Shown here: in pieces, positions 1 through 64,000 of the stretch
Layout: each line of letters starts with the position of its first letter
Numbering within the stretch: the first letter of the stretch is position 1
Assembly (NCBI GenBank): GCA_028714635.1
Contig: JAQTLZ010000004.1
Location: forward strand, 32,354 to 96,353
Length of the DNA: 64,000 nt
Direction of reading: 5' to 3'
Source: Minisyncoccota bacterium
GTDB lineage: Bacteria > Patescibacteriota > Minisyncoccia > Phycocordibacterales > JAQTLZ01
The notes under the pieces: generated by a model
Database searches by the model: none
Told to the model about the DNA's origin: nothing
The model's input: the letters and a program-made list of their open reading frames with translations, nothing else
Made by a program: the position numbers and the translations under genes

Positions 1-252
1 TGCTGTAATTTTTTTCAATTCATCCAAACTGCGGGCTTTAAATTGAATAAGTACCGCATTTTCTGCTTTTGTTTTCTCTCCATCTTTTCGTGTGCCATTT
101 CTTTCTATACCAATATTGGTCGAACCAGCTTTAAAAGCGTGGAAATTTTTCTCCAATCTTTCAGGTATTTCTTGGAGGCCAAGAACATCTCGATAAAAAG
201 CTATCGATTCATCGAAATTGGAGGCAAAAATACAAATGTAGGCTATTTCCAT
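1..252 (-). CDS. VOC/glyoxalase-family protein, partial. The start codon is at 252 and the ORF runs off the 5' edge of the window.
   Basis: My minus-strand translation gives MEIAYICIFASNFDESIAFYRDVLGLQEIPERLEKNFHAFKAGSTNIGIE..., which is typical of the glyoxalase/bleomycin-resistance fold. It is absent from the ORF track because it is open-ended. Confidence 0.5.
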   Translation of the reverse strand, partial: MEIAYICIFASNFDESIAFYRDVLGLQEIPERLEKNFHAFKAGSTNIGIERNGTRKDGEKTKAENAVLIQFKARSLDELKKITA

Positions 253-273
253 AGAGATTCGTAATTTTGAATT

Positions 274-1026
274 TTAAGCACCACCACAACCATGTGATGA
301 ATTAGATACGCCCCAACTTTCTCCGGTACGTAAATTAGTCGCCCCATATATTTTTCCTCTTTCATCCCCCGGCGGGCAGTCCGTAGGTATAGAAAACAAA
401 CAGAGATTTACTTTGTCTCCCGGTTTTGAATCGTCGATTCCTTTTATAGTAACATTAGAGACCTGTACTGCACCATTTGTGTAAGTTATTGCACTACCAC
501 TGTCTGGTATCCCCAGTCTTGTTAAGACATTTAAAACCGTCAGGTTGAAGCATTCGCCAATTGTCTCTGGGTATGTCGCGAACTTAATACTCGATTCTAT
601 GGTGTTGAGTAAGAATTGATCGCTTTTGTCGCTTCCGTCTATTTGAATGAGAAAGGCAAGATTTTTCACAATTTTCGTGAACTCACTCTCTCCTTCTCTC
701 ATCGCGCCGTAAATATCAGGCGTGTCTTTTTTCGTATAAACTCTTATAGTCACTTTATCCAACTCACTCGTTTCTTTTCCTGTTGAAGCGATAAGGCTAA
801 GACGTGCAGCAATAAAACCGCCCCCATTTTCTGGTTCTATTTTTGCATATGACGGATAATCAAATTGAAATCCGAATTCTGTATTCGTGTATGTTTTTAC
901 AGAGGTCGTCTCGGTGGGAGTTGGAGTTGATTGAACCTCGGTAATAATTGGGTGATTTTTTCGGTAAACATAGACGCCAGTGCCTATTAGAAGCAAAGCA
1001 ATAATGAGAAGTATGACGTTTTTCAT
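274..1026 (-). CDS. Hypothetical secreted or membrane-anchored protein.
   Basis: 250-aa ORF. The N-terminus has a hydrophobic signal/TM segment (MKNVILLIIALLLIGTGVYVY). I recognise no catalytic motif. Confidence 0.55.
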   Translation of the reverse strand: MKNVILLIIALLLIGTGVYVYRKNHPIITEVQSTPTPTETTSVKTYTNTEFGFQFDYPSYAKIEPENGGGFIAARLSLIASTGKETSELDKVTIRVYTKKDTPDIYGAMREGESEFTKIVKNLAFLIQIDGSDKSDQFLLNTIESSIKFATYPETIGECFNLTVLNVLTRLGIPDSGSAITYTNGAVQVSNVTIKGIDDSKPGDKVNLCLFSIPTDCPPGDERGKIYGATNLRTGESWGVSNSSHGCGGA

Positions 1027-1059
1027 ATGGTTACTCTAACAAATTGTATAGAAACAAGA

Positions 1060-1092
1060 AACCCGCCTCCAATGGGTTCTTGGAAAGCGGGT
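1060..1092 (-). terminator. Hairpin downstream of dapB (aacccgc...gcgggtt) followed by a T-rich run on the minus strand.
   Basis: Inverted repeat read directly from the sequence. Confidence 0.4.
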
Positions 1093-1116
1093 TATAGGTT
1101 CGACAGAACTTGTTGA

Positions 1117-1935
1117 TTATTCGAGTCCGAGCACCTGCGCCATCGTGTACATGCCGGGATCCTTGCCGACGATCCATTTCGCGGCGCGGAGTGCTCCTCG
1201 GGCAAACGTATCGCGACTGGACGCCTTGTGTGTCAGCTCGATTCGTTCGCCGCCGATGGCGAAGTAGACAGTGTGTTCACCGACGACGTCGGCCATGCGG
1301 ATGGCATGGATGCCGATTTCTTTCTTCGTTCGTACGCCACGATTGAAAGAAGATCGTCCGTGGACTGCGGTGTATCCTGCATTGGGTTCGAATCCTTTGA
1401 GGACGCTTTGGTACAATCTGAGGGCTGTACCGCTCGGAGCATCCTCTTTTTGGTTGTGATGTGCCTCGACGATCTCAACGTCGTAGCTATCACCCAACGC
1501 TTCGGCAGCTTGTTCAACGAGCTTGAAGAGCACATTCACGCCGACCGAGAAGTTCGGCGCGTGGATGACGGGAATGTGCTCGGCAGCACGGGCTATGCGA
1601 TCTTTCTCGTCCCCCACAACGCCTGTTGTGCCAATGATGATGGGGATTTTCAGATCGGCACAGACTTTGGCGTGGAACGATGCCGTTACGGGCTCGGTAA
1701 AATCAATAAAGACTTGCGCAGTGCTCTCATGGTGAAGGTCACTGTCCACCACCACTCCCAGGCCCTTCTCGACGCCGGCGACTTCACTCAAGTGATGGCC
1801 AACCCATTTGTGGCCCCGACGTTCAAGTGCCTCCACCAGCTTCAGTTCCGGGTCTTTCAAGGTGAGCGCGAGCAAGCACTGACCCATTCGTCCAGCAACG
1901 CCGGCAATGCAAATCCGAGTAGGATTCATGACCAT
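1117..1935 (-). CDS. dapB: 4-hydroxy-tetrahydrodipicolinate reductase.
   Basis: N-terminal Rossmann motif IAGVAGRMG, the HAPNFSxGVN motif, and EIxExHHxxKxDAPSGTA. The gene is much more GC-rich than its surroundings. Confidence 0.85.
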   Translation of the reverse strand: MVMNPTRICIAGVAGRMGQCLLALTLKDPELKLVEALERRGHKWVGHHLSEVAGVEKGLGVVVDSDLHHESTAQVFIDFTEPVTASFHAKVCADLKIPIIIGTTGVVGDEKDRIARAAEHIPVIHAPNFSVGVNVLFKLVEQAAEALGDSYDVEIVEAHHNQKEDAPSGTALRLYQSVLKGFEPNAGYTAVHGRSSFNRGVRTKKEIGIHAIRMADVVGEHTVYFAIGGERIELTHKASSRDTFARGALRAAKWIVGKDPGMYTMAQVLGLE

Positions 1936-2046
1936 TTTCCTTTCAAAATGTGTAGAAATGACTGTGTCGCACAGAGCAACACAAGACCTGTTCCGAGGGC
2001 AATATATATGAATGTGGGGACAAAATCAAACAAAAACTTCCCTTTC

Positions 2047-2825
2047 CACTGTAGCAAGGATTGTCCTTGCTACAGTGAGTTTGGTGCCGTACTGTGCTCA
2101 TTCTCCAAATAATCTTCGATAAAATCGTCCATCGAAGATTTCTGTCCGAAATAGTCGGGAAATGCTTCCCTGTTTAAAATAGATTTTTCGGATCTATCTT
2201 CTGCTATATAATCCGGATAACTTGAATACTGATAAGATTCCAAAAAGCTCTTCATCGTCTTTTTCTCGTTTGTAAGTGTATCAAGATTCTTTTTCCACTC
2301 CGGAAACTTGATATCAAGAGGATTGAGATGAATATATCCAAACATATGACGCATATATCTATCGTTTGCACCAATCAGTTTTGATTTAAATGGTCCACCA
2401 AACAATGCTCCCTGTCTCTGGTATTTAATATTAAAATACATCGAATACGCTGTGCCAAGTTTTTTCATAAACTTCGTAATTCCTCCGTCTACATCTTGCC
2501 TGACTAATATATGGAAATGATTTGAAAGAATGCACCACGCGCCGATGGAAACAATCGGCTTTTCTTTCTCAAGTTCTATGATTTCTTCATATTTTCTATG
2601 TTCATGATTTATCAGATTATCAAGTCGAATAGACTCTTCTGAGTTTGCGACAACAAGGAGCATCATAAACCGCTCATAATCGAATTTAGTTTTGAATATG
2701 ACTCGTTTATCTATTCCGCGATTATAGAGATGGTAGTATTCGTCGGTAACAAAAGGGTCATCTCGAAGCATTCTTATATTTTATCGGACGAGGACACCCG
2801 TAGCAAGGACTGTCCTTGCTACGGG
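2047..2825 (-). mobile_element. Minimal IS200/IS605-like or RAYT-type element: one HuH transposase gene bounded by two near-identical subterminal hairpins.
   Basis: Hairpins at 2047-2077 (cactgtagcaagga-ttg-tccttgctacagtg) and 2798-2825 (cccgtagcaagga-ctg-tccttgctacggg) flank ORF 2070-2771. Confidence 0.6.
2070..2771 (-). CDS. Y1 HuH transposase of the IS200/IS605 TnpA / REP-associated tyrosine transposase (RAYT) family (COG1943-like).
   Basis: Motifs YHLYNRG near the N-terminus, HuH motif NHFHILV, and the catalytic-Tyr region GYIHLNPL. Confidence 0.7.
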   Translation of the reverse strand: MLRDDPFVTDEYYHLYNRGIDKRVIFKTKFDYERFMMLLVVANSEESIRLDNLINHEHRKYEEIIELEKEKPIVSIGAWCILSNHFHILVRQDVDGGITKFMKKLGTAYSMYFNIKYQRQGALFGGPFKSKLIGANDRYMRHMFGYIHLNPLDIKFPEWKKNLDTLTNEKKTMKSFLESYQYSSYPDYIAEDRSEKSILNREAFPDYFGQKSSMDDFIEDYLENEHSTAPNSL

Positions 2826-2862
2826 TTTTATATGCAAGATTTACACATATATACTGGTAACA

Positions 2863-2895
2863 AAAAAATCGCCGACCTGGCGATTTTTTTTGTTG
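2863..2895 (-). terminator. Rho-independent (bidirectional) terminator after the rpsI operon.
   Basis: atcgccgacctggcgat stem flanked by A and T runs. Confidence 0.6.
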
Positions 2896-2900
2896 TTTGA

Positions 2901-3314
2901 TTAACGCTTACTCCATTGAGGCGACTTTCTCGCTTTCTTGAGACCGAATTTTCGTCTTTCTTTTGCTCTTGGATCTCGTTTTAGGAAGCCGAGTTTCTTC
3001 ATGTGCTTACGAAGTTCTGCATCGTGTTCTACGAGTGCTCGAGCTACTCCGTGTCGGAGTGCTTCTGCTTGGCCGGTGATTCCCCCGCCTTTCACCATTG
3101 CTGTGATTTTAAATTTGCTTGCAAGCTTCGCTTCTGTAAGAGGATTCATCACTGACATTCGAAGCTCATTAGTTCCAAAGTAGCTCTCTAGATCTTTGTT
3201 GTTTACGGTGAAAGATCCTTTTGTCGACGGAGTCATTCGAACTCGCGCAATCGCGGTCTTGCGTCGTCCCACGCATTCAATATATCGTCCTTCTTTTGTA
3301 TCTGTTGGTGTCAT
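2901..3314 (-). CDS. rpsI: 30S ribosomal protein S9.
   Basis: Conserved S9 C-terminus ...GGGITGQAEALRHGVARAL...RDPRAKERRKFGLKKARKSPQWSKR. Confidence 0.9.
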   Translation of the reverse strand: MTPTDTKEGRYIECVGRRKTAIARVRMTPSTKGSFTVNNKDLESYFGTNELRMSVMNPLTEAKLASKFKITAMVKGGGITGQAEALRHGVARALVEHDAELRKHMKKLGFLKRDPRAKERRKFGLKKARKSPQWSKR

Positions 3315-3319
3315 TTTAT

Positions 3320-3664
3320 TTATGCGGTGATAGTTAGGTTCTTCATCATTTTTCTCTGGAGCTTGTTCTTTGGAAGCATTCCGTAGACTGCATCAGAAAT
3401 GATTTCTTGGTGGCCGAGCTTTGAGACAACTTGCTTCATGCTCTTTGATTTCAAACCTCCTGGGTAGCCGGAATACTGCTTGTAGATTTTTTCTGTAAGC
3501 TTCTTTTCGGTAACAGAAACTTTTGAAGCGTTGGTGATTTCCACTTTCACTTCTGGCATCGCGTTCTTTGTGTAGCTCGCTTCGTTCTTGCCCATAAGAA
3601 GGCTCGCTGTCTTACTCGCAAGTCGTCCGAGTTTCTGATTTGTTGCGTCGATAGTATACTTCAT
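3320..3664 (-). CDS. rplM: 50S ribosomal protein L13.
   Basis: IDATNQKLGRLAS...GKN...YSGYPGG pattern, and the usual position upstream of rpsI. Confidence 0.85.
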   Translation of the reverse strand: MKYTIDATNQKLGRLASKTASLLMGKNEASYTKNAMPEVKVEITNASKVSVTEKKLTEKIYKQYSGYPGGLKSKSMKQVVSKLGHQEIISDAVYGMLPKNKLQRKMMKNLTITA

Positions 3665-3668
3665 GGTT

Positions 3669-4019
3669 TTATACGAAAGAAATTAATGCCATTCGCGCAC
3701 CGTCGCTCACTCTCTGTGGGAGCTTGACGATTCGTGTGTAGCCTCCTTTTCGGTCTTTATACTTTGGTGAAATGGTTTTGAAAAGGGTGTTCACTGCTGA
3801 CTTCATAGGAAGCTTTGCCTGTACAAGTCGGATTGCTTCACGATTGTCTACTCGAGATGCAGTCACAAGCTTCTCCATGTATGGTCGGAGTTCTTTTGCT
3901 TTTGCTTCGGTCGTAGTAATATGGCCGTGCTTGATGAGAGAGTATGCCAAAGAGCGCATGAGAGCTCGTCTCTGATCTGTTTCTCGTCCGAATTTTCTGT
4001 TTGAATTATGGTGACGCAT
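3669..4019 (-). CDS. rplQ: 50S ribosomal protein L17.
   Basis: MRHHNSNRKFGRETDQRRALMRSLA... is a classic L17 N-terminus. Confidence 0.9.
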   Translation of the reverse strand: MRHHNSNRKFGRETDQRRALMRSLAYSLIKHGHITTTEAKAKELRPYMEKLVTASRVDNREAIRLVQAKLPMKSAVNTLFKTISPKYKDRKGGYTRIVKLPQRVSDGARMALISFV

Positions 4020-4114
4020 GGGGTTAGCTTATTAGCTTCTATGCTTTTTAGCTTTTAAGTTTTGGATTTTGATTTGCATTTTCTAAGAAGCTTACAAGCT
4101 TATAAGCCAAAAAG

Positions 4115-5083
4115 CTATTTCAAAGCGATTCCGAAATTACTCAAAGCTTTCTTGATTTCCTGAACGCCCTTGTTGCCAAGACCGTCGATATCCAAGATAT
4201 CCTCTTCTTTCTTTCGTACAAGGCCTCCGACTGTTCGGATGTTTGCGCTTGCGAGAGCATTGAGAGTACGAGGAGAAAGATTCAAAGTTTCGATTCGAGT
4301 TTTGAGGAATTCTGCATCAAGCTCTTTCTTTGGCTTGCCTTCAGCTCCAGCCTCTTCTTTTGAATCAGCTTTTTCATTCTTCACTTCTTCTTCCTTGAAG
4401 CCGACGATAGCTTTCAACTGGTGAATCATGATCTCGATTGATTTCTCGAGAGCTTCTTTTGGAGTGATGGTGCCATCAGTCTGAATGAAGAGCTTGATTC
4501 GGTTGAAATCTGTTCGGTCGCCGACTCGCATATTTTCTACTTCGTAGTTTACGCGTCGGATAGGAGAGAAAATAGCATCAAGAGTGATTGCTCCGATATC
4601 TACTCGCTCTTTCATAAGAATTTCCTTTGGAATGTATCCGAGGCCCTTTTCAACCTTGAGCTCAATTTCAAGTTCGGTATTTTTTTCTGTAATGCTTGCG
4701 AGGTGAAGTTCAGGGTTCAAAATTTCAACTTGTCCGGAAGCTTTGATGTCTTCTGCAGTCACTTCCTTCGCGCCCTTTACTTTCAGGGTAAGGGTTTGAG
4801 GCTCGTTGGTGAGCATTTTGATTCGAACTCGTTTCAAATTGAGGATGATCGTAACAACATCTTCCTTCACGCCTGCGATAGTTGAAAATTCATGGCTTAC
4901 TCCGCTGATCTTCACAGAGGTGATCGCTGCGCCAGGGAGAGACGAGAGGATGATTCGGCGAAGAGAGTTGCCGATGGTGTGTCCGTATCCAGGATAAAAA
5001 CCGTCTATTTCATAGACTCCGTCGAATTCTTTTTCGGAGATGATCTTTGGCTTTGAAGGAAGAACGATTGTTGGATCAAACAT
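4115..5083 (-). CDS. rpoA: DNA-directed RNA polymerase subunit alpha.
   Basis: [28 protein letters not shown] motif plus the C-terminal domain; alpha-operon context. Confidence 0.9.
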   Translation of the reverse strand: [322 protein letters not shown]

Positions 5084-5191
5084 AGTTTTTGTGGTTAAAG
5101 TTTAAAAAAATGACTTGAAAAATATACCTTATTTTTGACAATTTTGCAAATGTGGATTGTATTGGAGGAAAGCGACCATTCCCCTACTTTG

Positions 5192-5803
5192 TTATCTGCT
5201 ATAAAATTCCAGTACCATTGCCAGATTAAACACGGTATTTATCGGCTCTGCCTTTGGCGCTCCCTGTATCGTTCCAGTCTTCTTTTCATTGTCGAATTTG
5301 ATCCATGAAGGGCAGGTGTAGGTCTTGAGTCTCTCTTCAAGCGGGCCAAAAAGAGGCTTCTTGACGCTTCGCTCTCGGATAGAGATAACATCTCCGATTT
5401 TTGTCTGTGCAGAAGGAATAGAAACTCGTTTTCCATTCAAATTGATGTGGCCGTGGTTTACCATTTGTCGTGCAGCAGCTCGTGTCGGAGCAAGTCCCAT
5501 TCGATAGACGACATTGTCGAGTCGAGATTCAAGCATTGTGTAGAGCTCTTCCGTAGGCTTTACTCCTTTCTTTGTCATTGATTCTTCGACGTATCGGCCG
5601 AATTGTCTTTCTCCCATTCCGTAGGTGAGGCGAGCTTTCTGCTTTTCGATAAGTTGAATGCCGAATTCAGAGCGCTGTTTTGGGTGCTTGTATTCCTTTC
5701 GTCCACGTCGAGCTTCTCGAATCGCAAATTTAGGATTCTGCGTCTTTTCGTAGATGGGAGCGCCGAGGCGTCGTGCTATTTTGTATCGTGGTCCAATTTT
5801 CAT
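5192..5803 (-). CDS. rpsD: 30S ribosomal protein S4.
   Basis: MKIGPRYKIARRLG N-terminus and an S4 RNA-binding domain. Confidence 0.9.
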   Translation of the reverse strand: MKIGPRYKIARRLGAPIYEKTQNPKFAIREARRGRKEYKHPKQRSEFGIQLIEKQKARLTYGMGERQFGRYVEESMTKKGVKPTEELYTMLESRLDNVVYRMGLAPTRAAARQMVNHGHINLNGKRVSIPSAQTKIGDVISIRERSVKKPLFGPLEERLKTYTCPSWIKFDNEKKTGTIQGAPKAEPINTVFNLAMVLEFYSR

Positions 5804-5815
5804 AATGGTAAAAAA

Positions 5816-6250
5816 TTATACGCGTCGAGGTTTTGGAGGCTTTGGGCCGTTATGCGGAACCGGGGTTCGGTCTGAAATTTCAAGTAAATTGATTCCTTTT
5901 GAAATAAATCCTCGGATCGCTGATTCTCGTCCAGAACCGACGCCTTTTACGACGACAGATACTTCTTTGATGCCCAAAACTGCGGCTTTTGCAGCGAGCG
6001 TTTCGCCGATCTTCGCAGCTGCGAAAGGAGTTCCCTTCTTTGCGCCCGCAAATCCGATAGAGCCAGATGAAGAAGCACAGAGAGCATTTCCTTTCTCGTC
6101 TGTGAGGAGGAGCTTGGTGTTGTTGTACGTAGATTCAACGTGGAGAATTCCCCGATCGTACTTCTTTTTTGTTGAAGCGCGCGAAGAAGCGTCTGTTTTC
6201 ACAGCACTTCCACCGGCTCCCGCTTCTGTTGTGATTCTTTTCTTTCCCAT
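5816..6250 (-). CDS. rpsK: 30S ribosomal protein S11.
   Basis: GILHVESTYNNT...SSSGSIGFAGAKKGTPFAA...ISDRTPVPHNGPKPPKPRRV. Confidence 0.9.
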   Translation of the reverse strand: MGKKRITTEAGAGGSAVKTDASSRASTKKKYDRGILHVESTYNNTKLLLTDEKGNALCASSSGSIGFAGAKKGTPFAAAKIGETLAAKAAVLGIKEVSVVVKGVGSGRESAIRGFISKGINLLEISDRTPVPHNGPKPPKPRRV

Positions 6251-6260
6251 TTAAATTATT

Positions 6261-6641
6261 TTATGTCTTTGTTTCTTTTCGTCGTCCGGTACCCATAGTC
6301 TTTCGTACATTTCCTCGTCGTGTTCGGGAATTGGTCTTTGTTCTCTGGCCTCGTGATGGAAGAGAACGGAGGTGTCGGATTCCTCGATATGCTTTGATGT
6401 CTTTCAAACGCTTAATATTTGCGCCGACTTCTCGCTTCAAATCTCCCTCGATCTTCATTTTTTCGATGATCTTTCGGATCTCGTTTTCTTCTTCAGGTTT
6501 CAAATCTTTCGCTTTTCGTCCGTGCTCGATCTTTGCTTCGTCGAGAATGCTTTGAGCTCGAGAACGTGCAATACCATAGAGGGAGGTAAGTCCGATTTCG
6601 AGTCTTTTATTATCTGGTATTGTGATTCCTACGATTCGCAT
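6261..6641 (-). CDS. rpsM: 30S ribosomal protein S13.
   Basis: MRIVGITIPDNKRLEIGLTSLYGIARSRA. Confidence 0.9.
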   Translation of the reverse strand: MRIVGITIPDNKRLEIGLTSLYGIARSRAQSILDEAKIEHGRKAKDLKPEEENEIRKIIEKMKIEGDLKREVGANIKRLKDIKAYRGIRHLRSLPSRGQRTKTNSRTRRGNVRKTMGTGRRKETKT

Positions 6642-6650
6642 GATTTTAAA

Positions 6651-6728
6651 TAGGGTTTAGGGTGAAGGGTTTAGGAGGTTCGGATGCTTGGTGTTTTTAT
6701 ACCCTCTACCCTATCCCCTTTACCCTGT
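6651..6728. repeat. G-rich arm / loop / C-rich arm inverted repeat built from GGGTNNN heptads, copy 1 of 2. It sits about 9 nt 5' of the rpsM start.
   Basis: tagggtttagggtgaagggtttagg ... accctctaccctatcccctttaccct. A homologous element lies at 16471-16569. Confidence 0.6.
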
Positions 6729-6732
6729 TTTG

Positions 6733-6849
6733 CTAGCCTTGTCGCTGTTTGTGCCGCGGGTCGCTTTTGCAAATGACATAAACATAGCCCTTTCGTCGGA
6801 CTACTTTGCATTGCGGACACATTTTTTTAACTGATGATTTTACCTTCAT
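6733..6849 (-). CDS. rpmJ: 50S ribosomal protein L36. Not in the ORF track (38 aa).
   Basis: My minus-strand translation gives [38 protein letters not shown]. It lies between infA and rpsM, as expected. Confidence 0.85.
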
Positions 6850-6912
6850 TTAAATACAAGAAAAACAGTATGTAACTGTTTCTGCTCCGGCAAATCTACC
6901 GGACATTAAATT

Positions 6913-7131
6913 TTACAAACGTCTGATGATCCTTCCCTTTCCTCCATAGGGTTCGAGCTCAACTTCTACTTTGTCGCCGATGAGTACTCGAATTCGATTC
7001 AAGCGCATTTTGCCTGAAAGGTACGTGAGCAACTCATCTTTCCCTTCAATTTTGACCTTAAAAAGAGCATTTGGAAGTGCTTCGGTAACTATACCGAGCA
7101 CTGATTCGGGTCTCTGTTGTGGGTTCTGCAT
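6913..7131 (-). CDS. infA: Translation initiation factor IF-1.
   Basis: S1-like fold and the ...[28 protein letters not shown]-terminus. Confidence 0.9.
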
Positions 7132-7221
7132 CTCCTTTTAAAACTTTGAGCTTCACAATACTAGCAAAAGAATGGGCAAAAAGTCAACACCCTAAGGGGT
7201 TTTTCGGGGGTTCGGCAAAAA

Positions 7222-8586
7222 TTAGTGCTGTTCGATAGTAATTTTTGAGGTATCGGAGGGGAAAGAACGAAGCCAGAATGGCTTGACGACTACCTCGGCT
7301 TTTTCTATTCCGTGGTATGTGGCAAGGATATTTTGGAGTTCTGCCCTTTGCTTGCCGGCAATCTCACTTACAATTTTATCTGTATCAATGACCCACTGCA
7401 TTTTTGGCTGGCCTTTCAGGTGAAATGAAAGGGTACCTGGATCGAAGGGATGTTTCGGATCAGCTTTTTTAGTTTCGTATGTGAGGTTTTCCATATTGAG
7501 AACGGCGACAGGGCCTCCATCAAAATCTTTCAAGGACTTCTCTGCAATCTGATTGCTCAAAGCTCTTTCATCGAACACGATCGCTTTCAAATTTGCGTGG
7601 ACGCCGACCTCAACTGAACCTCCCGCTGTCTGCTTGTCGGGAAGATTTGAGAAATCAGCAGCGTACGAGTTGGAAAAAAGTACAAAGCCGTCTTGTTTCT
7701 TGGTGTTCACTTGAGAAAGGAGTTCAGCAACAGCTTTTGTCTGCGCTCTTTTTATAGCATCTGTGCGATCTTTGTCGGTAATGGTATTGATCTTTCCGAT
7801 GAGTCCTCCCTGCATTGGAGTTTTTGACCTCGCGTAAAAATCTTTGTATTTTGTTGTACCTTTAAATCCTGGAACAGTGAAATCTACCAGTCCGACGTTG
7901 TATTCTTCGCCGGGAGAATCGGCATAGGCAAGGACGCTGACCGAGCCAGGAATGCTTTTCCCCGCTAAAGTGGCTTTCCCGGGGATTGTGACTGACGAAT
8001 CAATTCTAAAGATAAGGCCATCTGTTGTTTCAAGTCTTGTGTTTCGGATGAGTTTTTGCGGAGTGGTGGAGAAATTATTATAGAGGACCACTGTTCCAGA
8101 CGCTTTCTTTTTTGCATCTTGGGTACCGCTCGCTGTAACAAGTTCTTTCGAATCTTCCGATACCGCAATCGTTTTATATCCGATCCCCTTCATCTCTGGA
8201 ACTTCTTGGGCCACAAAATCGCTGTCGAGAGAGGCGTCTGCTTGCCGAGCGGTGACTTTGAGAGTTGCACTCGATGCAAAAGTAGTAATGAGAAATACCA
8301 AAAGGGCGATTCCCAAGATTCCTCCGACAACCCCGATGAGGATTTTTGGAAGCCGCTTCTTTTTTGGGTATTCGTAATAGGAATAATTCTTTTCTTTTAT
8401 CGGTACTGGTTGTTCTTCCCTTCTTGTTTCTCTTGGAGGGGCGTCAGGAATTCTTCTTTCTGTAGCTTTTTCAGCTTTTTCCCGGACAGGAGGAGGCGTG
8501 GGCGCTGGTTTTTGCCGTTTCAGAGGAATGCGCCTAATGCTTCGTTTTCCTGGCGGTATTACGTCTTGAAAAATTTCTTTTGCCAT
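7222..8586 (-). CDS. Hypothetical bitopic membrane protein: a proline-rich cytoplasmic N-terminus, one TM helix and a large extracytoplasmic domain.
   Basis: PAPTPPPVREK... followed by the TM segment ILIGVVGGILGIALLVFLITTF, then about 340 aa with no recognisable motif. Confidence 0.55.
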   Translation of the reverse strand: MAKEIFQDVIPPGKRSIRRIPLKRQKPAPTPPPVREKAEKATERRIPDAPPRETRREEQPVPIKEKNYSYYEYPKKKRLPKILIGVVGGILGIALLVFLITTFASSATLKVTARQADASLDSDFVAQEVPEMKGIGYKTIAVSEDSKELVTASGTQDAKKKASGTVVLYNNFSTTPQKLIRNTRLETTDGLIFRIDSSVTIPGKATLAGKSIPGSVSVLAYADSPGEEYNVGLVDFTVPGFKGTTKYKDFYARSKTPMQGGLIGKINTITDKDRTDAIKRAQTKAVAELLSQVNTKKQDGFVLFSNSYAADFSNLPDKQTAGGSVEVGVHANLKAIVFDERALSNQIAEKSLKDFDGGPVAVLNMENLTYETKKADPKHPFDPGTLSFHLKGQPKMQWVIDTDKIVSEIAGKQRAELQNILATYHGIEKAEVVVKPFWLRSFPSDTSKITIEQH

Positions 8587-8628
8587 ACTGTTTTGTATTA
8601 TATGCCTATTCTTTATCTTTACCTAACA

Positions 8629-9849
8629 CTATTTTTCTGCGCCGTCTTTTGAAAAGAGCTTGTTCAAGAAAATTGTCTCAAGACAGAGAAACATATCCCC
8701 ATCTCCGATGCCGTTTCTCTCATAATGCAGAGCAAGCGTCTTGCTTTCGAGGGGCACAACTTTTTTCGCGCCGGTTTTCTCGTCCGCTTTTTCTATTTTT
8801 TTGATGACACTGTTGAAAAGATTTGCGAACGGAGGTTCCGAGATGAGATAAAAGAGCGACGGGACAGCTCTATTCTCGCCGAGGTTGCCGAGAGCAGATT
8901 GGAATGCTTCATTCCATTTTGTTTGCATATCTTTCACGACGCCTTCTATCTTTCCGCCCGTTTTTTCGAATGTTTTGCCATCGAGAAAGAGCGAGAGGGA
9001 TGAAATGGCGACATCTCGAGATACTTCTAACGCTTCAGAAATTTTGCGAAGCGTCTGGTTGTGCCCGACTGGGAAAGAAAATGTTTCCAGAAGCCCTCCT
9101 CCTTTGATGAGCGAGATTTCGGTTGATTCTCCTCCGACATCGACAATGAAAAAATCGTTTTCACCCGGATAAATGTCGCGAAGCACGGAATGGGCAACTC
9201 CTGGGAAAGAATGTATGCCAACGTGCCGAGGGTGGAAAGAATGAAGCACGACATCTTTGACACGATTTAGAAGATGCGAATCAATGAAGCTTGAAAGTAT
9301 GTTTGCTTCCGCGGAAAAGATGATCTGGCCGAACGGTTTTGCTGTCTCGTAGCCGTTTAGTTTTATTTGGATGACCTTTTGTTCCAGGAAGTTTATTCCG
9401 CTTACGTTTTTATTTTGATTTGCTTCGACGGCTTTTTCGTACGATGTTTTTTCGTGCGCGAGCATTTCTTTGAGCAGTCTTTCCGTGAATGTAAAAGGCT
9501 TCTCTTTCTCGATGCGGGCAATTTTTGTCTCTGAAATATACCAAGGAGAAGAAAAGACCAAAAATACTTCTTTTACTTTGTGGTCTTTGAATTCGGTGGC
9601 TGAAAGGTGGGCAATCCCCTCTACTTGAAGCGAGCTTGTGACCTTAGTGAGCGCGGAGAGGGTTTCTGAAACTAATTCTTCTGAACCGGGGCTTTCGTGA
9701 AAAGGAATTTCGAGACGGGCTGTGTAGAGAATTTTAGGCTTGCCGTGGCGGGAAAGCTCCAAAAGGGCTCCGCCGACGCTTCGTGAGCTTATATCAAAGA
9801 GAACTGAAATTTCATGCTCTGGTTTTTTGAAAAGAGACGAGAGGAACAT
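8629..9849 (-). CDS. Actin-like ATPase of the FtsA/PilM/ParM superfamily, most likely FtsA-like.
   Basis: Phosphate-1 motif LFDISSRSVGGAL and phosphate-2 motif FIVDVGGESTEISLIKGGG; length is about 400 aa. Confidence 0.5.
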   Translation of the reverse strand: MFLSSLFKKPEHEISVLFDISSRSVGGALLELSRHGKPKILYTARLEIPFHESPGSEELVSETLSALTKVTSSLQVEGIAHLSATEFKDHKVKEVFLVFSSPWYISETKIARIEKEKPFTFTERLLKEMLAHEKTSYEKAVEANQNKNVSGINFLEQKVIQIKLNGYETAKPFGQIIFSAEANILSSFIDSHLLNRVKDVVLHSFHPRHVGIHSFPGVAHSVLRDIYPGENDFFIVDVGGESTEISLIKGGGLLETFSFPVGHNQTLRKISEALEVSRDVAISSLSLFLDGKTFEKTGGKIEGVVKDMQTKWNEAFQSALGNLGENRAVPSLFYLISEPPFANLFNSVIKKIEKADEKTGAKKVVPLESKTLALHYERNGIGDGDMFLCLETIFLNKLFSKDGAEK

Positions 9850-9892
9850 TCATTAATTGTATCATCTCCTCTAAATCCTTTGAAGTGGAAAG

Positions 9893-11665
9893 CTATTCCA
9901 ATACTGCCTTTATACGACGAACTCCGGCGGAGACGGCTTCTTCTTTTTGGATTTTGAAAGTTCCCTTTAATTCTGATGTGTTAGAGACGTGGGGGCCCCC
10001 GCAGAGCTCCATGCTCACGATTCCGGTTTTCTCATTGCCGATGGAATAGACTTTTACCACTTCTCCATATTTATCTTCAAAAACGCCGATAGCGCCGAGT
10101 TCTTTCGCTTCAATAATTGGCATTTCTCGAAAAGAAACTGGAAGTTCTGCCTTGATCTGCGCATTTATCCATTCTTCCACCTGTTTTTTCTCCTCGTCAG
10201 TCATTTTTGCAGTGTGAATGAAGTCGAATCGAAGCCGGTCGGGAGTGATGTTGCTTCCCTTTTGTTCAACGTGCGCGCCGAGCACTTTTCGTAATGCGGA
10301 ATTCAAAAGGTGCGTTGCTGTATGGTATTGAACTTCTTTATCGGAATGCCCCGCAAGTCCTCCTTTAAATTTCTGTTCTGCGCCTTTGCGAGAAAGTTCT
10401 TGGTGTTCTTTGAATTTTTTATTGAAACCAGCAACATCTACCGTCTTACCTTCTTCTTTTGCAAGCTCGAGCGTTACTTCGAGTGGAAAACCGTGGCTTG
10501 AGAAAAGGTCGAAGGCTTCTTCTCCGGAAATATGTTTTTCAGAGATCTTTTCAAATAATTTCAATCCGCTTGCGAGAGTTTTCCTGAATTTCTGCTCTTC
10601 CTCATCGATTTCTTTTCTTATCAGATCACGTTTTTTTGAAATACTATCATATATGATAGTATATTTTTCTATCACTGTTTCGGCAATCCAAGAAAGCGAA
10701 TCGTGCTTCATCTCTAATTTGTCTGCAAAGCGAACAGCTCGTCGAAGAAGTCGGCGCAAAATATATCCAGCATCTGTATTTGATGGAATGACCCCGTCGC
10801 CGATCATGAAAACAGCAGTACGAATGTGATCAGCAACAATTCTCTTCGCTTTTTCGTCGGCAGAAGTTGTGAACTCATTTATCTTTGCCATTATCGGCTG
10901 AAAAAGATCAGTGGCAAAAACATTTGCTACTCCTTGCGAAACCATACAAAGCCGTTCAAAGCCTCCGCCAAAGTCCACATTTTGTTGTTTGAGTTTTCCA
11001 ACCACAACCCCGTTCTTTTTTTCATAGCCCATGAAGACGTCGTTTCCAATTTCCACAACCTCCTGTTTGTTATCGGCTTCGAGATACTCTTCTTTTGTCA
11101 TTTTACCCAAACCTTTTTTCGTAAGGTCGTAGAAAATTTCGGTGTCGGGTCCGCATGGTCCGTTCTCACCCGCTTGCCACCAATTATTTTTTGCGGGAAG
11201 GAAATAGATGCGATCTTTGGGAATTCCAATTGATTCCCAGATTTCTGCCGATTCTGTATCTTTCGGAGCATTTTCATCACCCTCAAAACAGGTTACGTAG
11301 ATTCGATTTGGATCGAGACCGAGTCCCGCTTCCTTGCTTGTAAAGAATTCGTATGTCCAGGAAATAGCATCTTTTTTAAAATAATCACCGAGTGACCAGT
11401 TGCCAAGCATCTCAAAAAAGGTGTTGTGGGTATTGTCTCCCACCTCATCAATGTCTTGTGTACGGACGCATTTCTGAATATTCGCAAGACGTCTTTGTGT
11501 CGGCATAACTCTGCCAAGAAGAAAAGGCACGAGAGGCTGCATTCCGGCAGTTGTAAAAAGAACAGATGGATCATTTTCTGGCAAAAGCGAAGCCGAAGGC
11601 AAAATCATATGATCCCGCTTCTTAAAAAACTCTAAAAATTTGCTTCGAATTTCTTCGGATTGCAT
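9893..11665 (-). CDS. alaS: Alanine--tRNA ligase, a short form lacking the C-Ala domain.
   Basis: Class II catalytic core, the HxxxH editing motif (HTATHLLNSAL) and CGGPHV. The protein is 590 aa versus about 870 aa typically. Confidence 0.85.
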   Translation of the reverse strand: MQSEEIRSKFLEFFKKRDHMILPSASLLPENDPSVLFTTAGMQPLVPFLLGRVMPTQRRLANIQKCVRTQDIDEVGDNTHNTFFEMLGNWSLGDYFKKDAISWTYEFFTSKEAGLGLDPNRIYVTCFEGDENAPKDTESAEIWESIGIPKDRIYFLPAKNNWWQAGENGPCGPDTEIFYDLTKKGLGKMTKEEYLEADNKQEVVEIGNDVFMGYEKKNGVVVGKLKQQNVDFGGGFERLCMVSQGVANVFATDLFQPIMAKINEFTTSADEKAKRIVADHIRTAVFMIGDGVIPSNTDAGYILRRLLRRAVRFADKLEMKHDSLSWIAETVIEKYTIIYDSISKKRDLIRKEIDEEEQKFRKTLASGLKLFEKISEKHISGEEAFDLFSSHGFPLEVTLELAKEEGKTVDVAGFNKKFKEHQELSRKGAEQKFKGGLAGHSDKEVQYHTATHLLNSALRKVLGAHVEQKGSNITPDRLRFDFIHTAKMTDEEKKQVEEWINAQIKAELPVSFREMPIIEAKELGAIGVFEDKYGEVVKVYSIGNEKTGIVSMELCGGPHVSNTSELKGTFKIQKEEAVSAGVRRIKAVLE

Positions 11666-11797
11666 GAGGATAAATATAGCATAATTCGATCAGTTAAAAA
11701 ATTGAGTTGTCCGAACATGTTGACAAATACTAAATTCGTAGTAATCTATATTTTGGTAGACACTCGAATTTCGCAGTGTCGGATTGGGGAGGAAGTC

Positions 11798-12010
11798 ATG
11801 ATCAATAATTTCGTGCCAAGTCCAGATTGGACAGATGCAGAACGCCTCCAGTTGATCGCTCTTCTGGGGCAGGAGATGAAGGAGGCATCTCAACAAGTCC
11901 TCCTAGCATCGTCAAAGGTGTTTACTTGGGGGGAAAAGCTTGTGTTTCTCGCGACACAGAGCCCAGCCTTTCTTGAGGCTAATCGATCACAGATTTTGGG
12001 GGACGATTAG
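11798..12010 (+). CDS. Small hypothetical protein (70 aa). The start codon is at 11798, preceded by a GGAGG Shine-Dalgarno site.
   Basis: The ORF-track ORF 11660-12010 trimmed to the first ATG with an SD. Its GC content is higher than the backbone. Confidence 0.3.
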   Translation: MINNFVPSPDWTDAERLQLIALLGQEMKEASQQVLLASSKVFTWGEKLVFLATQSPAFLEANRSQILGDD

Positions 12011-12052
12011 CCTGCGGCTCCTACGTGACGCGCCGTTGTTCAACTAACATCT

Positions 12053-12100
12053 AGCTGTTTTGTTCGCCGCCAAGCGAACAAAACAGCTATTTTATTTATA
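12053..12100. terminator. Bidirectional rho-independent terminator between convergent genes.
   Basis: agctgttttgttcgc-cgccaa-gcgaacaaaacagct followed by a T run. Confidence 0.55.
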
Positions 12101-12685
12101 TTTTTTCAGAACTTCGAAATCTTTTTTTAAAGTGTCTTTAAGGTGTTGATTATAGATTGCGGCGGCGGGGTGGTAGAGCGGGATGACTGTGAGGCTACCG
12201 TAGGAGACTTCTACTTCAAAAGTTTTGCCGTGCATCATGCTTATTACTTGTAACTGTGCGCCAAGACCGAATTTTTTCATAATGTATTCCATCGAGAAAC
12301 GCCCCAATGTTGCGATGATTTTCGGCTCAATTATAGTGATTTGACGGTCTAAAAATGGCCCGTAAGCGTCTATTTCTGACGGTAGAGGGTCACGATTGTC
12401 AGTAGGCCTATCCTTGACGATGTTTGTCACATAGACGCCCTTTCGGTCAATCCCGACGCTCGCCAAAAGCTCGTCCAAAATCCTGCCTGATGCTCCGCAA
12501 AAAGGCTTGCCCGTTTTGGCCTCATTCTTTCCTGGCGCTTCGCCGATGAACATTATTTTCGCATAATGATCCCCTTCTCCGATCACAGGGAAAACTTTAT
12601 TTTTCCGGCGCTCATCAGCAAGCGGACTTTCCATTGCGAGAAGCTCGTCTTTAATCCGTTTGAGTTTTACTGTGTGTTCGTCCAT
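12092..12685 (-). CDS. Uracil-DNA glycosylase, family 4.
   Basis: Family 4 signature GEAPGxxE...GxPFxGxxG ... HPAA, present here as GEAPGKNEAKTGKPFCGASGRILDELL...YHPAAAIY. Confidence 0.8.
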   Translation of the reverse strand: MDEHTVKLKRIKDELLAMESPLADERRKNKVFPVIGEGDHYAKIMFIGEAPGKNEAKTGKPFCGASGRILDELLASVGIDRKGVYVTNIVKDRPTDNRDPLPSEIDAYGPFLDRQITIIEPKIIATLGRFSMEYIMKKFGLGAQLQVISMMHGKTFEVEVSYGSLTVIPLYHPAAAIYNQHLKDTLKKDFEVLKKYK

Positions 12686-12978
12686 TAATCTTCATTTCTA
12701 GCGAGGTTGTAGCGAGGTTGAACCTCGCTAAGAGCACCCTCCTTTTTAAGAAGTGCGATTTTTTGCATATCTCCGCGATTATAGTGTCCGGTTTTGCCGT
12801 CGGAACGGATGACTCGGTGGCACGGGATTCTCGGATTGTAGTTGGTTTTGAGGATGGAGCCGACAGCGCGGGAAGCCCGAGGGCTTCCCGCGCGCTCTGC
12901 CACTTCTTTGTACGTCAGAACTTTTCCTTTTGGAATTTTCGCCACTACTGCAAACACTTTTTCCGTAAACGTCTTCAT
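12685..12978 (-). CDS. ogt: Methylated-DNA--protein-cysteine methyltransferase (C-terminal DNA-binding/active-site domain).
   Basis: PCHRV active-site motif. It overlaps the UDG gene by 1 nt (ATGA), so a two-gene repair operon is likely. Confidence 0.75.
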   Translation of the reverse strand: MKTFTEKVFAVVAKIPKGKVLTYKEVAERAGSPRASRAVGSILKTNYNPRIPCHRVIRSDGKTGHYNRGDMQKIALLKKEGALSEVQPRYNLARNED

Positions 12979-12986
12979 TTTAAATG

Positions 12987-13469
12987 CTATTTTATTTCTC
13001 CGCTCTCTTCAGAATATTCGGAACCAGTTTCTTTGATCGCTGTCTCTACTTTCCACAGCACGGTAAAGACAAGGAGAGTAAGGACAGTTGCAAAAATTGA
13101 AAGCAAGTAGAGTTGAAATCCAATAGCAATTCCAATCCCGCAGGCGACCCAAAGTCCTGCCGCCGTGGTAAGTCCTTTCAATTTATCATCTTTGAAAATG
13201 ATGAGGCCCGCGCCGAGAAATCCGATGCCGGTAATGATCGCTCCGGGAATCTGTGTGGGAATGACATCGCCCACTCCAAGCGCTCGGGCATGTATGATCT
13301 CTGAAATGACAACAAAAAGACAAGAACCCATTGCGACAAGAGAAAAGGTCCTCATTCCCGCGCCTTTATGAGAGAGACTTCTTTGAATTCCTAAAATCCC
13401 GCCGAGCACCAGCGCGAGGAGTAGCTGGAAGAACATAACAGTATTTGGATTCGCAAAAAATGTATCCAT
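12987..13469 (-). CDS. MgtC/SapB-family membrane protein.
   Basis: Four to five TM helices with MgtC-like sequence (GIQRS...GMRT...GAIITGIGFLGAG...). Confidence 0.75.
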   Translation of the reverse strand: MDTFFANPNTVMFFQLLLALVLGGILGIQRSLSHKGAGMRTFSLVAMGSCLFVVISEIIHARALGVGDVIPTQIPGAIITGIGFLGAGLIIFKDDKLKGLTTAAGLWVACGIGIAIGFQLYLLSIFATVLTLLVFTVLWKVETAIKETGSEYSEESGEIK

Positions 13470-13528
13470 ATAATTTTAAATTGGATTAATTAATGTGGCT
13501 TTATTTTATCGCACCCGAAACTTTCCCG

Positions 13529-14635
13529 CTAGGAGATGATTGCACCGCCGAGGCAGGTGTTTTTGTCGTATACGACTAGAGATTGCCCCGAAGTGACTGC
13601 TTGAATCGGCTTTTCAAAGCTTACTATGGCCGTTTTTTTGGTTTTTATTTCGACGGTACATTTTTCGAGCGGCTGGCGATAGCGGACTCGGGCGCTGTAC
13701 ACCTTTCTTTTTTGAGGAATTTCAGAGATCCAATTGGTATCTTCAATTTTTACAATGTGAGTGTCTTTGAGGAAATTATTTTCCGGTTTTTTTTCTGAGA
13801 CGGTGAGGACGTTTTTCTTGATATCTTTTTTCACAATGTAGTATGGAGTGTCGTGAGGAGTTTTTTTGGTTATTGTGAACCCATGTCTCTGTCCCAAAGT
13901 GTAGAAAAATGCTCCCTCGTGCTTCCCTATCGTTTTCCCAGATTCATCGAGTACTTTTCCGGGTTTTTCTTTCACAAAATGGCTTAAGAATTCTTTAAGG
14001 TCTACTTTACCGATAAAGCAGAGCCCTTGGCTGTCTTTCTTCGTTGCTGTGTGGAGGTTGAATTTTTCTGCGAGCTTTCGCACTTCCGGTTTCTCGATAT
14101 TTCCTACTGGAAAAAATGTTTTTGAAAGTTCTTTTTGCGTGAGTGTCCAGAGAAAATAGCTTTGATCTTTATTGAAGTCAGAGCCAGCTTTCATTTCAAA
14201 TTTTCCACGTTTTGTTTTCGCAACTTGGGCGTAATGGCCAGTAGCGACATAGTCCGCTCCCATCTTGCGGGCCTTATCAAAAAACGCTCTGAATTTCACA
14301 TGGCGGTTGCACATCACGTCTGGATTAGGGGTTCGTCCCGCTTTGTATTCGCGAATCATGTAATCCACCACTTCTTTTTTGTATTCTTTTTGGAGGTCGA
14401 ATGTGAGAAAAGGAATGCCGAGTCGGGCGCAAATCCGCATTGCGTCCAGGCGTTCTTCTTTCCAGTTGCATGGCAGAAAATCTGCCTGCCAGACTTTGAT
14501 GAAAACCCCGGTTACGTCGTACCCGGCTTTTTTAAGGAGTGCAGCAGAAACAGAGGAGTCTACTCCCCCCGAAAGTCCTACAAAGACCTTTTGTTTGGGG
14601 CTTTTTTGAATCATTTCGAACACAGTATGCCACAA
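13529..14635 (-). CDS. mnmA: tRNA-specific 2-thiouridylase.
   Basis: PP-loop GLSGGVDSSV motif and the conserved MnmA middle and C-terminal regions. Confidence 0.9.
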   Translation of the reverse strand: MWHTVFEMIQKSPKQKVFVGLSGGVDSSVSAALLKKAGYDVTGVFIKVWQADFLPCNWKEERLDAMRICARLGIPFLTFDLQKEYKKEVVDYMIREYKAGRTPNPDVMCNRHVKFRAFFDKARKMGADYVATGHYAQVAKTKRGKFEMKAGSDFNKDQSYFLWTLTQKELSKTFFPVGNIEKPEVRKLAEKFNLHTATKKDSQGLCFIGKVDLKEFLSHFVKEKPGKVLDESGKTIGKHEGAFFYTLGQRHGFTITKKTPHDTPYYIVKKDIKKNVLTVSEKKPENNFLKDTHIVKIEDTNWISEIPQKRKVYSARVRYRQPLEKCTVEIKTKKTAIVSFEKPIQAVTSGQSLVVYDKNTCLGGAIIS

Positions 14636-14718
14636 TTGACAAGCTTTGAGAAATGTATACTATTTTCGTCGAAAGTTGGCGTTTAAATCCTTTGAAACCC
14701 TGTTTAAGGAGTCAGACA

Positions 14719-15450
14719 ATGGCCACAAGTCGTCGACAAGGAATTCTGGTGCCGGATTTTACGGCGCGCCCGGATCGCCCAAGCGGGACAATTCCAGCGA
14801 TTGTCCAACTTGAAGGAAATGGGGTCGTCATTGATCTCATTTACCTGAACCGAAGCAAGTTTTTTGAAATGCTTTGGACTGGAACGGTAAGCGCCTGCAG
14901 AAAGGAACTTCAGGTTGTCGGTGTGCGCATAAACTGCGAGGTGAACTCCCTTTTGGTATCGGTTTCAAGAAAATCGGCCAATGATCGTTCGGTGCTTTGT
15001 ACGGTAGAGCGCGACGAGCTTTTTCCCCACAAAAACGAGCCGAAGTTCAAGGATGGAGATGAGATCAGGCCCGTGATTGTCATGCAGACCTTTCCGGAAG
15101 GAATGGTCTCGATGCTTGGCTCAACGAATAGTCTGGCATTCGAAACAATGCGCGACCTAGGCCAGCTTGTACTTTGGTCGGTCTCGAGGAAAAAACTTTG
15201 GCACAAAGGCGCCGAAGAAAGTGGAAATTATGTTCCCGTGGAGCATGTCTACACACACCCAAGCGGCATGCTTCTCACTTATGTGACGAATTCGGCGGTG
15301 CCAGTCTGTCACACAAATTCCTTGGGATGCTACTCTCGCAGTGTTCTTGTCAGTACGCCTCTCCTTATGGATGTCCCGGAAGATAGGATTCCGAGGCTGA
15401 AAGTTCTTGATAGGAGAATGGCGGCGGTGTCCGAGCTGATCAAATCCTGA
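14719..15450 (+). CDS. Hypothetical protein. It is GC-rich and has a strong AAGGAG Shine-Dalgarno site.
   Basis: ORF trimmed to MATSRRQG..., which is preceded by aaggagtcagacaATG. I recognise no domain. Confidence 0.45.
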   Translation: MATSRRQGILVPDFTARPDRPSGTIPAIVQLEGNGVVIDLIYLNRSKFFEMLWTGTVSACRKELQVVGVRINCEVNSLLVSVSRKSANDRSVLCTVERDELFPHKNEPKFKDGDEIRPVIVMQTFPEGMVSMLGSTNSLAFETMRDLGQLVLWSVSRKKLWHKGAEESGNYVPVEHVYTHPSGMLLTYVTNSAVPVCHTNSLGCYSRSVLVSTPLLMDVPEDRIPRLKVLDRRMAAVSELIKS

Positions 15451-15503
15451 TCTTCTCGATGTTCATTTCACACGAAGACGGTTTTCCGAAAGGAGCCGTT
15501 TTT

Positions 15504-16463
15504 TTAATCCAAATATTTTTTCTTGTTTGCTAAATGTTCCGCATAAGTCGCTGCGTAATGCATCACCCCATCTCTTCCTGAAAGGTAAAAAAGATATTTC
15601 GAAGTTGTCGGATGGATGGCTGCGTCTATTGCATCCAAGCCGGGATTTGAAATTGGCCCCGGTGGAAGACCCGTGTGCAAATAGGTGTTGTAAGGAGAAT
15701 CAAATTTCAGATCTTTGAGCGTTAGTTCAAAGGTGGTTTTGTCTGTCACGTAGGAAAGAGGCGCGTCTACTTGAAGGCGCATTCCGAGTTTCAATCGTTT
15801 CCAAAGAACTCCAGCGACCATTTTTCTGTCTTCGCTTGTGAGCGCTTCTTCCTCAAGAATGGACGCCATTGTTATCGCATCTTTAAATGTTCTGCCTGAA
15901 ATAAGAACATCCGCTTTCAAAACCCCCGTCTTTTTTTCGAAATTTTCAGAAAGCGTTTTTATAATATTTTCCGTGGTGATATTTATCGGGAAAAAATAGG
16001 TGTCGGGGAAAAGGTACCCTTCATCTTTTGTAGTAAGCTTCAAAAATTCATTTTTACTGAAATGAAAGTACTCTGCGGGCATTAAATTCGCAATTTGGAG
16101 GGTGTTGAGCCCTTCAGGGATGGTAACGCGTTTCAAAGGAAACCCAAAATCTCCGGCACTCACTCTTTTTGCTATTGAGAAAACAGAGAGTGGTTTCGTG
16201 AAGACGTATTCTCCGGAGATAACTGCTTTTTCATGATTGAGAAGGATGACGAAGTTATCAAAGAGGAATGATGAGCGGATAATCCCCTTCTCTTTCAAAA
16301 ATGAACCGACTTCCTTTAAGGAACTGCCGGATTCGATCATCACTATTTTGTTGGAAGGAAAGCCCGAAGGAGGCAAGGAGAGAAAATAAAAAGCGACTAA
16401 CAAGACGCACCCTGCGATGATGAGGAGAGCTTTTCTTTTCAAAAGGTATTTGGGAAAGCGCAT
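15504..16463 (-). CDS. mltG: Endolytic murein transglycosylase (YceG family).
   Basis: N-terminal TM helix and the conserved YceG C-terminus (...LQVDAPLSYV...YNTYLHTGLPPGPISNPG...). Confidence 0.85.
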   Translation of the reverse strand: MRFPKYLLKRKALLIIAGCVLLVAFYFLSLPPSGFPSNKIVMIESGSSLKEVGSFLKEKGIIRSSFLFDNFVILLNHEKAVISGEYVFTKPLSVFSIAKRVSAGDFGFPLKRVTIPEGLNTLQIANLMPAEYFHFSKNEFLKLTTKDEGYLFPDTYFFPINITTENIIKTLSENFEKKTGVLKADVLISGRTFKDAITMASILEEEALTSEDRKMVAGVLWKRLKLGMRLQVDAPLSYVTDKTTFELTLKDLKFDSPYNTYLHTGLPPGPISNPGLDAIDAAIHPTTSKYLFYLSGRDGVMHYAATYAEHLANKKKYLD

Positions 16464-16470
16464 AGAAGAA

Positions 16471-16569
16471 GGGTAAAGGGTTTAGGGTACAGGGTACAGG
16501 GTAGAAAATACTGTGCTGAGAAAGTTTTGATTTTTATTCTCAACCCCATACCCTCCACCCTGTCCCCTA
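16471..16569. repeat. G-rich / C-rich GGGTNNN-heptad inverted repeat, copy 2 of 2. It sits about 7 nt 5' of the mltG start.
   Basis: gggtaaagggtttagggtacagggtacagggtag ... ccccataccctccaccctgtcccct. Confidence 0.6.
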
Positions 16570-17919
16570 TTATGTTGGCAAATTCGAAGGAGGTTCCACT
16601 TTCTTTGAAGGAATTCTGGTGAATGATGGCGTTGTCGCGGCTTCTCCTGGGAAGTGATAAATGGAAGCGAGGCTTTCTGCATTCATGATAAAGCCGGCTT
16701 CCCGGAAATGATGATAGGGACCTTGGAAGAAGGAGCGTTTCTTGTACGCATCAAGCATCTGCTTTTCCATTCTGTTTCTTCGGATTCTTCGGAAGTCTTG
16801 CCAAGGATAATCGAAATCAGTAAACCAAGCCAATTTTATTTCATTTAATTCTTTCGAATTAAATTGGTTGAAGATTCCAATGATACCCGTGTTCGATATT
16901 GGATTGTAGGCCTCGGCTTTTGCGATGTAAAAAGCGCGGATAGTTGTCTCGAAAGGATATTTAGAAATATTGCGTTCGATCGCAGTAATCGCATTTTTAT
17001 CTCCCTCGCTCATAACTGGATGAATTGGGAATCCGGTATCTGAAACTACGTCTGGTCCCTTGGTTTCCGGATCGCGCTTCATGATCTTATTTACTTCCGC
17101 TTTCCCGGCATCAGACCAGAACGGCTGTTTGTAGAGAAATCCCTCTTTGAGGCCTTGTTTTCTATGGCATTGGAAGAGAACTTGAATCCAAACCGTTTCG
17201 CCTTTTTTCATCGAGCCTAAATATTCAAGAAGCGGAGTCATTGGCTCGATCTTGTATTCCTCTTTTGGATTTTCATGCATGCGAAAATCCATGTATGTTT
17301 TTATCGGATAGATACTTGGCTTCGCGAGATTATAATACGTTCCCCAGATAGGAAGATTCACGGGATCGTGTTCAACTTTATGGACGTAGTCGTCTTCGGG
17401 CTTCACGTCCAAAATTTCAATATTCGGATATTGGCCGTAGAGCTGGTGAACAAGAAGCTCCTTGAATTTTTTGAATGTCCACATGTAGAAGCGAATATTC
17501 CCGTCTTCTGAAACAATTTCGAAAGAAAACCAGGGCTTCACTTTTCCTTTCCAATAAGTTTCAAGATAGGTCGCACTTCCCTTTTGCCATAATGATGTGA
17601 GGACAAGCTCCATTGCTTCGGGAGATTTCACTAGCTCTTTTGGCAACTTAATTTCTATGAGCGCCGAACCCTGCCCCATAAGAAACATTGCGCGCCTCCA
17701 GTGGAGCCAGATATGCATAAATTGCGGAAGAAGAACCAAAGGAAGCCAGATCGGCGAGGTTTCAAAGATAACGGAAATTGTTTTTTCGAGGGCTCCAGGA
17801 AATTGAGCGAGGATAACCAGTGCAACAACGGCGAAAACTCCCACCATGAAATTTTGGAATGGCAGAAGTCCTTTATTGCTCAAATCAAAGATCGCCGGTT
17901 TTTTGGAGCCTGATGACAT
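16570..17919 (-). CDS. Hypothetical membrane protein.
   Basis: 449 aa with two N-terminal TM helices followed by a long soluble domain; I recognise no motif. Confidence 0.55.
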   Translation of the reverse strand: MSSGSKKPAIFDLSNKGLLPFQNFMVGVFAVVALVILAQFPGALEKTISVIFETSPIWLPLVLLPQFMHIWLHWRRAMFLMGQGSALIEIKLPKELVKSPEAMELVLTSLWQKGSATYLETYWKGKVKPWFSFEIVSEDGNIRFYMWTFKKFKELLVHQLYGQYPNIEILDVKPEDDYVHKVEHDPVNLPIWGTYYNLAKPSIYPIKTYMDFRMHENPKEEYKIEPMTPLLEYLGSMKKGETVWIQVLFQCHRKQGLKEGFLYKQPFWSDAGKAEVNKIMKRDPETKGPDVVSDTGFPIHPVMSEGDKNAITAIERNISKYPFETTIRAFYIAKAEAYNPISNTGIIGIFNQFNSKELNEIKLAWFTDFDYPWQDFRRIRRNRMEKQMLDAYKKRSFFQGPYHHFREAGFIMNAESLASIYHFPGEAATTPSFTRIPSKKVEPPSNLPT

Positions 17920-17984
17920 TTGGTTCCTTATATTCTATCGCATAGAAATATGTTTTTCCATCTACAAAAGGTGGATACGGGGAA

Positions 17985-18022
17985 AACAAAAAACTGCCTT
18001 GCCGGCAGTTTTTTGTTTTTAT
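17985..18022. terminator. Hairpin with a T run.
   Basis: aactgcc-ttgcc-ggcagtt followed by ttttgttttt. Confidence 0.5.
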
Positions 18023-19053
18023 CCTACGAGAGAGTATTTTGCGTCTTTGTCTTTCTTGAAGTGCTTCGAGTTTTGGAGGTTAATCGCAATAGTGTTCTCC
18101 TTGACATATCGTTCTTTGAGCACTTTTTCAATGATTTCTTGTTTCGTCAATGGTCCGTGCTTTTCGAGAACCTTCTTGATAACGTCTTTTACCACTCCTG
18201 AAAGATATCCCCATTCAGAAAGAGCATAGAGTCCGCGTCCTACAAGCACGAATCGAGGATCTTTGATGAGCTCGTTGTGACAGGTTGCGACATGAGCCTT
18301 CTTTTTGAACGTATCGGTAATTGCTTTTGCAACTTGAGTGAAGTGGATCGGAGAGCCGTGCTTTCGGATAACGAGAAATGCGTAGTCTCTCATTCCTTTC
18401 GCTTTAATATTTGGAGAAGAAGTTAGTCCCCACTCGCCCATTGGATTTCGGCCGATCTTTTTTGAAACTGAAAGCCATCGCTTGATGATCTCTTCTTTTT
18501 TGAAATGATCAGAAAGATCTTTTACGTAATCAAGGAAAGTGTTGATGATCTCTGATTCCGGAATAATATCGTCGTCGCCAAGGTTTTTGTAAAGTTTTCG
18601 CAGTGATTCGTGTACCTTTGCAGAAAGAGCATCGTCAACATACCATCGGTGCTTGAATTCATCGTCCTCTTTCTCTCGCTTAAAGTTGTGGCTCAAAATC
18701 ATGAGAAAGTTGATGTGATTCTGGGTAGAAGCATCTTTTGCAAGATGACTTAGAAAATCCTCTTCCGCAACAAATCCACCCATTTCATGAAGGATCGCTT
18801 CAAGCTCGTCAAAAGCAGCCTTTTCTTTCTTGTAGCCTTCGGATTTCTTGATGTTGTGAATCGCGTAGTTTTCGATCTGTCGAACTCGTTCTCGAGTGAT
18901 GTTGTATGTCTTGCCGATCGCCTCAAGAGTCATTCGTTCCGGCTTTGCACCAAGCCCAAAACGGCTTACGAGCACATCCCTCGCGCGAGCAGGGAGAACG
19001 CCCAAAAGCTTCTTGGTTATCTGTTTTGGTTTAAATTTAATTGCTGGTGTCAT
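18019..19053 (-). CDS. Protein with an N-terminal sigma-70 region-4-like HTH domain and a long C-terminal domain of unknown function.
   Basis: ARDVLVSRFGLG...TLEAIGKTYNITRERVRQIE closely resembles sigma-70 region 4.2. Confidence 0.55.
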   Translation of the reverse strand: MTPAIKFKPKQITKKLLGVLPARARDVLVSRFGLGAKPERMTLEAIGKTYNITRERVRQIENYAIHNIKKSEGYKKEKAAFDELEAILHEMGGFVAEEDFLSHLAKDASTQNHINFLMILSHNFKREKEDDEFKHRWYVDDALSAKVHESLRKLYKNLGDDDIIPESEIINTFLDYVKDLSDHFKKEEIIKRWLSVSKKIGRNPMGEWGLTSSPNIKAKGMRDYAFLVIRKHGSPIHFTQVAKAITDTFKKKAHVATCHNELIKDPRFVLVGRGLYALSEWGYLSGVVKDVIKKVLEKHGPLTKQEIIEKVLKERYVKENTIAINLQNSKHFKKDKDAKYSLVG

Positions 19054-19234
19054 TTGAATAAAATTTTACGTGCGAAGCTTTTTGCTTACATACCTATTTT
19101 CTAGCATTTGTGTGAAATAAAGTCAATTCTGTTGTGAAATAGTGTCTTTTTGGCCTCATTCCCTGTGGTCTTACAATACTATACTCCTCATTTAATGTCA
19201 AATACCCCCCAGAAAAGCTTCAAAATTAAGGTTT

Positions 19235-22200
19235 TTATACGACGATACTCACTAATTTATTTTTTACGTAGATAATTTTTTTCGCGGTCTTTCCCTCCAT
19301 CCACTTCAGCGTTTCTGGAAGTGAGAGAGCTCTTTTCTTGGTCTCCTCCTCCCCCATCTCGCTTTCGACCCTAAATTCTCCGCGCACTTTTCCATTTACT
19401 TGTACGACGATTGTGAAGGACGATGTCCCGATCAAAGCACTATCAAATACAGGCCACTGTGCATCTTTTAGCTCTCCCTTTCCGAATAGTGACCATAATT
19501 CTTGCGTAACATGAGGAGCGAATGGTGAGAGAATTTTGAGAAAATCCGAGAATATTTCTGCTCCGATCTCTGTTTCTTTTTCGGCCTCATTTAAAAACAT
19601 CATCATTGAAGAGATCGCTGTATTGAATTTGAAATCAACGATATCTTCACCAACTTTTTTGATTGTTTTGTGAAGCGAGTTTAAAAGATTCTGCGATGGC
19701 GCTGTTTTGGGCTTTTGGGCGACCTTCTGTGAAAGTTTCCAGACGCGCTCTACAAAGCGCCGTGAACCGATCATGCTTTCTGTACTCCAATTGATGGCAT
19801 TTTCAAACGGACCCATAAACATTTCATAAATACGAAGTGTATCGGCGCCATAGAGCTTGATGATATCATCGGGATTAATAACATTTCCGAATCTTTTACT
19901 CATTTTCTTCCCGTCTTCGGCAAGTATGAGTCCTTGGTTCTTGAGACGCATGAATGGTTCAGTCGTCGAGACCGCTCCGATATCAAAAAGAAATTTGTGC
20001 CAGAAGCGCGCGTAAATAAGATGGCGTGTCGCATGTTCTGTCCCCCCGACGTAGACATCTACAGGCGCCCAATACTTTTCTTTTTTTGGATCTACAAATG
20101 TTTTAGAATTTTTGGGGTCCATGTAGCGGAGATAATACCAAGAAGAGCCCGCCCATTGGGGCATTGTGTTTGTTTCCCGCTTTGCAGGACCATAGCATTT
20201 CGGGCATTTCACATTTACCCATTTTGAAATTTCAGCAAGCGGAGACTCCCCCGTTCCTGTCGGCGCATATGACTTTACTTTGGGCAATTTTACCGGCAAA
20301 TCCTTTTCCGGAACTGGTACAGTCCCGCACTTTTCACAGTGGATTATTGGAATCGGTTCGCCCCAATATCTTTGGCGTGAAAAAACCCAATCGCGCAGGC
20401 GGTAAGTTGTTTTTTTCACAGCAAGCTTGTTTTTTTCCAGGTACGAGATGATGTTCTGTCTTTCCTTTCCGGAGAACTTTCCTTCGAATGCTTTTGGTTC
20501 GTTAAGAACCCCATTTTTCATATCACTGAAACAAACTTCAAGGTTTCGAACTTTTTCAGCAAGGACTTTGTCCGCCGGAAAGAGTACCGGTTTCAAACGA
20601 ATCTTATATTTTTTCGCAAAAGCAAAATCACGTTCGTCATGAACCGAACATTTTACAATTCCCGTACCATAATCAGCTAAAGCAAAACTGGCGATCCAAA
20701 TTGGAAGGTCTCCATTCCCTACCGGGTCTACAATATATCTGCCTGTGAAAATTCCTTCTGATTCTTTTTCTTCCGCGAAGCCTTGTCCCGCACGCTTTTT
20801 AATAAGTCCTGCCGCAAAATCAAGAATCTCTTTTTTGTTCGGTATTCCTTCAAGAAGTTTTGGTAGATATGGGTGATCCGGAGCAATCACGACGAATGTA
20901 TCGGCCGTAAATGCTTCAAAATGAGCCGAAAAGGTCTGAATTGTGAGCTTCGTGTCTTTGACGGGTGCCGTAAAAAGCATTCCTTCTGACTTCCCTATCC
21001 AATTTCTCTGGGATTCTTTGATTGACTCTGGCCAATTCAAGCCCGCTGTTCTTTGCCCCTTTTGGATTCTTGGCAGTATTTTTTTCTGTACCGCGTCTAT
21101 TACATGCGAATAGCGGATTTCATCAGATTCCTCTGATTTATATTCTCCTGTTTGCGGATCTTTGATGAGCGATTCTACCGGATATCCGTCCCAAAAAGTT
21201 TTTGACTGTTGATCCTGCAAAATATATTCCTTGCCTTTTGCAACTAAGTTTTCGGTACCCGATGCATCGGTAAAAGAAAGAGCATAAAGGAATCTGCTTT
21301 TCGATTCCCCGTTCTTTTTCACGAAATCTTTAAGATATTTCACAACCTCCTCATCGCTTGCCCGAGGAGAATTGGGATTCGCGTGTTTCCGCATATGAAC
21401 GACATTTCCATCATTTTCGGGCCATTTCTCCATCCAGAAAATGTGGTCGCTTGAAAGGGTAGGAATTCCAGTCTTTTTAAAATAATATTCGGATTTTTTC
21501 CGAGCGTTTTCCTCGAAGTCATCGCCTTCTACGAGATCGGAATCATCAATTTTTGCTATGTCGTCTAGGGATAGTAACGTTATTCCGCTTTCTTTGGGAA
21601 CGCATCTCCTCCACATTTCTACTTTGGCATTATTTCTCGTTCCGATAAGAATTTTCAGAGGTTCTTTTTGAACTGGCGCGTCGAGATCAGCAAGAAGACG
21701 TTCTGCGTAGTCGGTGATTTTCAAAATCCATTGCCGCATCGGACGTTTTTCCACGACAGAACCACATCGTTCGCATTTTCCATCTTCCAAGTCTTCATTC
21801 GCGAGTCCCGTCTGGCAGGATGGACACCAATTGATCGGTTCGTATGATTCATATGCCAATCCTTTTTTGAAAAGCTCCAAGAATATCCACTGCGTCCATT
21901 TGTAGTATTTCGGATCAGTCGTGTTTATCTCCCGGGTCCAATCATAATTGAAACCCATAATGGAGAGCTGTTCTTTAAAACGCTTGATATTTTTCTTCAC
22001 AGCAATTTCGGGATGAATCTTATTTTTTATCGCGTAGTTTTCCGCGGGCAAGCCAAAAGCGTCCCAACCCATAGGGTGGAGGATGTTATATCCTTTCATT
22101 TGCATAAAGCGCGAGTAGATGTCGGTAGCTATGTAGCCTTTTGGGTGACCCACATGAAGACCGTCTCCCGAAGGATATGGAAACATGTCCAAGACATAAT

Positions 22201-22300
22201 GTTTTGGCTTTTTCGGATCTTCATGGGAGGTGTAGACTTTTTTCCGAGCCCATTCTTTTTGCCACTTCTTTTCGATCTTTAGATGATCGTATTTTTGCAT
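19235..22300 (-). CDS. leuS: Leucine--tRNA ligase carrying a ~210-aa insertion between the catalytic core and the CP1 editing domain.
   Basis: HVGH and KMSK motifs, a CP1 editing domain and an anticodon-binding domain. I moved the start to MQKYD (22300) because the upstream terminator hairpin would otherwise lie inside the ORF. Confidence 0.9.
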   Translation of the reverse strand: MQKYDHLKIEKKWQKEWARKKVYTSHEDPKKPKHYVLDMFPYPSGDGLHVGHPKGYIATDIYSRFMQMKGYNILHPMGWDAFGLPAENYAIKNKIHPEIAVKKNIKRFKEQLSIMGFNYDWTREINTTDPKYYKWTQWIFLELFKKGLAYESYEPINWCPSCQTGLANEDLEDGKCERCGSVVEKRPMRQWILKITDYAERLLADLDAPVQKEPLKILIGTRNNAKVEMWRRCVPKESGITLLSLDDIAKIDDSDLVEGDDFEENARKKSEYYFKKTGIPTLSSDHIFWMEKWPENDGNVVHMRKHANPNSPRASDEEVVKYLKDFVKKNGESKSRFLYALSFTDASGTENLVAKGKEYILQDQQSKTFWDGYPVESLIKDPQTGEYKSEESDEIRYSHVIDAVQKKILPRIQKGQRTAGLNWPESIKESQRNWIGKSEGMLFTAPVKDTKLTIQTFSAHFEAFTADTFVVIAPDHPYLPKLLEGIPNKKEILDFAAGLIKKRAGQGFAEEKESEGIFTGRYIVDPVGNGDLPIWIASFALADYGTGIVKCSVHDERDFAFAKKYKIRLKPVLFPADKVLAEKVRNLEVCFSDMKNGVLNEPKAFEGKFSGKERQNIISYLEKNKLAVKKTTYRLRDWVFSRQRYWGEPIPIIHCEKCGTVPVPEKDLPVKLPKVKSYAPTGTGESPLAEISKWVNVKCPKCYGPAKRETNTMPQWAGSSWYYLRYMDPKNSKTFVDPKKEKYWAPVDVYVGGTEHATRHLIYARFWHKFLFDIGAVSTTEPFMRLKNQGLILAEDGKKMSKRFGNVINPDDIIKLYGADTLRIYEMFMGPFENAINWSTESMIGSRRFVERVWKLSQKVAQKPKTAPSQNLLNSLHKTIKKVGEDIVDFKFNTAISSMMMFLNEAEKETEIGAEIFSDFLKILSPFAPHVTQELWSLFGKGELKDAQWPVFDSALIGTSSFTIVVQVNGKVRGEFRVESEMGEEETKKRALSLPETLKWMEGKTAKKIIYVKNKLVSIVV

Positions 22301-22317
22301 GAACTTTAGAATACAAT

Positions 22318-22356
22318 ACAAAAAACGCCGGCGCAACACGCCGGCGTTTTTTTGGA
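22318..22356. terminator. Strong bidirectional rho-independent terminator.
   Basis: aacgccggcg-caaca-cgccggcgtt flanked by A and T runs. Confidence 0.65.
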
Positions 22357-22357
22357 A

Positions 22358-23281
22358 TTATTTTTTGGGAGGCGGATAGAGCTGTGTATCAATTACTCGG
22401 GCAAAACAGGTGTAGCCAGAGTCATGGCTCCAGTTGTAATCTTGCGATCGTATGGGTGCGAGAGGCGCGGACACTTCGGTAAATTTTGGAGACGTAACTT
22501 TTAAGTTGAAGGTGGCGCAAAGATCGAATAAAAGCCCACCAGTAAAACGGTAAACATACTCTCTTCCCTCAGGATCTTGAGGTACACTCCAGCCAGAAAT
22601 TGAATCATTTAGCTCAGAGAGTTTTTTGGGAAGTTCGCCCTTTTTCTGCCAATAGTTCACGATCTGATATTGGATATTCTGTAGGTCGTAGATTCTTTGT
22701 TCGTCGAAGCGTAATGCTCTCTCCCGCGCTGGCGAGCCTACGGTAAGAAGTCCGCCGACAAGGAGAGCTACGACTGCAAGAGCGGAGATGATGAATGCCC
22801 ATCGAGCACGCTTTTTTCCATCAGCTTCTTCCCGCAGATCAATGATGTAATAGCTAAAGATTCCTCCGGTCACGATGACGACTGACAGGACCTTCAGGAT
22901 AAATCGCAAGGTTATCTCGCCATTCAGGAATGTGTTGATGAGGACGATGAGAGTTACCGCAACAGCGGCTCCGGCCAGAAAAAGAGTGATGTAAGTGAGC
23001 CATCGGCGTACCCAGGTATTTTTCCGCGAAGGTTCAAGTCTTTCAGTCTTGCGCGCAAAATATGAAAAAACGATATAGAGCGGAAAGCCCACAATGAGCG
23101 TTGCCATGGCGATACGGATGCTTTGCGGTGCGCCATAGGAGTAATTCAGGGCATCTGGCATGAGGTATTCAAGAATACCGAAAAGGATATTGAGGAAAGC
23201 AATAGTTGATGCATACAGCGTTATCGAGATGGCGACGTTTAAAAAGAAGTCTTTTGGGGTGGTTTTGGTTTGTGGTTCCAT
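22358..23281 (-). CDS. Hypothetical polytopic membrane protein with a C-terminal extracytoplasmic domain.
   Basis: Several predicted TM helices; no recognisable motif. Confidence 0.55.
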   Translation of the reverse strand: MEPQTKTTPKDFFLNVAISITLYASTIAFLNILFGILEYLMPDALNYSYGAPQSIRIAMATLIVGFPLYIVFSYFARKTERLEPSRKNTWVRRWLTYITLFLAGAAVAVTLIVLINTFLNGEITLRFILKVLSVVIVTGGIFSYYIIDLREEADGKKRARWAFIISALAVVALLVGGLLTVGSPARERALRFDEQRIYDLQNIQYQIVNYWQKKGELPKKLSELNDSISGWSVPQDPEGREYVYRFTGGLLFDLCATFNLKVTSPKFTEVSAPLAPIRSQDYNWSHDSGYTCFARVIDTQLYPPPKK

Positions 23282-23326
23282 GGATTTATAAGTGAGGATA
23301 ATACCGAATTATATCCCCTTTTTTGC

Positions 23327-23358
23327 TTTGACAAAAGGGCGAGCGGGTATAATCTGGA
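23327..23358 (+). promoter_or_regulatory. Near-consensus sigma-70 promoter, TTGACA-N15-TATAAT.
   Basis: ttgacaaaagggcgagcgggtataat lies about 55 nt upstream of the 23414 start codon. Confidence 0.4.
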
Positions 23359-23413
23359 TGGAGGTTGTTTGGCGCTGTTACACATTGGAATCGAGCCTGG
23401 GAGGGCCACGGTA

Positions 23414-23914
23414 ATGAGTGAATCACCCGCTGTAAGTGTCGATCAAGATGTCCGCACACAATTGGAGCGTCTCATTTCGCTCTTTGACACGTTCCATTGT
23501 GTTGGCGCTATCGTCGCCTGCGCCTCGATCTTTGTTTTCGGAATTTTCATCTGGGATGTCTCCTATCTAGTGGCGGGAATCGAATCGGCATTTTCAGCGC
23601 TGGTCTTCTTCGTCTACTTTCTCGTCGCCGACATCTTTGATGAACGGAGTGATGACGATGAGGAAGACGATCTCAGGGAAGCCGTTACCAGCTATCCCGA
23701 AGAGTTTTTGCGGATAAGGAGCAATTCCTTCCTGATTGGGTGGGCCCTTCTTTTCCTCATCGTGACCTGCACTCCTATAGTCCAGGAGGGAATCCTTGCT
23801 TCGCTGGTGGGGACTGTGGCTTGTTTTGCTTTAGGGATAGGTTTCCCGACCAGACTCTGCACTATTTTCTGGTATTGGGGAGATAAAAAATCACGCTGGC
23901 AAACGATTGTATGA
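23414..23914 (+). CDS. Hypothetical small membrane protein (four TM helices and an acidic loop); GC-rich.
   Basis: ORF trimmed to MSESPAV..., preceded by a GGAGGG Shine-Dalgarno site. Confidence 0.45.
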   Translation: MSESPAVSVDQDVRTQLERLISLFDTFHCVGAIVACASIFVFGIFIWDVSYLVAGIESAFSALVFFVYFLVADIFDERSDDDEEDDLREAVTSYPEEFLRIRSNSFLIGWALLFLIVTCTPIVQEGILASLVGTVACFALGIGFPTRLCTIFWYWGDKKSRWQTIV

Positions 23915-24032
23915 CAGTTTCGCAGTGACTCTTGGGGTCCGTTTGGGCTCCGAGAGTTTTTTTATGTTTAATCCCCAAACCACTGATTTTTAAAAAAAAA
24001 GGAGAAACGCGGTAGCGGATCTCCTTTCCATT

Positions 24033-24857
24033 TCAAAACTTTTTGATTTGCAGGCATCTTTCCATTTTCTCAAAAAGCCTGGGGTTTCTTCGCACATGCT
24101 TGAATGCCGAACCCCAGGGATCCAAATGGTGTCTGGCATATGAATACACCTCGACGAGCCGATCAATCCCGATCGTCTTTTCGTCCGCTTCCGGTGCATA
24201 GTTATTCAGCCGGCGAGCGAGTGCTTCGAGTGCTTCATCGCCAACAGCTAGGATTCGCATCGACCAGTCGTTTTTTCCTATCCAGTGTCTGCGCACATAA
24301 AGTCCGGCTGATATTCTTTGATAGCCGAACAATGTTGTTGCTGACAAAGTCGTGCGGTTGAGCTGGAGACTTAGCAGTGTTCGATAGGGGTTAAACATCA
24401 TTGTCCGCCGATCGTACGTCAGAATTCCCTGGCCGGACTGTATGAGTGTCACATCCAAATTTTCCGGGTCGAATTCAAAGCCCTGTTCTGGGACTTTTCC
24501 GAAAACACATATTCCTTTCGGCAAGTGTTTGTCTACGCGAAAACAGTACACTTCGAAATGTCCCACCAGCTGTCCTGGACATTCTCTTGCGTCCTGAAGA
24601 AGTAAGTGAAGCTTCCTACTTTCTCTTTCTATCGTCGCGCCATTCTTCGTCTTTTTTTCTTCACGGTCCAATTTTGCCAGCTGTGCGAACACCAATGCAG
24701 TTATCTCTTCTCTTGAAAGGAGTTGGTGTTTATTCTCGTAGCCACCCTTCTCAATTCGTTCGACGAAGTCTAAAAGTTTTCTCCGCAACGCACTTTCCTT
24801 CCTGGTTACTCTTCGGTATTCGGCGTACAAGCGCCGAAAATCGTTCTCGACGCTCAT
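24033..24857 (-). CDS. Hypothetical protein; GC-rich.
   Basis: 274-aa ORF with no recognisable motif. Confidence 0.5.
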   Translation of the reverse strand: MSVENDFRRLYAEYRRVTRKESALRRKLLDFVERIEKGGYENKHQLLSREEITALVFAQLAKLDREEKKTKNGATIERESRKLHLLLQDARECPGQLVGHFEVYCFRVDKHLPKGICVFGKVPEQGFEFDPENLDVTLIQSGQGILTYDRRTMMFNPYRTLLSLQLNRTTLSATTLFGYQRISAGLYVRRHWIGKNDWSMRILAVGDEALEALARRLNNYAPEADEKTIGIDRLVEVYSYARHHLDPWGSAFKHVRRNPRLFEKMERCLQIKKF

Positions 24858-25023
24858 GGTTTTGTCCCCCTGGGTTTTTGTTGAACAGCACTATCCCCCA
24901 AACTATCATAGTCGACACATTATGCAAAGTTCTCGAAAAGAATTAAAAACTAGATTTTGAATTCGATGACCCCGGTACCACAGCGAAGCTGGCTACGGGG
25001 CAAGCATCCCCATCAATTTAGTG

Positions 25024-26022
25024 TTATATCTTAAACTCGATGACATCTCCGTCATGCACGACATATTCTTTTCCTTCAGTTCGAACGAGGCCTTTTTCAC
25101 GCGCTGTGGCATATGACCCGGCTTCTAGGAGTTTGTCTGATTCTATAATTTCCGCTCTCACGAATTTATCTTTAAAATCTGTATGAATTGCTGTGCCAGC
25201 GAGCGGAGCAGTCCAGCCTTTTTGAATTGTCCATGCGCGAGTTTCGTCTTCTCCTGTTGTGAAATAGGTGATGAGGCCAAGGATTTCATAGCTTTTTGCA
25301 ATCAGAGTATCAAGTCCTGTGCCGAATACTGGATCAATTTCAATAAATGGCCCTGGGATCTTTGCTTTCACGTCGTCTGCGTTTTCAGCTGCGGCGGAAA
25401 TATTGAGTGCGTAGAGAATCGGCTTCATGGTCAGAAGATGGAGTGATTTCACAATTTCTTTTTCCTCGACATTCATCTCGGTAGTTTGAGCGAGCTTCCC
25501 GGCTTCTAAAATCGGACGAATTTTTTCAAGGAGAGCATTTTCTGCAACAGCTTTCTTATCGCCGCGCTTAAGGTCGCTTTTTATGTTTGCCATCCGCTTT
25601 GTGACAGTTTCGAGGTCGGCGAGAATAAGTTCCAAGTTAATTACTTCAATATCAGAAAGAGGCTCAACTTTTCCTGCAACATGGATAATATCAGCGTCTT
25701 TGAAAATACGCACAACTTCGAGAATCGCATCAGTTTCGCGGATGTTTGCGAGAAATTTATTGCCAAGCCCCTGCCCTTCTGCCGCGCCCTTCACAAGTCC
25801 TGCAATGTCGACGAATTCTACTGCAGCTGGGATTGTTTTTTTAGATTTACTAAAATCAGAAAGTTTTTGCAGTCTCTCGTCCGGCACGGCGACAACTCCG
25901 ACAGACGGGTCTATAGTGCAGAAAGGATAATTTTCTGCAGGAACACTCTTTTTTGTGAGTGCATTAAAAAGAGTGCTTTTTCCAACATTTGGTAAACCAA
26001 CAATACCTATACTAAGTGCCAT
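25024..26022 (-). CDS. ychF: Ribosome-binding ATPase YchF.
   Basis: GIVGLPNVGKSTLFNALT and the C-terminal TGS domain (...VVHDGDVIEFKI). The start is trimmed to MALSIG. Confidence 0.9.
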   Translation of the reverse strand: MALSIGIVGLPNVGKSTLFNALTKKSVPAENYPFCTIDPSVGVVAVPDERLQKLSDFSKSKKTIPAAVEFVDIAGLVKGAAEGQGLGNKFLANIRETDAILEVVRIFKDADIIHVAGKVEPLSDIEVINLELILADLETVTKRMANIKSDLKRGDKKAVAENALLEKIRPILEAGKLAQTTEMNVEEKEIVKSLHLLTMKPILYALNISAAAENADDVKAKIPGPFIEIDPVFGTGLDTLIAKSYEILGLITYFTTGEDETRAWTIQKGWTAPLAGTAIHTDFKDKFVRAEIIESDKLLEAGSYATAREKGLVRTEGKEYVVHDGDVIEFKI

Positions 26023-26109
26023 TGTGGTACTGTAGCACAAAAGAAGGCCAAGAAAAAATGACGCTCCCCAATCGAGCGTCATTCGGTCTCTTTTTGCGTG
26101 AAAGAGATT

Positions 26110-26472
26110 TCATTCTGGGCAGAGATCTGTGAGGAGCTGAAGTCGGAAAGAAATCGGATCTTCCAGGCCTTTGGGAATGTCAGGCAAAACCTCCTCAAGA
26201 GTCATTCCGACAGTTGAAGAAATGTTGAGGATCTCATTCCAAGTCAGATCAGTCGCCGTGACCCGGCTTTTAAAATCAGGGTAAACAGCATCGATTGACG
26301 ACAAGCTTTCCCTCGTGCCGTTTTGTGGACCCTTCCTGATTCTCGCAATGTATTGAGCAAGTCGTTTGTGAATTTTGACCCGCTCTTTTGCGAGAACTTG
26401 TCGGAACTCCCTCTCCTGTCTTCTTGTGAAAGTCACTTGCGTACCCTCCTCACAAAAGTCGAACGCCACCAC
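26110..26472 (-). CDS. Hypothetical protein.
   Basis: 120-aa ORF with no motif. Confidence 0.4.
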   Translation of the reverse strand: MVAFDFCEEGTQVTFTRRQEREFRQVLAKERVKIHKRLAQYIARIRKGPQNGTRESLSSIDAVYPDFKSRVTATDLTWNEILNISSTVGMTLEEVLPDIPKGLEDPISFRLQLLTDLCPE

Positions 26473-26520
26473 TCAAAGTACGTCTGCTAAACTAGCATAT
26501 ATTGTACCAGCGGAAGCTCC

Positions 26521-26742
26521 TTAAAGTATAGAGCGTAATTCACTTTCGTAAGATTTCATGACTTCCATCGTTGCGGACATCTGATCTTTTTCTCCTTTTA
26601 TTTTTTCCTGGACTTCAAGAGCAATTTTTTGAAAAAGTTCCGGATTTTTTTCAATCATCTTTAGCATTTTCTCTTGCTCCGCTTCCGGCACGCCTTTCAT
26701 TTTGCTCGCAAGCATTTTCCGCATTAAAAATTCTTTGAACAT
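26521..26742 (-). CDS. Hypothetical small protein.
   Basis: 73 aa, charged and helical; no motif. Confidence 0.35.
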   Translation of the reverse strand: MFKEFLMRKMLASKMKGVPEAEQEKMLKMIEKNPELFQKIALEVQEKIKGEKDQMSATMEVMKSYESELRSIL

Positions 26743-26748
26743 AGAATT

Positions 26749-27336
26749 TTATTTTCCTTCTCTTCCCCATCGCTCGAGCATTTGTGCGTGCTTCGTTTTT
26801 CCTTCAGCCGTTTTAAATTTCATAAGACCGATCTTTTTTACTCTAACCGGAGAGAAGCCTGCAAATTTGAGAATACCGAAGTGCATTTCGTTCGTTATAT
26901 CTCCAAAGAGGAGCCTTGCAATAAAAGGAATATTATCCATTGTCACAATAATTCGAGCACTTCGCCCTTTGAGTGCCCCGTGCCAGATGACTCCCTTTAA
27001 AAACCCTTCTTTTTTGAAATGGTAGGCAAACCCGGGAAGCCAAACACGGTCGAAAAAACCCTTGAGAAGCGAAGGCATTCCTGCCCACCAGACAGGATAG
27101 AGAACCACAAAATGTTCGCACCATTTGATATCTTCTTGGGCTTTGAGAAGGTCGGGCTCTAGTGCCTGTATCTCTTTATATCCCTTATGCAGTATCGGGT
27201 CGAATTTCAGGTCTCCAAGTCTCGTCATACGCACCTCATGCTCGGCAGCACGAGCTCCAAGTTCATAGGCAGTGGCGAGGCGGGCGCACTCGCTGTCGCT
27301 GTCAGGATGCCCAACTAAAATAAAAATCTTTGCCAT
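26749..27336 (-). CDS. Flavodoxin-like-fold NAD(P)H dehydrogenase (quinone), NQO1/MdaB-type.
   Basis: KIFILVGHP...FVVLYPVWWAGMP...ARIIVTMD pattern. Confidence 0.7.
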   Translation of the reverse strand: MAKIFILVGHPDSDSECARLATAYELGARAAEHEVRMTRLGDLKFDPILHKGYKEIQALEPDLLKAQEDIKWCEHFVVLYPVWWAGMPSLLKGFFDRVWLPGFAYHFKKEGFLKGVIWHGALKGRSARIIVTMDNIPFIARLLFGDITNEMHFGILKFAGFSPVRVKKIGLMKFKTAEGKTKHAQMLERWGREGK

Positions 27337-27381
27337 ATTTTTATAAGAAGTTATGCGCCATATTCTATCATAATCGTGAGT

Positions 27382-28089
27382 TTATGCCTCAATATCCGAA
27401 AAAAGTATCACATGTTTCATTTCTTTAAGAATTCTTGCCGGGGTTTCTGAAAGATGTCCGGCTGGCGCAAATATTTTTCCTAAAGCTTGCCGTTTCTTCT
27501 CTCCAGTTGCGTACACAATAGATTTTTGTATTTTGCTTCGAATAAATGGAAGTGTGATTGTTACTCGATGCGGATACAGATTTTTCCCTTTAGCATCATA
27601 AGCTACAGCAATTTCATTTTGTTCGAAAAGTTTGTCGAAAAGATCAGGGTTTTCTGCAAATGGCAGAATACCTGCAGTATGGCCGTCTTCTCCTATTCCA
27701 AGAATTGCGATGATGTTTCCTTCCGGATTTTTCAAAATCCAATCCTCGATATTTTTTCTGAACCTCTCGCCGAATTGTTCGAAGGTCTCGTCCGTCTCAA
27801 CTCGTGAGTCAAAAAATTGCACCCCTCCTTTTGTTGCATCAGCAAAAAATTGAGTTTTTTGGAGCTGGCTGAAATTATTTATATTTTCATCAATACTGTA
27901 TCTTTCATCCCCCATTCCTATAGTAAGATTTGAAGAGAAAACTTTTGAATCTACAAAATCCAAAAAAGAGAAAGCGGAACCTCCCGCAAGGAGAAGGAGG
28001 GTGGGAATTTTTTCCGAAAAAAGATGCGAAAGTTTCTCACCAGCCCTTTCTTTTAAGATATTTTCGTTTTTTTCAAAATTTCTTTCCAT
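27382..28089 (-). CDS. pgl: 6-phosphogluconolactonase (NagB/RpiA-like fold).
   Basis: GIGEDGHTAGILP motif, and it is immediately downstream of zwf. Confidence 0.7.
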   Translation of the reverse strand: MERNFEKNENILKERAGEKLSHLFSEKIPTLLLLAGGSAFSFLDFVDSKVFSSNLTIGMGDERYSIDENINNFSQLQKTQFFADATKGGVQFFDSRVETDETFEQFGERFRKNIEDWILKNPEGNIIAILGIGEDGHTAGILPFAENPDLFDKLFEQNEIAVAYDAKGKNLYPHRVTITLPFIRSKIQKSIVYATGEKKRQALGKIFAPAGHLSETPARILKEMKHVILFSDIEA

Positions 28090-28171
28090 CCCGTTAGAAG
28101 CTAGCTTCGATTATTTTATAAACCTTCAAATTAAGCACGGTTTGCAGATGTTGGTTGCTTCTAACGGGATC
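28087..28171. repeat. 85-bp MITE-like element, copy A. It has 14-bp terminal inverted repeats ATCCCGTTAGAAGC and an internal GAAGCTAGCTTC palindrome.
   Basis: catcccgttagaagctagcttcgattat...gcttctaacgggat. The other copies are at 36101-36185 and 51704-51788 (inverted). Confidence 0.7.
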
Positions 28172-28182
28172 CATCCTCTTAG

Positions 28183-29598
28183 TTAAAAAGATGTCTTGGG
28201 GCCTTCCGACCCCTTTTTATACGAGAGAAGCGGGAGAGATTCCCAATGTTTGATGATGGGACTTACATATTTCCACGTCAGGTCTACTTCGCTTGTCGAG
28301 GGGAAAAGCGTCTGGTCTCCGCGGATACAATCGTAGAGCACTTTTTCGTAGGCGTCAGGAAGGGCTTTTTCTTCTACGCTTTCCCGATAAACATAGGATA
28401 GGTCTTTCGGTTCGACGGAAGAATCAAATCCAGGTTTTTTCATAAAATATTCTATAGAAATTCCTTCATTTGGTTGGATGGTGAATGTGATTTTGTTGCG
28501 GTGCTCGTGACCGTCGCCATTTGGACAAAGGCAGGTCGTGCAGGGTTTAAAAATCACCACAATTTCAGTCCGCATTTCGCTCAGAGCCTTTCCGCTTTCA
28601 AGATAAAAAGGTACATCCCGCCATCGTTCGTTATTGACGAACGCTTTGAGTTTGAAATATGTTTCGGTCGTGGATTCGGGATTTACATTCGACTCTCCTC
28701 GATAGCCTTCATATTGCGCGCGGACTGCATATTCTTCAATGTTTTTTACCGCCATAGGTACTAGCTTTTCAAATACTCGTGCCCGTTCTCGGCGGATACT
28801 CTCTGGTGTAAGGTTCCTTGGTCTTTCCATTGCTACAAGCGCGAGCATTTGCAAGATATGATTTTGTCCGACGTCTCGAAGCGCGCCGGTTGAATCATAG
28901 AAAGTTCCGCGCCCCAAAATATCGAGAGTTTCGAATAGTTTTACAGAAACCGATTCTATATGTTCTCCGCTCCAAAGATGTTCGAAAAGAGCGTTGGAAA
29001 AGCGGAATGTCAAGATATTTTGAAGCGTTTCTTTTGCTAAATAGTGGTCAATGCGAAAAATCTGCTCTTCTTCAAAGAGGTCAGAAAGGTGATGGTCGAG
29101 CTTGTGTGCAGTCTCTACGTCTCTTCCAAATGGCTTTTCAATGAGGACTCGTGTCCAACCCATATCGCCCCCGCATGGAATAGTAAGTCCAGAAAAGGAA
29201 AGGTGTCCAAGAATTCCTTCGTAGAGATCTGGAGGAACGGCTAGGTAGAAAAGTTTATTCGAGCATTGCCCGAGTCCGCCATCAATTTTTGAGAGCGTGT
29301 CCGAAAGATTTTTGTACGAATCAGCATTATCAAATGAACCTTCTCGGTAGCTTAAGTGATTAAGAAAATCAGAGAGATCGCTTTCACTCGCGGGCATCTT
29401 TTTGGTAATGAGCGTCTCTTTTATAAAATTCCTGAACTCGTCCGTAGAAAGGGAGCGGCGGGAGAAACCAACGATCTGGTATTTTGAAGGCAGAAACCCT
29501 TTCGTATGAAGCTCATAGAGAGACGGAAAAAGCTTTCTTTGAGACAAATCTCCCGTAACGCCGAATATGACAATTGTGGTGGGAGAAGTGGTCTCCAT
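28183..29598 (-). CDS. zwf: Glucose-6-phosphate 1-dehydrogenase.
   Basis: GVTGDLSQRKLFPSLY and RIDHYLAKE motifs. Confidence 0.9.
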   Translation of the reverse strand: METTSPTTIVIFGVTGDLSQRKLFPSLYELHTKGFLPSKYQIVGFSRRSLSTDEFRNFIKETLITKKMPASESDLSDFLNHLSYREGSFDNADSYKNLSDTLSKIDGGLGQCSNKLFYLAVPPDLYEGILGHLSFSGLTIPCGGDMGWTRVLIEKPFGRDVETAHKLDHHLSDLFEEEQIFRIDHYLAKETLQNILTFRFSNALFEHLWSGEHIESVSVKLFETLDILGRGTFYDSTGALRDVGQNHILQMLALVAMERPRNLTPESIRRERARVFEKLVPMAVKNIEEYAVRAQYEGYRGESNVNPESTTETYFKLKAFVNNERWRDVPFYLESGKALSEMRTEIVVIFKPCTTCLCPNGDGHEHRNKITFTIQPNEGISIEYFMKKPGFDSSVEPKDLSYVYRESVEEKALPDAYEKVLYDCIRGDQTLFPSTSEVDLTWKYVSPIIKHWESLPLLSYKKGSEGPKTSF

Positions 29599-29672
29599 GT
29601 AAAAAGTATATCAGACAGGCATATATTCTCATATAAAGAAATAAGGAACGGTCGCGAGCACGTTCCTTGGAC

Positions 29673-30032
29673 TTATGGAGGCAAAATTTCTGCCTTATCT
29701 GGTTCGAATGGGAGTTTGTCGCGGGTCAACAACCTTACTTCGATTCCGGTATCGATGTCGAGGACGTCCGCAATCTCTCGCGCGTTGCAGGTTGCCTCGA
29801 TGACGATCTTAAGTCTTCCCGGGTCTTTCATGAAACCATTGGTGTAAACGATAAATCTGCGTTCCACCAAAGTATTGATTTCATGTTCAGACCACCCACC
29901 CATTCGCGTAACCAATGAGTAAAGCTTGGGCTTCTCTTCAACCACAGTTGTGGTCTTCTGGCCACCTCTCCTGCCTTTCCCCAAATGCCTCCGGTGAGGA
30001 AAGTCTGCTGAGAGACGTATTTTTCTGTCCAC
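29673..30032 (-). CDS. Hypothetical small protein with an uncertain start. The alternative start MGGWSE at 29903 would give 76 aa.
   Basis: ORF-track ORF. The 5' third sits in a GC-rich stretch that may be noncoding. Confidence 0.3.
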   Translation of the reverse strand: MDRKIRLSADFPHRRHLGKGRRGGQKTTTVVEEKPKLYSLVTRMGGWSEHEINTLVERRFIVYTNGFMKDPGRLKIVIEATCNAREIADVLDIDTGIEVRLLTRDKLPFEPDKAEILPP

Positions 30033-30117
30033 TGCCTTTTCCTCCGTTTGGGGTTAACTTTGATGTTATGTTCACAGAGAGCCCGAGAACTGCTCTAATT
30101 CTTACTGTACAACTAGG

Positions 30118-30762
30118 CTATATTTTGTCAAAGTCAATGGTTTTCCCCAGCTCCATTTCTTGAAAAAAGATTTTACGGGGAGAAAACGCTATTTTTGATA
30201 ATCTATCGGTAATTTCAGTGTTTTTAAGGCCTCCATCGTGTACAGGAAAGATGATTTTCGGCTTACAGGCGAGCGCGAAATCAAAACTTTCTGAAATTTT
30301 GAGCCACGGTCCCGCTACTGGCAGGGCAAGAATTTCCGGCAGTTTAGGGGGGATATGAAGCGCGTCTCCCGGGTAATACAGACGGTTTGAAATAAAGTAT
30401 CCTGTGTTTTGAACTCGGGGAATCGTTTCGTAAACTTCGGCGTGGATGGTACCGAAGCCTTCGATTAAAACTCCTTCCTGTGTTTTGTTTTGTCCTTCTT
30501 CAAGAATTTCGTATTTAATTCCCTCTTTCTCTAAAAGAAGTCCGACGGCAGTATTGGTCATGATTCGCGCTTTTGGATTATTTTTGAGAACCGTTTTTAC
30601 CGAAGGAATATGAAAATGGTCTTGATGCTCGTGAGTGATCAAGATGATATCTATATTTTTGATTGAATCCTGGAGAGTTGAAAAACTTCCCGGGTCGGTC
30701 AAAATCCGCAAACTCTTTTCTTCAATAAGGAGACAGCAGTGACCGAGCTTGGTAATCTTCAT
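30118..30762 (-). CDS. MBL-fold metallo-hydrolase.
   Basis: HEHQDH metal-binding motif. Confidence 0.8.
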   Translation of the reverse strand: MKITKLGHCCLLIEEKSLRILTDPGSFSTLQDSIKNIDIILITHEHQDHFHIPSVKTVLKNNPKARIMTNTAVGLLLEKEGIKYEILEEGQNKTQEGVLIEGFGTIHAEVYETIPRVQNTGYFISNRLYYPGDALHIPPKLPEILALPVAGPWLKISESFDFALACKPKIIFPVHDGGLKNTEITDRLSKIAFSPRKIFFQEMELGKTIDFDKI

Positions 30763-30780
30763 TCCTCTAGTATACCAAAA

Positions 30781-31464
30781 TCACTTTCTTGCATTCAAGA
30801 TTTCTTCTGCGGTTTTAAGATCTTCAGGATAGCCGATTGGTATCCAAAGATCAGATACGACGCCGTACACGGGATACTCTTTTAGCATTTGCTCAATAAG
30901 TACTGGTAAATAGAGCTCTCCTTTGTATTCGTGAGCTTTGTAATTGAATACATTGTCATCAAGAAGATAGACACCATTTGAGACGAGATTGCTTTTCGGT
31001 TCGTCTGGTTTTTCAACAAGTTCTAGAATGCGATTATCTTTATCCATTTCCACTACGCCGAATCGCTCTGGATGTTCAGCCCGAGAAAGAAGTAAGGCGC
31101 GCTGGTAGACAAGCATTTTCTGGATGCTCTCTTTGTGATGGATATCGTCTGCGTACATAACCAAGAATCGCTCGCCTTCTGTAAGGAGATGCCGGCAGAG
31201 TTCCAATGCATGGGCCGTTCCTTTTTGCTCTTTTTGTTCAACGTAATCAATTTTTTTGCCTTTGTATGAATTACCGAATTTCTCTCGTATCATCTCGCCT
31301 TTGTAGCCGATTACAACAATTATTTCAGTAACTTCGTTTGGTAAAACATCAAAAACGCGCTCGAGAAGTGATTTTCCAAGGACAGTGAGGAGGGGTTTCG
31401 GAGTTGTGAGGGTGAGTGGCTGCATTCTCTTTCCCACTCCCGCGGCGATAATGACGGCTTTCAT
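30781..31464 (-). CDS. Sugar-phosphate nucleotidyltransferase (NTP_transferase family).
   Basis: MKAVIIAAGVGKRMQPLTLTTPKPLL. Confidence 0.8.
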   Translation of the reverse strand: MKAVIIAAGVGKRMQPLTLTTPKPLLTVLGKSLLERVFDVLPNEVTEIIVVIGYKGEMIREKFGNSYKGKKIDYVEQKEQKGTAHALELCRHLLTEGERFLVMYADDIHHKESIQKMLVYQRALLLSRAEHPERFGVVEMDKDNRILELVEKPDEPKSNLVSNGVYLLDDNVFNYKAHEYKGELYLPVLIEQMLKEYPVYGVVSDLWIPIGYPEDLKTAEEILNARK

Positions 31465-31478
31465 TTCTTAAAGAAAGA

Positions 31479-31721
31479 TTATGCGCTGGCTAAGATAACG
31501 ATACGGCTTTCTGGACGAATTTCTAAAACTCCGGATTTAATTTCGATAGATTTCTCTTGCCCGTCTTTTTCGATGATTTTCAAAATTCCAGGAACGAGCG
31601 TAGAAACCAAAGGGAGATGGTTCGGGAGAATAGTAATTTCTCCAGTCGTCGTCTTTGCGATAACTTTTGTAGCCTCTCCATTAAAGAGGGTGTCTTTGAT
31701 TGTATAGACTCCGACTTGCAT
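31479..31721 (-). CDS. atpC: ATP synthase epsilon chain.
   Basis: Start trimmed to the ATG MQVGVYTIKD...; the longer ORF uses a TTG start. Confidence 0.75.
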   Translation of the reverse strand: MQVGVYTIKDTLFNGEATKVIAKTTTGEITILPNHLPLVSTLVPGILKIIEKDGQEKSIEIKSGVLEIRPESRIVILASA

Positions 31722-31830
31722 ATGTTGATTGTTAGAGTTTTTTCTCGTCACACCTTTTAAAAAGACCGCTCCGGGCCGCTTGGCCAAGTCTTAGTCATTT
31801 TAAAAGCTGCAACTTCAAAAAAACTTTTAC

Positions 31831-34157
<2,327 letters not shown>

Positions 34158-34184
34158 TTGATTCTACTTACTACTTTCTACTGA

Positions 34185-35717
34185 CTATTTCTGCATCTTC
34201 ACCCATTCCGCCAAAGAATCTTTCAAAGTTTTAAGGATATCGTCTGACATTTCACCTGATTTCTTGATCGCTTCAAAAATTTTCTCTTTGTGCATCTTTT
34301 CAAGATAATCAATCACAGAAAGTGAGGCATCAACGATTTTCTCTGGAGCAATCGCGTCAAAATATCCATTTGTCGCTGTGTAAATAAGGACAGCTTGTTT
34401 CTCGAATGGAATTGGAGCGAGCTCATCTTGCTTCAAAGATTCTGAAAGCGCTTTTCCGCGAGTAAGGGTTTTTCGTGTCGATTCATCGAGATCAGATGCA
34501 AATTGAGAGAAAGCAGCGAGTTCTCGATACTGGGCGAGCTCAAGTCGTAGTTTCCCTGCCACTTTCTTCATCGCCTTTGTCTGCGCCGCAGAACCCACGC
34601 GTGATACGGAGAGTCCGACGTTTACCGCAGGACGAGTTCCTTGGTTGAAAAGTTCTGATTCGAGATAAATCTGTCCGTCGGTGATAGAAATAACGTTTGT
34701 TGGAATGTATGCAGCCACGTCTCCAAGCTGTGTTTCGATGATTGGAAGCGAAGTAAGCGAGCCTCCCCCATTTTCTTTCGAAAGTTTTGCTGATCGCTCG
34801 AGAAGTCTTGAGTGGAGATAGAAAATGTCTCCAGGATAAGCTTCACGGCCTGGCGGACGTCGGAGAAGAAGAGAAATTTCTCGATATGCTGTCGCCTGCT
34901 TTGAAAGATCGTCGTAAATCACGAGGGCATCTTTCCCTTTGTACATAAAATATTCTCCGATGGCGGTTGCACTGTATGGAGCCAAATATCGCATTGAAGT
35001 CGGAGCAGAAGATGGAGCAGAGACGACAATCGTGTATTTCATCGCGCCCGCAGCTTCAAGGGTCGCAATAATTTTTGCAATTTTTGATTCCTTCTGTCCG
35101 ATTGCGACGTAAATACAGATTGGTGTCTGGAACCGAGTATCGTTTTTCTGATTGATGATGGTGTCGATGCAAATAGACGTCTTACCCACTTGTCGATCTC
35201 CAATGACGAGCTGTCTCTGCCCTCGGCCGATCGGAATCATCGAGTCGATAGCTTTGATTCCGGTGTGAATCGGAGTATTTACAGGAGAACGTGCGATAAC
35301 AGACGGTGCTGTTCGTTCTGTAGGATAAAATTCGTGTTTTGAACCAGTTTTAAAAATAGGGCCTTTGCCATCAAGGGGATTTCCAAGAGGGTCAACCACT
35401 CGTCCGATCATTTCGTTCCCTACTGGTACAGAAAGCACGCGTCCTGCGTGAGTAACGATATCCCCCTCTTTAATTTTTTTATAATCTCCGAGAACGATAA
35501 CTCCGACGCTGTCTTCTTCGAGGTTGAAAGCCACGCCGGAAACTTTGCCAGAACTTGTTTCAAATTCCACCATTTCCTGCATCGAAACGTCAGAAAGTCC
35601 CGAAAGGCGGGCAATTCCGTCTCCCACTTCGGTCACTTTCCCGATCTTTTGGGCACGAGCTTCTCGTTTGTACCCAGTGATCTCATTTTTCAGATTTTCG
35701 ATGATTGGTGAAGGCAT
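34185..35717 (-). CDS. atpA: ATP synthase subunit alpha.
   Basis: GDRQVGKT Walker A motif and overall alpha-subunit sequence. Confidence 0.95.
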
Positions 35718-35719
35718 AA

Positions 35720-36103
35720 TTATGCGTTTATAAAAAGATTGTTAATGTGTTTGAGCGCGCTTGAATCGATAAAGACGGAATTATTTAAAAGTATTCGGAT
35801 TCCAGCGATAAGTCTTGGATTTACTTTTTCTTCGAGGAGTACTTTGTCTTTAAATATTCCTTCAATTTCTTTTCTTGTTTTTGCGGTCAAGGGATACGCT
35901 GATTCAACTTCTACTTTTGTCAGACCGTTCTTTTCGACAAATATTTTCTCGAAATGTTTGAGAATAAGCGGCAATCGAATCCAGTCTTTGTTTTTCTTTA
36001 CCGTCTGAACAAAATGCTGGATAAGTTTTTTTTCTTCTCCTTTTTTCGCTCCTTCCAGTGTCTCGTAGAGCGCTTCAGCATATTGTTTCGGCTTGTATTT
36101 CAT
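35720..36103 (-). CDS. atpH: ATP synthase delta (OSCP) subunit, a short form.
   Basis: Position between atpF and atpA, and OSCP-like sequence. It is 127 aa. Confidence 0.7.
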
Positions 36104-36185
36104 CCCGTTAGAAGCTAGCTTCGATTATCTGATAATGGTTCGATTTGGGCATGGTTTGTAAATATTGATTGCTTCTAACGGGATT
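36101..36185. repeat. 85-bp MITE-like element, copy B, inserted between atpF and atpH.
   Basis: catcccgttagaagctagcttcgattatctga...gcttctaacgggat. Confidence 0.7.
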
Positions 36186-36191
36186 CATAGG

Positions 36192-36707
36192 TTATTTATG
36201 GGTTGAAGCAGACTTCATCTCTTTCAATGCTTCCGCGATAAGTGCATTATCACGCTCATTGAAATCCATCTTTCCGATGACTTTTTCAAGCCCCATTCGG
36301 ACGAACATGCTCGCCTCTTTCCCCACTTCTTCGGCCATTCGTCCTCTTTCCTGCTCGATTGATTTGTGAGCGCTTTCCACCATTCCCTCGCTCTTTTTCT
36401 TCGAGTCTTCCATAATAGCTTCACCGCGCACTTTTGCAGTTGTCTCCGCAGCTTGCACCATTGAAAGCGCTTTTTTGTCAGCGGCGAGAATCCTTTCTTC
36501 CTCGATTATTTTTGTCTTGCTCAATCTCTCTTTCGATTCTTCGCTTGCTCGAAGTCCTTCCTCGATATCATCGGAGCGCTTTTTGAGCATCCCAAGGATC
36601 GGCTTGTAAGCAAATTTACCGAGAACAAAAGCGAGAATGGCAAAATTCACTACTTGTGCGAGTAGCAATTTCCAATCCACCCCCAGATGATTAAGAAGGT
36701 CACTCAT
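36192..36707 (-). CDS. atpF: ATP synthase subunit b.
   Basis: N-terminal TM helix plus a long charged helix. Confidence 0.8.
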   Translation of the reverse strand: MSDLLNHLGVDWKLLLAQVVNFAILAFVLGKFAYKPILGMLKKRSDDIEEGLRASEESKERLSKTKIIEEERILAADKKALSMVQAAETTAKVRGEAIMEDSKKKSEGMVESAHKSIEQERGRMAEEVGKEASMFVRMGLEKVIGKMDFNERDNALIAEALKEMKSASTHK

Positions 36708-36728
36708 GGCAGTATCTAACCTCCTTTA

Positions 36729-36956
36729 CTAGACGAACTTGATTATGAGTGCAACCACCAACGCGTAAATAGCGATAGCTTCAGCGAAAGCGATAGAAAG
36801 CACCATAGCTGTCTGAATTTTTGATGCTGCTTCTGGGTTTCGGCCGATAGATTCAAGGCCTTTTGATCCGATTTTTCCGATAGCAAGTGCTGGGAAAAGG
36901 GTTCCTCCGATAATAGTTGCTGCAACTGCGATCAACTTAATTGTGTCTATGTCCAT
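36729..36956 (-). CDS. atpE: ATP synthase subunit c.
   Basis: Two-TM hairpin with GRNPEAASK...the conserved Glu-containing FAEAIAIYALVVALI. Confidence 0.9.
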   Translation of the reverse strand: MDIDTIKLIAVAATIIGGTLFPALAIGKIGSKGLESIGRNPEAASKIQTAMVLSIAFAEAIAIYALVVALIIKFV

Positions 36957-37078
36957 TTTTATGTTTTTTAATGGCTAATAATAATGACTAAAATAAAGAA
37001 AACAAAAAAAGAAGCGCCCCCAGTATATCTCATGACTTGAAGAAAGTAAACGTACTTTACTCACGCGCTTCGTGGGGT

Positions 37079-37822
37079 CTAATGAGCCTCGTGTTCGACC
37101 GCAATGCTCAAAAATACAAGCGTTAGCATCGAAAACACCAGCGCTTGTATGAAGCCCACGAAGATTTCGAGCATGAGAAACGGAATGGGAGCGAGAAACG
37201 GCGCAAGCGCGCCCATAATGATGAGAAGCACCTCTCCAGCGAAGACGTTTCCGAAGAGTCGGAACGAAAAAGAGATGACCTTTGCAAATTCACCGAGAAT
37301 TTCGAGAATTCCGACGAAAAATTCTATTGGACCCTTGAAATTGAAAAATTTACCGAAATGAATTTTTGCGCCGAGCTCTCGGATGGCATAAATATTTACC
37401 ATTACTACGGAAATGAGAGCAATTGCGAGAGTGAAGTTAAGATCAGCAGCTGCGGAGCGAGTTAATGGTACGAATTTTGTGACCCCCTCGCTGACCTCAT
37501 TAAATCCAACAGAACCAACCCCTGGGAAAATCCCCAGCCAGTTTGAAATGAGAACGAAGGTGAAAATGGTGGCAATAAGCGGGAAAAATTTCTCCGCTTT
37601 TTTTCGAGAATGAAGCACTCCCTGCATCATTCCTACGAGCTCCTCTACCCCGCTTTCGACGATATTTTGAAACATTTTCGGCACTTTGCGGATGTTTCTC
37701 GAGAGAATATAGGAAGCAACAACAAGCAAAATAACCACGATCCAGCTTGTAAGAAGGCCGTTTGTGATGGGCAAGCCCATAAATGAAAAAAGCTTTTCAG
37801 CTGCAATTTCTATATTCAACAT
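37079..37822 (-). CDS. atpB: ATP synthase subunit a.
   Basis: Polytopic protein with the conserved Arg region (...FSFRLFGNVFAGEVLL). Confidence 0.85.
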   Translation of the reverse strand: MLNIEIAAEKLFSFMGLPITNGLLTSWIVVILLVVASYILSRNIRKVPKMFQNIVESGVEELVGMMQGVLHSRKKAEKFFPLIATIFTFVLISNWLGIFPGVGSVGFNEVSEGVTKFVPLTRSAAADLNFTLAIALISVVMVNIYAIRELGAKIHFGKFFNFKGPIEFFVGILEILGEFAKVISFSFRLFGNVFAGEVLLIIMGALAPFLAPIPFLMLEIFVGFIQALVFSMLTLVFLSIAVEHEAH

Positions 37823-37853
37823 GGCTCATATCATACGGATTTAGCGGAATTTA

Positions 37854-38708
37854 TCAAATTGTCTCTCCAAGGAATCTTTGCCAAACCCCATCATTACTTT
37901 CGCACTTTCCCAAAGCGTCATGATATTTCGATTGTGAACGGTAACTTTGTTTGTTTATCTCTTTCATAAATTTTCGACTGAAGAATTTCCTCATTATATT
38001 TAGAGCGAATGCATCAGCATAACGTTCATCATTTATAATCGAAGCTCTTTCGATTGCTTTCAATGGTTTTTCTTCGACCATTTTTCCTCTCACGGTATCT
38101 GCCCTGTCTTGAGCATCCATTGTCATATCTCTGTCTCTCTTAGCGTGTCCCATCTCGTGCAGGAGGTAGCTTATCCCCCGCTTTGAAATGGGGCTACTTC
38201 CAACCATAATAATATGAGTTCCCCCGTTGAAAAATCCTCCAAGCTCTTTCGATTCTCCGATTTTTGTTTTTCCTCGCATCTTCGTATCTGGCATAGCTCC
38301 CGTGTATACATATACTGAAACTTCTTCGCAGATATCCTTGAGATTTACAATCTCTCCTTTAGAATTTTGAAATGTTAGATTTGTTATTCGGCGATAGTTG
38401 GGAAGATCGGGGATACTTTCCAACCCGCCATCCGGGTCGGAGGAATCTGAAAAATGATTCAGGATATTTTCATCAAGTATCGAATTGTATTCGATTATGC
38501 ATTTTGAGGGTGCACTCCCTTCTTCACTTGGGAGATCAAATGTAACAGTTCCCTTCAGCTTTTCCCACGAGACATCGGCAAAATGAGCCTTTAAATCCTC
38601 GATTTCAGGGTCGACACCCCCCTTCTTCTCCGGCGGATACTCTGTGTCGGCACGTTTTTTAGTCCGTTCCAGATATTTTTCCGGATTATGTTCAAAGGCT
38701 TCTTTCAT
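37854..38708 (-). CDS. Putative zinc metallopeptidase (HEXXH).
   Basis: LLHEMGHAKRD motif; the rest is unrecognised. Confidence 0.5.
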   Translation of the reverse strand: MKEAFEHNPEKYLERTKKRADTEYPPEKKGGVDPEIEDLKAHFADVSWEKLKGTVTFDLPSEEGSAPSKCIIEYNSILDENILNHFSDSSDPDGGLESIPDLPNYRRITNLTFQNSKGEIVNLKDICEEVSVYVYTGAMPDTKMRGKTKIGESKELGGFFNGGTHIIMVGSSPISKRGISYLLHEMGHAKRDRDMTMDAQDRADTVRGKMVEEKPLKAIERASIINDERYADAFALNIMRKFFSRKFMKEINKQSYRSQSKYHDALGKCESNDGVWQRFLGETI

Positions 38709-38812
38709 GTCGAGATTACTGTAACATTTCTCCCTGCTTTATTAAAGGGGGAATTGCGGGTTTTTTCTAGAAGAGTCATACTAGAAGTGATTATTTCTTA
38801 ATTCAAATCACC

Positions 38813-39106
38813 ATGGCATCAAAATCAGAAGAATTGAAACGAAAAGCTAGGGAAGCAGAAGATCAGCTCAGATTTACTAATGACAAAATCAGACTACTAG
38901 CCGGAGAAACAGAGACCCTGGGCAGAAGAAATAAGCAGGAAAAATTTGATCTTGAAATGAAAGAGCAGAAATTAAAGCGAGAAATGAATGAGATGAAGGA
39001 GTTGAAATTCAGAAAGACAAAATTTGAAGATGAATTGAATCAAGCTCGGCGGGGAGCGGAGGACGCACAGAGGCAGGAAGAGCGGGAGAAAAATTCTCGA
39101 CGCTAA
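38813..39106 (+). CDS. Hypothetical charged coiled-coil protein.
   Basis: 97 aa rich in K/E/R heptads. Confidence 0.4.
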   Translation: MASKSEELKRKAREAEDQLRFTNDKIRLLAGETETLGRRNKQEKFDLEMKEQKLKREMNEMKELKFRKTKFEDELNQARRGAEDAQRQEEREKNSRR

Positions 39107-39180
39107 TCTTAAGACAGAATTCCCTTCTTTTGTTATTGTCACAAAACATAAATTCGTGTAGAATCTATCGCGTTCTTAGA

Positions 39181-39253
39181 GGGCCCATAGCTCAGCTGGT
39201 AGAGCAGTGCTTTTGCAAAGCAAAGGTCAGCGGTTCGAATCCGCTTGGGTCCA
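39181..39253 (+). tRNA. tRNA-Ala(UGC).
   Basis: Cloverleaf folded by hand. Anticodon TGC in the loop ctTTTGCAAag, the G3:U70 Ala identity pair, a TTCGAAT T-loop, discriminator A, and CC encoded. Confidence 0.9.
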
Positions 39254-39261
39254 CCGAACAG

Positions 39262-39293
39262 AAAAAAACCTCCATTATTGGAGGTTTTTTTCT
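39262..39293 (+). terminator. Rho-independent terminator after the tRNA.
   Basis: aaacctcca-ttat-tggaggttt followed by ttttttt. Confidence 0.6.
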
Positions 39294-39301
39294 GTATTTG
39301 T

Positions 39302-40270
39302 TTAGTTTTTACGAGCCAGTTCAATCAAGTGCTCTATCAAATCTGACATTTTAGCTCCCACAACAGAAAGCGAATGAGCTATGGAAGTGTTTTCAGAAAA
39401 ACCTTGAAGAGGATCTATTTCAAGCAGATAAACGCCCCGTCTTGGATGGACAACAAAGTCGGTTTTTGAAATGTGCCGAATGCCTAAAATCTGATGAGCC
39501 TGGGCGGAGACTTTCTCCATTTTTTCTTTTTCTTTTTTAGTAAAATTGCCCGGACTTGCTCTTTCTAGAATTTCTTCAGCACGCATTTCGCTGTTAATAA
39601 ATTCGATTCCTTTTGATTTTCTCACTTCTATCGGAAAGAAAGAGTAATATTTCTTACCACGAAAATTTTCGACAACAATGCATTTTGCGTCCTTTCCCTT
39701 TATATATTCTTCGATAAGTGCGATCGGTGAATGCAGAAAAACATACCGTAGGGATTCTTTCAGTTCCTGCAAGGTTTTTGCGAGCGATACTCCGCGGGAA
39801 AGCGAATCCGAAACGGGCTTCACCACTGCGGGCATTGGAAACGACCTGAAAATTTCCATTATCCGATTCTCGTTGTATTCATCTTTGTGCATCACAATCG
39901 AGTGAGGGGTTTTTATGCCATGTTTTTCGAGAATTCTTTTTGTCAGAGCTTTATTTCTCGATAAAACGGAAGAGAGAGGATCTCCACCAGTGTAAGGAAT
40001 ATTATGAGATTCAAAAATATGCTCTACTTGCGCGTTTTCTGAATAATTGCCGACTATAAGAGCATTAAAGATTACGTCTATTCTCGGAAAAAGTTTTTCC
40101 GGAATGATCGGCAGTCCCTGGAAATGCCATGTTCCATCTTTCGTTATGAGAATGTCATAGCCGACATACTTTTCCGGTAGATTTTTAAGAACATTCGCTC
40201 CGCTTTTGAGAGATTTTTCATATTCGCGGGAAGTTCCTCCGCGCAAAACTCCGACACGGATCTTTGACAT
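39302..40270 (-). CDS. ddl: D-alanine--D-alanine ligase.
   Basis: ATP-grasp architecture with an MSKIRVGVLRGG N-terminus. Confidence 0.85.
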   Translation of the reverse strand: MSKIRVGVLRGGTSREYEKSLKSGANVLKNLPEKYVGYDILITKDGTWHFQGLPIIPEKLFPRIDVIFNALIVGNYSENAQVEHIFESHNIPYTGGDPLSSVLSRNKALTKRILEKHGIKTPHSIVMHKDEYNENRIMEIFRSFPMPAVVKPVSDSLSRGVSLAKTLQELKESLRYVFLHSPIALIEEYIKGKDAKCIVVENFRGKKYYSFFPIEVRKSKGIEFINSEMRAEEILERASPGNFTKKEKEKMEKVSAQAHQILGIRHISKTDFVVHPRRGVYLLEIDPLQGFSENTSIAHSLSVVGAKMSDLIEHLIELARKN

Positions 40271-40303
40271 AGAAAAATTATACCACAGAGAACATAGCCT
40301 AGA

Positions 40304-41515
40304 TTAGAACAGTTTTCCCCTGACTCTTTTATGATACGAAATTGCGAATCGGTGCGCTTCGCTGTTTGCTAAGAGAATTTCTTTCTTATATTTTCGAGCA
40401 AGTAATTCGTCTCCCAGGAAATGATCGGGCTTGTGGCGGTCGTCTTTTACTACGTTTATGATTGGAGTTTTCAGTCCAAAATTTTCTAGCACTTTTTCTG
40501 CCAAATTTCTTTGTGCAATTCCCCCGTCTATTACTATCAAATTTGCAGTTGGCCATTCAGAGTGTTTCAGTCTGCGTTCAAGTACTTCTCGAAGCGCTCC
40601 CGTGTCGCTTCCCGCTTTGGCAGTGCGGATTTTAAACATCCGATAATCGGCCTTTTTTACTTCCCCATCTTCCACAACAGTCATTACGCCAACGGTTGAA
40701 GTTCCGCTTATATGAGCAACGTCATAAGCTTCGATTCTCATGTATCCCTTATTCGCGCGAATTAGGGATATATCAGATTTGAGGAGAGCGACGTCTTGGA
40801 TATGGCCGAGCGCGAAAATTTGTTTTTTGATCTTGTCTGCTTTTTCAAATTCTCTATTCTTGGCGAGGGTTTTCATCTCTTTCTCAAGAGATCTTACAAG
40901 AGTAGATTTTTTCCCCTCAAAAAAGAGTTTCAAGTGTGTGATTTGCCGAGCATACTCAACTTTTCCCATTCGTCCATCGCATACGCCCGGGCAAAGGCCG
41001 ATTTGGGCGTTGAAACACAATTTTCCTTGAAGTGGAGTACAAGTGTCCCGATATGGGAAAATTTTCCGAATAATTTTGAGTGCAATTTTTAACTGTCCGC
41101 CATTTGGAAAGGGGCCGAAAATATCTTTCACTTTATAATCCAGAGAATCTAGATTTTTACCGCGAACCAAAAGAATACGAGGAAAATCTTCTTTTGTGAA
41201 AACGACATAGTTGTAGCTTTTATCATCTTTTTCATCCGTATTGTATTTTGGCTGATGCTTCTTTATAAGAGCAGCTTCAAGAATGAGGGCTTCAAGAACC
41301 GAATCAGTAATCTGAAAATCAATTGAATCGGCTTTTTCAACCATTTTGGTGATAAGCGGGCTCCGAGCTTCCCCAAGCCGTGCTGAAAAATAGCTCTTTA
41401 CTCGGTCGTGAAGAGATGTGGCTTTGCCGATATAAAGAATCTCTTTTTCATATCGAAAAAAGTATACTCCGGGCAAGTCTGGCAGATTTTTTAATGATTC
41501 TTGACTAATTGACAT
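40304..41515 (-). CDS. uvrC: Excinuclease ABC subunit C, a short form with the GIY-YIG and EndoV/RNaseH-like domains but no C-terminal HhH.
   Basis: GVYFFRYEKEILYIGKATSLHDRVKSYF is a GIY-YIG motif. The start is trimmed to MSISQESL. Confidence 0.8.
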   Translation of the reverse strand: MSISQESLKNLPDLPGVYFFRYEKEILYIGKATSLHDRVKSYFSARLGEARSPLITKMVEKADSIDFQITDSVLEALILEAALIKKHQPKYNTDEKDDKSYNYVVFTKEDFPRILLVRGKNLDSLDYKVKDIFGPFPNGGQLKIALKIIRKIFPYRDTCTPLQGKLCFNAQIGLCPGVCDGRMGKVEYARQITHLKLFFEGKKSTLVRSLEKEMKTLAKNREFEKADKIKKQIFALGHIQDVALLKSDISLIRANKGYMRIEAYDVAHISGTSTVGVMTVVEDGEVKKADYRMFKIRTAKAGSDTGALREVLERRLKHSEWPTANLIVIDGGIAQRNLAEKVLENFGLKTPIINVVKDDRHKPDHFLGDELLARKYKKEILLANSEAHRFAISYHKRVRGKLF

Positions 41516-41588
41516 AATAGTGTTTTGAATGATACAGTAAGGGCCGTTACTTTGGCAAGGAAACCGAAAAGAAAAGGAGAATTCAGAG

Positions 41589-42341
41589 ATGACAAAAAAA
41601 GTGCTGATCGTGGAGGACAGCGAAGGAATCCAGGATCTTTGCTGGCAAGCGTTGGTAAAGGGTGTGGGATTTCCCCAAGAAGACATCCTTCAGGCCTACA
41701 CCATCGGAGAGGCCAAGGGTTTGTTCAAGACAAACAGCGCCGATATCGCCATCATTTTCTTTGATGGAAAGCTTGGCGAGAAGACATCCATTAAGCTGGT
41801 GAAGGAGATTCGTCAGAAGTTCGACGGTGTGATGGTCGCAGCGTCGAGTGACATCAACGATGAACTCATCGCCGCTGGCTGTACCAAAACGTGGGCCAAG
41901 AATCCGATGGCAGACTTTGTCTCAATGGTCGTTGAGGCGACAGGGTGGGTCAAAAAGAAGAAGATTCTCGCCATAGAATCCTGCTCACCCGCAAGCAGGG
42001 AGGCAATGCTCCGAGCGTTTGAAGTCGAAGCAGAACGGATTGGCGTAGACCTCATCCTGCCCCAGAGACTGGGGAAGGAGTTTGACGCAGAGAATGTTGT
42101 TGCTGTAGTTCAAATGTCGCGGATCGACGGAGTCATTCTGAGCGGATTTACGATCATCGAGGACCAATGGCTCTTTGCTATCTTTACCCGGTTACAAGAG
42201 GAAAAGATTCCGGTGTTGGTTGTATCTGAAGACGGCCCGTGGATCAAGCGCATTGCGGAAGCTGGCTGTCCTGAAGATTTTCGCATGCACGACAAGAGCA
42301 AGGCTTTGGAAAGATTCAAGGCATTACTCACCACGCAATGA
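41589..42341 (+). CDS. Stand-alone protein with two tandem receiver (REC)-like domains and no output domain; GC-rich.
   Basis: KVLIVEDSEGI...DIAIIFFDGKL in the first half and KKILAIESCS...VDLILPQ in the second. Strong AAGGAGA Shine-Dalgarno site. Confidence 0.5.
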   Translation: MTKKVLIVEDSEGIQDLCWQALVKGVGFPQEDILQAYTIGEAKGLFKTNSADIAIIFFDGKLGEKTSIKLVKEIRQKFDGVMVAASSDINDELIAAGCTKTWAKNPMADFVSMVVEATGWVKKKKILAIESCSPASREAMLRAFEVEAERIGVDLILPQRLGKEFDAENVVAVVQMSRIDGVILSGFTIIEDQWLFAIFTRLQEEKIPVLVVSEDGPWIKRIAEAGCPEDFRMHDKSKALERFKALLTTQ

Positions 42342-42392
42342 GTTTCTGAAGTTTGTTAGACGATATTGGGGTAAGCGCAAGCTTGCTCCTTT

Positions 42393-44999
42393 TTATTTCA
42401 AAGCTTTCTTCAAATATTTGCCTGTGTAAGACTTAGTATTATTGGCAACTTCTTCCGGAGTCCCCTTTGCCACCACTTTCCCTCCCCCATTTCCTCCTTC
42501 TGGACCGATATCAATAATATAGTCAGAACTTTTTATGACATCCATGTTGTGTTCGATCACGAGCACTGTGTTACCGTGCTTCACCAGCCTTTGCAAAATT
42601 TCAATTAGTTTTCGCACATCTTCGTAGTGAAGGCCGATTGTCGGCTCATCCAAAATGTAAAGTGTCTTTTGAAGATGAGGACGGTATAGCTCTGACGAAA
42701 TTTTTACTCTTTGCGCTTCCCCGCCGGAAAGCGTTGTCGCTGATTGGCCAAGTCTTAAATATCCAAGACCCACCTCATCAAGTGTCTTCATTCGATCATA
42801 AATAGCTGGAATATCCTCGAAGAATTTGAGTCCTTCTTCTACTGTCATCTGAAGCACATCATAAATACTTTTCTTTTTGTATTTAATTTCGAGCGTTTCT
42901 TTCATGAATCGCTTTCCTTCACAGACTTCGCAAGGAACGTAGACTGTCGGCAAAAAATGCATTTCAACGGCAATCATTCCGTTTCCCTGGCAGTTTTCAC
43001 AGCGTCCGCCTTTTACATTGAATGAAAATCGATTGGCTTTCCATCCGCGAGCGCGAGCTTCGGCTGAAGCTGCAAAAAGATCTCGGATGAATATCCACGA
43101 ACCTGTGTAGGTTACAGGATTTGAACGAGGAGTTCGGCCGATCGGACTTTGGTCAATGAGAATCGTTCGTCCAATATATTCGCTTCCTGTGAATGAAGAG
43201 CAATTGTGAGTATCGTTTGAACGGAAATGGCGTTCAAGTCGGCATTGGAGATTTTTATGGATTATTTCGTACACGAGGGAGGATTTCCCAGAACCAGACA
43301 CACCGGTCACGCTCACAAGTCTGCCAAGCGGAACATCGAGATCCATATTTTTAATATTGAAGATATTTCCGTTGCGGATTTTCAGCGCACCTTTTTCTTC
43401 AGTTCGTCTTTCTTCCGGCGGTTCTATTGCCGTTTCTCCGCGCAGATATGAAAGAGTAAGAGATTTCGAATCATTTTTCTTGGCCAGAAGAAGTTTTTCA
43501 AGATAATCGGCGACAACGATTTCTCCGCCGTGTACTCCTGCTCCCGGGCCAATGTCTACTATGTAATCCGATGCAAAAATCGTATCTTCGTCATGTTCTA
43601 CAACGACAATAGTGTTTCCAATATCACGAAGGTGGAGCAGGGTTTTAATAAGTCGGTCATTATCTCTCGCATGAAGACCGATGGTCGGCTCATCAAGCAC
43701 ATAGAGCGCTCCCACAAGCCCGGAACCAAGTTGTGAAGCGAGGCGAATTCGCTGCGCTTCTCCACCCGAGAGCGTATGGGCGCGCCTATCGAGAGAGAGA
43801 TAATCAATACCGACATCGATCATAAATTGGAGCCTACTTTCAATTTCTTTTATGATCACCTTCGAGATATTTTTTTCTGTGGCGGTGAGTTTGAGTTTCG
43901 AGAAAAAATCAAAACAATCCGCGATAGACATTCCAACCAGATTCACAATATTTACTTTTCCTTCGCCAAGAAATACATGAAGGGCTTCTTCCCGAAGCCG
44001 AGCGCCTTTGCACTTTGGACAGGGTTCTTCACCGAAAAAATGTTTTGTTCCAAGTCCGTTACATTCTGGACACGCTCCATATGGGGAATTGAAGGAGAAA
44101 AGGCGGGGCTCGATTTCTGGATATGAAAATCCATCATATGCGCACATGAATTTTGCAGAGATGAGATGCTCTTTTGTTTCTCCGCCTTCTCCGGGGTATT
44201 CGATTCGGAGAAGTCCGTCAGATTCGGCAAGTGCACGTTCAATCGCTTCACTAAGCCTTTCGTGAGCTCCACTTTTTGATTTTAGATCTTTGAGTTCTGT
44301 GACGAAAATTTCATCAACAACCACATCAATGTCGTGCTTTTGAGTTTTGGAAAGAATAATTTGTTCCCGCAACTTTTTATTTTTCCCATCCACTCGCACT
44401 TCTTTATATCCTTTCCCGAGAAGATCGTAGAGAAGTTGGTAATATTCACCTTTTCTTCCAACAACAAGGGGCGACAGAATTCGAATTTTAAGAGTATCGT
44501 ATACGACTCCCATTACCTTTTTAGTTGTACCAGTTTCGATAGATTCGACAGTTTTGAGAATCGTTTCAAGAATTTCTTCGTTCGTATGCTTTTTAATAAC
44601 TCTTCCGCAAATGAGACAGTGTGGTTTGCCTACACGAGCGTAAAGAATACGGAGGTAGTCGTAAATTTCTGTGATAGTAGCAACAGTTGAGCGAGGATTA
44701 TTCGAGCGGGATTTTTGGTCGATTGAAATTGCAGGAGAAAGGCCGATGATCTCGTCCACATCCGGCTTTTGCATTTGGCGCAAGAATTGTCGAGCGTATG
44801 AAGAAAGAGATTCGACATATCGCCGCTGTCCTTCAGCAAAAATGGTATCGAACGCCAAAGACGACTTCCCGCTTCCGGAAAGCCCTGTGAAAACAACCAT
44901 TTTATTGCGAGGCATCTCTACCGTCACATTTTTTAGGTTGTGGGTGCGGGCGCCCCTGATAACTAATTTATCTTGATTTTCCTTCATAAAAGACAGCAA
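42393..44999 (-). CDS. uvrA: Excinuclease ABC subunit A.
   Basis: Two ABC cassettes ([12 protein letters not shown] / [11 protein letters not shown]) and zinc-finger cysteines. Confidence 0.95.
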
Positions 45000-45057
45000 A
45001 GACCTACGCGGTGACGCATAGGGTTATGTATGAATTGTTCTAGTCTACTATAATCTT

Positions 45058-45092
45058 AGAAAAAGAAAAAGCTCGAACCGAAGTCCGAGCTC
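45058..45092 (-). terminator. Minus-strand hairpin with a T run that ends the uvrB/kinase transcript.
   Basis: gagctcggacttcggttcgagc followed by tttttcttttt on the minus strand. Confidence 0.45.
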
Positions 45093-45405
45093 CGTGGAAA
45101 TCCTTTCGAACTTCTAAAAGAGTATGCTTCCAGGGCTCCAACTGAAGGAGCGATGATTTTTCTTGATCGTTTCCGGATGTGATCTCGGAGACGACTCGAA
45201 GTCTTGGGGTTGGGATGGTTCTACTTGGGGCATGATCTTTTCGCCCCTTCGTTCCATCTCTGCGAAAACCTCGACAATGTTACAGCGTTTTGAAAGGCCA
45301 CCGCGAGCCTCTTTTCCTTGTAGCATTTGCGCTAATCTCCTTTCCCGTGTTGTACTTCCCCGAACAGGTATAGCAAAAAGAAACCTTGAGGTCAAAGTGG
45401 AAAAG

Positions 45406-46122
45406 TTAGGAAACTGTCTTATTTGTTGGAATAGTGAAGAAAAATGTGGTTCCTTTTCCCTCTTCGCTTTCAAACCATATTTTTCCTCCCTGTCCTTCGA
45501 GCACATTTTTGATGATGTAAAGCCCAAGTCCGATTCCATCCCTTCTCTGCTTAATTGCGTTTTTCGCGCGGAAAAATTCGCTGAAAATCTTCGGCTGTTC
45601 TTCTTTCGAAATTCCAATTCCTTGGTCAGAAACTGATACTGTAAATTCATCTTTACCCGGAACTAATTTCACGCTTATTTTCGTACCTGGTTTTGAATAA
45701 GTTACGGCGTTTTCTATGAGGTTTTGAAGTATGGTATGAATTTTATTTGGATCTACAACCAAGGGAGGAAGTGAAAGTCCTTCTGTCTCAAAAACTAAAT
45801 CAATTCCATAGCGTTCTGCCAAAGGAAGGAAGCTTGTGACAATATTTGAGATGAGATCCACAACTTGGGTTTCCTCGTAGTTGTACTGAAATTTTCCAGA
45901 CTTCAATGTATCTAAACTTAAAATATCATTCACAATTGCAATGGTGTTGTCGTTGTCCTCATAACATTTTTCCAGAACTTTCATTTGCTCGTCATTCAAA
46001 GGCCCAAGATCGCCTTTGAGTACTCCGGATAATGTCCATTTAATTCCTGCGAGAGGTGTGCGCAACTGGTGTACGAGAATAGTAGCAAAATCACCTTTTG
46101 CATCTTTTTTTTCTTCAGACAT
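45406..46122 (-). CDS. Soluble sensor histidine kinase (HisKA + HATPase_c), with no TM segment or sensor domain.
   Basis: H-box HQLRTPL, the G-box GIGLGLYIIK, and the GKIWFESEEGKGTTF region. Confidence 0.85.
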   Translation of the reverse strand: MSEEKKDAKGDFATILVHQLRTPLAGIKWTLSGVLKGDLGPLNDEQMKVLEKCYEDNDNTIAIVNDILSLDTLKSGKFQYNYEETQVVDLISNIVTSFLPLAERYGIDLVFETEGLSLPPLVVDPNKIHTILQNLIENAVTYSKPGTKISVKLVPGKDEFTVSVSDQGIGISKEEQPKIFSEFFRAKNAIKQRRDGIGLGLYIIKNVLEGQGGKIWFESEEGKGTTFFFTIPTNKTVS

Positions 46123-46137
46123 GGGAATATTCTAACA

Positions 46138-48171
46138 CTAAGACTTTTTCTTAGCCATTGAGTTTTGCAACATCGCAATCTCGTCTCGAAGAAGTGCTGC
46201 GGTCTCAAAATCGAGTACTTTTACGGCAGCATTCATCTGTTTCTCTTTTTCTTTAATAAATTTTGCAGGATTCTTCTTAAAAAATTTATCATCAAGCTCG
46301 ATCAAATTTTTGAGCGTTTTCGAGTGCTTGTTTTCCATTGTCTCGGTAATGTCATGAATTTTCTTCAGAATCGTTTTGGGAGTGATGCTGTGTTTCGTAT
46401 TATAAGCGACTTGAAGAGCCCTGCGACGATTGGTCTCGCTTATCGCTCTTTCCATTGAACCGGTCATGTTGTCAGCATAAAGAATCACGTGGCCAAGCAC
46501 GTTTCGGGCGGCACGGCCGATAGTTTGAATGAGCGAGGTTTCAGAGCGGAGAAATCCCTCCTTGTCAGCATCCAAAATTCCGATGAGCTCAACTTCCGGC
46601 AGATCAAGCCCTTCTCGCAGTAAGTTTACCCCGACTATGCAGTCAAATTTCCCTTTTCGAAATTCAGTTAGAATTCTAATGCGATCAAGCGTTTCGATGT
46701 CGCTATGCAGATATTCCGCTTTTACGCCGCGCTCTTTGAGATATTCGCTCAAATCTTCTGCCATTTTTTTGGTGAGCGTTGTCGCGATAACACGATTCCC
46801 TCTTTTAATCACCGCTTCGGCTTCCATTATGAAGTCCTTGATTTGACCTTGAAATTTTCCTTTTGAAATGATTGGACGGATAATTATTTCAGGATCAATA
46901 AGACCTGTTGGGCGAATGACCTGCTCAACTATCTGTTGGCTTTCTTTTTTTTCATATTCTCCCGGAGTGGCGGACGTATAAATTACTTGTCCAACTCTTT
47001 CTCGAAATTCTTCGGCCTTGAGTGGGCGATTATCTTTCGCGGAAGGAAGTCGGAAGCCGTGTTCGATCAAAGTTTTCTTTCGAGAAGCATCCCCAGCGTA
47101 CATTCCTCCAATTTGGGGCACAGTTACGTGCGATTCATCTATAATAGTGAGAAAATCTGCTGAACCATCTGCTTTGTGCGGGAAATAGGAAAGCAAAGAG
47201 TCTGGCGGTTCACCTTCCATTTTCCCCGAGAAGTGTCGAGAATAGTTTTCAATTCCGTTGCAATAGCCAACTTCGCGGATGAGCGCCAGATCGTATCTTG
47301 TTCGTCGCTTGATTCTCTCTGCTTCCAAAAGCTTTCCTTCCTTATCGAATTTTTTGATTTGTTCTTTGAGCTCGGCTTCGATAGTTTGGAGGGCGCTTTT
47401 TACTCCTTCGGAAGTGCTGATGAAATGTTTTGCCGGAAAAAGGAAAAAATTGTCCACGTTTTCTAAAACTGAACGGCTGATTGCATCAATGACTTCAATC
47501 TCGTCGATGACACTTTCTTTGAAACTTAAACGGTAAATGAGTTTCTCATTGACCGGCATTATTTCAATCGCATTTCCAAGTGCCCTGAAAAGTCCGGGCT
47601 CAAGGTCAGCATTAGTGCGTTCAAAATGGAGATTTACCAGTTTTCGAATGAAATCTGCGCGTGAAATAACCTGATTCTTTTCAATTTTCAAATTCACCTT
47701 CTCATATTCAACCGGAGAACCCAAACCGTAAATACAAGAAACCGAAGCAACAATAATGACATCACTTCGCGTGAGAAGTGCCTGTGTCGATGCGTGGCGA
47801 AGTCGGTCAATTTCATCATTTATCATTGCCTCCTTTTCGATATATGTGTCGGTGGTTGGCAAATACGCTTCCGGCTGGTAGTAGTCGTAATACGAAACAA
47901 AATAATGCACAGCATTTTCTGGGAAAAATTCTTTGTATTCTTGAGCGAGCTGGGCAGCGAGCGTTTTGTTGTGAGCAATGACAAGCGTCGGTTTCTGAAC
48001 TTTTTCGATGATGTTTGCGACAGTAAAAGTTTTCCCAGAACCGGTAACCCCAAGAAGTGTTTGGTGATTCATTCCTTCTTTGAGCCCCTTTACGAGTGCA
48101 GAAATAGCGAGTGGCTGGTCACCCGCAGGTTTGAATTCCGATTTCAACTTGAATTTCTTTTCTAACTTCAT
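46138..48171 (-). CDS. uvrB: Excinuclease ABC subunit B.
   Basis: GVTGSGKTFT Walker A motif, helicase motifs, and a C-terminal UVR domain (...AALLRDEIAML). Confidence 0.95.
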   Translation of the reverse strand: MKLEKKFKLKSEFKPAGDQPLAISALVKGLKEGMNHQTLLGVTGSGKTFTVANIIEKVQKPTLVIAHNKTLAAQLAQEYKEFFPENAVHYFVSYYDYYQPEAYLPTTDTYIEKEAMINDEIDRLRHASTQALLTRSDVIIVASVSCIYGLGSPVEYEKVNLKIEKNQVISRADFIRKLVNLHFERTNADLEPGLFRALGNAIEIMPVNEKLIYRLSFKESVIDEIEVIDAISRSVLENVDNFFLFPAKHFISTSEGVKSALQTIEAELKEQIKKFDKEGKLLEAERIKRRTRYDLALIREVGYCNGIENYSRHFSGKMEGEPPDSLLSYFPHKADGSADFLTIIDESHVTVPQIGGMYAGDASRKKTLIEHGFRLPSAKDNRPLKAEEFRERVGQVIYTSATPGEYEKKESQQIVEQVIRPTGLIDPEIIIRPIISKGKFQGQIKDFIMEAEAVIKRGNRVIATTLTKKMAEDLSEYLKERGVKAEYLHSDIETLDRIRILTEFRKGKFDCIVGVNLLREGLDLPEVELIGILDADKEGFLRSETSLIQTIGRAARNVLGHVILYADNMTGSMERAISETNRRRALQVAYNTKHSITPKTILKKIHDITETMENKHSKTLKNLIELDDKFFKKNPAKFIKEKEKQMNAAVKVLDFETAALLRDEIAMLQNSMAKKKS

Positions 48172-48278
48172 ATCGAGAAACTATACTATTCTGATAGATA
48201 AAAACAAAGGGCATCTTGACGACGCCCTTGTAACACGAATATTGCTGCAAAGATATGAGTCGGTTCTGGCCCCGACAA

Positions 48279-48530
48279 TCAGCATCCGATGAGATGACAC
48301 AGGCGGGTCCACCAGCTCACTTTTTTCAGATGGCCGACATAGACATGCCTGACCTCGTTCGGGTGGCCATCGAACCGCACGTGGCAGTGACTGATATCGA
48401 ATTGCGAATGATTAGTGATCCTTCCGGAGGTGCCGGCATCAACGACGAGCTTATAATTGTCGCCGTAAATTGGCGCTCCCGTAATCACTGACGTCCCAAC
48501 TGGCAGATCTGCCACCGTAACTGTTCTCAT
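48279..48530 (-). CDS. Hypothetical small protein in a GC-rich island.
   Basis: ORF-track ORF only. Confidence 0.25.
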   Translation of the reverse strand: MRTVTVADLPVGTSVITGAPIYGDNYKLVVDAGTSGRITNHSQFDISHCHVRFDGHPNEVRHVYVGHLKKVSWWTRLCHLIGC

Positions 48531-48709
48531 GGCTTGTCCCTCTCCTAATCTGGTCTTCCCCCGTTTGTACTACGCCCAACGCCAAATTGCATCATACACA
48601 AATATCCAATTTTTCTCAATAATGAAAAGTAGCCACGGTCGTGAGACACGTGGCTACGGTTATTGTTTATCTGCTCGCCCAGTGCGAAGCAGATTTACTT
48701 CTGGTTTTG

Positions 48710-50038
48710 TTACGCGCCCGGCTTAAAGCTGAAGCTCTGCACTTGCACGGCTTTCTTCAAGTTGGCCTTCTTTTTGGGGTTGTGTACAAAGACGATCACC
48801 CCCGTGCTGCTGTCTATTGTACGGCCGGTAAATGTTGCTTCTAGGCCATACAATACAGGATCCTGCTCTGCAACGCCGGTGAGCGTTTTCTTCCCATTCA
48901 AACCGTCCACAACATAGTAGTGAACAATCAAATGGTCGGAGCTTGTAGTTGTCGGGTTCACTGTCGGCTTCACAACACCCTTACCGCCCGCGGAAATCGT
49001 AAACGGCGCCGAAAATGCTCGAAAGGTGCGGTCAGTCTTCTCAACGAAGATCTGATACACACCCGGCGGAACATCATACTCGATGTACCATTGCGTTTCC
49101 TCGGAGTCGGGGAAAAAGTTTTCGGCAATAGAGCCGACCCACTTCATCGAGGTGTCAATCCTTCGGACCATCACATTTGCCCTGACGAGTCCGTCAGAGC
49201 TATACCCAAACCTCAGGTAATCCCCCAAGGAGTACTCATACTGGAGCGGGTATACGCTGATTTGCGTATCAGTGATCGTGAAATAGCTTTCGCTTTGACC
49301 GCCGTAATACCCCTGCACGGTAACGCGATACACACCTGCATGTGTTCCGATTGGTATCGGCGCGTCTCCTTTTCCCGCGATAAACATTTCATCGGGGATA
49401 GTGATAAACAACCGGTGGCCGTAGCCGTATTCAGATTCCAGATACTCGAACCTGCGGAACGCTCCCGTGTCGATATTTTGAATCAACACGGAACTTCCAT
49501 ATTGCTGGAAATCACCGCCGTAGATGGTCAACTCCTCTCCCACAGCTATGATTTCCGGATCGAGAAATGAAATCGTCGGCGGCGAAATCAAATTGAAAAC
49601 GCTGCCACGAATGTTCCCGACGAACGTTCCGTTACCCTTCCCATCGCTGAAAAGGGAAATTTGGATGAAGTACAGGCCGTCCGGCAGCTGTGCGCCGGTA
49701 TCGGTTGTTCGTGGTTGGAAATCCACCCACGTGTACTCATCCTGTACTGGTGTCCCGAAACTAATCGTAGACACATACACATCCTGATAGCCCATCGGGC
49801 TCGGCATCAAGTACCAGAGGCTTGCCTGCAGGTTCGTGATGCCGAGATCCGGATTGATTCGCACAGTCACCGTGTAGTACTCACCGGTGACCAACGTCGA
49901 GCCGTTATCGGGCCATCTGACCTCAGCGTCAAGCCCAGCCGCGGGCATTGCTTGCGGTTCCTCCGCCACAGCGAATGTCATGGGCGCACAGCCCAGAAAC
50001 ATCGCGACCAAAAAACCAGAAAAGATTTTGAAGAACAT
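48710..50038 (-). CDS. Secreted protein with beta-sandwich (Ig/IPT-like) repeats; GC-rich.
   Basis: Signal peptide MFFKIFSGFLVAMFLGCAPMTFAVA. A GGAGG Shine-Dalgarno site lies 7 nt upstream of the ATG at 50038. Repeated ...ISPPTISFLDP.../...ITDTQISVYP... modules. Confidence 0.6.
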   Translation of the reverse strand: MFFKIFSGFLVAMFLGCAPMTFAVAEEPQAMPAAGLDAEVRWPDNGSTLVTGEYYTVTVRINPDLGITNLQASLWYLMPSPMGYQDVYVSTISFGTPVQDEYTWVDFQPRTTDTGAQLPDGLYFIQISLFSDGKGNGTFVGNIRGSVFNLISPPTISFLDPEIIAVGEELTIYGGDFQQYGSSVLIQNIDTGAFRRFEYLESEYGYGHRLFITIPDEMFIAGKGDAPIPIGTHAGVYRVTVQGYYGGQSESYFTITDTQISVYPLQYEYSLGDYLRFGYSSDGLVRANVMVRRIDTSMKWVGSIAENFFPDSEETQWYIEYDVPPGVYQIFVEKTDRTFRAFSAPFTISAGGKGVVKPTVNPTTTSSDHLIVHYYVVDGLNGKKTLTGVAEQDPVLYGLEATFTGRTIDSSTGVIVFVHNPKKKANLKKAVQVQSFSFKPGA

Positions 50039-50170
50039 TGTGTAGCCTCCTAAATTTGAAGCCTCCGCCACGAAATGAAAAAGCCGGATGATTCCAGCTT
50101 TAATTCATCTCCCTACCTACTAGGAGTATAGCACATCTGGGCATTAAAGTCAATAGTTTTTAGCCTTACT

Positions 50171-51442
50171 TTAGGCCATATTTGGGCGGAATCTTGCTAA
50201 GAATTCTTCTTTGAGTTCTTGAAAGTTGCCGTCGATAATCCCCTGTCGAGCTGTTTTTACCAGATTTACAAGAAAATAAATGTTATGAATTGAACCGAGC
50301 GTTCCCGCAAGCATTTCATCAGAGCGGAAAAGGTGCGAAATATAAGCGCGAGAATAATTCTGGCAAGTGTAGCATCCGCAATCTTTTTCGATTGGAGAAA
50401 AATCTTTTGTGAACCGAGCGTTCGTAATCCCCACTCTTCCGTCTTTTGTATAAATAGAACCATTGCGCGCGAGACGAGTCGGAAGCACGCAATCAAAAAG
50501 ATCTACGCCATTTTCAACTCCTTCCCACAAGTCAGTTGGTTCACCGATTCCTAAAAGGTGTCTCGGCTTCTCTTCTGGTAAAATTTCATTCACCCATTTC
50601 ACCGCAGTTCCCATATCTTCTTTGTTAAATGAACCTCCAATTCCAAATCCGTCAAAATCCATTCCACTGATTTGTTTTGCGGAAATTTTTCGCAAATCTT
50701 CGTATCTGCCCCCCTGAACTATTCCGAACAAAGCCTGCTTTTCGGAATGCGGTTGTGATTTGTGGTAATCGAGAGAGCGTTTTGCCCAGCGATGAGTCCT
50801 GTCCATTGCCTCTTTTTGATATTGAAGCGGAGCACTCGGAGATGTACATTCGTCAAAAGCAAAGATCATATCGGCGCCGATGTTGTGCTGAATTTCGATA
50901 GAGCGTTCTGGCGTAAAACGATGCATGCTTCCGTCGCGGTGCGATTTGAACGTTACCCCTTCTTCGTCGATGACTGCGAGTTGTGGTGAGATTTTATTCT
51001 CTTCTTGTTCATTCGTATCATCGTGAAGGTCTTCTGTTTTGGCGAATTTCGTAATACCTTTTTTATACGCAACGCCAAGTGAAAAAACCTGAAATCCTCC
51101 CGAGTCTGTCATGGTGGGTCCGTGCCAGTTCATGAATTTGTGAAGTCCGCCGGCGTCTTTCACCAGTTTGTCTCCGGGTTGAAGATAGAGGTGATAGGTA
51201 TTGGCGAGTACAACTTCTGTCCCGCAAGCCCTCACTTGTTCCACGTTTACTGATTTTATGGTTGCATTTGTCCCCACCACTACATATGCGGGCGTTTCAA
51301 TTTTCCCATGAGGCGTTTCCAAAATACCGGCTCGCCCCAGCTTTCCTTTGAGTTTCTTTTCAATTTTGAATTTTATGGCTCGCATAGTTTTTTGGTGGGG
51401 GGACATAAAAGGCCGTATTGATACGGCCTTTTCCTTATACAA
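50171..51442 (-). CDS. tgt: Queuine tRNA-ribosyltransferase. The true start is probably MRAIKF at 51385.
   Basis: DSGGFQVFSLG motif and the zinc site CxCxxC...H. Confidence 0.9.
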   Translation of the reverse strand: MYKEKAVSIRPFMSPHQKTMRAIKFKIEKKLKGKLGRAGILETPHGKIETPAYVVVGTNATIKSVNVEQVRACGTEVVLANTYHLYLQPGDKLVKDAGGLHKFMNWHGPTMTDSGGFQVFSLGVAYKKGITKFAKTEDLHDDTNEQEENKISPQLAVIDEEGVTFKSHRDGSMHRFTPERSIEIQHNIGADMIFAFDECTSPSAPLQYQKEAMDRTHRWAKRSLDYHKSQPHSEKQALFGIVQGGRYEDLRKISAKQISGMDFDGFGIGGSFNKEDMGTAVKWVNEILPEEKPRHLLGIGEPTDLWEGVENGVDLFDCVLPTRLARNGSIYTKDGRVGITNARFTKDFSPIEKDCGCYTCQNYSRAYISHLFRSDEMLAGTLGSIHNIYFLVNLVKTARQGIIDGNFQELKEEFLARFRPNMA

Positions 51443-51454
51443 TAGAAAAATATT

Positions 51455-51616
51455 CTATTGTGGTAACTGTGCCGTATCGATTGCCGCCGGTGAAATTTCC
51501 GGCATGGCTGAATTTCCCTGGATGCTTTTAAGCACCTGAGGGAATATCATAAAAACTCCCACGATGACAAGAGCAACCACCACTCCAATCCACTCCTTTT
51601 TGCTTAATTTTTTCAT
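51455..51616 (-). CDS. Candidate small membrane protein (53 aa); not in the ORF track.
   Basis: My translation gives MKKLSKKEWIGVVVALVIVGVFMIFPQVLKSIQGNSAMPEISPAAIDTAQLPQ, with one TM helix. A terminator hairpin (aaaaggccgtattgatacggcctttt) follows at 51398-51426. Confidence 0.35.
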   Translation of the reverse strand: MKKLSKKEWIGVVVALVIVGVFMIFPQVLKSIQGNSAMPEISPAAIDTAQLPQ

Positions 51617-51703
51617 GCGATAAAATGAAAAAGGATATTAATATAGTGTAATCATATACTCACAGACTATTTTACGCAATGCATGTTATAGTACCTTCCT
51701 ATG

Positions 51704-51788
51704 AATCCCGTTAGAAGCAACCAATATTTACAAACCATGCATAAACTTAACATTTACCAGATAATCGAAGCTAGCTTCTAACGGGATG
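51704..51788. repeat. 85-bp MITE-like element, copy C, inverted relative to A and B. It ends exactly at the ATG of the pseudouridine synthase gene.
   Basis: atcccgttagaagcaaccaatattt...ataatcgaagctagcttctaacgggATG. Confidence 0.7.
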
Positions 51789-52523
51789 AAGAAATCACTG
51801 CCAAAAGAGCCTGAAATCGCCTATCCAATGCGGATTAATCGCTACTTGGCGCTCCAAGGACACTCAACTCGCCGTGGCGCCGATACTTTAGTTGAACAGA
51901 AAAAGGTGACCATAAATGGCAAAATTGCCGTACTTGGGGATAAGGTGAATAAGGATGATAAGGTGGAAATACAAAATGCGGGCAGAGAGAAAAACAATTA
52001 CGTTTATCTCGCATACAACAAGGCTCCGGGGATTACGACCACAATGCCCCAGCCTGGCGAAAAAGCGATCGTTGATCTTGTAAAATTTCGCACCAAAGTG
52101 TTTCCTGTGGGCCGGCTTGATAAAGAATCTCGTGGGCTCATTATTCTCACAAATGACGGAAGAATTATTGAAAGGCTTTTGAGTCCCGATAAAGATCACG
52201 AAAAAGAATATCAAGTGGTGGTGAATAAGCCGATCACAGAACAATTTATTCAAAGGCTCGAAAAAGGCATCGCTCTTGAAGATTTCACGACTAAGCCTGC
52301 CGTCGTAGAAGAGTTAGACGAAAAAACTCTCACTATTACGATTACCGAAGGGAAACGACATCAAATCCGAAGAATGTGTACCGCATGCGGGTACGAAGTG
52401 AGAGACCTTCAGCGCATTCGTATCATGAATATTCGACTTTCGAATATAAAAGAGGGGCAATACCGGGAACTTAGCGGTAAAGAACTGACTTTGTTTCTCG
52501 AAAGTATTGGATTAAAAAAGTAA
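51786..52523 (+). CDS. rluB: Pseudouridine synthase, RsuA/RluB family (S4 domain plus catalytic domain).
   Basis: RINRYLALQGHSTRRGADTLV S4 domain and the catalytic-Asp motif GRLDKESRGLIILTNDG. Confidence 0.85.
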   Translation: MKKSLPKEPEIAYPMRINRYLALQGHSTRRGADTLVEQKKVTINGKIAVLGDKVNKDDKVEIQNAGREKNNYVYLAYNKAPGITTTMPQPGEKAIVDLVKFRTKVFPVGRLDKESRGLIILTNDGRIIERLLSPDKDHEKEYQVVVNKPITEQFIQRLEKGIALEDFTTKPAVVEELDEKTLTITITEGKRHQIRRMCTACGYEVRDLQRIRIMNIRLSNIKEGQYRELSGKELTLFLESIGLKK

Positions 52524-52544
52524 TTCTTGATAAAATAAAATCCA

Positions 52545-53240
52545 ATGGCAACCGATAACAACACCGAGGCTCTTGTTTCTTTCATAGACAAGATCAAACA
52601 TCACGCACATGTCACAGCGAAAGACCGTGTGTCTGAAATTGATAACGAATTCTTGAGGGGCTTCGAATTCGTTGCTCAATATCCGAAAACTGTCACTATC
52701 TATGGAGGAACGAAGATTCAAGAAGGAACTGTCTATTACGAAAAGGCTCGGATTTTGGGAAAAAGAATTGTTGAAGAAACCAACTGCGCGGTTGTCACAG
52801 GTGGAGGCCCCGGGATTATGGAAGCGGCCAACAGGGGCGCAAAGGATGCAAATGGAGATTCGATAGGCATCACTATCCGGCTCCCCCACGAACAGGCAAC
52901 AAATCAATACGTTACCGATAGTGTTGATTTTTATTATTTTTTTGTCCGACGATTTATTCTCTCCTTCACGGCTAAATGCTGTATCTTTTTTCCTGGGGGC
53001 TTCGGTACGCTCGATGAATTTTTTGAGATATTAACGCTTCGACAAACGCATAAAATTTCTCCAGTGCCGATTGTTCTTTTTGGCTCGGAATACTGGCAAC
53101 CCCTTGAGAAACTTTTCCGTGCTACCCTTTTGGAAAAATACGGCACGATCCGAGCCGAAGATTTGCTCATTTATAGCATTACAGATGATGAAGACCAGAT
53201 CATCGAAATAATAAAAAAAGCACACCTAAGAGGACAGTAA
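52545..53240 (+). CDS. LOG-family protein (TIGR00730; cytokinin riboside 5'-monophosphate phosphoribohydrolase-like).
   Basis: TGGGPGIMEAANRGA and PGGFGTLDEFFE motifs. Confidence 0.8.
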   Translation: MATDNNTEALVSFIDKIKHHAHVTAKDRVSEIDNEFLRGFEFVAQYPKTVTIYGGTKIQEGTVYYEKARILGKRIVEETNCAVVTGGGPGIMEAANRGAKDANGDSIGITIRLPHEQATNQYVTDSVDFYYFFVRRFILSFTAKCCIFFPGGFGTLDEFFEILTLRQTHKISPVPIVLFGSEYWQPLEKLFRATLLEKYGTIRAEDLLIYSITDDEDQIIEIIKKAHLRGQ

Positions 53241-53247
53241 AGTCACT

Positions 53248-53562
53248 CGCCCACACCTTTTGGGAAACAGCTGCCACTGGTTCTCTGATTGCGGAATAGT
53301 CACTTTTCTACTTCGGAAAACGTGAAAACTCGCCCGCCTGTAAGGCGAGGCTCAGACAGTTCAATTTTCCGGAAAAGCTCGTGATTTTTGCCACACAAAA
53401 ATCACGTCAGAAGATTTTTAGCCGAAGGCGCAAAAATTTCTGACGCTTGCGTTGCACATCTCCTTACAGGAGCGGTACACCTTTCGCTTTCTGAGTACAG
53501 AACGCTCAAGGTCTTGCGGTGCTCCGCACCTCGCCCAGTGAGTTTCCCAAAAGGTGTGGGGC
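53248..53562. repeat. ~315-bp GC-rich noncoding element bounded by 19-bp perfect terminal inverted repeats (CCCACACCTTTTGGGAAAC). It has several internal hairpins. A MITE or a structured RNA are both possible.
   Basis: Left TIR at 53250-53268 and its reverse complement at 53543-53562. Internal perfect hairpin cgtgatttttg-ccaca-caaaaatcacg. Confidence 0.55.
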
Positions 53563-53584
53563 TCGCTTGGGTGGTAAGGAATTC

Positions 53585-53968
53585 CTAGAAAGAAAGCGGC
53601 CAAGGAGTCGGAAACGAGAGAAGCATAAGTACTGCTCCGAGAAGAGCAATGTTTCTTAAGAAGTTGCTAACCTGTATTCTTCTCTGAAGGGGGTCAGTTT
53701 CCTTCCAAAATTGATGCATGATGAAAGTTACAGGAATAAGAAAGACGATAAGACAGACAAGCGACCAGACTGGAGAAATACCGAGAATAACTCCGGCTCC
53801 TCCCAAAAGGATGAGTATGCCCGTAGCATACACGGCAATTTTAGGGCTTGGCACATGACGATTTGATGCACGAGCGACTAAAACAGCTGATTGTGTAAAA
53901 TGGCCGATTCCTTTGTAAAGAAAGTAGCCTCCAAACAACACTCGTCCCAAAAGAAATAGTAAATCCAT
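53585..53968 (-). CDS. DoxX-family membrane protein.
   Basis: MDLLFLLGRVLFGGYFLYKGIGHF... with four TM helices. Confidence 0.75.
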   Translation of the reverse strand: MDLLFLLGRVLFGGYFLYKGIGHFTQSAVLVARASNRHVPSPKIAVYATGILILLGGAGVILGISPVWSLVCLIVFLIPVTFIMHQFWKETDPLQRRIQVSNFLRNIALLGAVLMLLSFPTPWPLSF

Positions 53969-54028
53969 ACGCTCTAATAGTTAAGAAAGCCTTATAATAA
54001 GCTGTATCCTTCTATTTTAGTCCTCAAG

Positions 54029-54673
54029 TTAGCGCAAAGCAAGCAGTAAGTATTGGAACAAATATGCACCTAATATCGGTAAAAGAAGGTTATCGAGGCC
54101 GTTTATCGAGAAAAGTTCGACAAAAGTTAGGAAAAAGGCAATGAAAAGCCCGGCAATAATCGCTAAAAATGAAGTTGGAGCAAGAAAAGCGATGATAAGG
54201 ATGACGGTTGTGACAAAAAAGGCACCGCTTCCCTCGATACTTTTTTGATGTCCCCAGATTTTTAATTTATGAGAGCCAAACTCTATTCCAACAATGCTCG
54301 CCAATGCGTCAGAAAACCCAAGGACTAAAACTCCAAATTGAGCCGAAAGTACGTGATTTGGAAGAAAGAAATAAGCCAAAAGTCCAAGAGAAAGCGGGAA
54401 ATAAATTTCGCCCCACGTTTTGCGGGATACTCCATGGATACTTCCAAATAATCCGAGTGTTTTCGTGACAAAAACAATTCCAATAAATAAAACCGACAGA
54501 ACAATAAGTTCCCGGCGGGTAAGAAGATACGGCAGAAAAAAGGCAAAGACACCCGAAAACATATGGGCGATCTTCCGTGTTATATCCGCTGAAAAATGAA
54601 AATGCTTCTTGCAAGCTTCTGAAACAAGAAGTATAAGAAGAAATCCGAGCGATGCGAGAATTATGTGCAGCAT
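54029..54673 (-). CDS. Polyprenol/dolichol-kinase-like or CTP-transferase-superfamily membrane protein.
   Basis: Polytopic, with KIAHMFSGVFAF and KSIEGSGAFFVT motifs reminiscent of the CdsA/dolichol-kinase superfamily. Confidence 0.45.
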   Translation of the reverse strand: MLHIILASLGFLLILLVSEACKKHFHFSADITRKIAHMFSGVFAFFLPYLLTRRELIVLSVLFIGIVFVTKTLGLFGSIHGVSRKTWGEIYFPLSLGLLAYFFLPNHVLSAQFGVLVLGFSDALASIVGIEFGSHKLKIWGHQKSIEGSGAFFVTTVILIIAFLAPTSFLAIIAGLFIAFFLTFVELFSINGLDNLLLPILGAYLFQYLLLALR

Positions 54674-54674
54674 A

Positions 54675-55574
54675 TCAGCCAGTCACAGTAAGCGAGAGCG
54701 ATATTACTCCGAGAACTGCGAGAATGACGCCGAGCACTTGATGCCGATTAAGCGTTTCTTTATTCACAGAGACGCCGAGTAGCACTGCCATCACAATGTA
54801 GCTTTCGGCTATTGAGGTCGCGATACTGATTGGAATAAGGGTCATTGCAAACGCGTAGGCAAGCCAGGCGATGTTGTCAAAAAGGCTTTCTTCAAGAATG
54901 ACTTTCGAGTGCCTTCTCATGTCGTTTGGCAAGCTTCTCCATTCCCCTTTTGCAAAAAGGTATACGAAGGTTGCAATGGTTAAGAAAAAATTGATGAACC
55001 AGATTGTCATAAGCGGAGAAATAAGCTGGCTCCCTACTCCAGTCAGGAAATTGGTAAGAGCCATCGCCAAAGTTCCAAGAATTGCGATGAAGACTCCTTT
55101 CTCCCAAATAATCCGATTATAACGAAAAGAACCTCGGACCATAACTGAAAGGATTATTCCGATGAAGATAGCGCCGATCAGAAGACTTTGGGTGAGACTT
55201 AAAATATCGTGCCCAGAGATAACGGCCAGGAAGACAGTAAAAGGAATTCCGAGACCGAACACAGGCTCGACAACGGCGATCTTCCCTCGTTTCAGGGCCT
55301 CAAAATCGAGTAAAGCAGCGAGAAAGACAGATGCTCCGAGAATGACAAGAAGGATGAGGCTTTGCGGGCTTAGAAAAATCTTTTGCACCTCAACCCAGAC
55401 AAAAGGCAACTCCAAGACCATTCCGAAAAAACTTATGAAAAAAAGGGATTTCCAAATACCCACTATTCGGGTTGATTTCTGGATATAAAAATCGCCAACG
55501 CTCCAGAGAAGAAGTGTTGAGACTGACAAAAGAACTCCGAGGGAATTCTGCATGGATCTATTATACCCAGGCAC
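54675..55574 (-). CDS. EamA/DMT-superfamily transporter.
   Basis: About 10 TM helices arranged as a duplicated EamA domain. Confidence 0.7.
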   Translation of the reverse strand: MPGYNRSMQNSLGVLLSVSTLLLWSVGDFYIQKSTRIVGIWKSLFFISFFGMVLELPFVWVEVQKIFLSPQSLILLVILGASVFLAALLDFEALKRGKIAVVEPVFGLGIPFTVFLAVISGHDILSLTQSLLIGAIFIGIILSVMVRGSFRYNRIIWEKGVFIAILGTLAMALTNFLTGVGSQLISPLMTIWFINFFLTIATFVYLFAKGEWRSLPNDMRRHSKVILEESLFDNIAWLAYAFAMTLIPISIATSIAESYIVMAVLLGVSVNKETLNRHQVLGVILAVLGVISLSLTVTG

Positions 55575-55624
55575 TAACTTTTTGGAAAGTTAGTGCCTGG
55601 GTATACCCGTGTAAAAAAGGAGAG

Positions 55625-56953
55625 TTACTTTTTCACCAGAGGAAATACAAGCCGTAAGTCAGCTTTCATTTTTCGAAGAGAAAGCTTGTAGCCAGAAAAT
55701 GCTTTCAGTATCGAATCTCTTCGTGTTTTCACGAGAGCGTCGAAGGTGGGAGCTGTTTTAGAGAGAGAAGTTTGATTTGTTTTAAGGCTGGCTTCTGCGG
55801 CATTCAGAGCTTTTATAAGATTTGATTGGGTCGTGTCTTTTGAAATGGAACTTGCGCAATCGGTCTGCGCCTTCTGAAATGCGCCCTGTACAGACGTTCC
55901 GAAGTTTTGGAGTGCGGTTAAGCTCGCGGTTTTCTTCGCGTCAGTCAAACTTGCTACCGCATCTCCAAAAACTTTAACAGCCCCATCTACGGCAACAAGG
56001 CGTGCTGCGCGAGCTTTTTCTACGGCCTGTTGGAAGTCAGAAATTGCTTGTTTTTGTTCGGTTGTTGAGGCGGCATCTGAAAATGAAAGCACTTGGGATG
56101 CGAAGGACGCTTCGGCAGCATCTCTCTTGTCTTTTAATTCTTGAGTTGTGCTCGCCAGTTTTTGCTCCTGTTTTTCCTGTTCAAGATTATATGCGGTTTC
56201 GAACTTTACCTGTTTCCCGCTAATTTGTGCATTCGCATCAGCGCTTGCGGCTGAAATTCGCTCACAAACTCCCTTATCTGTCTCATTCGCATCTATAATT
56301 GTGCCCGTATCCAAGAGAGCCGACGCAGAAACTGGAGTCATTGCCTCTACTGTTGCTGTCACACTGCTCAATTCATCCTCTGTTTCTTTATCCAAGTCAT
56401 TGAAGATCTCATCGATAGTTACGGGATTTTCCATTGCGGATTTTGTGAGAAAAGCTTGCGTGGCTTCGGAAGAAGGAAGAATGGTGTTTGTAGTTGGGGT
56501 ACTTCCGGGTTTAAGAATAAGAAAAAGAAAGAGGACAACGGCCACCGCACCAACAGGCAGAAAGATTTTTTTATTCAAGAAGGTGTCTTTTAATTTAGAA
56601 ATGTCGAAAATAGGACGCTCTTTTATTTTTTTCTTCAAACCCTCGTCAGAAATCGGAGGAACCTCTGTGGCGGCAGCAATTTTCTCTGCGTGAGGTACGT
56701 GAGCCAAAATGGTGCGAAGGAGAAGTGGCGAGGGAGAAATACTTTTGCCCTCGTTTTCTACCCAAGCCAAACATTCAAGGATCTCTTCCAGTTCCTCTTT
56801 ATTACCGTTTGGAACAAGCCGAGAGATGATCTCTTGGTTCACTTTGCCCGCCTCGTGCATTTCGAGGGCTTTCGCTATTAGATTTTCGTCAATTTCTTTT
56901 TTAGGAGCTGCCATAGAATTATTTTTTTTCTTCACCACTGCCGGAAAGCTCAA
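55625..56953 (-). CDS. Putative anti-sigma factor: a cytoplasmic N-terminal domain, one TM helix and an extracytoplasmic domain. The likely start is MAAPKK at 56914.
   Basis: It is immediately downstream of, and overlapping, the ECF sigma gene, and it is bitopic (LPVGAVAVVLFLFLILKP). The assignment rests on context only. Confidence 0.4.
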   Translation of the reverse strand: MSFPAVVKKKNNSMAAPKKEIDENLIAKALEMHEAGKVNQEIISRLVPNGNKEELEEILECLAWVENEGKSISPSPLLLRTILAHVPHAEKIAAATEVPPISDEGLKKKIKERPIFDISKLKDTFLNKKIFLPVGAVAVVLFLFLILKPGSTPTTNTILPSSEATQAFLTKSAMENPVTIDEIFNDLDKETEDELSSVTATVEAMTPVSASALLDTGTIIDANETDKGVCERISAASADANAQISGKQVKFETAYNLEQEKQEQKLASTTQELKDKRDAAEASFASQVLSFSDAASTTEQKQAISDFQQAVEKARAARLVAVDGAVKVFGDAVASLTDAKKTASLTALQNFGTSVQGAFQKAQTDCASSISKDTTQSNLIKALNAAEASLKTNQTSLSKTAPTFDALVKTRRDSILKAFSGYKLSLRKMKADLRLVFPLVKK

Positions 56954-57500
56954 GAAGGATCACTCGCAGTGATTTGAGCCCCCTCGACTGAAGTTGTCGG
57001 ACTGATTCTTCCGTTCTTTCCATATGTTTCGCGATCTCTTTATTCGGAATTTCGTTTAAAAATCTCATTGAAATAGCTTCCCGCTCATCTTGCTTTAACA
57101 TATTCACCGCCTTGTACAAAAGAGCTTTTGTTTCTTGTTTTTCGTACGATTGCTCCGGATTATCAGCGGTATCTGGAACTACCAGCATAAGGTCTTCCTT
57201 TCCGAACGAAATCTTATTTCTATCTTTTCGCCAATGGTCAATGATGGTATTTCTCGCGACTGTAAAGAAATACGAAAGCGGAGATGCTCCTTTAGATTGA
57301 AACTGGCCGAGCGAACTATATACTTTTATAAAAACATCTTGGGTAAGCATCTCAACGAGCTTCTTGTCTTTTACCCGAAGATAGACATATCGATAGACTG
57401 GCGTAAAGAAAAGGCGGTACACTTCTTCAAAAGCATGCTTATCGCCTTTTTTCGCCTCCTCTAACAGCGTTCGGGTATTTTCATCATCGGTGCGTCTCAT
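56919..57500 (-). CDS. RNA polymerase sigma factor, ECF (sigma-24) subfamily.
   Basis: Region 2 (FTPVYRYVYLRVKDKKLVEMLTQDVFIKVY...IIDHWRK) and region 4 (AISMRFLNEIPNKEIAKHMERTEESVRQLQSRGLKSL). Confidence 0.85.
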   Translation of the reverse strand: MRRTDDENTRTLLEEAKKGDKHAFEEVYRLFFTPVYRYVYLRVKDKKLVEMLTQDVFIKVYSSLGQFQSKGASPLSYFFTVARNTIIDHWRKDRNKISFGKEDLMLVVPDTADNPEQSYEKQETKALLYKAVNMLKQDEREAISMRFLNEIPNKEIAKHMERTEESVRQLQSRGLKSLRVILLELSGSGEEKK

Positions 57501-57542
57501 AGAATAACGTTAAAAATTTTAGTACGTGACAATTTCTTGTGT

Positions 57543-58235
57543 TTATATCTCGTATACGACATCCTTCCTTTCCACGACAACTCTCCATTTTGAGCGTTTT
57601 GCCTGCTTCCAAAGCATCGAATTTGGGTTAAAACATATTGGTTTAGCCACCATTTCCAAAAACGGAATATCGCTTTCAGTGTCTCCAACTCCGACAGAAT
57701 TTTCGAGGGTCAGATTTTCTTTAAGTACCGCCCTGCGCACAATATTGGCCTTATTGCTTATGAGATGTTCGTCCGTTACCGCACCAGTCAATTTGTCCGA
57801 AGGCCCAGTCTCATAAATCCTGCCATACACTTTATCAAATCCGAGCGGAATACAAAACTTATCGAGAATTGTTTTCGGAGACTGTGAGATGGCGAGAAGG
57901 TAGTAACCTTTCTTTTTCAAATCTTTGATGAGGTCTCGGGTAAAGCGATAATTTTTGTCTTTGTGCCGGGCGATTACTTCTGTGCAAGCATCGTCAAATT
58001 CTTTATAAGAAACGCCTTTAATATTTGCGACAAAAACTTTTATGATAGCCTGAATGTAGGCTTCATAATCCCCTTTTCTCTCAAGCCAATGTAAACGCTC
58101 TCGTTCGTAATCTACCCGCACAGACTCCTGAAAAAGCCCCTTTTCTATCATTATTTCCACCAATTCGATAAGGAGGCTAGAGCGAAATATCGTTCCGTCT
58201 ACATCAAAAATGGCGACTTTTCGGCCGGTGCTCAT
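57543..58235 (-). CDS. HAD-superfamily hydrolase (HAD-IB / phosphoserine-phosphatase-like).
   Basis: IFDVDGTI motif I and the downstream GDTESD motif. Confidence 0.75.
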   Translation of the reverse strand: MSTGRKVAIFDVDGTIFRSSLLIELVEIMIEKGLFQESVRVDYERERLHWLERKGDYEAYIQAIIKVFVANIKGVSYKEFDDACTEVIARHKDKNYRFTRDLIKDLKKKGYYLLAISQSPKTILDKFCIPLGFDKVYGRIYETGPSDKLTGAVTDEHLISNKANIVRRAVLKENLTLENSVGVGDTESDIPFLEMVAKPICFNPNSMLWKQAKRSKWRVVVERKDVVYEI

Positions 58236-58247
58236 AAACCCATACTA

Positions 58248-59567
58248 TCACAAAAACGAGCCTCTATCTCGCATTGCGGCCGCGATTTTTTCTACCGCCA
58301 CGAAATATGCTGCGTTACGAAGGGTCAACTTTTTCTCTTTTGAAAGGCGCCAGACGCTTTCAAAAGCTTTGAGCATGATCGGCTTCAGCTTGTCTCGAAC
58401 CTCTTCTTCAGTCCATCTTTGGCCAGTAATATTTTGTACCCACTCAAAATAGGAAACCGTTACTCCCCCAGCGTTTGCCAAAACATCCGGTACAACAATC
58501 GCCCGCTTTTTCGCCAAGATAAGATCGGCTTCTGGCGTTGTCGGATCATTTGCGAGTTCGAGAATGATTTTCGCTTTGACGTTTTTAGCATTTTTCGCAT
58601 CGATCGCATTGTCGAGAGCAGCAGGAATCAGAATATCACAGGGGCACGTTACGAAATCTTTTTCACTATAGATCTTCGCTTCATCGTGCATAAGTTTATC
58701 CATATCGCACACAGTTCCCTTGCAATAAAATTCAGTGACAGCATTACGCTCTTCTTTCACCGCATTTACTTCTTCCGGATCAAGTCCGCGAGCGCTCCAA
58801 ATTCCTCCTTTACTATCAGAAAGACCCACAATTCTATAGCCAAGTCCGTGTAAAATTGATGCCGCATGATATCCAGCATTTCCAAATCCTTGCACTGCAA
58901 CGCGCAGATCTTTTCTCCTTAAACCAAGTGTATTTACAAGTTCCTCCAAAACGTACACGCCCCCTTGTGCGGTTGCGGTGTCACGCCCCAGACTTCCTCC
59001 AAGAGAAAGCGGTTTGCCCGTGATCATTCCGGGATCGCTGTAACCGACAATCTTTTCATATTCATCAAGCATGTATGACATAATCGCGCCGTTGGTGTAG
59101 ACATCTGGAGCTGGAATATCTTTTCTGCTTCCGACATGCTCTGCCATCGCCCTCATCCACGCGCGGGAAACAGCTTCAATTTCTTTTGAGGAGTATTGCT
59201 TGGGATCAAATTCTACTCCGCCCTTGCCTCCTCCCATCGGAATTCCCACAACCGCACATTTTACTGCCATTCCTAAAGCGAGTGCTTTTACTTCATTCAA
59301 ATTTGCCTTTGGATGAAAACGGATGCCACCTTTATAAGGACCGCGAGCATTATTAAACTGAACTCGGTAGGCTTTGAGGCTCTCGATCTGGCCATTGTCG
59401 CGCTCGATTTCGATATCTTTTTCGATGACATTATTGGGTGTTGAAAGAGTCTTGAATTCCTTGCCAGAAAGACCCAAAAGGGTCGAGGCGCTCTTAAGCC
59501 TTACGAGATAGTTGTTGAACGGTGAATTGGCCATAAAATGAAGGATTAATTGATTAATTATAGGCAA
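58248..59567 (-). CDS. gdhA: Glutamate dehydrogenase.
   Basis: KGGIRFHP...GGGKGG motifs. Confidence 0.9.
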   Translation of the reverse strand: MPIINQLILHFMANSPFNNYLVRLKSASTLLGLSGKEFKTLSTPNNVIEKDIEIERDNGQIESLKAYRVQFNNARGPYKGGIRFHPKANLNEVKALALGMAVKCAVVGIPMGGGKGGVEFDPKQYSSKEIEAVSRAWMRAMAEHVGSRKDIPAPDVYTNGAIMSYMLDEYEKIVGYSDPGMITGKPLSLGGSLGRDTATAQGGVYVLEELVNTLGLRRKDLRVAVQGFGNAGYHAASILHGLGYRIVGLSDSKGGIWSARGLDPEEVNAVKEERNAVTEFYCKGTVCDMDKLMHDEAKIYSEKDFVTCPCDILIPAALDNAIDAKNAKNVKAKIILELANDPTTPEADLILAKKRAIVVPDVLANAGGVTVSYFEWVQNITGQRWTEEEVRDKLKPIMLKAFESVWRLSKEKKLTLRNAAYFVAVEKIAAAMRDRGSFL

Positions 59568-59677
59568 ACATTATATACCGAAATGGCGGGAATGCGAGTG
59601 GTTACAGCAAAAATTTTGTGTCTTAAAAATAGTCTGGTATAATGAGTACTCTTTTACTAATCTTATCTCACACTTCT

Positions 59678-59911
59678 ATGAAAGACGTAATAATCTACTC
59701 AACTCCAACCTGCCACTTCTGTCATATGGCGAAAGATTTTTTCAACGCAAATGGCGTAAAATTTACCGATAAAAATGCTGCGAGTGATATGACTGCGCGC
59801 AAAGAAGCAGTTGAAAAATCAGGACAAATGGGAGTGCCTGTTATTGATATTGGAGGAAAAATAATCGTCGGCTTTAACGAACCAGAACTCCGAAAGGCTC
59901 TTAGTCTCTAA
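59678..59911 (+). CDS. Glutaredoxin-like protein (NrdH/YruB type).
   Basis: CHFC active site within IIYSTPTCHFCHMAKDF, and GVPVI...G. The start is trimmed to MKDVIIY. Confidence 0.75.
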   Translation: MKDVIIYSTPTCHFCHMAKDFFNANGVKFTDKNAASDMTARKEAVEKSGQMGVPVIDIGGKIIVGFNEPELRKALSL

Positions 59912-61650
59912 TTCGTCGGCGACTGCTCTCTCCACAAAGCAGCGTACAATCCTTTTTTCTTAAGGAGTGATTCGTGCGTCCCTTCTTCAATAATTTTGCC
60001 TTTTTCTAAGACGTAAATTCTCTTTGCGTGGGCAATTGTTGAAAGCCTGTGAGCAACTAGAATTTGCATAACTCCTTTTGCCGCGATCTCGACGCTCTGA
60101 ATCGTGTCCGTAATTTCTTTTTCAGTAATCGAATCGAGGCTCGAAGTCGCTTCATCGAAAATAATAAGTTCCGGCTTTCGAAGAAGCGCACGAGCGATAG
60201 CGAGACGCTGGCGTTCTCCTCCTGAAACTTTCACTCCTCCTTCGCCGATCTTTGTATCGAGTCCTTGCCCGCTCCTCTCTAAAATAGTTGTGGCTTGAGC
60301 AAAAGAAAGCGCTAAAAGACACTCTTCATCTGTAGCGTCAGTTTTCACGAATAAAAGATTATCTCGAATGGTTCCTGAAAAAAGCTGGGTCTCCTGCGCA
60401 ACAAGCCCGACACGACTTCGTAATGCCTCGAAATCGATCTTGGACGCGTTTACAGTATTGAAGGAAAGAGAACCTTTCTCCGGTTGGTAAAGGCCAAGCA
60501 CAAGCTTTACGAGAGTCGATTTGCCGGAACCAGAAGGGCCCACAAAAGCGACTGTTTCCCCGACATGTACTTTTAAGTTAATCCCCGAAACAGCCGAACT
60601 TCGAGCTCCCGAGTAAGCAAAGTCAACATTTTTAAATTCAATTGATTCAAGTGATTTGAGTCGCACGGGAGAAAGAGGAACCGGAGCAACTTGGCGAGAA
60701 AGGAGCTCCGCTACGGCAGCGAGGCTTGCGCTGGCTTCCTGAAATTGTGCGAAAACGTTTGCGAGTTCACCAAGCGGGTTGAAAATAAAGAATGAGTAGA
60801 TAAAGAGGCTGAAAAATTCTCCGACCGTGATGGCAGAATTCCAGATGAGCCAAAGCATAAGGAGAAGAAGCGAAGAACGAAGGGCATTGATGCATGTGCC
60901 TTGAATAAAGCTTAAGGTGCGAATAAGTTTTATTTTCTTAAGTTCGAGGGTGAGGATCTTTTGATTTACAATATTAAGGCGAGTGATCTCTTGTTCTTCA
61001 AGTCCCAAACTTTTCACCATCTCGACGTTTCGAATCGTCTCTGTCGTCGAACCGGCAAGATTTGCAGTTTCGATGACGATATTTTTCTGCGCCCGTTTGA
61101 TCTTCCTTGAAATAGTGAAGGTTACCGTTCCAAGCACCGGAATGATAAGAATATAGACGAGCCCAACTGACCAGTGCACATTGAGTGCGTAGATGATCAC
61201 AAAAATAATCCCAACGAGTGCGATGAAAATGCTTCCAATCGCACTCATAATGAGCGTTTGAGCATCAAGACGGGCTTTCTGAAGTTTCTGGAGCATCTCC
61301 CCGCTTCTTTCATCCTCAAAAATAGCGTAGGGCAGGGCAAAAGTATGAGCGACGGATTCGCTGTACATTTCAGTTCCCACCCTTTGAGTTATCACGTTCG
61401 CATAATAATCTTGGAAATTTTTAGCAATTCGCGAGACAAGCGCAACGCCGATCGAAGCAAGGAGAAGAAGAAGAACACCCCGAAGAAATCCGGAATGGGT
61501 GTAGCTCGCCGCCTGGGTCGCATATCTATCAACAATGATCCGGAAAATTTGCGGATCCAAAAGCGAAAAACCCTGGTTTATTGTCGCCAAAGCTAAAGTC
61601 CCCACCAGAAGCCATCTTTGTTTTTTTACGTATTTCCAGAGAAGTTGCAT
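59908..61650 (-). CDS. ABC exporter, a fused permease plus ATP-binding protein (MsbA-like).
   Basis: Six-TM domain, a Walker A motif GPSGSGKST, the LSGGERQR signature, and a Walker B motif IIFDEATSSLD. Confidence 0.9.
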   Translation of the reverse strand: MQLLWKYVKKQRWLLVGTLALATINQGFSLLDPQIFRIIVDRYATQAASYTHSGFLRGVLLLLLASIGVALVSRIAKNFQDYYANVITQRVGTEMYSESVAHTFALPYAIFEDERSGEMLQKLQKARLDAQTLIMSAIGSIFIALVGIIFVIIYALNVHWSVGLVYILIIPVLGTVTFTISRKIKRAQKNIVIETANLAGSTTETIRNVEMVKSLGLEEQEITRLNIVNQKILTLELKKIKLIRTLSFIQGTCINALRSSLLLLMLWLIWNSAITVGEFFSLFIYSFFIFNPLGELANVFAQFQEASASLAAVAELLSRQVAPVPLSPVRLKSLESIEFKNVDFAYSGARSSAVSGINLKVHVGETVAFVGPSGSGKSTLVKLVLGLYQPEKGSLSFNTVNASKIDFEALRSRVGLVAQETQLFSGTIRDNLLFVKTDATDEECLLALSFAQATTILERSGQGLDTKIGEGGVKVSGGERQRLAIARALLRKPELIIFDEATSSLDSITEKEITDTIQSVEIAAKGVMQILVAHRLSTIAHAKRIYVLEKGKIIEEGTHESLLKKKGLYAALWREQSPTN

Positions 61651-61656
61651 ACAGAA

Positions 61657-64000
61657 TTATTTATTCTTTTTTAAAAATGCCGGCAAAGTTTTAAGAAGTC
61701 TTTCTCTCCACAGAGCATTCGAGTAAATTTGCTCGACTGCCTGCTCCAAAGTTCTTTTTGCACCAGGAGCTGGGTGAGTTTTAAAGAATTTTTGAATCTC
61801 TTTCGCTTTTTCGGTTGTTGCAAAAACAGACGCACTTTCCAATATATGAGCAATAATTCCTGCTCCTCCGTACCGAGACAAAAGCTCGTCCCAGTGTTTT
61901 TTCACAAATTTCCAGGTCAACTCTTGCCCGTGCGGATTTCTCCATGCCAAAATAATGAGTATAAAAGCATCTTGTGCCCGCACCTCCTTAGAAAGAGCAA
62001 AATTGAGAGTTTCTTCTATGAGTTTTTCAGTAGAGAAATTTGCAAGTGCCCTCCCGATTCGATTTTTTTCTTCTTGAAGTTTCTCTTTCTTGTACAGATT
62101 AGTGAGAGTTTCGTGCTCTTTTTTACTTCCATAGCGAGCTACGAGCATGAAAACAACACCCCGAATATCTGCGTAAATTGGAGCACCTTTTTCTATAAAA
62201 TCATGAAAAAGCCTCTGCGCTCGTTTTATAACCTCTTTATTGCCATAAATTCCCGCACTTCCGAGAATAAGTGAGCGCAAAAGTGTTACTGTGTGTCTTT
62301 CTTCATCTTTCTTTGCCCAGCCTAATTTTTTGACAACTCCTAGAAATATCTTTCCGGCATATTCCTTGTATTCATCTTTCAACTTCCCTGCTGGCAAAAC
62401 TCCGGCGAGCGAAGAAAGCCCAGACGCCAATTCTCCCCAAACAGCATAATCATCTTCGTTCTTGAAACTCTCCGAAAGAGTGAGAACATCTTCAACTTTG
62501 ATTTTGCCAGCCTCTAGAAGAGCAAAAGCGTCTCGAATAATACCGAGTCTATCAATTGGACCAAATACCTTATCTTCGATCGGTTTTTTAAAACTTTCGA
62601 GCATCTCTTTCGGATATGCTGTGCGGAAAAAACCCGTTTCTCCGTAATTTATCTTTGTCCACTTTGAACCGGCTTTTCTCAAAACCGCAAAGGTCTTTTT
62701 ATTCGAAATAGTTTTTTCTACTTCACTTTTATTATTCGATTTGGAAATTACAGGAATATGCCACAAAGTTTTATCCTTAGCTTTCTTTTCTGAAATAGGG
62801 CTTGAAAAAAAACGTGATTGGGTCAAATTGTATTTGCTTTGTACTTGCGAAACCTGGAGAACTGGATATCCGGGATGTTCCGTCCAATCTCGCATTATTT
62901 TCGCCACAGGTTTGCCAGAAACTTTTTCGAGAGCTTTCCAAAGATCAGCAGTTTCAGCATTCGCGTAGCTGTGTTTTTTCAAATAATGCGAAAGGCCTTT
63001 TCGGAAATTTTCTTTCCCAAGATATTCTGCGAGCATTCTGATAACGCTTCCCCCTTTCGAATAGCTGACTTTGTCGAAAATCTCACTGATTTCGTTTGGA
63101 TGATGCACGGGAACTTCGATCGGATGAGTATTCGCGAGAGCATCAAGTTGAAGGGCGACGCCGTGATCTTCGATAAGAAATTGCGTCCACATATCCCACT
63201 CTGGAAACATTGCATCAACCGCGAGATACTCGATGTACGTTGCGAATCCCTCGTTGAGCCACAAATGCGTCCACCATTCCATCGTTACAAGATTTCCAAA
63301 CCACTGATGGGCGATCTCGTGAGCAATTACAATAGCTACTCGCTGTTTTGTGGCAAGCGCGGAATGTTCTTCGTCATACAAAAGCGCAGTCTCTCGATAG
63401 GTAATGGCTCCCCAATTTTCCATGGCTCCTGATTGGAAATCCGGAATGGCAATGAGATCAAGGGCAGGAAGCGGATAATGAATGCCGAAATATTTTTCAA
63501 AGAATGAGAGAGATTTTTTCGCAACTTCCAGAGCAAATTTTCCTTGATGAATTTTTCCGGGAGTAGTAAAAATTCGCACAAGAGTCCCCCGGGCAGTTTT
63601 CCCTTCGATAGATTCAAAATCTCCAACAATAAATGCCGCGAGGTAGGTAGACATCTTCGGAGTTGGTTCAAAAGTAACAGTTTTGTATCCTCCCTCATGC
63701 TCCCGAATGTTCGAAGGCATGGTATTTGAAATAGCCGTCAGGTTTGTCGGCACAACAAGTGAGATATCGAAAATAGCCTTCAAAGCGGGCTCATCAAAGC
63801 AGGGAAAGGCCTGACGGGCATCTGTTGACTCAAATTGGGTTGTGGCGAGGTGTTTCGTTTGACCCTTGTGTTCATACCGACTCCGATAAAAGCCCCGCAT
63901 TAAATCGTTTAAAACTCCTCGAAACACTAGAGCAAGCTTAAGCTTCCCTTTAGGAATTTCATTTTGAAAGTGAAATGTAGCAGTCTCTGCCTTCTCATCG
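61657..64000 (-). CDS. pepN: M1-family aminopeptidase N. It is N-terminally incomplete: the reading frame stays open up to the window edge.
   Basis: GAMENWG and HEIAHQWFGNLVTMEWW...E motifs. The in-frame upstream codons read ...TATFHFQNEIPKGKLKLALV with no stop before 64000. Confidence 0.85.
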   Translation of the reverse strand, partial: DEKAETATFHFQNEIPKGKLKLALVFRGVLNDLMRGFYRSRYEHKGQTKHLATTQFESTDARQAFPCFDEPALKAIFDISLVVPTNLTAISNTMPSNIREHEGGYKTVTFEPTPKMSTYLAAFIVGDFESIEGKTARGTLVRIFTTPGKIHQGKFALEVAKKSLSFFEKYFGIHYPLPALDLIAIPDFQSGAMENWGAITYRETALLYDEEHSALATKQRVAIVIAHEIAHQWFGNLVTMEWWTHLWLNEGFATYIEYLAVDAMFPEWDMWTQFLIEDHGVALQLDALANTHPIEVPVHHPNEISEIFDKVSYSKGGSVIRMLAEYLGKENFRKGLSHYLKKHSYANAETADLWKALEKVSGKPVAKIMRDWTEHPGYPVLQVSQVQSKYNLTQSRFFSSPISEKKAKDKTLWHIPVISKSNNKSEVEKTISNKKTFAVLRKAGSKWTKINYGETGFFRTAYPKEMLESFKKPIEDKVFGPIDRLGIIRDAFALLEAGKIKVEDVLTLSESFKNEDDYAVWGELASGLSSLAGVLPAGKLKDEYKEYAGKIFLGVVKKLGWAKKDEERHTVTLLRSLILGSAGIYGNKEVIKRAQRLFHDFIEKGAPIYADIRGVVFMLVARYGSKKEHETLTNLYKKEKLQEEKNRIGRALANFSTEKLIEETLNFALSKEVRAQDAFILIILAWRNPHGQELTWKFVKKHWDELLSRYGGAGIIAHILESASVFATTEKAKEIQKFFKTHPAPGAKRTLEQAVEQIYSNALWRERLLKTLPAFLKKNK

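Follow-up and report, generated by a model that had tools for sequence, protein, structure and literature searches.

The window analysed here, a 64-kb stretch of DNA, comes from a metagenome-assembled genome of Candidatus Pacebacteria (CPR). Its G+C content is 41-50%, and the AT-richness ascribed to this genome in an earlier note is therefore only moderate. On the minus strand, two spacers of 75-100 bp between the stop codon of one gene and the start codon of the next are each occupied by an element in which 3-5 GGG tracts with a 7-nt period lie opposite arrays of CCC across a loop of 26-42 nt. Both sequences are present where the earlier note had placed them. The features of the two loci, together with a transposase-like gene 4 kb away, are as follows.

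2070-2771, RAYT-like (REP-associated tyrosine transposase) gene, Y1_Tnp / REP_Tyr_transpos-like, with HUH motif
6261..6641, minus strand, rpsM (ribosomal protein S13), downstream of element 1; Pfam PF00416, E 2.6e-26
6651..6728, no strand, element 1, a heptad palindrome filling the rpmJ-rpsM spacer
6653..6675, plus strand, element 1 arm, G-rich on plus (GGGTTTA GGGTGAA GGGTTTA GG); Tandem Repeats Finder (TRF) period 7, 3.6 copies
6676..6701, no strand, element 1 loop, 26 nt, from the sequence
6702..6725, minus strand, element 1 arm, G-rich on the mRNA strand (GGGTAAA GGGGATA GGGTAGA GGG), four G tracts; from the sequence, G4Hunter and TRF
6733..6849, minus strand, rpmJ (ribosomal protein L36), upstream of element 1; Pfam PF00444
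15504..16463, minus strand, mltG (YceG family), downstream of element 2; Pfam PF02618, E 8.4e-73; NCBI name MltG
16471..16569, no strand, element 2, a heptad palindrome filling the DUF8128-mltG spacer
16471..16501, plus strand, element 2 arm, G-rich on plus (GGGTAAA GGGTTTA GGGTACA GGGTACA GGG), five tracts; TRF period 7, 5.0 copies
16502..16543, no strand, element 2 loop, 42 nt, AT-rich; from the sequence and folding
16544..16567, minus strand, element 2 arm, G-rich on the mRNA strand (GGGGACA GGGTGGA GGGTATG GGG), four tracts; from the sequence and G4Hunter
16570..17919, minus strand, 449-aa DUF8128 gene, upstream of element 2; an ORF, with PF26449 found on the L003 and L005 orthologues

The rpmJ stop (6733-6735) and the rpsM ATG (6641-6639) flank element 1, whereas element 2 is flanked by the stop of the DUF8128 gene (16570-16572) and the mltG ATG (16463-16461). 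In the mRNA, the G-rich arm starts 7 nt past the rpmJ stop in element 1 and 2 nt past the DUF8128 stop codon in element 2, while the plus-strand G arms become the C-rich 3' arms. The distance from the last CCC to the AUG is 11 nt for rpsM and 7 nt for mltG, rather than the 7-9 nt first given. Likewise, the count of four or five GGG runs in each G arm does not hold for the plus-strand arm of element 1, where three complete GGG tracts are followed by GG. The other three of the four arms each have four or more G3 tracts, spaced by 4-nt loops, as relevant to a G-quadruplex (G4). The loop of element 2 is predicted to form a small internal hairpin of its own (GAGAA...UUCUC). On the mRNA strand, the loop of element 1 contains CCUCCU, which is identical to the core of the anti-Shine-Dalgarno (anti-SD) sequence and is not an SD sequence. 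Since their loops and heptad variants differ, and since they align with similar scores in either orientation (74% and 72%), the two elements, which had been called homologous, are so in architecture only.

The arrays are far beyond chance expectation. All eight occurrences of GGGN4GGGN4GGG in the window fall within the two elements, against a mean of 0.12 and a maximum of 2 in dinucleotide shuffles, as do 12 of the 14 GGGN4GGG pairs in the 64 kb, and TRF reports period-7 arrays at 6651-6675, 6698-6726 and 16469-16503. The two-arm pattern GGGTN3GGGN4GGG-N15-45-CCCN4CCCN4CCC is matched at the two element loci only in the window, and in none of the shuffles. As the source is metagenome-assembled and repeats are prone to mis-assembly, an assembly artefact has to be considered; however, element 1 is identical in GCA_028711105.1, element 2 is identical across two independent Logan assemblies, and the neighbouring genes are intact and syntenic, so that chance composition or artefact can be regarded as a negligible explanation.

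The same architecture, with the G arm always 5' and the C arm 3', recurs widely among bacterial phyla and is frequent in viral contigs too. When 185,579 species genomes were scanned, at least 120 loci were obtained; among the matches listed, a convergent heptad pair is present in 92 of the first 120 loci, arms mostly have 3-5 units, and the hosts span Planctomycetota, Gemmatimonadota, Acidobacteriota, Chloroflexi, Nitrospirota, Methylomirabilota, Nostocales, Bacteroidota and others. In viral contigs there are at least 90 true heptad pairs in the G-then-C orientation, and a complete scan of the C-then-G orientation gave 90 stretches, with 20 loci of heptad type. In each palindrome of this kind, the 5' half of either strand holds a short tandem array of 3-5 GGGTNNN units, and a complementary C-tract array lies opposite it across a loop. 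Its members in the matches listed, by a crude assignment of ORF context, are co-directional with their neighbours in 133 cases, convergent in 50, divergent in 38 and inside ORFs in 4, at a median of 12 nt from the stop. This location agrees with that of the G-rich heptamer repeats of Xanthomonas (GGGAATC) and Nostoc (GGGGA[C/T]T) reported by Rehm et al. (PLoS One 2015), which lie between aligned ORFs with the G strand coding after the stop and non-coding before the start, prefer four units, and include 70-75 convergent inverted pairs per Xanthomonas genome (PMC4692102). The present elements share with those repeats the 7-nt unit with a G3-4 tract, about four units per array, the convergent pairing of arrays, one per strand, the intergenic position mostly between co-directional ORFs with the same strand preference, the variation of unit number and sequence among close relatives, and the capacity for G4 without a known function. 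They differ in their very heterogeneous unit, GGGT[A/T/G]N[A], in their host, a small-genome CPR bacterium, in their number (2 in 74 kb, versus about 185 per Xanthomonas genome) and in that both sites are empty in sister species, whereas most Xanthomonas repeats lie between the same genes in two species.

The STRR heptanucleotide repeats of heterocystous cyanobacteria, e.g. CCCCAGT, reportedly described by Mazel and colleagues in 1990, are likewise dispersed intergenic tandem heptamers with a C4/G4 tract. They are usually described as single long arrays of a uniform unit in high copy number, and to our knowledge have not been characterised as stop-to-start palindromes; among the loci from our scan, those of Nostoc and Anabaena (L014, L050, L078, L106, L109 and L123) have the same two-arm layout. 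The plant telomere unit GGGTTTA, pointed out in the earlier note, is present, but makes up only 3 of about 16 heptads; we rejected a telomeric identity, (TTTAGGG)n, because the arrays are internal and intergenic and each is paired with an inverted C-rich arm.

Both sites lack the elements in two syntenic sister genomes, L003 and L005, where the spacers are only 18-24 nt long (rpmJ-rpsM, 18-21 nt in L003; DUF8128-mltG, 24 nt in both). MltG of the window is 82% identical to that of L003 and 69% to that of L005, with 70% between the latter two. On the resulting tree, ((window, L003), L005), a single gain at each site is more parsimonious than two losses. No heptad arrays were found in 34 kb of the sister genomes, in 294 kb of more distant, AlaRS-anchored relatives, or in 9.7 kb past the window, so that the 74 kb of this genome that were covered contain two elements. 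Absence of further copies and absence of conservation, two of the three outcomes that the earlier note had held to speak against its reading, are thus what these searches returned. The empty sister sites and the array-free relatives therefore mark the elements as lineage-specific gains rather than conserved regulators, and the sequence comparison shows that they were gained in this Pacebacteria lineage, within two AT-rich spacers of co-directional genes that had previously been 18-24 nt long. Judging from these short ancestral spacers, the genes flanking each element are very probably co-transcribed.

That the class was gained twice, independently and at sites 10 kb from each other, although relatives lack it, calls for an active process and is a point against the reading preferred below. 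In one rival reading, the elements are non-autonomous mobile elements of REP/REPIN type that a Y1 (HUH) transposase would move, for example the product of the RAYT-like gene in the window. Like the present elements, which are present or absent between sister species, REPs are extragenic imperfect palindromes found after stop codons, within operons, and present or absent among relatives, and the polarity of a G-rich 5' half and a C-rich 3' half, shared by both, is documented for 203 REPs from 105 species (PMC4690160). Each element also contains a single GTAG, inside GGGTAGA; however, the palindromes carry neither GTAG nor GTGG at their 5' foot, the arms are tandem heptamers instead of a unique stem, and the length of 73-98 bp exceeds the 20-40 bp of REPs. 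Nor do the two copies in 74 kb show a target-site duplication, a common loop or flank sequence, or a family of near-identical copies. A different palindrome, GTAGCAAGGAC-n-GTCCTTGCTAC, flanks the RAYT-like gene, and the homologous palindrome, CTAGCAAGAAC, accompanies a homologue of 66% identity from another CPR genome. The protein family is widespread in Paceibacterota (62-71% identity), yet the sampled relatives have no heptad arrays. Mobilisation of this kind is quite unlikely.

Both elements can form secondary structure, as had been proposed. The mRNA-strand RNA of element 1 has a minimum free energy of -26.3 kcal/mol (z -2.0) and that of element 2 of -44.1 kcal/mol (z -4.7); RNA and DNA folds are clearly better than those of shuffles for element 2 and the plus strand of element 1, whereas on its mRNA strand element 1 is only marginally better (RNA z -2.0, DNA z -1.7). 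G4Hunter, the predictor suggested earlier, scores at least 1.5 on the mRNA-sense strand of both elements (plus-strand values -1.76 and -2.12 for elements 1 and 2). A G4/i-motif switch, in which an RNA or DNA G4 of the G arm controls, for rpsM and mltG, start-codon access, transcription or the processing of the mRNA, would draw on this score and on the G3 tracts of three arms. The G arm is transcribed first, and without the C arm a G4 is the minimum-energy fold predicted for G arm and loop (-11.0 against -6.9 and -19.7 against -14.5 kcal/mol for the two elements); once the C arm is present, the full element is still predicted to be a hairpin without G4, even when the model allows for G4 energies. 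Between the arms, the 4-nt spacers are complementary to a degree (0.50 and 0.625) expected of mismatched arms, whose 95th percentile is 0.67. It is G-tract periodicity and not a tight stem that is maintained, and this speaks for a G4 or for recognition by a protein. In vitro, G4 formation is reported for related heptamer oligonucleotides, four units being preferred, but RNA i-motifs are unstable and a regulatory role was sought and not found (PMC4692102). A G-quadruplex-hairpin-duplex switch has been proposed for conserved E. coli motifs (Kaplan et al., NAR 2016; PMC5100583), which share a G4-capable sequence with a competing hairpin fold; those motifs are short and conserved, whereas the present ones are heptamer arrays, and the likeness drawn here is one of structure. 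With one arm of three GGG tracts only, and with both sites empty in the sister genomes, so that expression of the essential rpsM and mltG does not need the elements, we consider such a switch unlikely.

Long, stable predicted hairpins might alternatively act as functional intercistronic RNA, i.e. as a partial terminator or attenuator, an RNase III or RNase E processing site or a 3'-end stabiliser, and so determine how much upstream gene product is made relative to the downstream one. REP hairpins in E. coli stabilise upstream mRNA. The position of the class directly after stops (the median of 12 nt in the matches listed) and its rarity within ORFs (PMC4692102) would fit such a role. Yet neither stem is followed by a U tract, a terminator scan flags neither element, Rfam returns generic long-hairpin noise only, and 122 co-directional class members show no stability bias towards the sense strand (sense more stable in 51, antisense in 70). 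As the elements are also missing in the sister genomes, we regard this role as quite unlikely. The lack of an SD site at rpsM and mltG, though correctly noted before, is uninformative, because only 3 of 52 window genes have GGAG, GAGG or AGGA upstream and absence is the norm of this genome. With the elements missing in sisters, SD absence general and the hairpin outcompeting the G4 in the energy model, a dedicated role in the expression of rpsM or mltG is not borne out, and the interpretation given earlier is supported in part.

Taken together, the match to a described class and the absence from sister genomes suggest, with a probability of about 0.55, that the elements are lineage-specific copies of a widespread heptamer palindrome class, probably tolerated as REP-like passengers rather than kept as dedicated regulators; their near-neutrality is inferred from their absence in relatives. 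As tolerated insertions, they would be transcribed within a polycistronic mRNA and form a long imperfect hairpin, with GGG:CCC rungs and partly mismatched 4-nt spacers between them. Pairing may be possible in several 7-nt registers, and the fold would therefore survive the gain or loss of units. A G-quadruplex would arise only transiently, on the nascent G arm or unwound DNA. In the predicted structures of both elements, the last base of the stop codon pairs with bases of the AUG or with the one that follows it; element 2 pairs the base next to the stop codon in this way as well. The stem base would thus put the upstream stop codon beside the downstream start codon, so that an insertion of 75-100 nt would be looped out and stop-start proximity largely kept. 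That the elements fit so closely between stop and start codons could point to a function. On the reading preferred here, they may at most modulate mRNA stability, processing or translational coupling.

The two G-rich/C-rich inverted repeats of the window, whose sequences had been quoted in an earlier note and are present as stated, are real and periodic, and both are identical across independent assemblies. They are built from 7-nt units carrying a GGG tract (heptads), with a G array and a C array converging across a loop, and each lies in the spacer between two minus-strand genes.

Arms, loops and flanking genes of the two heptad elements
Element 1, 6651-6728, G arm (plus strand): GGGTTTA GGGTGAA GGGTTTA GG
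Element 1, loop: 26 nt
Element 1, C arm (plus strand): CCCTCTA CCCTATC CCCTTTA CCC
Element 1, flanks (all minus strand): upstream rpmJ, stop 6733-6735; downstream rpsM, ATG 6641
Element 2, 16471-16569, G arm (plus strand, five G tracts): GGGTAAA GGGTTTA GGGTACA GGGTACA GGG
Element 2, loop: 42 nt, AT-rich
Element 2, C arm (plus strand): CCCCATA CCCTCCA CCCTGTC CCC
Element 2, flanks (minus strand): upstream 449-aa DUF8128 gene, stop 16570-16572; downstream mltG, ATG 16463

The arms contain 3 (plus a GG), 4, 5 and 4 tracts, and the 7-nt spacing of the GGG tracts is exact in all four of them; Tandem Repeats Finder reports period 7 in three (3.6, 4.1 and 5.0 copies). The units present are GGGTTTA, GGGTAAA, GGGTACA, GGGTAGA, GGGTGAA, GGGGATA, GGGGACA, GGGTGGA and GGGTATG. 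In the 64 kb, the pattern GGGN4GGGN4GGG has eight matches, all within the two elements (0.12 in shuffles), and the two elements are also the sole matches to the two-arm pattern in the window, which has none in shuffles. In about 74 kb of this genome two heptad elements were counted, and the 9.7 kb beyond the window start contains no three-tract heptad array. The window also holds another heptamer array without G tracts, CTACTTA x3.4 (TAAGTAG on the minus strand) at 34164-34187, in the 27-nt spacer immediately 5' of ORF 33222-34157, as well as three copies of a 91-93 nt repeat (28084-28174, 36098-36188 and 51698-51790; two direct and one inverted, 82-90% alike) with 12-nt terminal inverted repeats CCCGTTAGAAGC...GCTTCTAACGGG. 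Its copies adjoin a start codon in at least two cases, those of ORFs 27382-28089 (minus) and 51786-52523 (plus), and it may be either a leader common to paralogous genes or a small MITE.

The host is a metagenome-assembled genome of Candidatus Pacebacteria (CPR / Patescibacteria), with a G+C content of 41-50% in the window. In the mRNA, both elements follow the order stop, G arm, loop, C arm, AUG, the G arm starting 7 nt (element 1) or 2 nt (element 2) after the stop codon and 11 nt and 7 nt, respectively, separating the C arm from the ATG. The earlier note rightly remarks that rpsM and mltG both lack a Shine-Dalgarno (SD) site, but this is uninformative, as only three of the 52 window genes have an upstream SD motif (GGAG, GAGG or AGGA); an SD-related special case at the two elements is thus ruled out, the entire window being SD-poor. 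Furthermore, anti-SD duplex energies at the window starts are no better than at random positions, and A/U-rich sequence precedes the start codons; we infer that this genome relies on unstructured, SD-less start regions. Among the other genes of the window, alanyl-tRNA synthetase (9893-11665, minus strand) has only 590 aa, also in its L003 orthologues and relatives, and ends at the tRNA_SAD domain, the usual C-terminal part being absent. A perfect 16-17 bp hairpin at 12052-12089 (TAGCTGTTTTGTTCGCC...GGCGAACAAAACAGCTA), followed on the plus strand by a T-rich tail, lies 3' of a 197-aa UDG-family gene and resembles a bidirectional terminator.

Two syntenic genomes from the same project, L003 and L005, were obtained via their MltG homologues, and the gene order from ychF to rpsD is the same.

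MltG identity and spacer lengths at the two sites
Window (this genome): MltG 100%; DUF8128-mltG spacer 106 nt; rpmJ-rpsM spacer 91 nt
L003 (GCA_028711065.1): MltG 82% to window; DUF8128-mltG spacer 24 nt; rpmJ-rpsM spacer 18-21 nt
L005 (GCA_028710915.1): MltG 69% to window; DUF8128-mltG spacer 24 nt; rpmJ-rpsM not covered

Three-tract heptad arrays were absent from the 34 kb of these two genomes, and 32 loci of more distant relatives anchored on alanyl-tRNA synthetase (294 kb) yielded one chance-like three-tract match and no pair. As L003 and L005 share 70% identity in MltG, the window genome and L003 are sisters, and parsimony favours a single gain at each site over two losses. The two elements are therefore lineage-specific insertions into short AT-rich spacers. 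Since the two spacers carry an element in one species and are empty in its sisters, the elements were gained in this lineage next to the essential genes rpsM and mltG, for which they are dispensable in the sisters. A conserved regulator or leader of rpsM or mltG is incompatible with the empty sites found in L003 and L005. The three related Pacebacteria species (MltG 69-82%), of which only one has heptad elements, share the sequencing runs SRR22315508 and SRR22315509 (Logan, L001-L007).

No target-site duplication is visible at either element when compared with the sister spacers, the loops are unrelated, and the two elements align about equally in both orientations (74% vs 72%), with the heptads driving the score; recent MITE copies are ruled out on these grounds. 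Nor are the elements telomeric arrays, which would be long, uniform and placed at a replicon end; both lie at internal sites between conserved genes and consist of 3-5 heterogeneous units. Slippage-driven growth from a seed, template switching and mobilisation in trans are candidate origins. An active process of some sort is suggested by two gains 10 kb apart in a lineage with no class members among its relatives.

A potential mobiliser is encoded nearby, together with two palindromes of its own.

about 2047-2077: GTAG hairpin, GTAGCAAGGAC-n-GTCCTTGCTAC
2070-2771, minus strand: Y1_Tnp / REP-associated tyrosine-transposase (RAYT)-like gene, 233 aa
about 2797-2825: GTAG hairpin near-identical to the first

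The protein scores 29.9 bits against the Pfam Y1_Tnp model (cut-off 23) and 31.5 bits against NCBIfam REP_Tyr_transpos, below the cut-off of 80, and has the HUH motif HFHILV. No further copies of the hairpins on both sides of the gene exist in the window. Members of the protein family are spread widely across Paceibacterota (62-71% identity), and the homologous palindrome CTAGCAAGAAC stands beside a 66%-identical homologue from another CPR genome (L377, 3001-3681), so that the gene and its palindromes look like a conserved RAYT-plus-REP module of CPR bacteria. The heptad elements as the cognate REP of this gene are ruled out by these palindromes of its own, conserved with the CPR homologue, and the presence of the Y1 family in relatives without heptad arrays argues against it as their mobiliser. 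The window's dapB (1117-1935, minus strand) has its best homologues outside this genome at 60-63% identity, the named ones being Planctomycetota with no CPR bacterium among the named top matches, which suggests that dapB was horizontally acquired. A link to horizontal transfer from Planctomycetota was also considered and rejected, as the donor-like dapB loci have neither a Y1 gene nor heptad pairs nearby.

REP palindromes of 105 species have been described as G-tract-rich in their 5' halves and C-rich in their 3' halves (Charnavets et al. 2015, PMC4690160), and the two elements share this layout. They differ from REPs and REPINs in that no GTAG or GTGG stands at the 5' end of the palindrome, GTAG occurring only within GGGTAGA, in the loop-proximal or second-innermost heptad and on opposite strands in the two elements; in that the two copies have unrelated loops, where a REP family has many similar copies in the genome; and in that the palindrome is not shared with the flanks of a cognate RAYT, the RAYT-like gene of the window having GTAGCAAGGAC rather than heptads.

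The same architecture is found far beyond this genome. The two-arm pattern was scanned over 185,579 species genomes, and among the 120 loci listed 92 have a convergent pair of G and C arrays with an exact period of 7 by a strict script criterion, and three are divergent. These loci come from Planctomycetota, Gemmatimonadota, Acidobacteriota, Chloroflexi, Nitrospirota, Methylomirabilota, Omnitrophota, Bacteroidota, Nostocales and other groups; the closest look-alikes among those listed include L118 (ATAGGGTTTAGGGTTTAGGGTTTAGGGTTTAGGG...CCCTTTACCCTGTCCCCTCTACCC), and L117, L021 and L127, together with L175 and L181 from viral contigs, are also very like the window elements. Cyanobacterial STRR heptamers are presumably a further relative. 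In viral contigs, the G-then-C orientation gave at least 90 true heptad pairs (90 of the 120 loci listed), whereas a complete scan for C-then-G returned 90 stretches, mostly homopolymer or GC-rich noise; of the 79 loci analysed, 20 had heptad-type sequence. The architecture thus has a strong polarity, with the G arm 5' on both strands. Based on crude ORF calls on the listed loci, 133 class members lie between co-directional, 50 between convergent and 38 between divergent genes, and only four inside a long ORF; the median distance is 12 nt from stop to element and 30 nt from element to start, arms of mostly 3-5 units enclose loops with a median of 25 nt. A BLAST search with element 2 gave one short, chance-level match in annotated plasmids and none in annotated phages. 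The two-arm pattern also caught a distinct family, a recurrent phage element in IMG/VR contigs with G-rich and C-rich arms and the conserved loop GTCTATAGAGTCGCTTCCGTAGAAAAAGTCC or its complement (L130, 897-975; L131, 1416-1494; L147, 8867-8942; and twice in L203, 890-980 and 10041-10131).

Elements of this kind have been described by Rehm et al. 2015 (PMC4692102), who reported repeated G-rich heptamers, with the unit GGGAATC in Xanthomonas and GGGGA[C/T]T in Nostoc, with about 185 repeats per Xanthomonas genome and a preference for four units. These repeats showed G-quadruplex (G4) and i-motif signatures by circular dichroism, formed two convergent arrays on opposite strands in 70-75 cases per genome, and were enriched between aligned ORFs, where those on the coding strand follow a stop by no more than 50 bp and those on the non-coding strand precede a start by no more than 50 bp. 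The repeats were transcribed, and no function was found. Elements 1 and 2 share with them the tandem 7-nt unit with a G3-4 tract in at least two units, the number of about four units (four G tracts allow a G4), the convergent layout with one array per strand, and the intergenic position between aligned ORFs within 50 nt of stop and start. The window units differ from the consensus GGGAATC or GGGGA(C/T)T, being of like kind with a different unit. By architecture and position, the two elements are thus members of the heptamer inverted-repeat class and do not reveal a new kind of system.

Folding predictions indicate that both elements can form a hairpin.

Predicted RNA folds (minimum free energy and z-score)
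Element 1, mRNA (minus) strand: -26.3 kcal/mol, z -2.0
Element 1, antisense (plus) strand: -35.3 kcal/mol, z -2.7
Element 2, mRNA (minus) strand: -44.1 kcal/mol, z -4.7
Element 2, antisense (plus) strand: -40.8 kcal/mol, z -3.2

The corresponding DNA folds have z-scores of -1.7 to -3.9. In ViennaRNA with G4 energies the complete elements remain hairpins, and for the nascent G arm plus loop the G4 is favoured (-11.0 vs -6.9 kcal/mol for element 1, -19.7 vs -14.5 kcal/mol for element 2); G4Hunter scores of at least 1.5 are confined to the mRNA-sense G arms. Switching between G4, hairpin and duplex has been proposed for conserved G4 motifs of E. coli (Kaplan et al. 2016, PMC5100583). In both elements the closing pairs are predicted to link the stop codon, through its last base and in element 2 also the next one, to bases within the AUG or to the one directly 3' of it, which would draw stop and start together. 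Complementarity of the 4-nt spacers between the arms is 0.50 and 0.625 (class median 0.50), against 0.375 (median) and 0.67 (95th percentile) for mismatched arms, so arm complementarity beyond the heptad consensus is not significant for the two elements. What is kept is the period of the G tracts, and the stems are ladders of GGG:CCC rungs.

The two elements were not flagged by a scan for intrinsic (Rho-independent) terminators; they lack a U tract (the tails after the stems are UAUUUAAAAUC and UUCUUCU), and their loops of 26-42 nt are not the short ones of such terminators. At the gathering threshold, Rfam found only a tRNA in the window and no family at the elements, and a known RNA family was discarded because permissive thresholds gave only eukaryotic miRNA-precursor models, that is, generic hairpin noise. 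Better folding of the sense strand was seen neither in the two elements nor across the 122 co-directional class members compared, where the sense strand folds better in 51 and the antisense strand in 70; selection on a sense-strand RNA hairpin across the class would leave such a bias, and its signature is lacking.

Taken together, the most likely reading, to which we assign a probability of roughly 0.55, is that the elements are REP-like passengers with at most modulatory effects. They are probably transcribed inside the operon mRNA, where the fold would be a hairpin that tolerates changes of register, loops out the insert and leaves stop and start close to each other, which would explain its tolerance even in a ribosomal-protein operon; a transient G4 may form on the nascent G arm. 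The earlier interpretation as G4/i-motif structures controlling mRNA processing, stability or translation start is upheld as far as a predicted hairpin and G4-capable structure is concerned, but a dedicated regulatory role is unlikely given the empty sites in the sisters. A bolder proposal, which we consider improbable, is that all heptad palindromes belong to a single class of extragenic elements, pan-bacterial and also carried by phages, that propagate themselves or are mobilised in trans; their defining signal, the G-tract heptad array in the 5' half of either strand, would be recognised as G4 or single-stranded DNA by an HUH or other enzyme, or else that the G-first polarity reflects a nascent G4/hairpin switch setting translational coupling in SD-less operons. 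If the mobile class were real, the filled sites here and the empty sister sites would be recent insertion events caught.

G-rich heptamer inverted repeats have been known since 2015 in two bacterial groups; new here are the heptad unit, the host phylum and a clean comparison of filled and empty sites, along with the breadth of an architecture, strongly polar with G 5' and C 3', that is common over many phyla and viral contigs. In a reduced CPR host almost without Shine-Dalgarno sites, a structured insert at the start codon should matter if it does anywhere, and the filled/empty comparison, the host and this breadth make the origin and tolerance of such elements testable.

What the first reader, a model, noticed from the sequence alone, without database searches (positions are those of the whole stretch)
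14719..50038. Small GC-rich islands whose genes have strong Shine-Dalgarno sites, while backbone genes mostly lack them
Seen in sequence, judged by eye without computed values:
- The backbone is AT-rich, roughly 40% GC.
- Clearly GC-richer patches: dapB (1117-1935), the gene at 14719-15450, the block 23300-24900 with two hypothetical genes, the double-REC gene (41589-42341), and the island 48230-50070 holding a secreted Ig-like protein and a small ORF.
- The island genes are preceded by canonical SDs: AAGGAG before 14719, GGAGGG before 23414, AAGGAGA before 41589, GGAGG before 50038. Most backbone genes inspected have no SD within 15 nt of the start: rpsM, rpoA, rpsD, zwf, atpB, gdhA, alaS, leuS, mltG, pgl.

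Inference: the islands are recent horizontal acquisitions from SD-using donors into a genome that relies little on SD-led initiation. The gene at 23414 also has a near-consensus TTGACA-N15-TATAAT promoter.
Basis: partly seen in the sequence, partly recalled or inferred. Interest (0 to 1): 0.55.

Follow-up and report, generated by a model that had tools for sequence, protein, structure and literature searches.

The report
GC-rich, Shine-Dalgarno-led accessory genes in CPR genome
In this small uncultured (Paceibacteria/CPR) bacterium the core genes start translation without a ribosome-binding site, while a scattered set of fast-evolving, GC-richer accessory genes each carry a classical promoter, leader and Shine-Dalgarno site; only one of them (dapB) looks like a clear import from another phylum.

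Summary
Seven "island" genes have GC 0.48-0.56 and GC3 0.51-0.63, against 0.434±0.029 and 0.420±0.050 for 56 backbone genes. Six of the seven have a strong SD 7-11 nt before the start; chance is about 3% per site. The backbone sits at chance level for SD. Its upstream signal is instead a -10 box 6-8 nt before the ATG (leaderless type) and AT-rich, unstructured start regions.

The inference of recent HGT from SD-using donors is only partly supported.
- dapB fits it. Its best relatives are Planctomycetota (57-62% aa), a transposase lies next to it, and it is absent from a sister genome.
- g24857 is an ORFan absent from the sister genome.
- The other islands occupy the same slots in two or three related genomes, with conserved promoters, leaders and terminators. 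Their coding sequences are hyper-divergent (24-62% aa, against 87-100% for the flanks).
- These genes have no homologues outside this clade. They are GC-rich and SD-led in every genome, although synonymous sites are saturated. Their composition is therefore persistent, not a fading relic.

Best reading: these genes are the clade's flexible, hypervariable set, expressed as leadered, SD-dependent monocistronic units within an SD-independent core. I could not obtain the 16S anti-SD sequence.

The parts
1117..1935 (-). dapB (4-hydroxy-tetrahydrodipicolinate reductase). It is the strongest GC outlier. It has only a weak SD-like AAAGGAAA at 1936-1943. The annotated start is 1929.
   Evidence: Pfam DapB_N and DapB_C, E = 1e-28 and 6e-47. 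GC 0.562, GC3 0.630. Nearest relatives are Planctomycetota MAGs at 57-62% aa, with dapB GC 0.61-0.65. It lies in a variable slot between rpsI and grpE that holds other genes in the sister genome.
2070..2771 (-). IS200-like (Y1) transposase next to dapB. It is AT-rich (GC 0.363) and has no SD.
   Evidence: Pfam Y1_Tnp, E = 7e-7, 29.9 bits against a cut-off of 23. It is absent from the sister genome at this slot.
14636..15450 (+). g14719 unit. TTGACA (14636-41)-N14-TATACT (14656-61); SD AAGGAG 14706-14711; CDS 14719-15450. The protein is 243 aa with a divergent PRA-CH (HisI-like) domain and a novel N-terminal half.
   Evidence: Pfam PRA-CH, E = 6e-15. GC3 0.545, SD energy -8.7. The only close homologue is the positional orthologue in MAG3: 62% aa, GC3 0.64, same AAGGAG. 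Fourfold-site identity is 0.37, i.e. saturated, with GC4 0.59 / 0.63.
23328..23914 (+). g23414 unit. TTGACA-N14-TATAAT (23328-23353); conserved leader; SD GGGAGGG 23399-23405; CDS 23414-23914. The protein is a 166-aa small membrane protein.
   Evidence: The leader 23348-23413 differs from MAG3 at 2 of 66 nt. The CDS beyond the ATG is 54% aa identical. GC3 0.545, SD energy -10.7.
24033..24871 (-). g24857: a 274-aa ORFan with SD-like AGGGGGA at 24865-24871.
   Evidence: Only a self hit among 5.8 billion proteins. Absent between ychF and the g23414 homologue in MAG3. GC 0.475, GC3 0.505, SD energy -9.4.
26110..26451 (-). 108 aa, GTG start at 26436, SD GAGGAGGG 26444-26451.
   Evidence: SD energy -12.7, GC3 0.486. 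The positional homologue in MAG3 is 124 aa, 34% aa identical, GC3 0.54, with GGGGGGAGG.
29673..30045 (-). Additional small SD-led ORF. 119 aa, GTG start at 30032, SD GGAGGA 30040-30045. Whether it is a real gene is uncertain.
   Evidence: SD energy -9.5, GC3 0.542. Annotated as a gene in two MAGs with different starts.
41509..42389 (+). g41589 unit in the uvrA|uvrC slot. Promoter TTGACA-N18-TACAGT 41509-41538; SD AAGGAG 41574-41579; CDS 41589-42341; terminator-like hairpin 42368-42389. The protein is 250 aa, alpha/beta, with a weakly REC-like N-terminal half.
   Evidence: MAG3 (133 aa) and MAG5 (127 aa) hold opposite-strand, GC-rich, SD-led REC-like genes in this slot. They match each other at 30% aa identity (E = 7e-19), the window protein matches MAG5 at E = 3e-4, and window versus MAG3 is not significant (E = 0.16). 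Flanking UvrA is 95-98% identical.
48279..48619 (-). g48530 unit. Promoter TTGAGA-N17-TATGAT 48619-48591; SD AGGAGAGGG 48538-48546; CDS 48279-48530. The protein is 83 aa with an HCHV-F-G motif.
   Evidence: Homologue in MAG5: 29% aa, E = 2e-12. By my reading of the sequence, MAG3 has an unannotated ORF in the same place. GC3 0.607.
48710..50153 (-). g50038 unit in the tgt|uvrB slot. Promoter TTGACT-N17-TATACT 50153-50125; leader with mini-ORF GGGAG-ATG-AAT-TAA (50100-50113) and a conserved hairpin plus U-run (about 50072-50111); SD AGGAGG 50046-50051; CDS 48710-50038. The protein is 442 aa with a signal peptide and is all-beta.
   Evidence: Among 1.84 billion representatives the only hits at E <= 1e-10 are the query's own cluster (P0008) and MAG5's P0060; two weak hits (E = 1e-7 and 4e-4) were not examined. 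Homologues sit in the same slot in MAG5 (421 aa, 34-38% aa) and MAG3 (511 aa, about 24% aa), with GC3 0.62-0.64 and SD in all three. DNA homology to MAG3 stops at 50047 and resumes at 48711.
36720..36726 (-). AAGGAGG 12 nt before atpF. It is one of the few SD-like motifs in the backbone, and the spacing is long.
   Evidence: Energy -12.3. The motif is absent before atpF in MAG3, so it is probably not a conserved signal.

Best explanation
The window comes from a Candidatus Paceibacterota (CPR) genome that runs two gene-expression regimes.

(1) Core genes.
- They are about 43% GC, and almost all lie on one strand.
- They start either as leaderless mRNAs, with a -10 box ending 6-8 nt before the ATG, or from AT-rich, G-depleted, unstructured start regions inside operons.
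- They have no SD.

(2) Flexible accessory genes.
- They sit between core genes at fixed slots and are small and monocistronic.
- Each has its own -35/-10 promoter-like element, a leader (about 45-80 nt where a promoter was mapped), a canonical SD 7-11 nt before the start, usually its own terminator, GC3 of 0.5-0.63 and a shifted codon usage.
- They form the clade's flexible gene set: a secreted all-beta protein, a REC-like protein, small membrane proteins and odd enzyme homologues.
- Their coding sequences diverge or are exchanged far faster than the flanks, while their regulatory regions are conserved.
- Their start regions are twice as structured as core ones, so they probably need SD:anti-SD pairing to recruit the 30S subunit (inferred).
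- A few members are true recent gains. dapB came from a Planctomycetota-like source, and g24857 is of unknown source.
- Most are old residents of the clade whose atypical composition and SD are maintained, not decaying.

Shown: the composition, the motifs, synteny, divergence, lack of outside homologues and the structure energies.

Inferred: that the SDs are used, so the ribosome keeps an anti-SD; that core genes are leaderless; and why GC-richness persists.
For: Organism and sister genomes.
- The proteins are annotated Candidatus Paceibacterota.
- The window is 99.99% identical to GCA_028711105.1.

GC and SD statistics.

Leaderless signature in the core.
- 12 TAnnnT boxes lie 6-8 nt before the ATG, against about 0.5 expected. 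None precedes an island gene.
- In the positional profile T is 59% at -7, A is 63% at -6, and G is 6-11% from -13 to -4.

Start-region structure.
- Folding energy of the start region is -5.1 kcal/mol at 33% GC for the core. It is -10.4 at 47% GC for GC-rich SD genes (p = 8e-8).

Promoters.
- Three of the five best sigma-70-like matches (10 of 12) in 40-52 kb lie just upstream of g41589, g48530 and g50038; one lies before uvrC and one inside tgt.

Slots conserved across genomes.
- MAG3 and MAG5 keep GC-rich, SD-led homologues in the same slots.
- Slot proteins are 24-62% identical, against 87-100% for flanking core proteins.
- Flanking non-coding DNA is conserved up to the CDS borders.
- The g50038 leader hairpin shows 3 compensatory pairs.

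Persistence of composition.
- Synonymous sites between the window and MAG5 are saturated (pS 0.66-0.85).
- The g14719 pair is saturated too (fourfold identity 0.37), yet GC4 is 0.59 / 0.63.
- SD motifs are kept in all five orthologue pairs or trios.

No homologues outside the clade.

dapB as HGT.

Generality: the association also appears in 57 metagenomic relatives.
Against: - The 16S 3' end could not be obtained.
- Tsurumaki et al. 2022 (PMC9297842) detected the anti-SD motif in only 48% of Parcubacteria. The SDs could therefore be unusable here.
- Leaderless transcription is inferred from motif spacing only.
- Starts in the sister genomes are as annotated, and annotation pipelines favour SD-preceded starts.
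- Only three genomes of the clade were compared, and the orthologous genes are not independent data points.
- Why GC-richness persists is unexplained. Other fast-diverging backbone genes (leuS, the histidine kinase gene, ddl) are not GC-rich. This argues against a simple recombination or biased-gene-conversion cause and leaves selection or a local process untested.
- Two islands have promoter hexamers with a 14-nt spacer, which would be poor in E. coli.
Confidence: 0.6

Rival explanations
1. One reading: every island is a recent horizontal acquisition from SD-using, GC-richer donors. On this view the GC and the SD are un-ameliorated donor signatures.
For: - Composition and codon usage are atypical. 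A3 is 0.18 against 0.31, and G3 is 0.30 against 0.18.
- GC1/GC2/GC3 look like those of a roughly 50-55% GC genome (my estimate from general GC1/2/3-genome relationships, not computed here).
- dapB fits fully.
- g24857 and dapB are absent from MAG3.
- A 56-61% GC element with a serine recombinase is integrated in MAG5. GC-rich mobile DNA therefore does enter this clade.
Against: - Five or six island families sit in the same slot in genomes whose synonymous sites are saturated. They have conserved native promoters and leaders, and all remain GC-rich.
- No homologue exists outside the clade for g14719, g24857 or g50038 in searches of 1.8-5.8 billion proteins.
- There are no viral or defence-system matches.
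- There are no mobility genes or flanking repeats, except beside dapB.
Confidence: 0.15
2. Recurrent replacement. The slots are recombination targets into which homologous but divergent alleles are repeatedly imported from an unsampled GC-richer pool, either other Paceibacteria or their mobile elements. Composition is refreshed by each import.
For: - Allele similarity is incongruent with the backbone. The window's g50038 is closer to MAG5's gene (34-38% aa) than to that of the nearer relative MAG3 (about 24%).
- The backbone itself is a mosaic of shallow and deeply diverged segments. leuS is 58% aa identical, mltG has fourfold identity 0.34, and the neighbours are about 0.6.
- Identity breaks sharply at the CDS borders.
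Against: - No outside pool was found in very large protein collections, which include assemblies of the same samples.
- GC-richer relatives use SD only marginally more: 15% against 10% at -8 kcal/mol.
- The flanks show no GC-rich hitch-hiking DNA.
Confidence: 0.15
3. A locus-restricted process maintained in place. Either a GC-biased local mutation or diversification mechanism acts on these coding regions, or selection on their synonymous composition does. SD is then selected secondarily, because GC-rich start regions fold.
For: - GC-richness persists through synonymous saturation.
- Hyper-divergence is confined to the CDS, between conserved leaders and terminators.
- Start regions are more structured.
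Against: - No reverse transcriptase was seen among the proteins scanned with Pfam, and no template-repeat copy of any island exists in the window.
- Two near-identical assemblies show no sequence differences in these genes; only the start annotation differs.
- No known mechanism fits.
Confidence: 0.08
4. Artefact: chance G-rich motifs, biased start choice, or chimeric assembly.
For: - Starts were chosen partly by eye.
- GC-rich DNA gives long spurious ORFs.
- Two small ORFs (26110-26436 and 29673-30032) are of uncertain reality.
Against: - The chance rate of an SD-like match is 3% in both sequence classes.
- The same sequence occurs in independent assemblies: NCBI MAGs and two Logan runs.
- The pattern repeats in other genomes.
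- SD-supported starts are backed by a signal peptide (g50038) and by the identity break at the ATG (g23414).
Confidence: 0.02

Closest known systems
Atypical (horizontally acquired) genes and small genomic islets, in the sense of Lawrence-Ochman amelioration and the 'atypical gene' class of GeneMarkS-2 (PMC6028130)
   Same: - Composition and codon usage deviate from the genome.
- The genes are accessory in character.
- One member (dapB) has nearest relatives in another phylum and a transposase next to it.
   Different: - Most members are not recent. They are positionally conserved across genomes with saturated synonymous divergence, and their composition is not ameliorating.
- They are GC-richer than the host. 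GeneMarkS-2 reports that atypical genes are more often GC-poorer.
- No donors were found.
Replacement-type flexible genomic islands, i.e. hypervariable loci between conserved flanks. Examples are O-antigen or glycosylation islands and surface-protein loci in marine and pathogenic bacteria (from general knowledge).
   Same: - The slot is the same in every genome, and the flanks are conserved.
- The contents are highly divergent or non-alignable.
- The products are surface, secreted or signalling-type proteins.
- Composition is atypical.
   Different: - These are single-gene units of 0.4-1.5 kb, not multi-gene clusters.
- The regulatory leader is conserved while only the CDS varies.
- The distinguishing mark includes a different translation-initiation signal from the rest of the genome.
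Genomes with dual start signals: leaderless first genes plus SD-led other genes. This is GeneMarkS-2 group C, e.g. Mycobacterium and Deinococcus (PMC6028130, PMC4633059).
   Same: A -10 box lies at a fixed short distance from the ATG for many genes, and SD is present at other genes.
   Different: Here, genes internal to core operons also lack SD. SD is essentially confined to the compositionally atypical accessory genes, not to operon-internal genes.
SD-poor lineages: Bacteroidetes (PMC3155529), and Parcubacteria in which the anti-SD motif was detected in only 48% of genomes (PMC9297842)
   Same: - Core genes lack SD.
- Start regions are AT-rich and unstructured.
- The organism belongs to the Parcubacteria/Paceibacteria radiation.
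   Different: A minority class with strong, conserved, correctly spaced SDs coexists with the SD-less core. Whether this genome's 16S keeps the anti-SD is unknown.

Membership tests
Recently acquired horizontal-transfer island | Composition and codon usage deviate from the host genome | tested here: met
   GC3 z-scores are 1.7-4.2, with MWU p = 7e-9. Codon usage is shifted to G/C-ending codons.
Recently acquired horizontal-transfer island | Absent from close relatives at the same locus | tested here: not met
   Met only for dapB and g24857. g14719, g23414, g26436, g48530, g50038 and (weakly, through MAG5 only) the g41589 family have positional homologues in MAG3 and/or MAG5.
Recently acquired horizontal-transfer island | Nearest homologues lie in a distant lineage (the donor) | tested here: not met
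   Met for dapB: Planctomycetota at 57-62% aa. g14719, g24857 and g50038 have no significant homologues outside this clade, apart from remote HisI-domain matches. g41589 was tested only against viral contigs, with no hit.
Recently acquired horizontal-transfer island | Mobility signatures: integrase or transposase, a tRNA, or flanking repeats | tested here: not met
   A Y1 transposase lies next to dapB only. The Pfam scans hit no other mobility gene among the proteins tested, and no repeated copy of island DNA exists. tRNA-Ala at 39181-39255 is not adjacent to any island.
Recently acquired horizontal-transfer island | Composition decays towards the host with residence time (amelioration) | tested here: not met
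   Slot genes keep GC3 0.58-0.64 in three genomes whose synonymous sites are saturated.
Replacement-type flexible or hypervariable locus | Same position between conserved flanking genes in different genomes | tested here: met
   tgt|X|uvrB and uvrA|Y|uvrC are present in the window, MAG3 and MAG5. Similar small GC-richer SD-led genes occupy these slots in the metagenomic relatives L041 and L047.
Replacement-type flexible or hypervariable locus | Content is far more divergent than the flanks | tested here: met
   Slot proteins are 24-38% aa identical, against 87-98% for Tgt, UvrB and UvrA. DNA identity of 85-89% stops at the CDS borders.
Replacement-type flexible or hypervariable locus | Several alleles coexist in one population | not testable with these tools
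   This needs read-level, strain-resolved data from the source samples (SRR22315508 / SRR22315509).
SD-led translation initiation | A purine-rich GGAGG-type motif 5-10 nt upstream of the start | tested here: met
   Six of the seven reader islands, plus two extra ORFs, have one. Energies are -8.5 to -12.7 and spacing is 7-11 nt.
SD-led translation initiation | A complementary anti-SD (CCUCC) at the 16S rRNA 3' end of this organism | not testable with these tools
   No rRNA is present in the window or in any fetched locus. The literature reports loss of the motif in part of Parcubacteria.
SD-led translation initiation | The motif is conserved among orthologues while the surroundings diverge | tested here: met
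   SD is kept in the g14719, g23414, g26436, g50038-family and 157/158-aa pairs or trios, despite saturated divergence.
Leaderless-mRNA gene organisation (bacterial type) | A -10 box at a fixed distance of about 6-8 nt upstream of the ATG, and no SD | tested here: met
   12 boxes lie at 6-8 nt against 0.5 expected. The positional profile agrees.
Leaderless-mRNA gene organisation (bacterial type) | Transcription start mapped at the start codon | not testable with these tools
   This needs 5'-end RNA mapping.
   Pfam gives E = 0.003 at 18 bits, against a cut-off of 30, for residues 5-91 only. PDB response regulators match at E = 0.16-0.5. The AlphaFold model has pLDDT 51, with an alpha/beta pattern in both halves.
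Diversity-generating retroelement target | A reverse transcriptase and a template repeat near the variable gene | tested here: not met
   No repeat of any island sequence exists in the 64 kb. No RT domain was hit among the proteins scanned with Pfam or in the precomputed Pfam lists of the sister-genome neighbours; not every window ORF was scanned.

The most novel reading that the evidence does not exclude
The GC-rich, SD-led genes are a second expression regime that this CPR clade actively maintains. They are hypervariable coding sequences held between conserved leaders and terminators. Their GC-rich synonymous composition and SD dependence are kept in place by selection, or by a CDS-restricted GC-biased diversification process, for longer than it takes synonymous sites to saturate. 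All this occurs in a lineage whose core translation does not use SD, and which may belong to the Parcubacteria with altered anti-SD. That would imply a functional partition of the translation machinery or of regulation between core and flexible genes, not a footprint of transfer.
Probability: 0.2. Interest if true: 0.8.

Novelty: new variant of a known kind. Interest (0 to 1): 0.5.

Why it matters
- CPR/Patescibacteria make up a large share of bacterial diversity, and their gene expression is almost unstudied. Part of Parcubacteria is reported to lack the anti-SD.
- This locus shows that, within one such genome, SD use is confined to a compositionally distinct, hypervariable accessory class. 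Core genes are leaderless or SD-free.
- This bears on gene calling. Three island genes carry different annotated starts in near-identical MAGs, and a fourth (g23414) appears over-extended in MAG3.
- It bears on how HGT is inferred from composition. Here atypical GC persists beyond synonymous saturation, so it is not a clock for recency.
- It gives a concrete, testable case for asking whether SD dependence can be a property of a gene class and not of a genome.

Tried and rejected
1. A chimeric query joining three island proteins returned nothing. It wasted one homology search.
2. Phage or defence origin was not supported. A viral-contig scan for g41589 found no relative. PHROGs gave only weak matches to families of unknown function. 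PADLOC gave none.
3. A DGR or template repeat was not found. No second copy of any island DNA exists in the window, and no RT was hit among the proteins scanned.
4. Hypermutation between near-identical strains was ruled out. The 'different' PHS53 proteins (243, 365 and 76 aa) are the same sequences with other annotated starts.
5. GC-rich, SD-using Paceibacteria as donors: SD use rises only from about 10% to 15% across relatives of 36-65% GC.
6. Biased gene conversion at recombining loci does not fit. Other deeply diverged backbone genes (leuS, the histidine kinase gene, ddl, mltG) have normal GC3.
7. Structure prediction of g41589 and g50038 gave low confidence (pLDDT 51 and 46), so I ran no fold search. 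PDB sequence searches were uninformative.
8. A search for a 16S 3' end in the window and in all 118 fetched loci found none.
I reached it through cluster members instead.

Full report
**What the window is.** Exact-sequence look-ups place the window's proteins in MAGs annotated Candidatus Paceibacterota (CPR/Patescibacteria). An 11-kb contig of GCA_028711105.1 is 99.99% identical to window 43807-55071. The window is 43.7% GC. Almost all genes lie on the minus strand. The only RNA gene is tRNA-Ala at 39181-39255.

**Checking the observation.** I fixed a start for 63 genes and computed GC, GC3 and the best duplex energy between the 20 nt upstream and the anti-SD ACCUCCUUA.
- Backbone (56 genes): GC 0.434 ± 0.029, GC3 0.420 ± 0.050, median energy -0.2 kcal/mol.
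- Mann-Whitney p = 3e-8, 7e-9 and 9e-5.
- A random 20-nt window reaches -8.5 in 3% of cases, in island and in backbone sequence alike. Six of seven is therefore far beyond chance, and the backbone sits near chance. Five of the 56 backbone-class genes reach about -8.4; two of these are the extra island-like ORFs, leaving 3 of 54.

Small corrections:
- The backbone is about 43-44% GC, not 40%.
- The 23300-24900 block is only mildly elevated.
- The TTGACA/TATAAT pair before 23414 has a 14-nt spacer.
- 'Double REC' is unproven.
- Two more small SD-led, GC-elevated ORFs exist: 26110-26436 and 29673-30032.

**What the backbone uses instead of SD.**
- TAnnnT boxes pile up with 6-8 nt between the hexamer and the ATG: 12 cases against about 0.5 expected. 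None precedes an island gene.
- The aggregate profile shows T at -7 (59%), A at -6 (63%) and G at only 6-11% from -13 to -4. The enriched words are TATAA and GTATA, not an alternative ribosome-binding motif. This is the signature of leaderless transcripts.
- Operon-internal genes (ATP synthase, ribosomal proteins) simply lack any signal.
- Core start regions (-25 to +35) are 33% GC and fold at -5.1 kcal/mol. The GC-rich SD genes are 47% GC and fold at -10.4 (p = 8e-8).
- Three island genes in the scanned 40-52 kb region (g41589, g48530, g50038) lie just downstream of three of the five best sigma-70-like -35/-10 matches there, giving leaders of about 45-80 nt. g14719 and g23414 have conserved consensus-like hexamers with a 14-nt spacer.

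**Sister genomes.** Cluster look-ups and contig look-ups gave two syntenic relatives.
- MAG3 is GCA_028711065.1 (loci L004-L007). Backbone nucleotide identity is 80-90%.
- MAG5 is GCA_028710915.1 (L038). Backbone nucleotide identity is about 75-80%.

The pattern repeats in both.
- Between tgt and uvrB, every genome has a signal-peptide protein (442, 511 and 421 aa) with GC3 0.62-0.64 and an SD (AGGAGG, AAGGAG, AAGGGGAGG).
- Between uvrA and uvrC, every genome has an opposite-strand alpha/beta protein (250, 133 and 127 aa) with GC3 0.58-0.61 and an SD.
- g14719 has an orthologue: 242 aa, GC3 0.64, identical AAGGAG.
- g23414 and g26436 have orthologues in MAG3 and g48530 has one in MAG5; each is GC-elevated.
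- MAG3 carries further GC-rich genes that are absent from the window. Most have a strong SD: an OTCase-like protein (332 aa) and proteins of 105 and 158 aa. One of 245 aa has only a weak AAAGGGA (-5.0).
- The 10 kb to the left of the window in GCA_028711105.1 adds four more.
- Pooled over 168 genes, GC3 >= 0.52 against SD gives Fisher p = 2.6e-11.
- In 57 metagenomic loci of more distant relatives (UvrB 58-76% identical), crude ORF calls still show SD in 30% of genes that are 0.15 above the locus median GC3. The figure is 8-10% for typical genes.

**Are the islands recent imports?** For dapB, yes in kind.
- Its nearest relatives in one-genome-per-species contigs are four Planctomycetota MAGs, at 57-62% aa. 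Their loci are 55-63% GC and their dapB is 61-65% GC.
- It lies next to an IS200-like transposase.
- It sits in a slot between rpsI and grpE that holds entirely different genes in MAG3.

g24857 is present only in this strain, but it has no homologue at all.

For the rest, the evidence goes the other way.
- g14719's only close homologue among 5.8 billion proteins is the MAG3 orthologue.
- g50038's only hits at E <= 1e-10 among 1.84 billion representatives are its own cluster and MAG5's protein; two weak hits (E = 1e-7, 4e-4) were not examined.
- The slot proteins are homologous across genomes but only 24-38% identical. The flanking Tgt, UvrB and UvrA are 87-98% identical.
- DNA identity of 85-89% to MAG3 runs through the promoter and leader up to position 50047, and it resumes exactly after the stop codon at 48711.
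- The leader of g23414 differs from MAG3 at 2 of 66 nt, and then identity collapses at the ATG.
- These are therefore old residents with native, conserved regulatory regions and hyper-divergent coding sequences.

**Composition is persistent.**
- Between the window and MAG5, synonymous sites of core genes are saturated. pS is 0.66-0.85, and identity at fourfold sites of conserved residues is 0.26-0.46.
- The g14719 pair is saturated too (fourfold identity 0.37), yet both copies keep GC4 at 0.59 and 0.63. Core genes have about 0.38-0.49.
- A single old transfer would have ameliorated. The GC-richness is therefore either renewed, by repeated replacement from a pool, or maintained in place.

Evidence on the two options:
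- For replacement: allele similarity is incongruent with the backbone (the window's g50038 is nearer to MAG5's gene than to MAG3's), and the backbone itself is a mosaic.
- Against an outside pool: none was found, and GC-richer relatives use SD only slightly more.
- Against a general recombination effect: other deeply diverged backbone genes are not GC-rich.
- Against retroelement-type diversification: no template repeat exists and no RT was hit among the proteins scanned.
- Near-identical assemblies differ only in annotated starts.

I cannot decide between these options. I rank the 'flexible, hypervariable, SD-dependent gene class' description as best supported and leave the cause of the persistent GC open.

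**Do the SDs work?**
- Directly, this is untestable here. No 16S sequence was reachable.
- Tsurumaki et al. 2022 report the anti-SD motif in only 48% of Parcubacteria (PMC9297842).
- Indirectly, the motif is retained at 7-11 nt spacing in every orthologue pair or trio while the surrounding sequence has diverged to saturation. It also accompanies more structured start regions. Both points argue for purifying selection and hence a functional anti-SD. This step is an inference.

**Comparison with what is known.**
- The closest concepts are atypical (HGT) genes, replacement-type flexible islands, leaderless-plus-SD genomes (GeneMarkS-2 group C) and SD-poor lineages.
- The present case differs in three ways. 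SD is confined to the compositionally atypical accessory class. Only the CDS is hypervariable, between conserved leaders and terminators. The atypical composition does not decay.
- Full-text searches for SD or leaderless initiation in Patescibacteria, CPR or Parcubacteria found only the anti-SD observation cited above.
- I rate the finding a new variant of a known kind, of moderate interest. The finding as stated is confirmed. Its HGT explanation is right for dapB and too simple for the rest.

Noticed in passing
window 28090-28172 (-), 36104-36186 (-), 51703-51785 (+): An approximately 83-nt palindromic MITE-like element sits exactly at the start codons of pgl, atpH and rluA.
- It has perfect 14-bp terminal inverted repeats: ATCCCGTTAGAAGC...GCTTCTAACGGGAT.
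- It has a 2-bp target duplication (GA or GG) after 'AT', so its last AT plus the duplicated G regenerates the ATG.
- The original ATG now opens a conserved 26-codon uORF (MNPVRSNQYLQTM...IIEASF*). This uORF stops at TAA 4 nt before the regenerated ATG in all three copies, which suggests termination-reinitiation coupling without SD.
- MAG3 has empty sites at all three positions.
- The same repeat family with ATG flanks occurs in distant relatives (L097:3456, L107:7673, L111:11424) and inside the uvrB ORF of L041:10685.
- One four-term full-text search found nothing relevant.
   Followed up: partly
window 50072-50124 (-), leader of g50038: The leader carries a mini-ORF with its own SD (GGGAG-ATG-AAT-TAA; in MAG3 ATG-AAA-TAA; in MAG5 GTG-AAT-TAA). 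The mini-ORF is buried in a conserved 17-bp hairpin followed by a U-run. Three of the pairs show compensatory changes among only three genomes. It looks like a transcription attenuator or translation-sensing leader downstream of the TTGACT-N17-TATACT promoter.
   Followed up: partly
window-wide, e.g. starts at 9849, 29598, 30762, 40270, 46122, 55553 (all minus strand): Many core genes have a -10 box, often TGn-extended, ending 6-8 nt before the ATG, with no -35 element or SD. This indicates leaderless mRNAs in a CPR bacterium. A full-text search for 'leaderless' with 'Parcubacteria' returned no paper.
   Followed up: yes
window 23348-23413 and 14636-14661: The leader of g23414 is almost invariant between genomes (2 changes in 66 nt) although the CDS is 54% aa identical. 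Both g23414 and g14719 have consensus-like hexamers separated by an unusual 14-nt spacer (TTGACA-N14-TATAAT and TTGACA-N14-TATACT). The g23414 hexamers, and the TTGACA of g14719, are conserved in MAG3.
   Followed up: partly
window 45114-46122 (-): The histidine-kinase gene (HisKA and HATPase_c in the sister genomes' records, 238 aa) is followed by an overlapping out-of-frame ORF (45114-45650). Read by eye, that ORF continues an ATPase-like sequence, although Pfam gave no hit for it. This is a possible frameshift or pseudogene. The gene is also only 52% aa identical to MAG3's.
   Followed up: no
window 19235-22300 (leuS), 15504-16463 (mltG), 26749-27336, 39302-40270 (ddl): The backbone is a mosaic. 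These genes are saturated at synonymous sites against MAG3 (fourfold identity 0.32-0.40; leuS is only 58% aa identical), while their neighbours are at about 0.6 and 95-100% aa. This indicates segmental replacement by recombination within the clade.
   Followed up: partly
L038:19430-21266 (MAG5, GCA_028710915.1): A 56-61% GC segment encodes an MT-A70 methyltransferase, a small ORF and a large serine recombinase. It is integrated just after uvrC in a 44% GC genome. This is a GC-rich mobile element in the clade.
   Followed up: no
window 6642-6676 and 16464-16498 (upstream of rpsM and mltG, minus strand): Short repeated ACCCTAAACCCT-like motifs lie directly upstream of two start codons. Other intergenic spacers show short local repeats (upstream of 4019, 12685 and 34157).
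   Followed up: no
window 274-2893 and L034:1341-4864: The slot between rpsI and grpE is a composite variable region. It holds an AT-rich Y1 transposase, GC-rich dapB, a PsbP-like 250-aa protein, a glyoxalase and a methyltransferase. MAG3 has DUF2283, a GATase and a 189-aa gene there instead.
   Followed up: partly
window 41589, 50038, 30032, 14719: NCBI annotations of near-identical MAGs give different starts for the same island genes: 250 against 243 aa, 442 against 365 aa, 119 against 76 aa. A Logan gene call gives 265 against 243 aa. Start calling is unreliable for this gene class in an SD-poor genome.
   Followed up: yes

What the first reader, a model, noticed from the sequence alone, without database searches (positions are those of the whole stretch)
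21065..21664. LeuRS carries a ~210-aa insertion that looks like a degenerate Ham1/RdgB (ITPase) domain
Established knowledge: in bacterial LeuRS, the sequence ...TDYAERLLxDLD is followed almost directly by WPxxVKxMQRNWIGRSEG before the CP1 editing domain.

Seen in sequence: here the two motifs (...ADLDAP and NWPESIKESQRNWIGKSEG) are separated by about 210 aa.

By eye the inserted region aligns with Ham1/RdgB non-canonical NTP pyrophosphatases:
- KILIGTRNNAKVEM matches KVVLATGNVGKVRE.
- EGDDFEENARKKSEYYFKKTGIPTLSSD matches [29 protein letters not shown].
- SRFLYAL matches ARFHCVL.
- TFWDGYPVESLIKDPQTGEYKSEESDEIRYSHVIDA matches [34 protein letters not shown].

Several catalytic residues (the DDSGL and SAR motifs) are not conserved, so the domain is probably inactive or repurposed. 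A nucleotide-sanitising fold embedded in an aminoacyl-tRNA synthetase would be unusual.
Basis: partly seen in the sequence, partly recalled or inferred. Interest (0 to 1): 0.6.

Follow-up and report, generated by a model that had tools for sequence, protein, structure and literature searches.

The report
Ham1-type nucleotide hydrolase domain inside LeuRS
The leucyl-tRNA synthetase of this uncultured Patescibacteria (CPR) bacterium really does carry a complete Ham1/ITPase-fold domain, and relatives keep the same domain either inside leuS at two different sites or as a separate gene directly upstream of leuS, an association I could not find described anywhere.

Summary
The leuS gene (window 19235-22300, minus strand, 1021 aa) has 212 extra residues (21038-21673) between ...YAERLLADLDAP and NWPESIKESQRNWIGKSEG.

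The insert is a full Ham1/RdgB-fold domain:
- Pfam PF01725 scores 30.8 bits against a cut-off of 22.5.
- The AlphaFold model has pLDDT 92.

The triphosphate/metal-site residues are invariant in 17 LeuRS-borne copies (T, N, K, E, K, D, R/K). What is lost is the first Asp of the DD pair and the SHR base-specificity motif. A wider group of free-living divergent Ham1 proteins shows the same changes.

The insert evolves about four times faster than the LeuRS core but is still under purifying selection.

The new finding is that this subfamily is tied to leuS. It sits at two sites flanking the CP1 linker, or as a free 203-205-aa gene upstream of leuS in 7 of 7 loci examined. Related LeuRSs also carry NUDIX, Ser_hydrolase and HAD inserts.

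The most likely function is a nucleotide pyrophosphatase with non-ITP specificity that is linked to LeuRS. Its substrate, and any coupling to LeuRS activity, are unknown.

The parts
19235..22300 (-). leuS coding sequence (1021 aa plus stop codon). This is a bacterial-type LeuRS that hosts the insert.
   Evidence: TIGR00396 scores 953.6 bits against a cut-off of 548.4. The protein is 100% identical to NCBI P0003 'leucine--tRNA ligase [Candidatus Pacebacteria bacterium]'. The full-length AF2 model has pLDDT 88.4 and pTM 0.72.
21674..22300 (-). LeuRS residues 1-209: the N-terminal half of the Rossmann fold with the zinc-finger region, ending in ...ITDYAERLLADLDAP.
   Evidence: This segment is 97% identical to the orthologue P0004.
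22145..22156 (-). HIGH signature of the class I synthetase (HVGH, residues 49-52).
   Evidence: The four residues are invariant in the 70-sequence alignment.
21038..21673 (-). Inserted Ham1/ITPase-fold domain (LeuRS residues 210-421, 212 aa).
21623..21643 (-). GTRNNAK motif (insert residues 11-17). It corresponds to the phosphate-binding TGNxGK motif of RdgB (T8, N10, K13).
   Evidence: T12, N14 and K17 are invariant in 17 LeuRS-borne copies. They align with RdgB in MAFFT and hhalign.
21446..21448 (-). Codon of Asp76 of the insert (LeuRS D285). It is equivalent to RdgB D69, the retained Asp of the DD pair. The preceding residue is Ser instead of Asp.
20981..21037 (-). NWPESIKESQRNWIGKSEG, the beta-strand linker that leads from the catalytic core into the CP1 editing domain. 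The insert lies immediately before it (site A).
   Evidence: The structural role of this linker comes from established LeuRS structures (my own knowledge).
20438..21007 (-). CP1 editing domain (PF13603). It has TFSAHFEAFTADT in place of the threonine-rich TTRPDT motif, while HDERD is retained.
   Evidence: PF13603 scores 123.9 bits over residues 432-621.
19892..19906 (-). KMSKS signature (KMSKR, residues 799-803).
   Evidence: K799, M800, S801 and K802 are invariant.
22358..23281 (-). Upstream neighbour, a DUF5671 membrane protein. In relatives the free-standing Ham1-like gene sits between this gene and leuS.
   Evidence: PF18920 scores 75.1 bits. The order DUF5671, Ham1-like, leuS is seen in L020 and in the P0288 contig.
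18019..19053 (-). Downstream neighbour, a Sigma70_r4 / HARE-HTH protein. It marks the same conserved locus as in the relatives.
   Evidence: The same gene follows leuS in L019, in L020 and in the P0128 contig.

Best explanation
The window encodes a working LeuRS of a Paceibacteria-type CPR bacterium. A complete Ham1/ITPase-fold domain has been inserted into a surface position at the base of the beta-linker that leads to the CP1 editing domain.

The domain belongs to a small subfamily seen so far almost only in Patescibacteria MAGs, and that subfamily is always genetically tied to leuS. It occurs in three arrangements:
- inserted before the WPxxIKxxQxNWIG linker (site A, as here);
- inserted about 35 residues later, in the first hairpin of CP1 (site B);
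- encoded as a free 203-205-aa gene upstream of leuS on the same strand, directly adjacent in six loci and one gene removed in the seventh.

The domain keeps the residues that hold the triphosphate and the metal in RdgB/ITPA. It has lost the SHR motif that selects hypoxanthine and xanthine.

I therefore think it is a folded, ligand-binding and most probably catalytic nucleotide pyrophosphohydrolase (NTP to NMP + PPi, or a related P-alpha attack) with a substrate other than ITP/XTP. It would be tethered to LeuRS by flexible linkers and would act as a separate active site.

It is one of several hydrolase modules that these bacteria keep next to or inside leuS. The others are NUDIX, PF06821 serine hydrolase and HAD.

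Shown: the insert, the fold, residue conservation, purifying selection, the two insertion sites, the linkage to leuS, and the intact LeuRS signature motifs.

Inferred: catalytic activity, altered specificity, autonomy of the active site, and any functional coupling to leucylation or proofreading.
For: Fold:
- Pfam PF01725 scores above its cut-off.
- The AF2 model has pLDDT 91.9 and pTM 0.85.
- The first 32 Foldseek PDB hits are all RdgB/Ham1/ITPA/KomB.

Active-site retention:
- 38 columns are invariant in 17 LeuRS-borne copies. They include T12, N14, K17, E49, N56, K60, D76, R95 and K96.
- These map onto RdgB T8, N10, K13, E41 (give or take one residue), N49, K53, D69 and A86/R87. The RdgB sequence was verified against 1k7k.

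Selection, window versus orthologue P0004:
- dN is 0.30 in the insert and 0.076 in the core, with saturated dS (above 2.6).
- So dN/dS is well below 1.

The host enzyme looks intact:
- HVGH, KMSKR and HDERD are present.
- The full-length model is confident, and only the linker after the insert is soft (pLDDT 64 at residues 411-420).

Linkage to leuS:
- Two insertion sites are seen in many independent MAGs.
- Free genes lie upstream of leuS in L020, the P0128 contig, L021, L022, L023 and L024, and probably in the P0288 contig.
- A tandem Ser_hydrolase + Ham1-like pair is inserted at site B in L028. The order is the same as that of the free genes in L023.
- A more distant Ham1 relative (P0149) is not next to leuS.

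Sister modules look catalytically competent. The NUDIX inserts keep a full Nudix box.
Against: No activity has been measured for any member of the subfamily, nor for the wider divergent Ham1 group it resembles.

The first acidic residue of the DD/ED pair is Ser or Thr, although it is conserved in RdgB and ITPA. That could cripple catalysis.

E49 aligns one position after RdgB E41 unless a one-residue gap is moved.

The C-terminal lobe, which forms the base pocket in ITPases, is only 47% identical between two LeuRSs whose cores are 88% identical. That is compatible with relaxed constraint on the substrate pocket.

A Ham1-like protein is known to act as a ligand sensor in the Kongming defence system (KomB, PMC13454610).

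The linkage to leuS could reflect only where the gene happened to lie. The neighbour may simply have been captured by local rearrangement.

Canonical ITPases are homodimers (PMC5075207). Whether an inserted copy can dimerise is unknown.
Confidence: 0.55

Rival explanations
1. The domain is a nucleotide sensor, not an enzyme. It binds a nucleotide and, because it sits on the hinge between the catalytic core and CP1, changes the position of CP1 and so tunes aminoacylation or editing. The free-standing versions would do the same by docking onto LeuRS.
Against: The residues that would be needed for chemistry, and not only for binding, stay invariant (E49, D76). The co-occurring modules are ordinary hydrolase families, and the NUDIX inserts have an intact catalytic box. 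The same LeuRS core types work without any insert, for example P0008 at 72% core identity.
Confidence: 0.17
2. The domain takes part in LeuRS quality control. Together with the NUDIX, serine-hydrolase and HAD modules, it would hydrolyse a product of LeuRS errors or side reactions. Candidates are released non-cognate aminoacyl-adenylate, Ap4A-type dinucleotides and aminoacyl esters. This would complement a CP1 site that has lost the threonine-rich motif.
For: The window LeuRS and most close relatives have TFSAHFEAFxADT or MYNSVPQTYxAET instead of TTRPDT. Four different hydrolase families converge on leuS as neighbours, fusions or inserts. RBBP9 activates valacyclovir, an aminoacyl ester of a nucleoside analogue (Shenoy 2020, cited in PMC7730578). 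I recall, without checking here, that RBBP9 belongs to PF06821. Ham1 chemistry attacks P-alpha of a nucleotide, which is also the phosphorus of an aminoacyl-adenylate (my inference).
Against: The inserts occur in LeuRSs with a canonical TTRPDT motif as well (P0019, P0039, P0043, P0071, P0090, P0120). Many LeuRSs that lack the motif have no insert, so there is no correlation. The retained Lys/Arg residues suit a pyrophosphate leaving group rather than an amino acid. There are no biochemical data.
Confidence: 0.1
3. The domain is a neutral passenger. A neighbouring gene was captured into a permissive loop of leuS by local rearrangement, and the domain is now a decaying or purely structural bulge with no function of its own.
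For: The free gene lies next to leuS, so proximity alone could explain repeated capture. The insert evolves about four times faster than the core. Insert-free LeuRSs are the closest cores after P0004. There is no compositional anomaly and there are no flanking repeats.
Against: dN of 0.30 against saturated dS means purifying selection. The active-site residues are invariant across copies down to 48% identity. There are no frameshifts or stop codons in 13 full-length proteins and 12 genome loci (overlapping sets). The free-standing genes are maintained as intact ORFs. The model is confident.
Confidence: 0.1
4. The insert is an assembly or binning artefact, that is, a chimeric contig.
For: One related short contig is clearly patchy. 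L001 has coverage 1.09 and joins LeuRS, Ham1-like and LysRS-like pieces, with stop codons upstream.
Against: The same architecture, in frame, is found in many independent assemblies from NCBI, ENA, JGI and Logan, on contigs up to 426 kb. The orthologue P0004 has the same insert at the same place, with 60% identity.
Confidence: 0.01

Closest known systems
RdgB / ITPA / Ham1 non-canonical purine NTP pyrophosphatases (Pfam PF01725; PDB 1k7k, 2q16, 1vp2, 4bnq, 2j4e)
   Different: Sequence identity is only 12-19% in the Foldseek alignments. The first acidic residue of the DD/ED pair is Ser or Thr. The SHR signature that defines ITP/XTP specificity (PMC5075207, PMC7865087) is absent. The GFGYD motif is replaced by GYPxE/D. 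The domain is inserted within another enzyme instead of being a free homodimer.
Free-living divergent Ham1 proteins of about 200 aa ('tier 2' here: P0131-P0151; motif QPGxHVRR; JGI names XTP/dITP diphosphohydrolase or 8-oxo-dGTP diphosphatase)
   Same: They are about 30% identical over the full length. They share the same losses (first Asp, SHR) and the same H-x-R-[RK] motif. Their Pfam PF01725 scores are weak to moderate.
   Different: They are stand-alone. The one checked (P0149) lies in a Firmicutes-like context and is not near leuS. They are uncharacterised as far as I could find.
KomB, the Ham1-like subunit of the Kongming anti-phage effector complex KomBC (PDB 8zsg, 9v0g, 9xvc)
   Different: KomB partners with a SIR2 NADase in a filament and responds to dITP (PMC13454610). 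Here the partner is LeuRS, the link is covalent or by gene adjacency, and there is no defence context in the window.
HAM1 of cassava brown streak viruses, an ITPase embedded in the potyvirid polyprotein next to the RNA polymerase
   Same: It is a Ham1 enzyme carried inside a larger polypeptide, next to a nucleotide-using enzyme (PMC8893687, PMC7865087).
   Different: The viral HAM1 is released from the polyprotein by proteolysis (potyvirid polyproteins are cleaved into mature products, PMC9249622). It also keeps canonical ITPase motifs and activity. The LeuRS insert is a true internal domain without the SHR motif.
Lineage-specific domains in class I synthetases (LeuRS CP1 and leucine-specific domain; NCBIfam NF040702 'isoleucine--tRNA ligase, N-acetyltransferase domain-containing')
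   Same: Class I aaRS are known preferred hosts for inserted domains (PMC13114784). An IleRS carrying an unrelated enzyme domain already has its own NCBIfam model (listed).
   Different: Keyword searches of the held library found no described aaRS that carries a Ham1, NUDIX, PF06821 or HAD domain. The same domain family at two different sites, plus a free gene next to the host gene, is unusual.

Membership tests
Ham1 / ITPase family (Pfam PF01725) | Significant match to the family profile, above the curated cut-off | tested here: met
   The insert alone scores 30.8 bits with E=3.3e-7 against a cut-off of 22.5. The match covers profile positions 1-138 of 186.
Ham1 / ITPase family (Pfam PF01725) | Ham1 alpha/beta fold with two lobes on a central sheet | tested here: met
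Ham1 / ITPase family (Pfam PF01725) | Triphosphate/metal-site residues (RdgB T8, N10, K13, E41, K53, D68, D69, R87) | tested here: inconclusive
   T, N, K, K, D69 and a basic residue at position 87 are invariant. Glu is present, but its register is uncertain by one residue. D68 is replaced by Ser or Thr.
Ham1 / ITPase family (Pfam PF01725) | SHR signature motif that determines ITP/XTP specificity | tested here: not met
   The window copy has SHV. Other copies have GKV, KMV, AKI and so on. Only the preceding R-Y is nearly invariant. The role of the motif is taken from PMC5075207 and PMC7865087.
Ham1 / ITPase family (Pfam PF01725) | NTP to NMP + PPi activity on ITP, XTP or dITP; homodimer | not testable with these tools
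   This needs biochemistry. NCBIfam equivalog models for XTP/dITP diphosphatase score only about 30 bits against cut-offs of 234-272, so the insert is not an equivalog.
Bacterial leucyl-tRNA synthetase (TIGR00396) | Match above the equivalog cut-off | tested here: met
   953.6 bits against a cut-off of 548.4, in two stretches split by the insert.
Bacterial leucyl-tRNA synthetase (TIGR00396) | HIGH and KMSKS class I signatures | tested here: met
   HVGH at residue 49 and KMSKR at residue 799.
Bacterial leucyl-tRNA synthetase (TIGR00396) | CP1 editing domain with the threonine-rich TTRPDT motif and the conserved Asp of HDxRD | tested here: inconclusive
   PF13603 scores 123.9 bits and HDERD is present. 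However, TTRPDT is replaced by FSAHFEAF, as in most close relatives. Editing competence is unknown.

The most novel reading that the evidence does not exclude
Patescibacteria may have built a LeuRS-dedicated hydrolase toolkit of Ham1-like, NUDIX, PF06821 serine hydrolase and HAD modules. It would be encoded beside leuS, or hard-wired into loops around the CP1 hinge, and it would be functionally coupled to leucylation. It might destroy mis-activated adenylates or esters, or side-products, or it might gate LeuRS by the state of the scavenged nucleotide pool. That would be a new accessory layer of synthetase quality control or regulation in organisms with altered CP1 editing motifs.
Probability: 0.12. 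Interest if true: 0.85.

Novelty: new variant of a known kind. Interest (0 to 1): 0.62.

Why it matters
Aminoacyl-tRNA synthetases in bacteria are usually regarded as architecturally conservative. Here an essential synthetase in the genome-reduced CPR bacteria repeatedly acquires nucleotide- and ester-hydrolase domains. One such domain family is linked to leuS in three different genetic arrangements.

This is the kind of fusion-plus-neighbourhood signal (a 'Rosetta stone') that usually marks a real functional partnership.

If the partnership is real, it points to an unrecognised link between nucleotide-pool sanitation, or error-product hydrolysis, and tRNA charging. These organisms must scavenge their nucleotides (my own knowledge of CPR biology, not tested here).

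If the partnership is not real, the system is still a clean natural example of how a neighbouring gene becomes an internal domain of an essential enzyme at more than one site.

It also defines a divergent Ham1 clade without the SHR motif whose substrate is unknown.

Tried and rejected
- The k-mer-limited search with the insert alone found only two fragments. The exhaustive phmmer search was needed to see the family.
- Contig L001 (protein P0002) first suggested a Ham1-like domain in a LysRS. It has coverage 1.09, stop codons upstream and a micro-homology join (FVEKH). I treat the LysRS join as a chimera, but the LeuRS-to-Ham1 junction is the genuine site B.
- P0125 looked like a split LeuRS that starts with hydrolase domains. 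Reading the DNA showed a miscalled start: the ORF is one 1254-aa LeuRS with a tandem insert.
- A formal dN/dS could not be computed, because dS is saturated between the window and its closest orthologue. Only the comparison of dN values and the bound on dN/dS are used.
- I looked for signs of recent mobile insertion. GC is 0.41 in the insert against 0.43 in the core, GC3 is 0.39 against 0.44, and there are no direct repeats at the junctions.
- No second Ham1, NUDIX, HAD or PF06821 gene was found among the window's ORFs.
- Sequence-only PDB searches were weak, with only 6wwd over the N-terminal 77 residues. Structure comparison was decisive instead.
- The afdb50 fold library was unavailable.
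- Five keyword searches for LeuRS or aaRS together with Ham1, NUDIX or CPR insertions found nothing relevant. This is not proof of absence, because subscription journals are largely missing from the library.
- No correlation was found between hydrolase inserts and loss of the CP1 threonine-rich motif.
Full report
**What is there**

The finding lies in a minus-strand ORF (19235..22339). With the ATG at 22300 as its start, the ORF encodes a 1021-aa bacterial-type leucyl-tRNA synthetase.
- It scores 953.6 bits against TIGR00396 (cut-off 548.4), and the match is split into two stretches.
- The protein is 100% identical to an NCBI entry named leucine--tRNA ligase from a 'Candidatus Pacebacteria' MAG (P0003). 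The window therefore comes from a Patescibacteria (CPR) genome.
- ADLDAP and NWPESIK are separated by 212 residues (window 21038-21673).
- In insert-free relatives the TxYAxxL and NWIG motifs start 24 residues apart; here they start 236 apart.

**Is the insert a Ham1 domain?**

- The excised insert hits Pfam PF01725 at 30.8 bits (E=3.3e-7), above the gathering cut-off of 22.5.
- An exhaustive phmmer search of 1.84 billion representatives gives 281 hits at E<=1e-3. Below the closest family these are about 200-aa proteins aligned over nearly the whole query. Each of the six that were scanned matches PF01725.
- An AlphaFold2 model, built from an alignment of 17 LeuRS-borne copies, has mean pLDDT 91.9 and pTM 0.85.
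- The first 32 Foldseek hits against the PDB are all RdgB/Ham1/ITPA-type structures; Maf proteins follow.
- In a model of the whole LeuRS (pLDDT 88.4, pTM 0.72) the insert is a well-folded unit. The linker after it is soft (residues 411-420, pLDDT 64), and the synthetase body is predicted with confidence.

**Is it degenerate?**

I aligned the LeuRS-borne copies, their free-standing relatives, the more distant 200-aa Ham1 proteins, E. coli RdgB and human ITPA (hhalign). I wrote the RdgB sequence from memory and verified it as identical to PDB 1k7k. The ITPA sequence was also written from memory but was not verified.

These insert residues are invariant in all 17 copies, which are only 48-72% identical to the window copy:

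| Insert residue | RdgB equivalent |
|---|---|
| T12, N14, K17 | T8, N10, K13 |
| E49 | E41 (register uncertain by one residue) |
| N56, K60 | N49, K53 |
| D76 | D69 |
| R95, K96 | A86, R87 (the SAR position) |

Three things are lost or changed:
- The first acidic residue of the DD pair is Ser or Thr.
- The SHR signature is absent. The literature describes it as the ITPase substrate-specificity motif (PMC5075207, PMC7865087).
- GFGYD has become GYPxE/D.

The more distant free-living proteins show the same changes. They carry the motif QPGxHVRR and are named XTP/dITP diphosphohydrolase or 8-oxo-dGTP diphosphatase by JGI. The pattern is therefore that of a divergent Ham1 clade, not of a decaying copy.

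**Selection**

The closest orthologue is P0004 (locus L019), which has the same gene order.
- It shares 88% identity in the LeuRS core but only 60% in the insert.
- dN is 0.076 in the core and 0.30 in the insert: 0.19 in the N-terminal half and 0.43 in the C-terminal, base-pocket half.
- dS is saturated (above 2.6).
- A formal ratio cannot be given. The insert is clearly under purifying selection, about four times weaker than on the core.
- Base composition is unremarkable, and there are no repeats at the junctions.

**Distribution and the unexpected part**

Among the 120 best LeuRS hits, all of Patescibacteria type, 49 carry at least one insertion of 50 aa or more. By all-against-all BLAST the inserted pieces form four families and one singleton. 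Pfam identifies them as follows:

| Family | Proteins | Position (numbering of insert-free P0008) |
|---|---|---|
| Ham1-like | 17 | about 208, or after NWIG |
| NUDIX, with an intact Nudix box | 36 | about 208, or inside CP1 at about 363-384 |
| PF06821 serine hydrolase | 3 | about 446 |
| HAD | 3 | about 495 |
| Unassigned 137-aa piece | 1 | about 446 |

The sample is biased, because the query itself contains the insert.

The Ham1-like domain occupies two different sites:
- Site A lies before WPxxIKxxQxNWIG. It is used by the window, P0004-7, P0031, P0036, P0051, P0054, P0064, P0071, P0090 and P0120.
- Site B lies after NWIGKSEGxEIxF and before VFTTRPDT, in the first hairpin of CP1. It is used by P0019, P0039, P0043, P0092, P0123, P0124 and P0125.

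A pattern scan of one genome per GTDB species found 12 LeuRS-borne copies and one free copy.
- Three of the LeuRS-borne copies are at site A and nine at site B.
- All are in MAGs labelled Paceibacterota, Taylorbacteria, Kerfeldbacteria, 'Saccharibacteria' or simply 'bacterium'. The one exception is labelled Gammaproteobacteria, which I suspect is a binning or labelling error.

Insert and host histories disagree.
- The window insert is 72% identical to the site-B insert of P0019, whose LeuRS core is only 58% identical.
- It is only 60% identical to the insert of P0004, whose core is 88% identical.
- The next-closest cores are insert-free or carry NUDIX.
- In a rough neighbour-joining tree without support values, the window and P0004 nest among site-B and free-standing forms, apart from the main site-A clade.

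**Linkage to leuS**

A profile search recovered free-standing proteins of 202-212 aa, 45-56% identical to the window insert. It also recovered a NUDIX + Ham1-like two-domain protein. I looked at the DNA or gene calls around seven of them. In every case the gene lies upstream of leuS on the same strand.

| Protein (locus) | Arrangement |
|---|---|
| P0285 (L020) | 29 bp before a 1171-aa LeuRS that carries NUDIX |
| P0128 | 24 bp before a 787-aa insert-free LeuRS |
| P0288 | 1 bp before a truncated 601-aa gene in the same synteny; product not identified |
| P0290 (L021) | overlaps the start of leuS |
| P0292, NUDIX + Ham1-like (L022) | 5 bp before leuS, with Fpg upstream |
| P0284 (L023) | Ser_hydrolase gene, Ham1-like gene, one unknown gene, then leuS |
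| P0126 (L024) | 11 bp before a leuS without inserts at sites A or B |

- The locus is the same as in the window. The order DUF5671, then leuS, then a Sigma70_r4/HARE-HTH protein is seen here and in L020.
- In L028 a 1254-aa LeuRS carries Ser_hydrolase and Ham1-like in tandem at site B. This is the same order as the free genes of L023 and as the fused free protein P0127.
- As a control, a more distant Ham1 relative (P0149) sits in an unrelated, Firmicutes-like neighbourhood.
- No other Ham1, NUDIX, HAD or PF06821 gene is present in the 64-kb window.

**Interpretation**

These points are shown:
- The insert is a complete Ham1-fold domain.
- Its phosphate/metal-site residues are conserved and it is under purifying selection.
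- It sits in a LeuRS whose HIGH, KMSKS and HDxRD motifs are intact.
- It belongs to a subfamily that is tied to leuS as a neighbour or as an insert at two sites.

These points are inferred:
- It is a catalytically competent nucleotide pyrophosphohydrolase with a substrate other than ITP/XTP.
- It acts as a separate active site tethered to LeuRS, as one of several hydrolase modules that these bacteria associate with LeuRS.

I give this reading about 0.55. The main rivals are:
- a non-catalytic nucleotide sensor acting on the CP1 hinge, with KomB of the Kongming system as precedent (PMC13454610);
- a role in LeuRS quality control;
- a neutral passenger captured from the neighbouring gene.

An assembly artefact is excluded by the many independent loci. 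Whether the linkage reflects function or only proximity cannot be decided from sequence.

**Novelty**

The Ham1 family and inserted domains in class I synthetases are both known. The databases already show PF01725 on a few of these proteins.

Keyword searches of about 8 million full texts found no description of the following:
- a synthetase carrying a Ham1, NUDIX, PF06821 or HAD domain;
- the leuS-linked Ham1 subfamily.

The library lacks most subscription-journal papers. I classify the finding as a new variant of a known kind and of moderate-to-high interest.

Noticed in passing
window 20900-20970 (LeuRS residues about 445-470); also relatives P0005-P0122: The CP1 editing domain of the window LeuRS, and of most of its closest relatives, lacks the threonine-rich TTRPDT motif. 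It has TFSAHFEAFxADT, or MYNSVPQTYxAET in another group, while the HDxRD aspartate motif is kept. Position T252 (E. coli numbering, from memory) would be Ala. Editing specificity may be altered in a large Paceibacteria clade.
   Followed up: partly
relatives P0009-P0121; positions about 208, 363-384, 446 and 495 in P0008 numbering: LeuRSs of related Patescibacteria carry NUDIX (36 of 120, with an intact Nudix box), PF06821 serine hydrolase (3), HAD (3) and one unassigned 137-aa insert (P0079). Some carry two or three at once; for example P0064, at 1359 aa, has Ham1-like, NUDIX and Ser_hydrolase.
   Followed up: partly
L028 3251-7015: The database protein P0125 (1004 aa) has a miscalled start. 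The real ORF is a 1254-aa LeuRS with Ser_hydrolase and Ham1-like inserted in tandem in the first CP1 hairpin.
   Followed up: yes
L001 1-1069: This 1069-bp contig with coverage 1.09 joins a LeuRS fragment, a Ham1-like domain and a LysRS-like fragment in one frame, with stop codons upstream. The LysRS join is probably an assembly chimera at a short shared peptide (FVEKH).
   Followed up: partly
L022 66-2141: The free NUDIX + Ham1-like two-domain gene upstream of leuS is itself preceded by an Fpg/MutM-type DNA glycosylase gene. This fits a theme of damaged-purine sanitation.
   Followed up: no
L023 1349-1939: A 196-aa ORF with no Pfam match lies between the free Ham1-like gene and leuS. It could be a further member of the leuS-linked gene set.
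   Followed up: no
L002 692-1912: A reverse-transcriptase (RVT_1) gene lies directly upstream of a leuS that carries the Ham1-like insert (P0001).
   Followed up: no
window 39181-39253 (+): This is the only Rfam match above the gathering score in the window: one tRNA gene. There is no rRNA and no other structured RNA.
   Followed up: no
window 24033-24857 (-): A 274-aa ORF two genes upstream of leuS has no Pfam match at E<=0.01.
   Followed up: no
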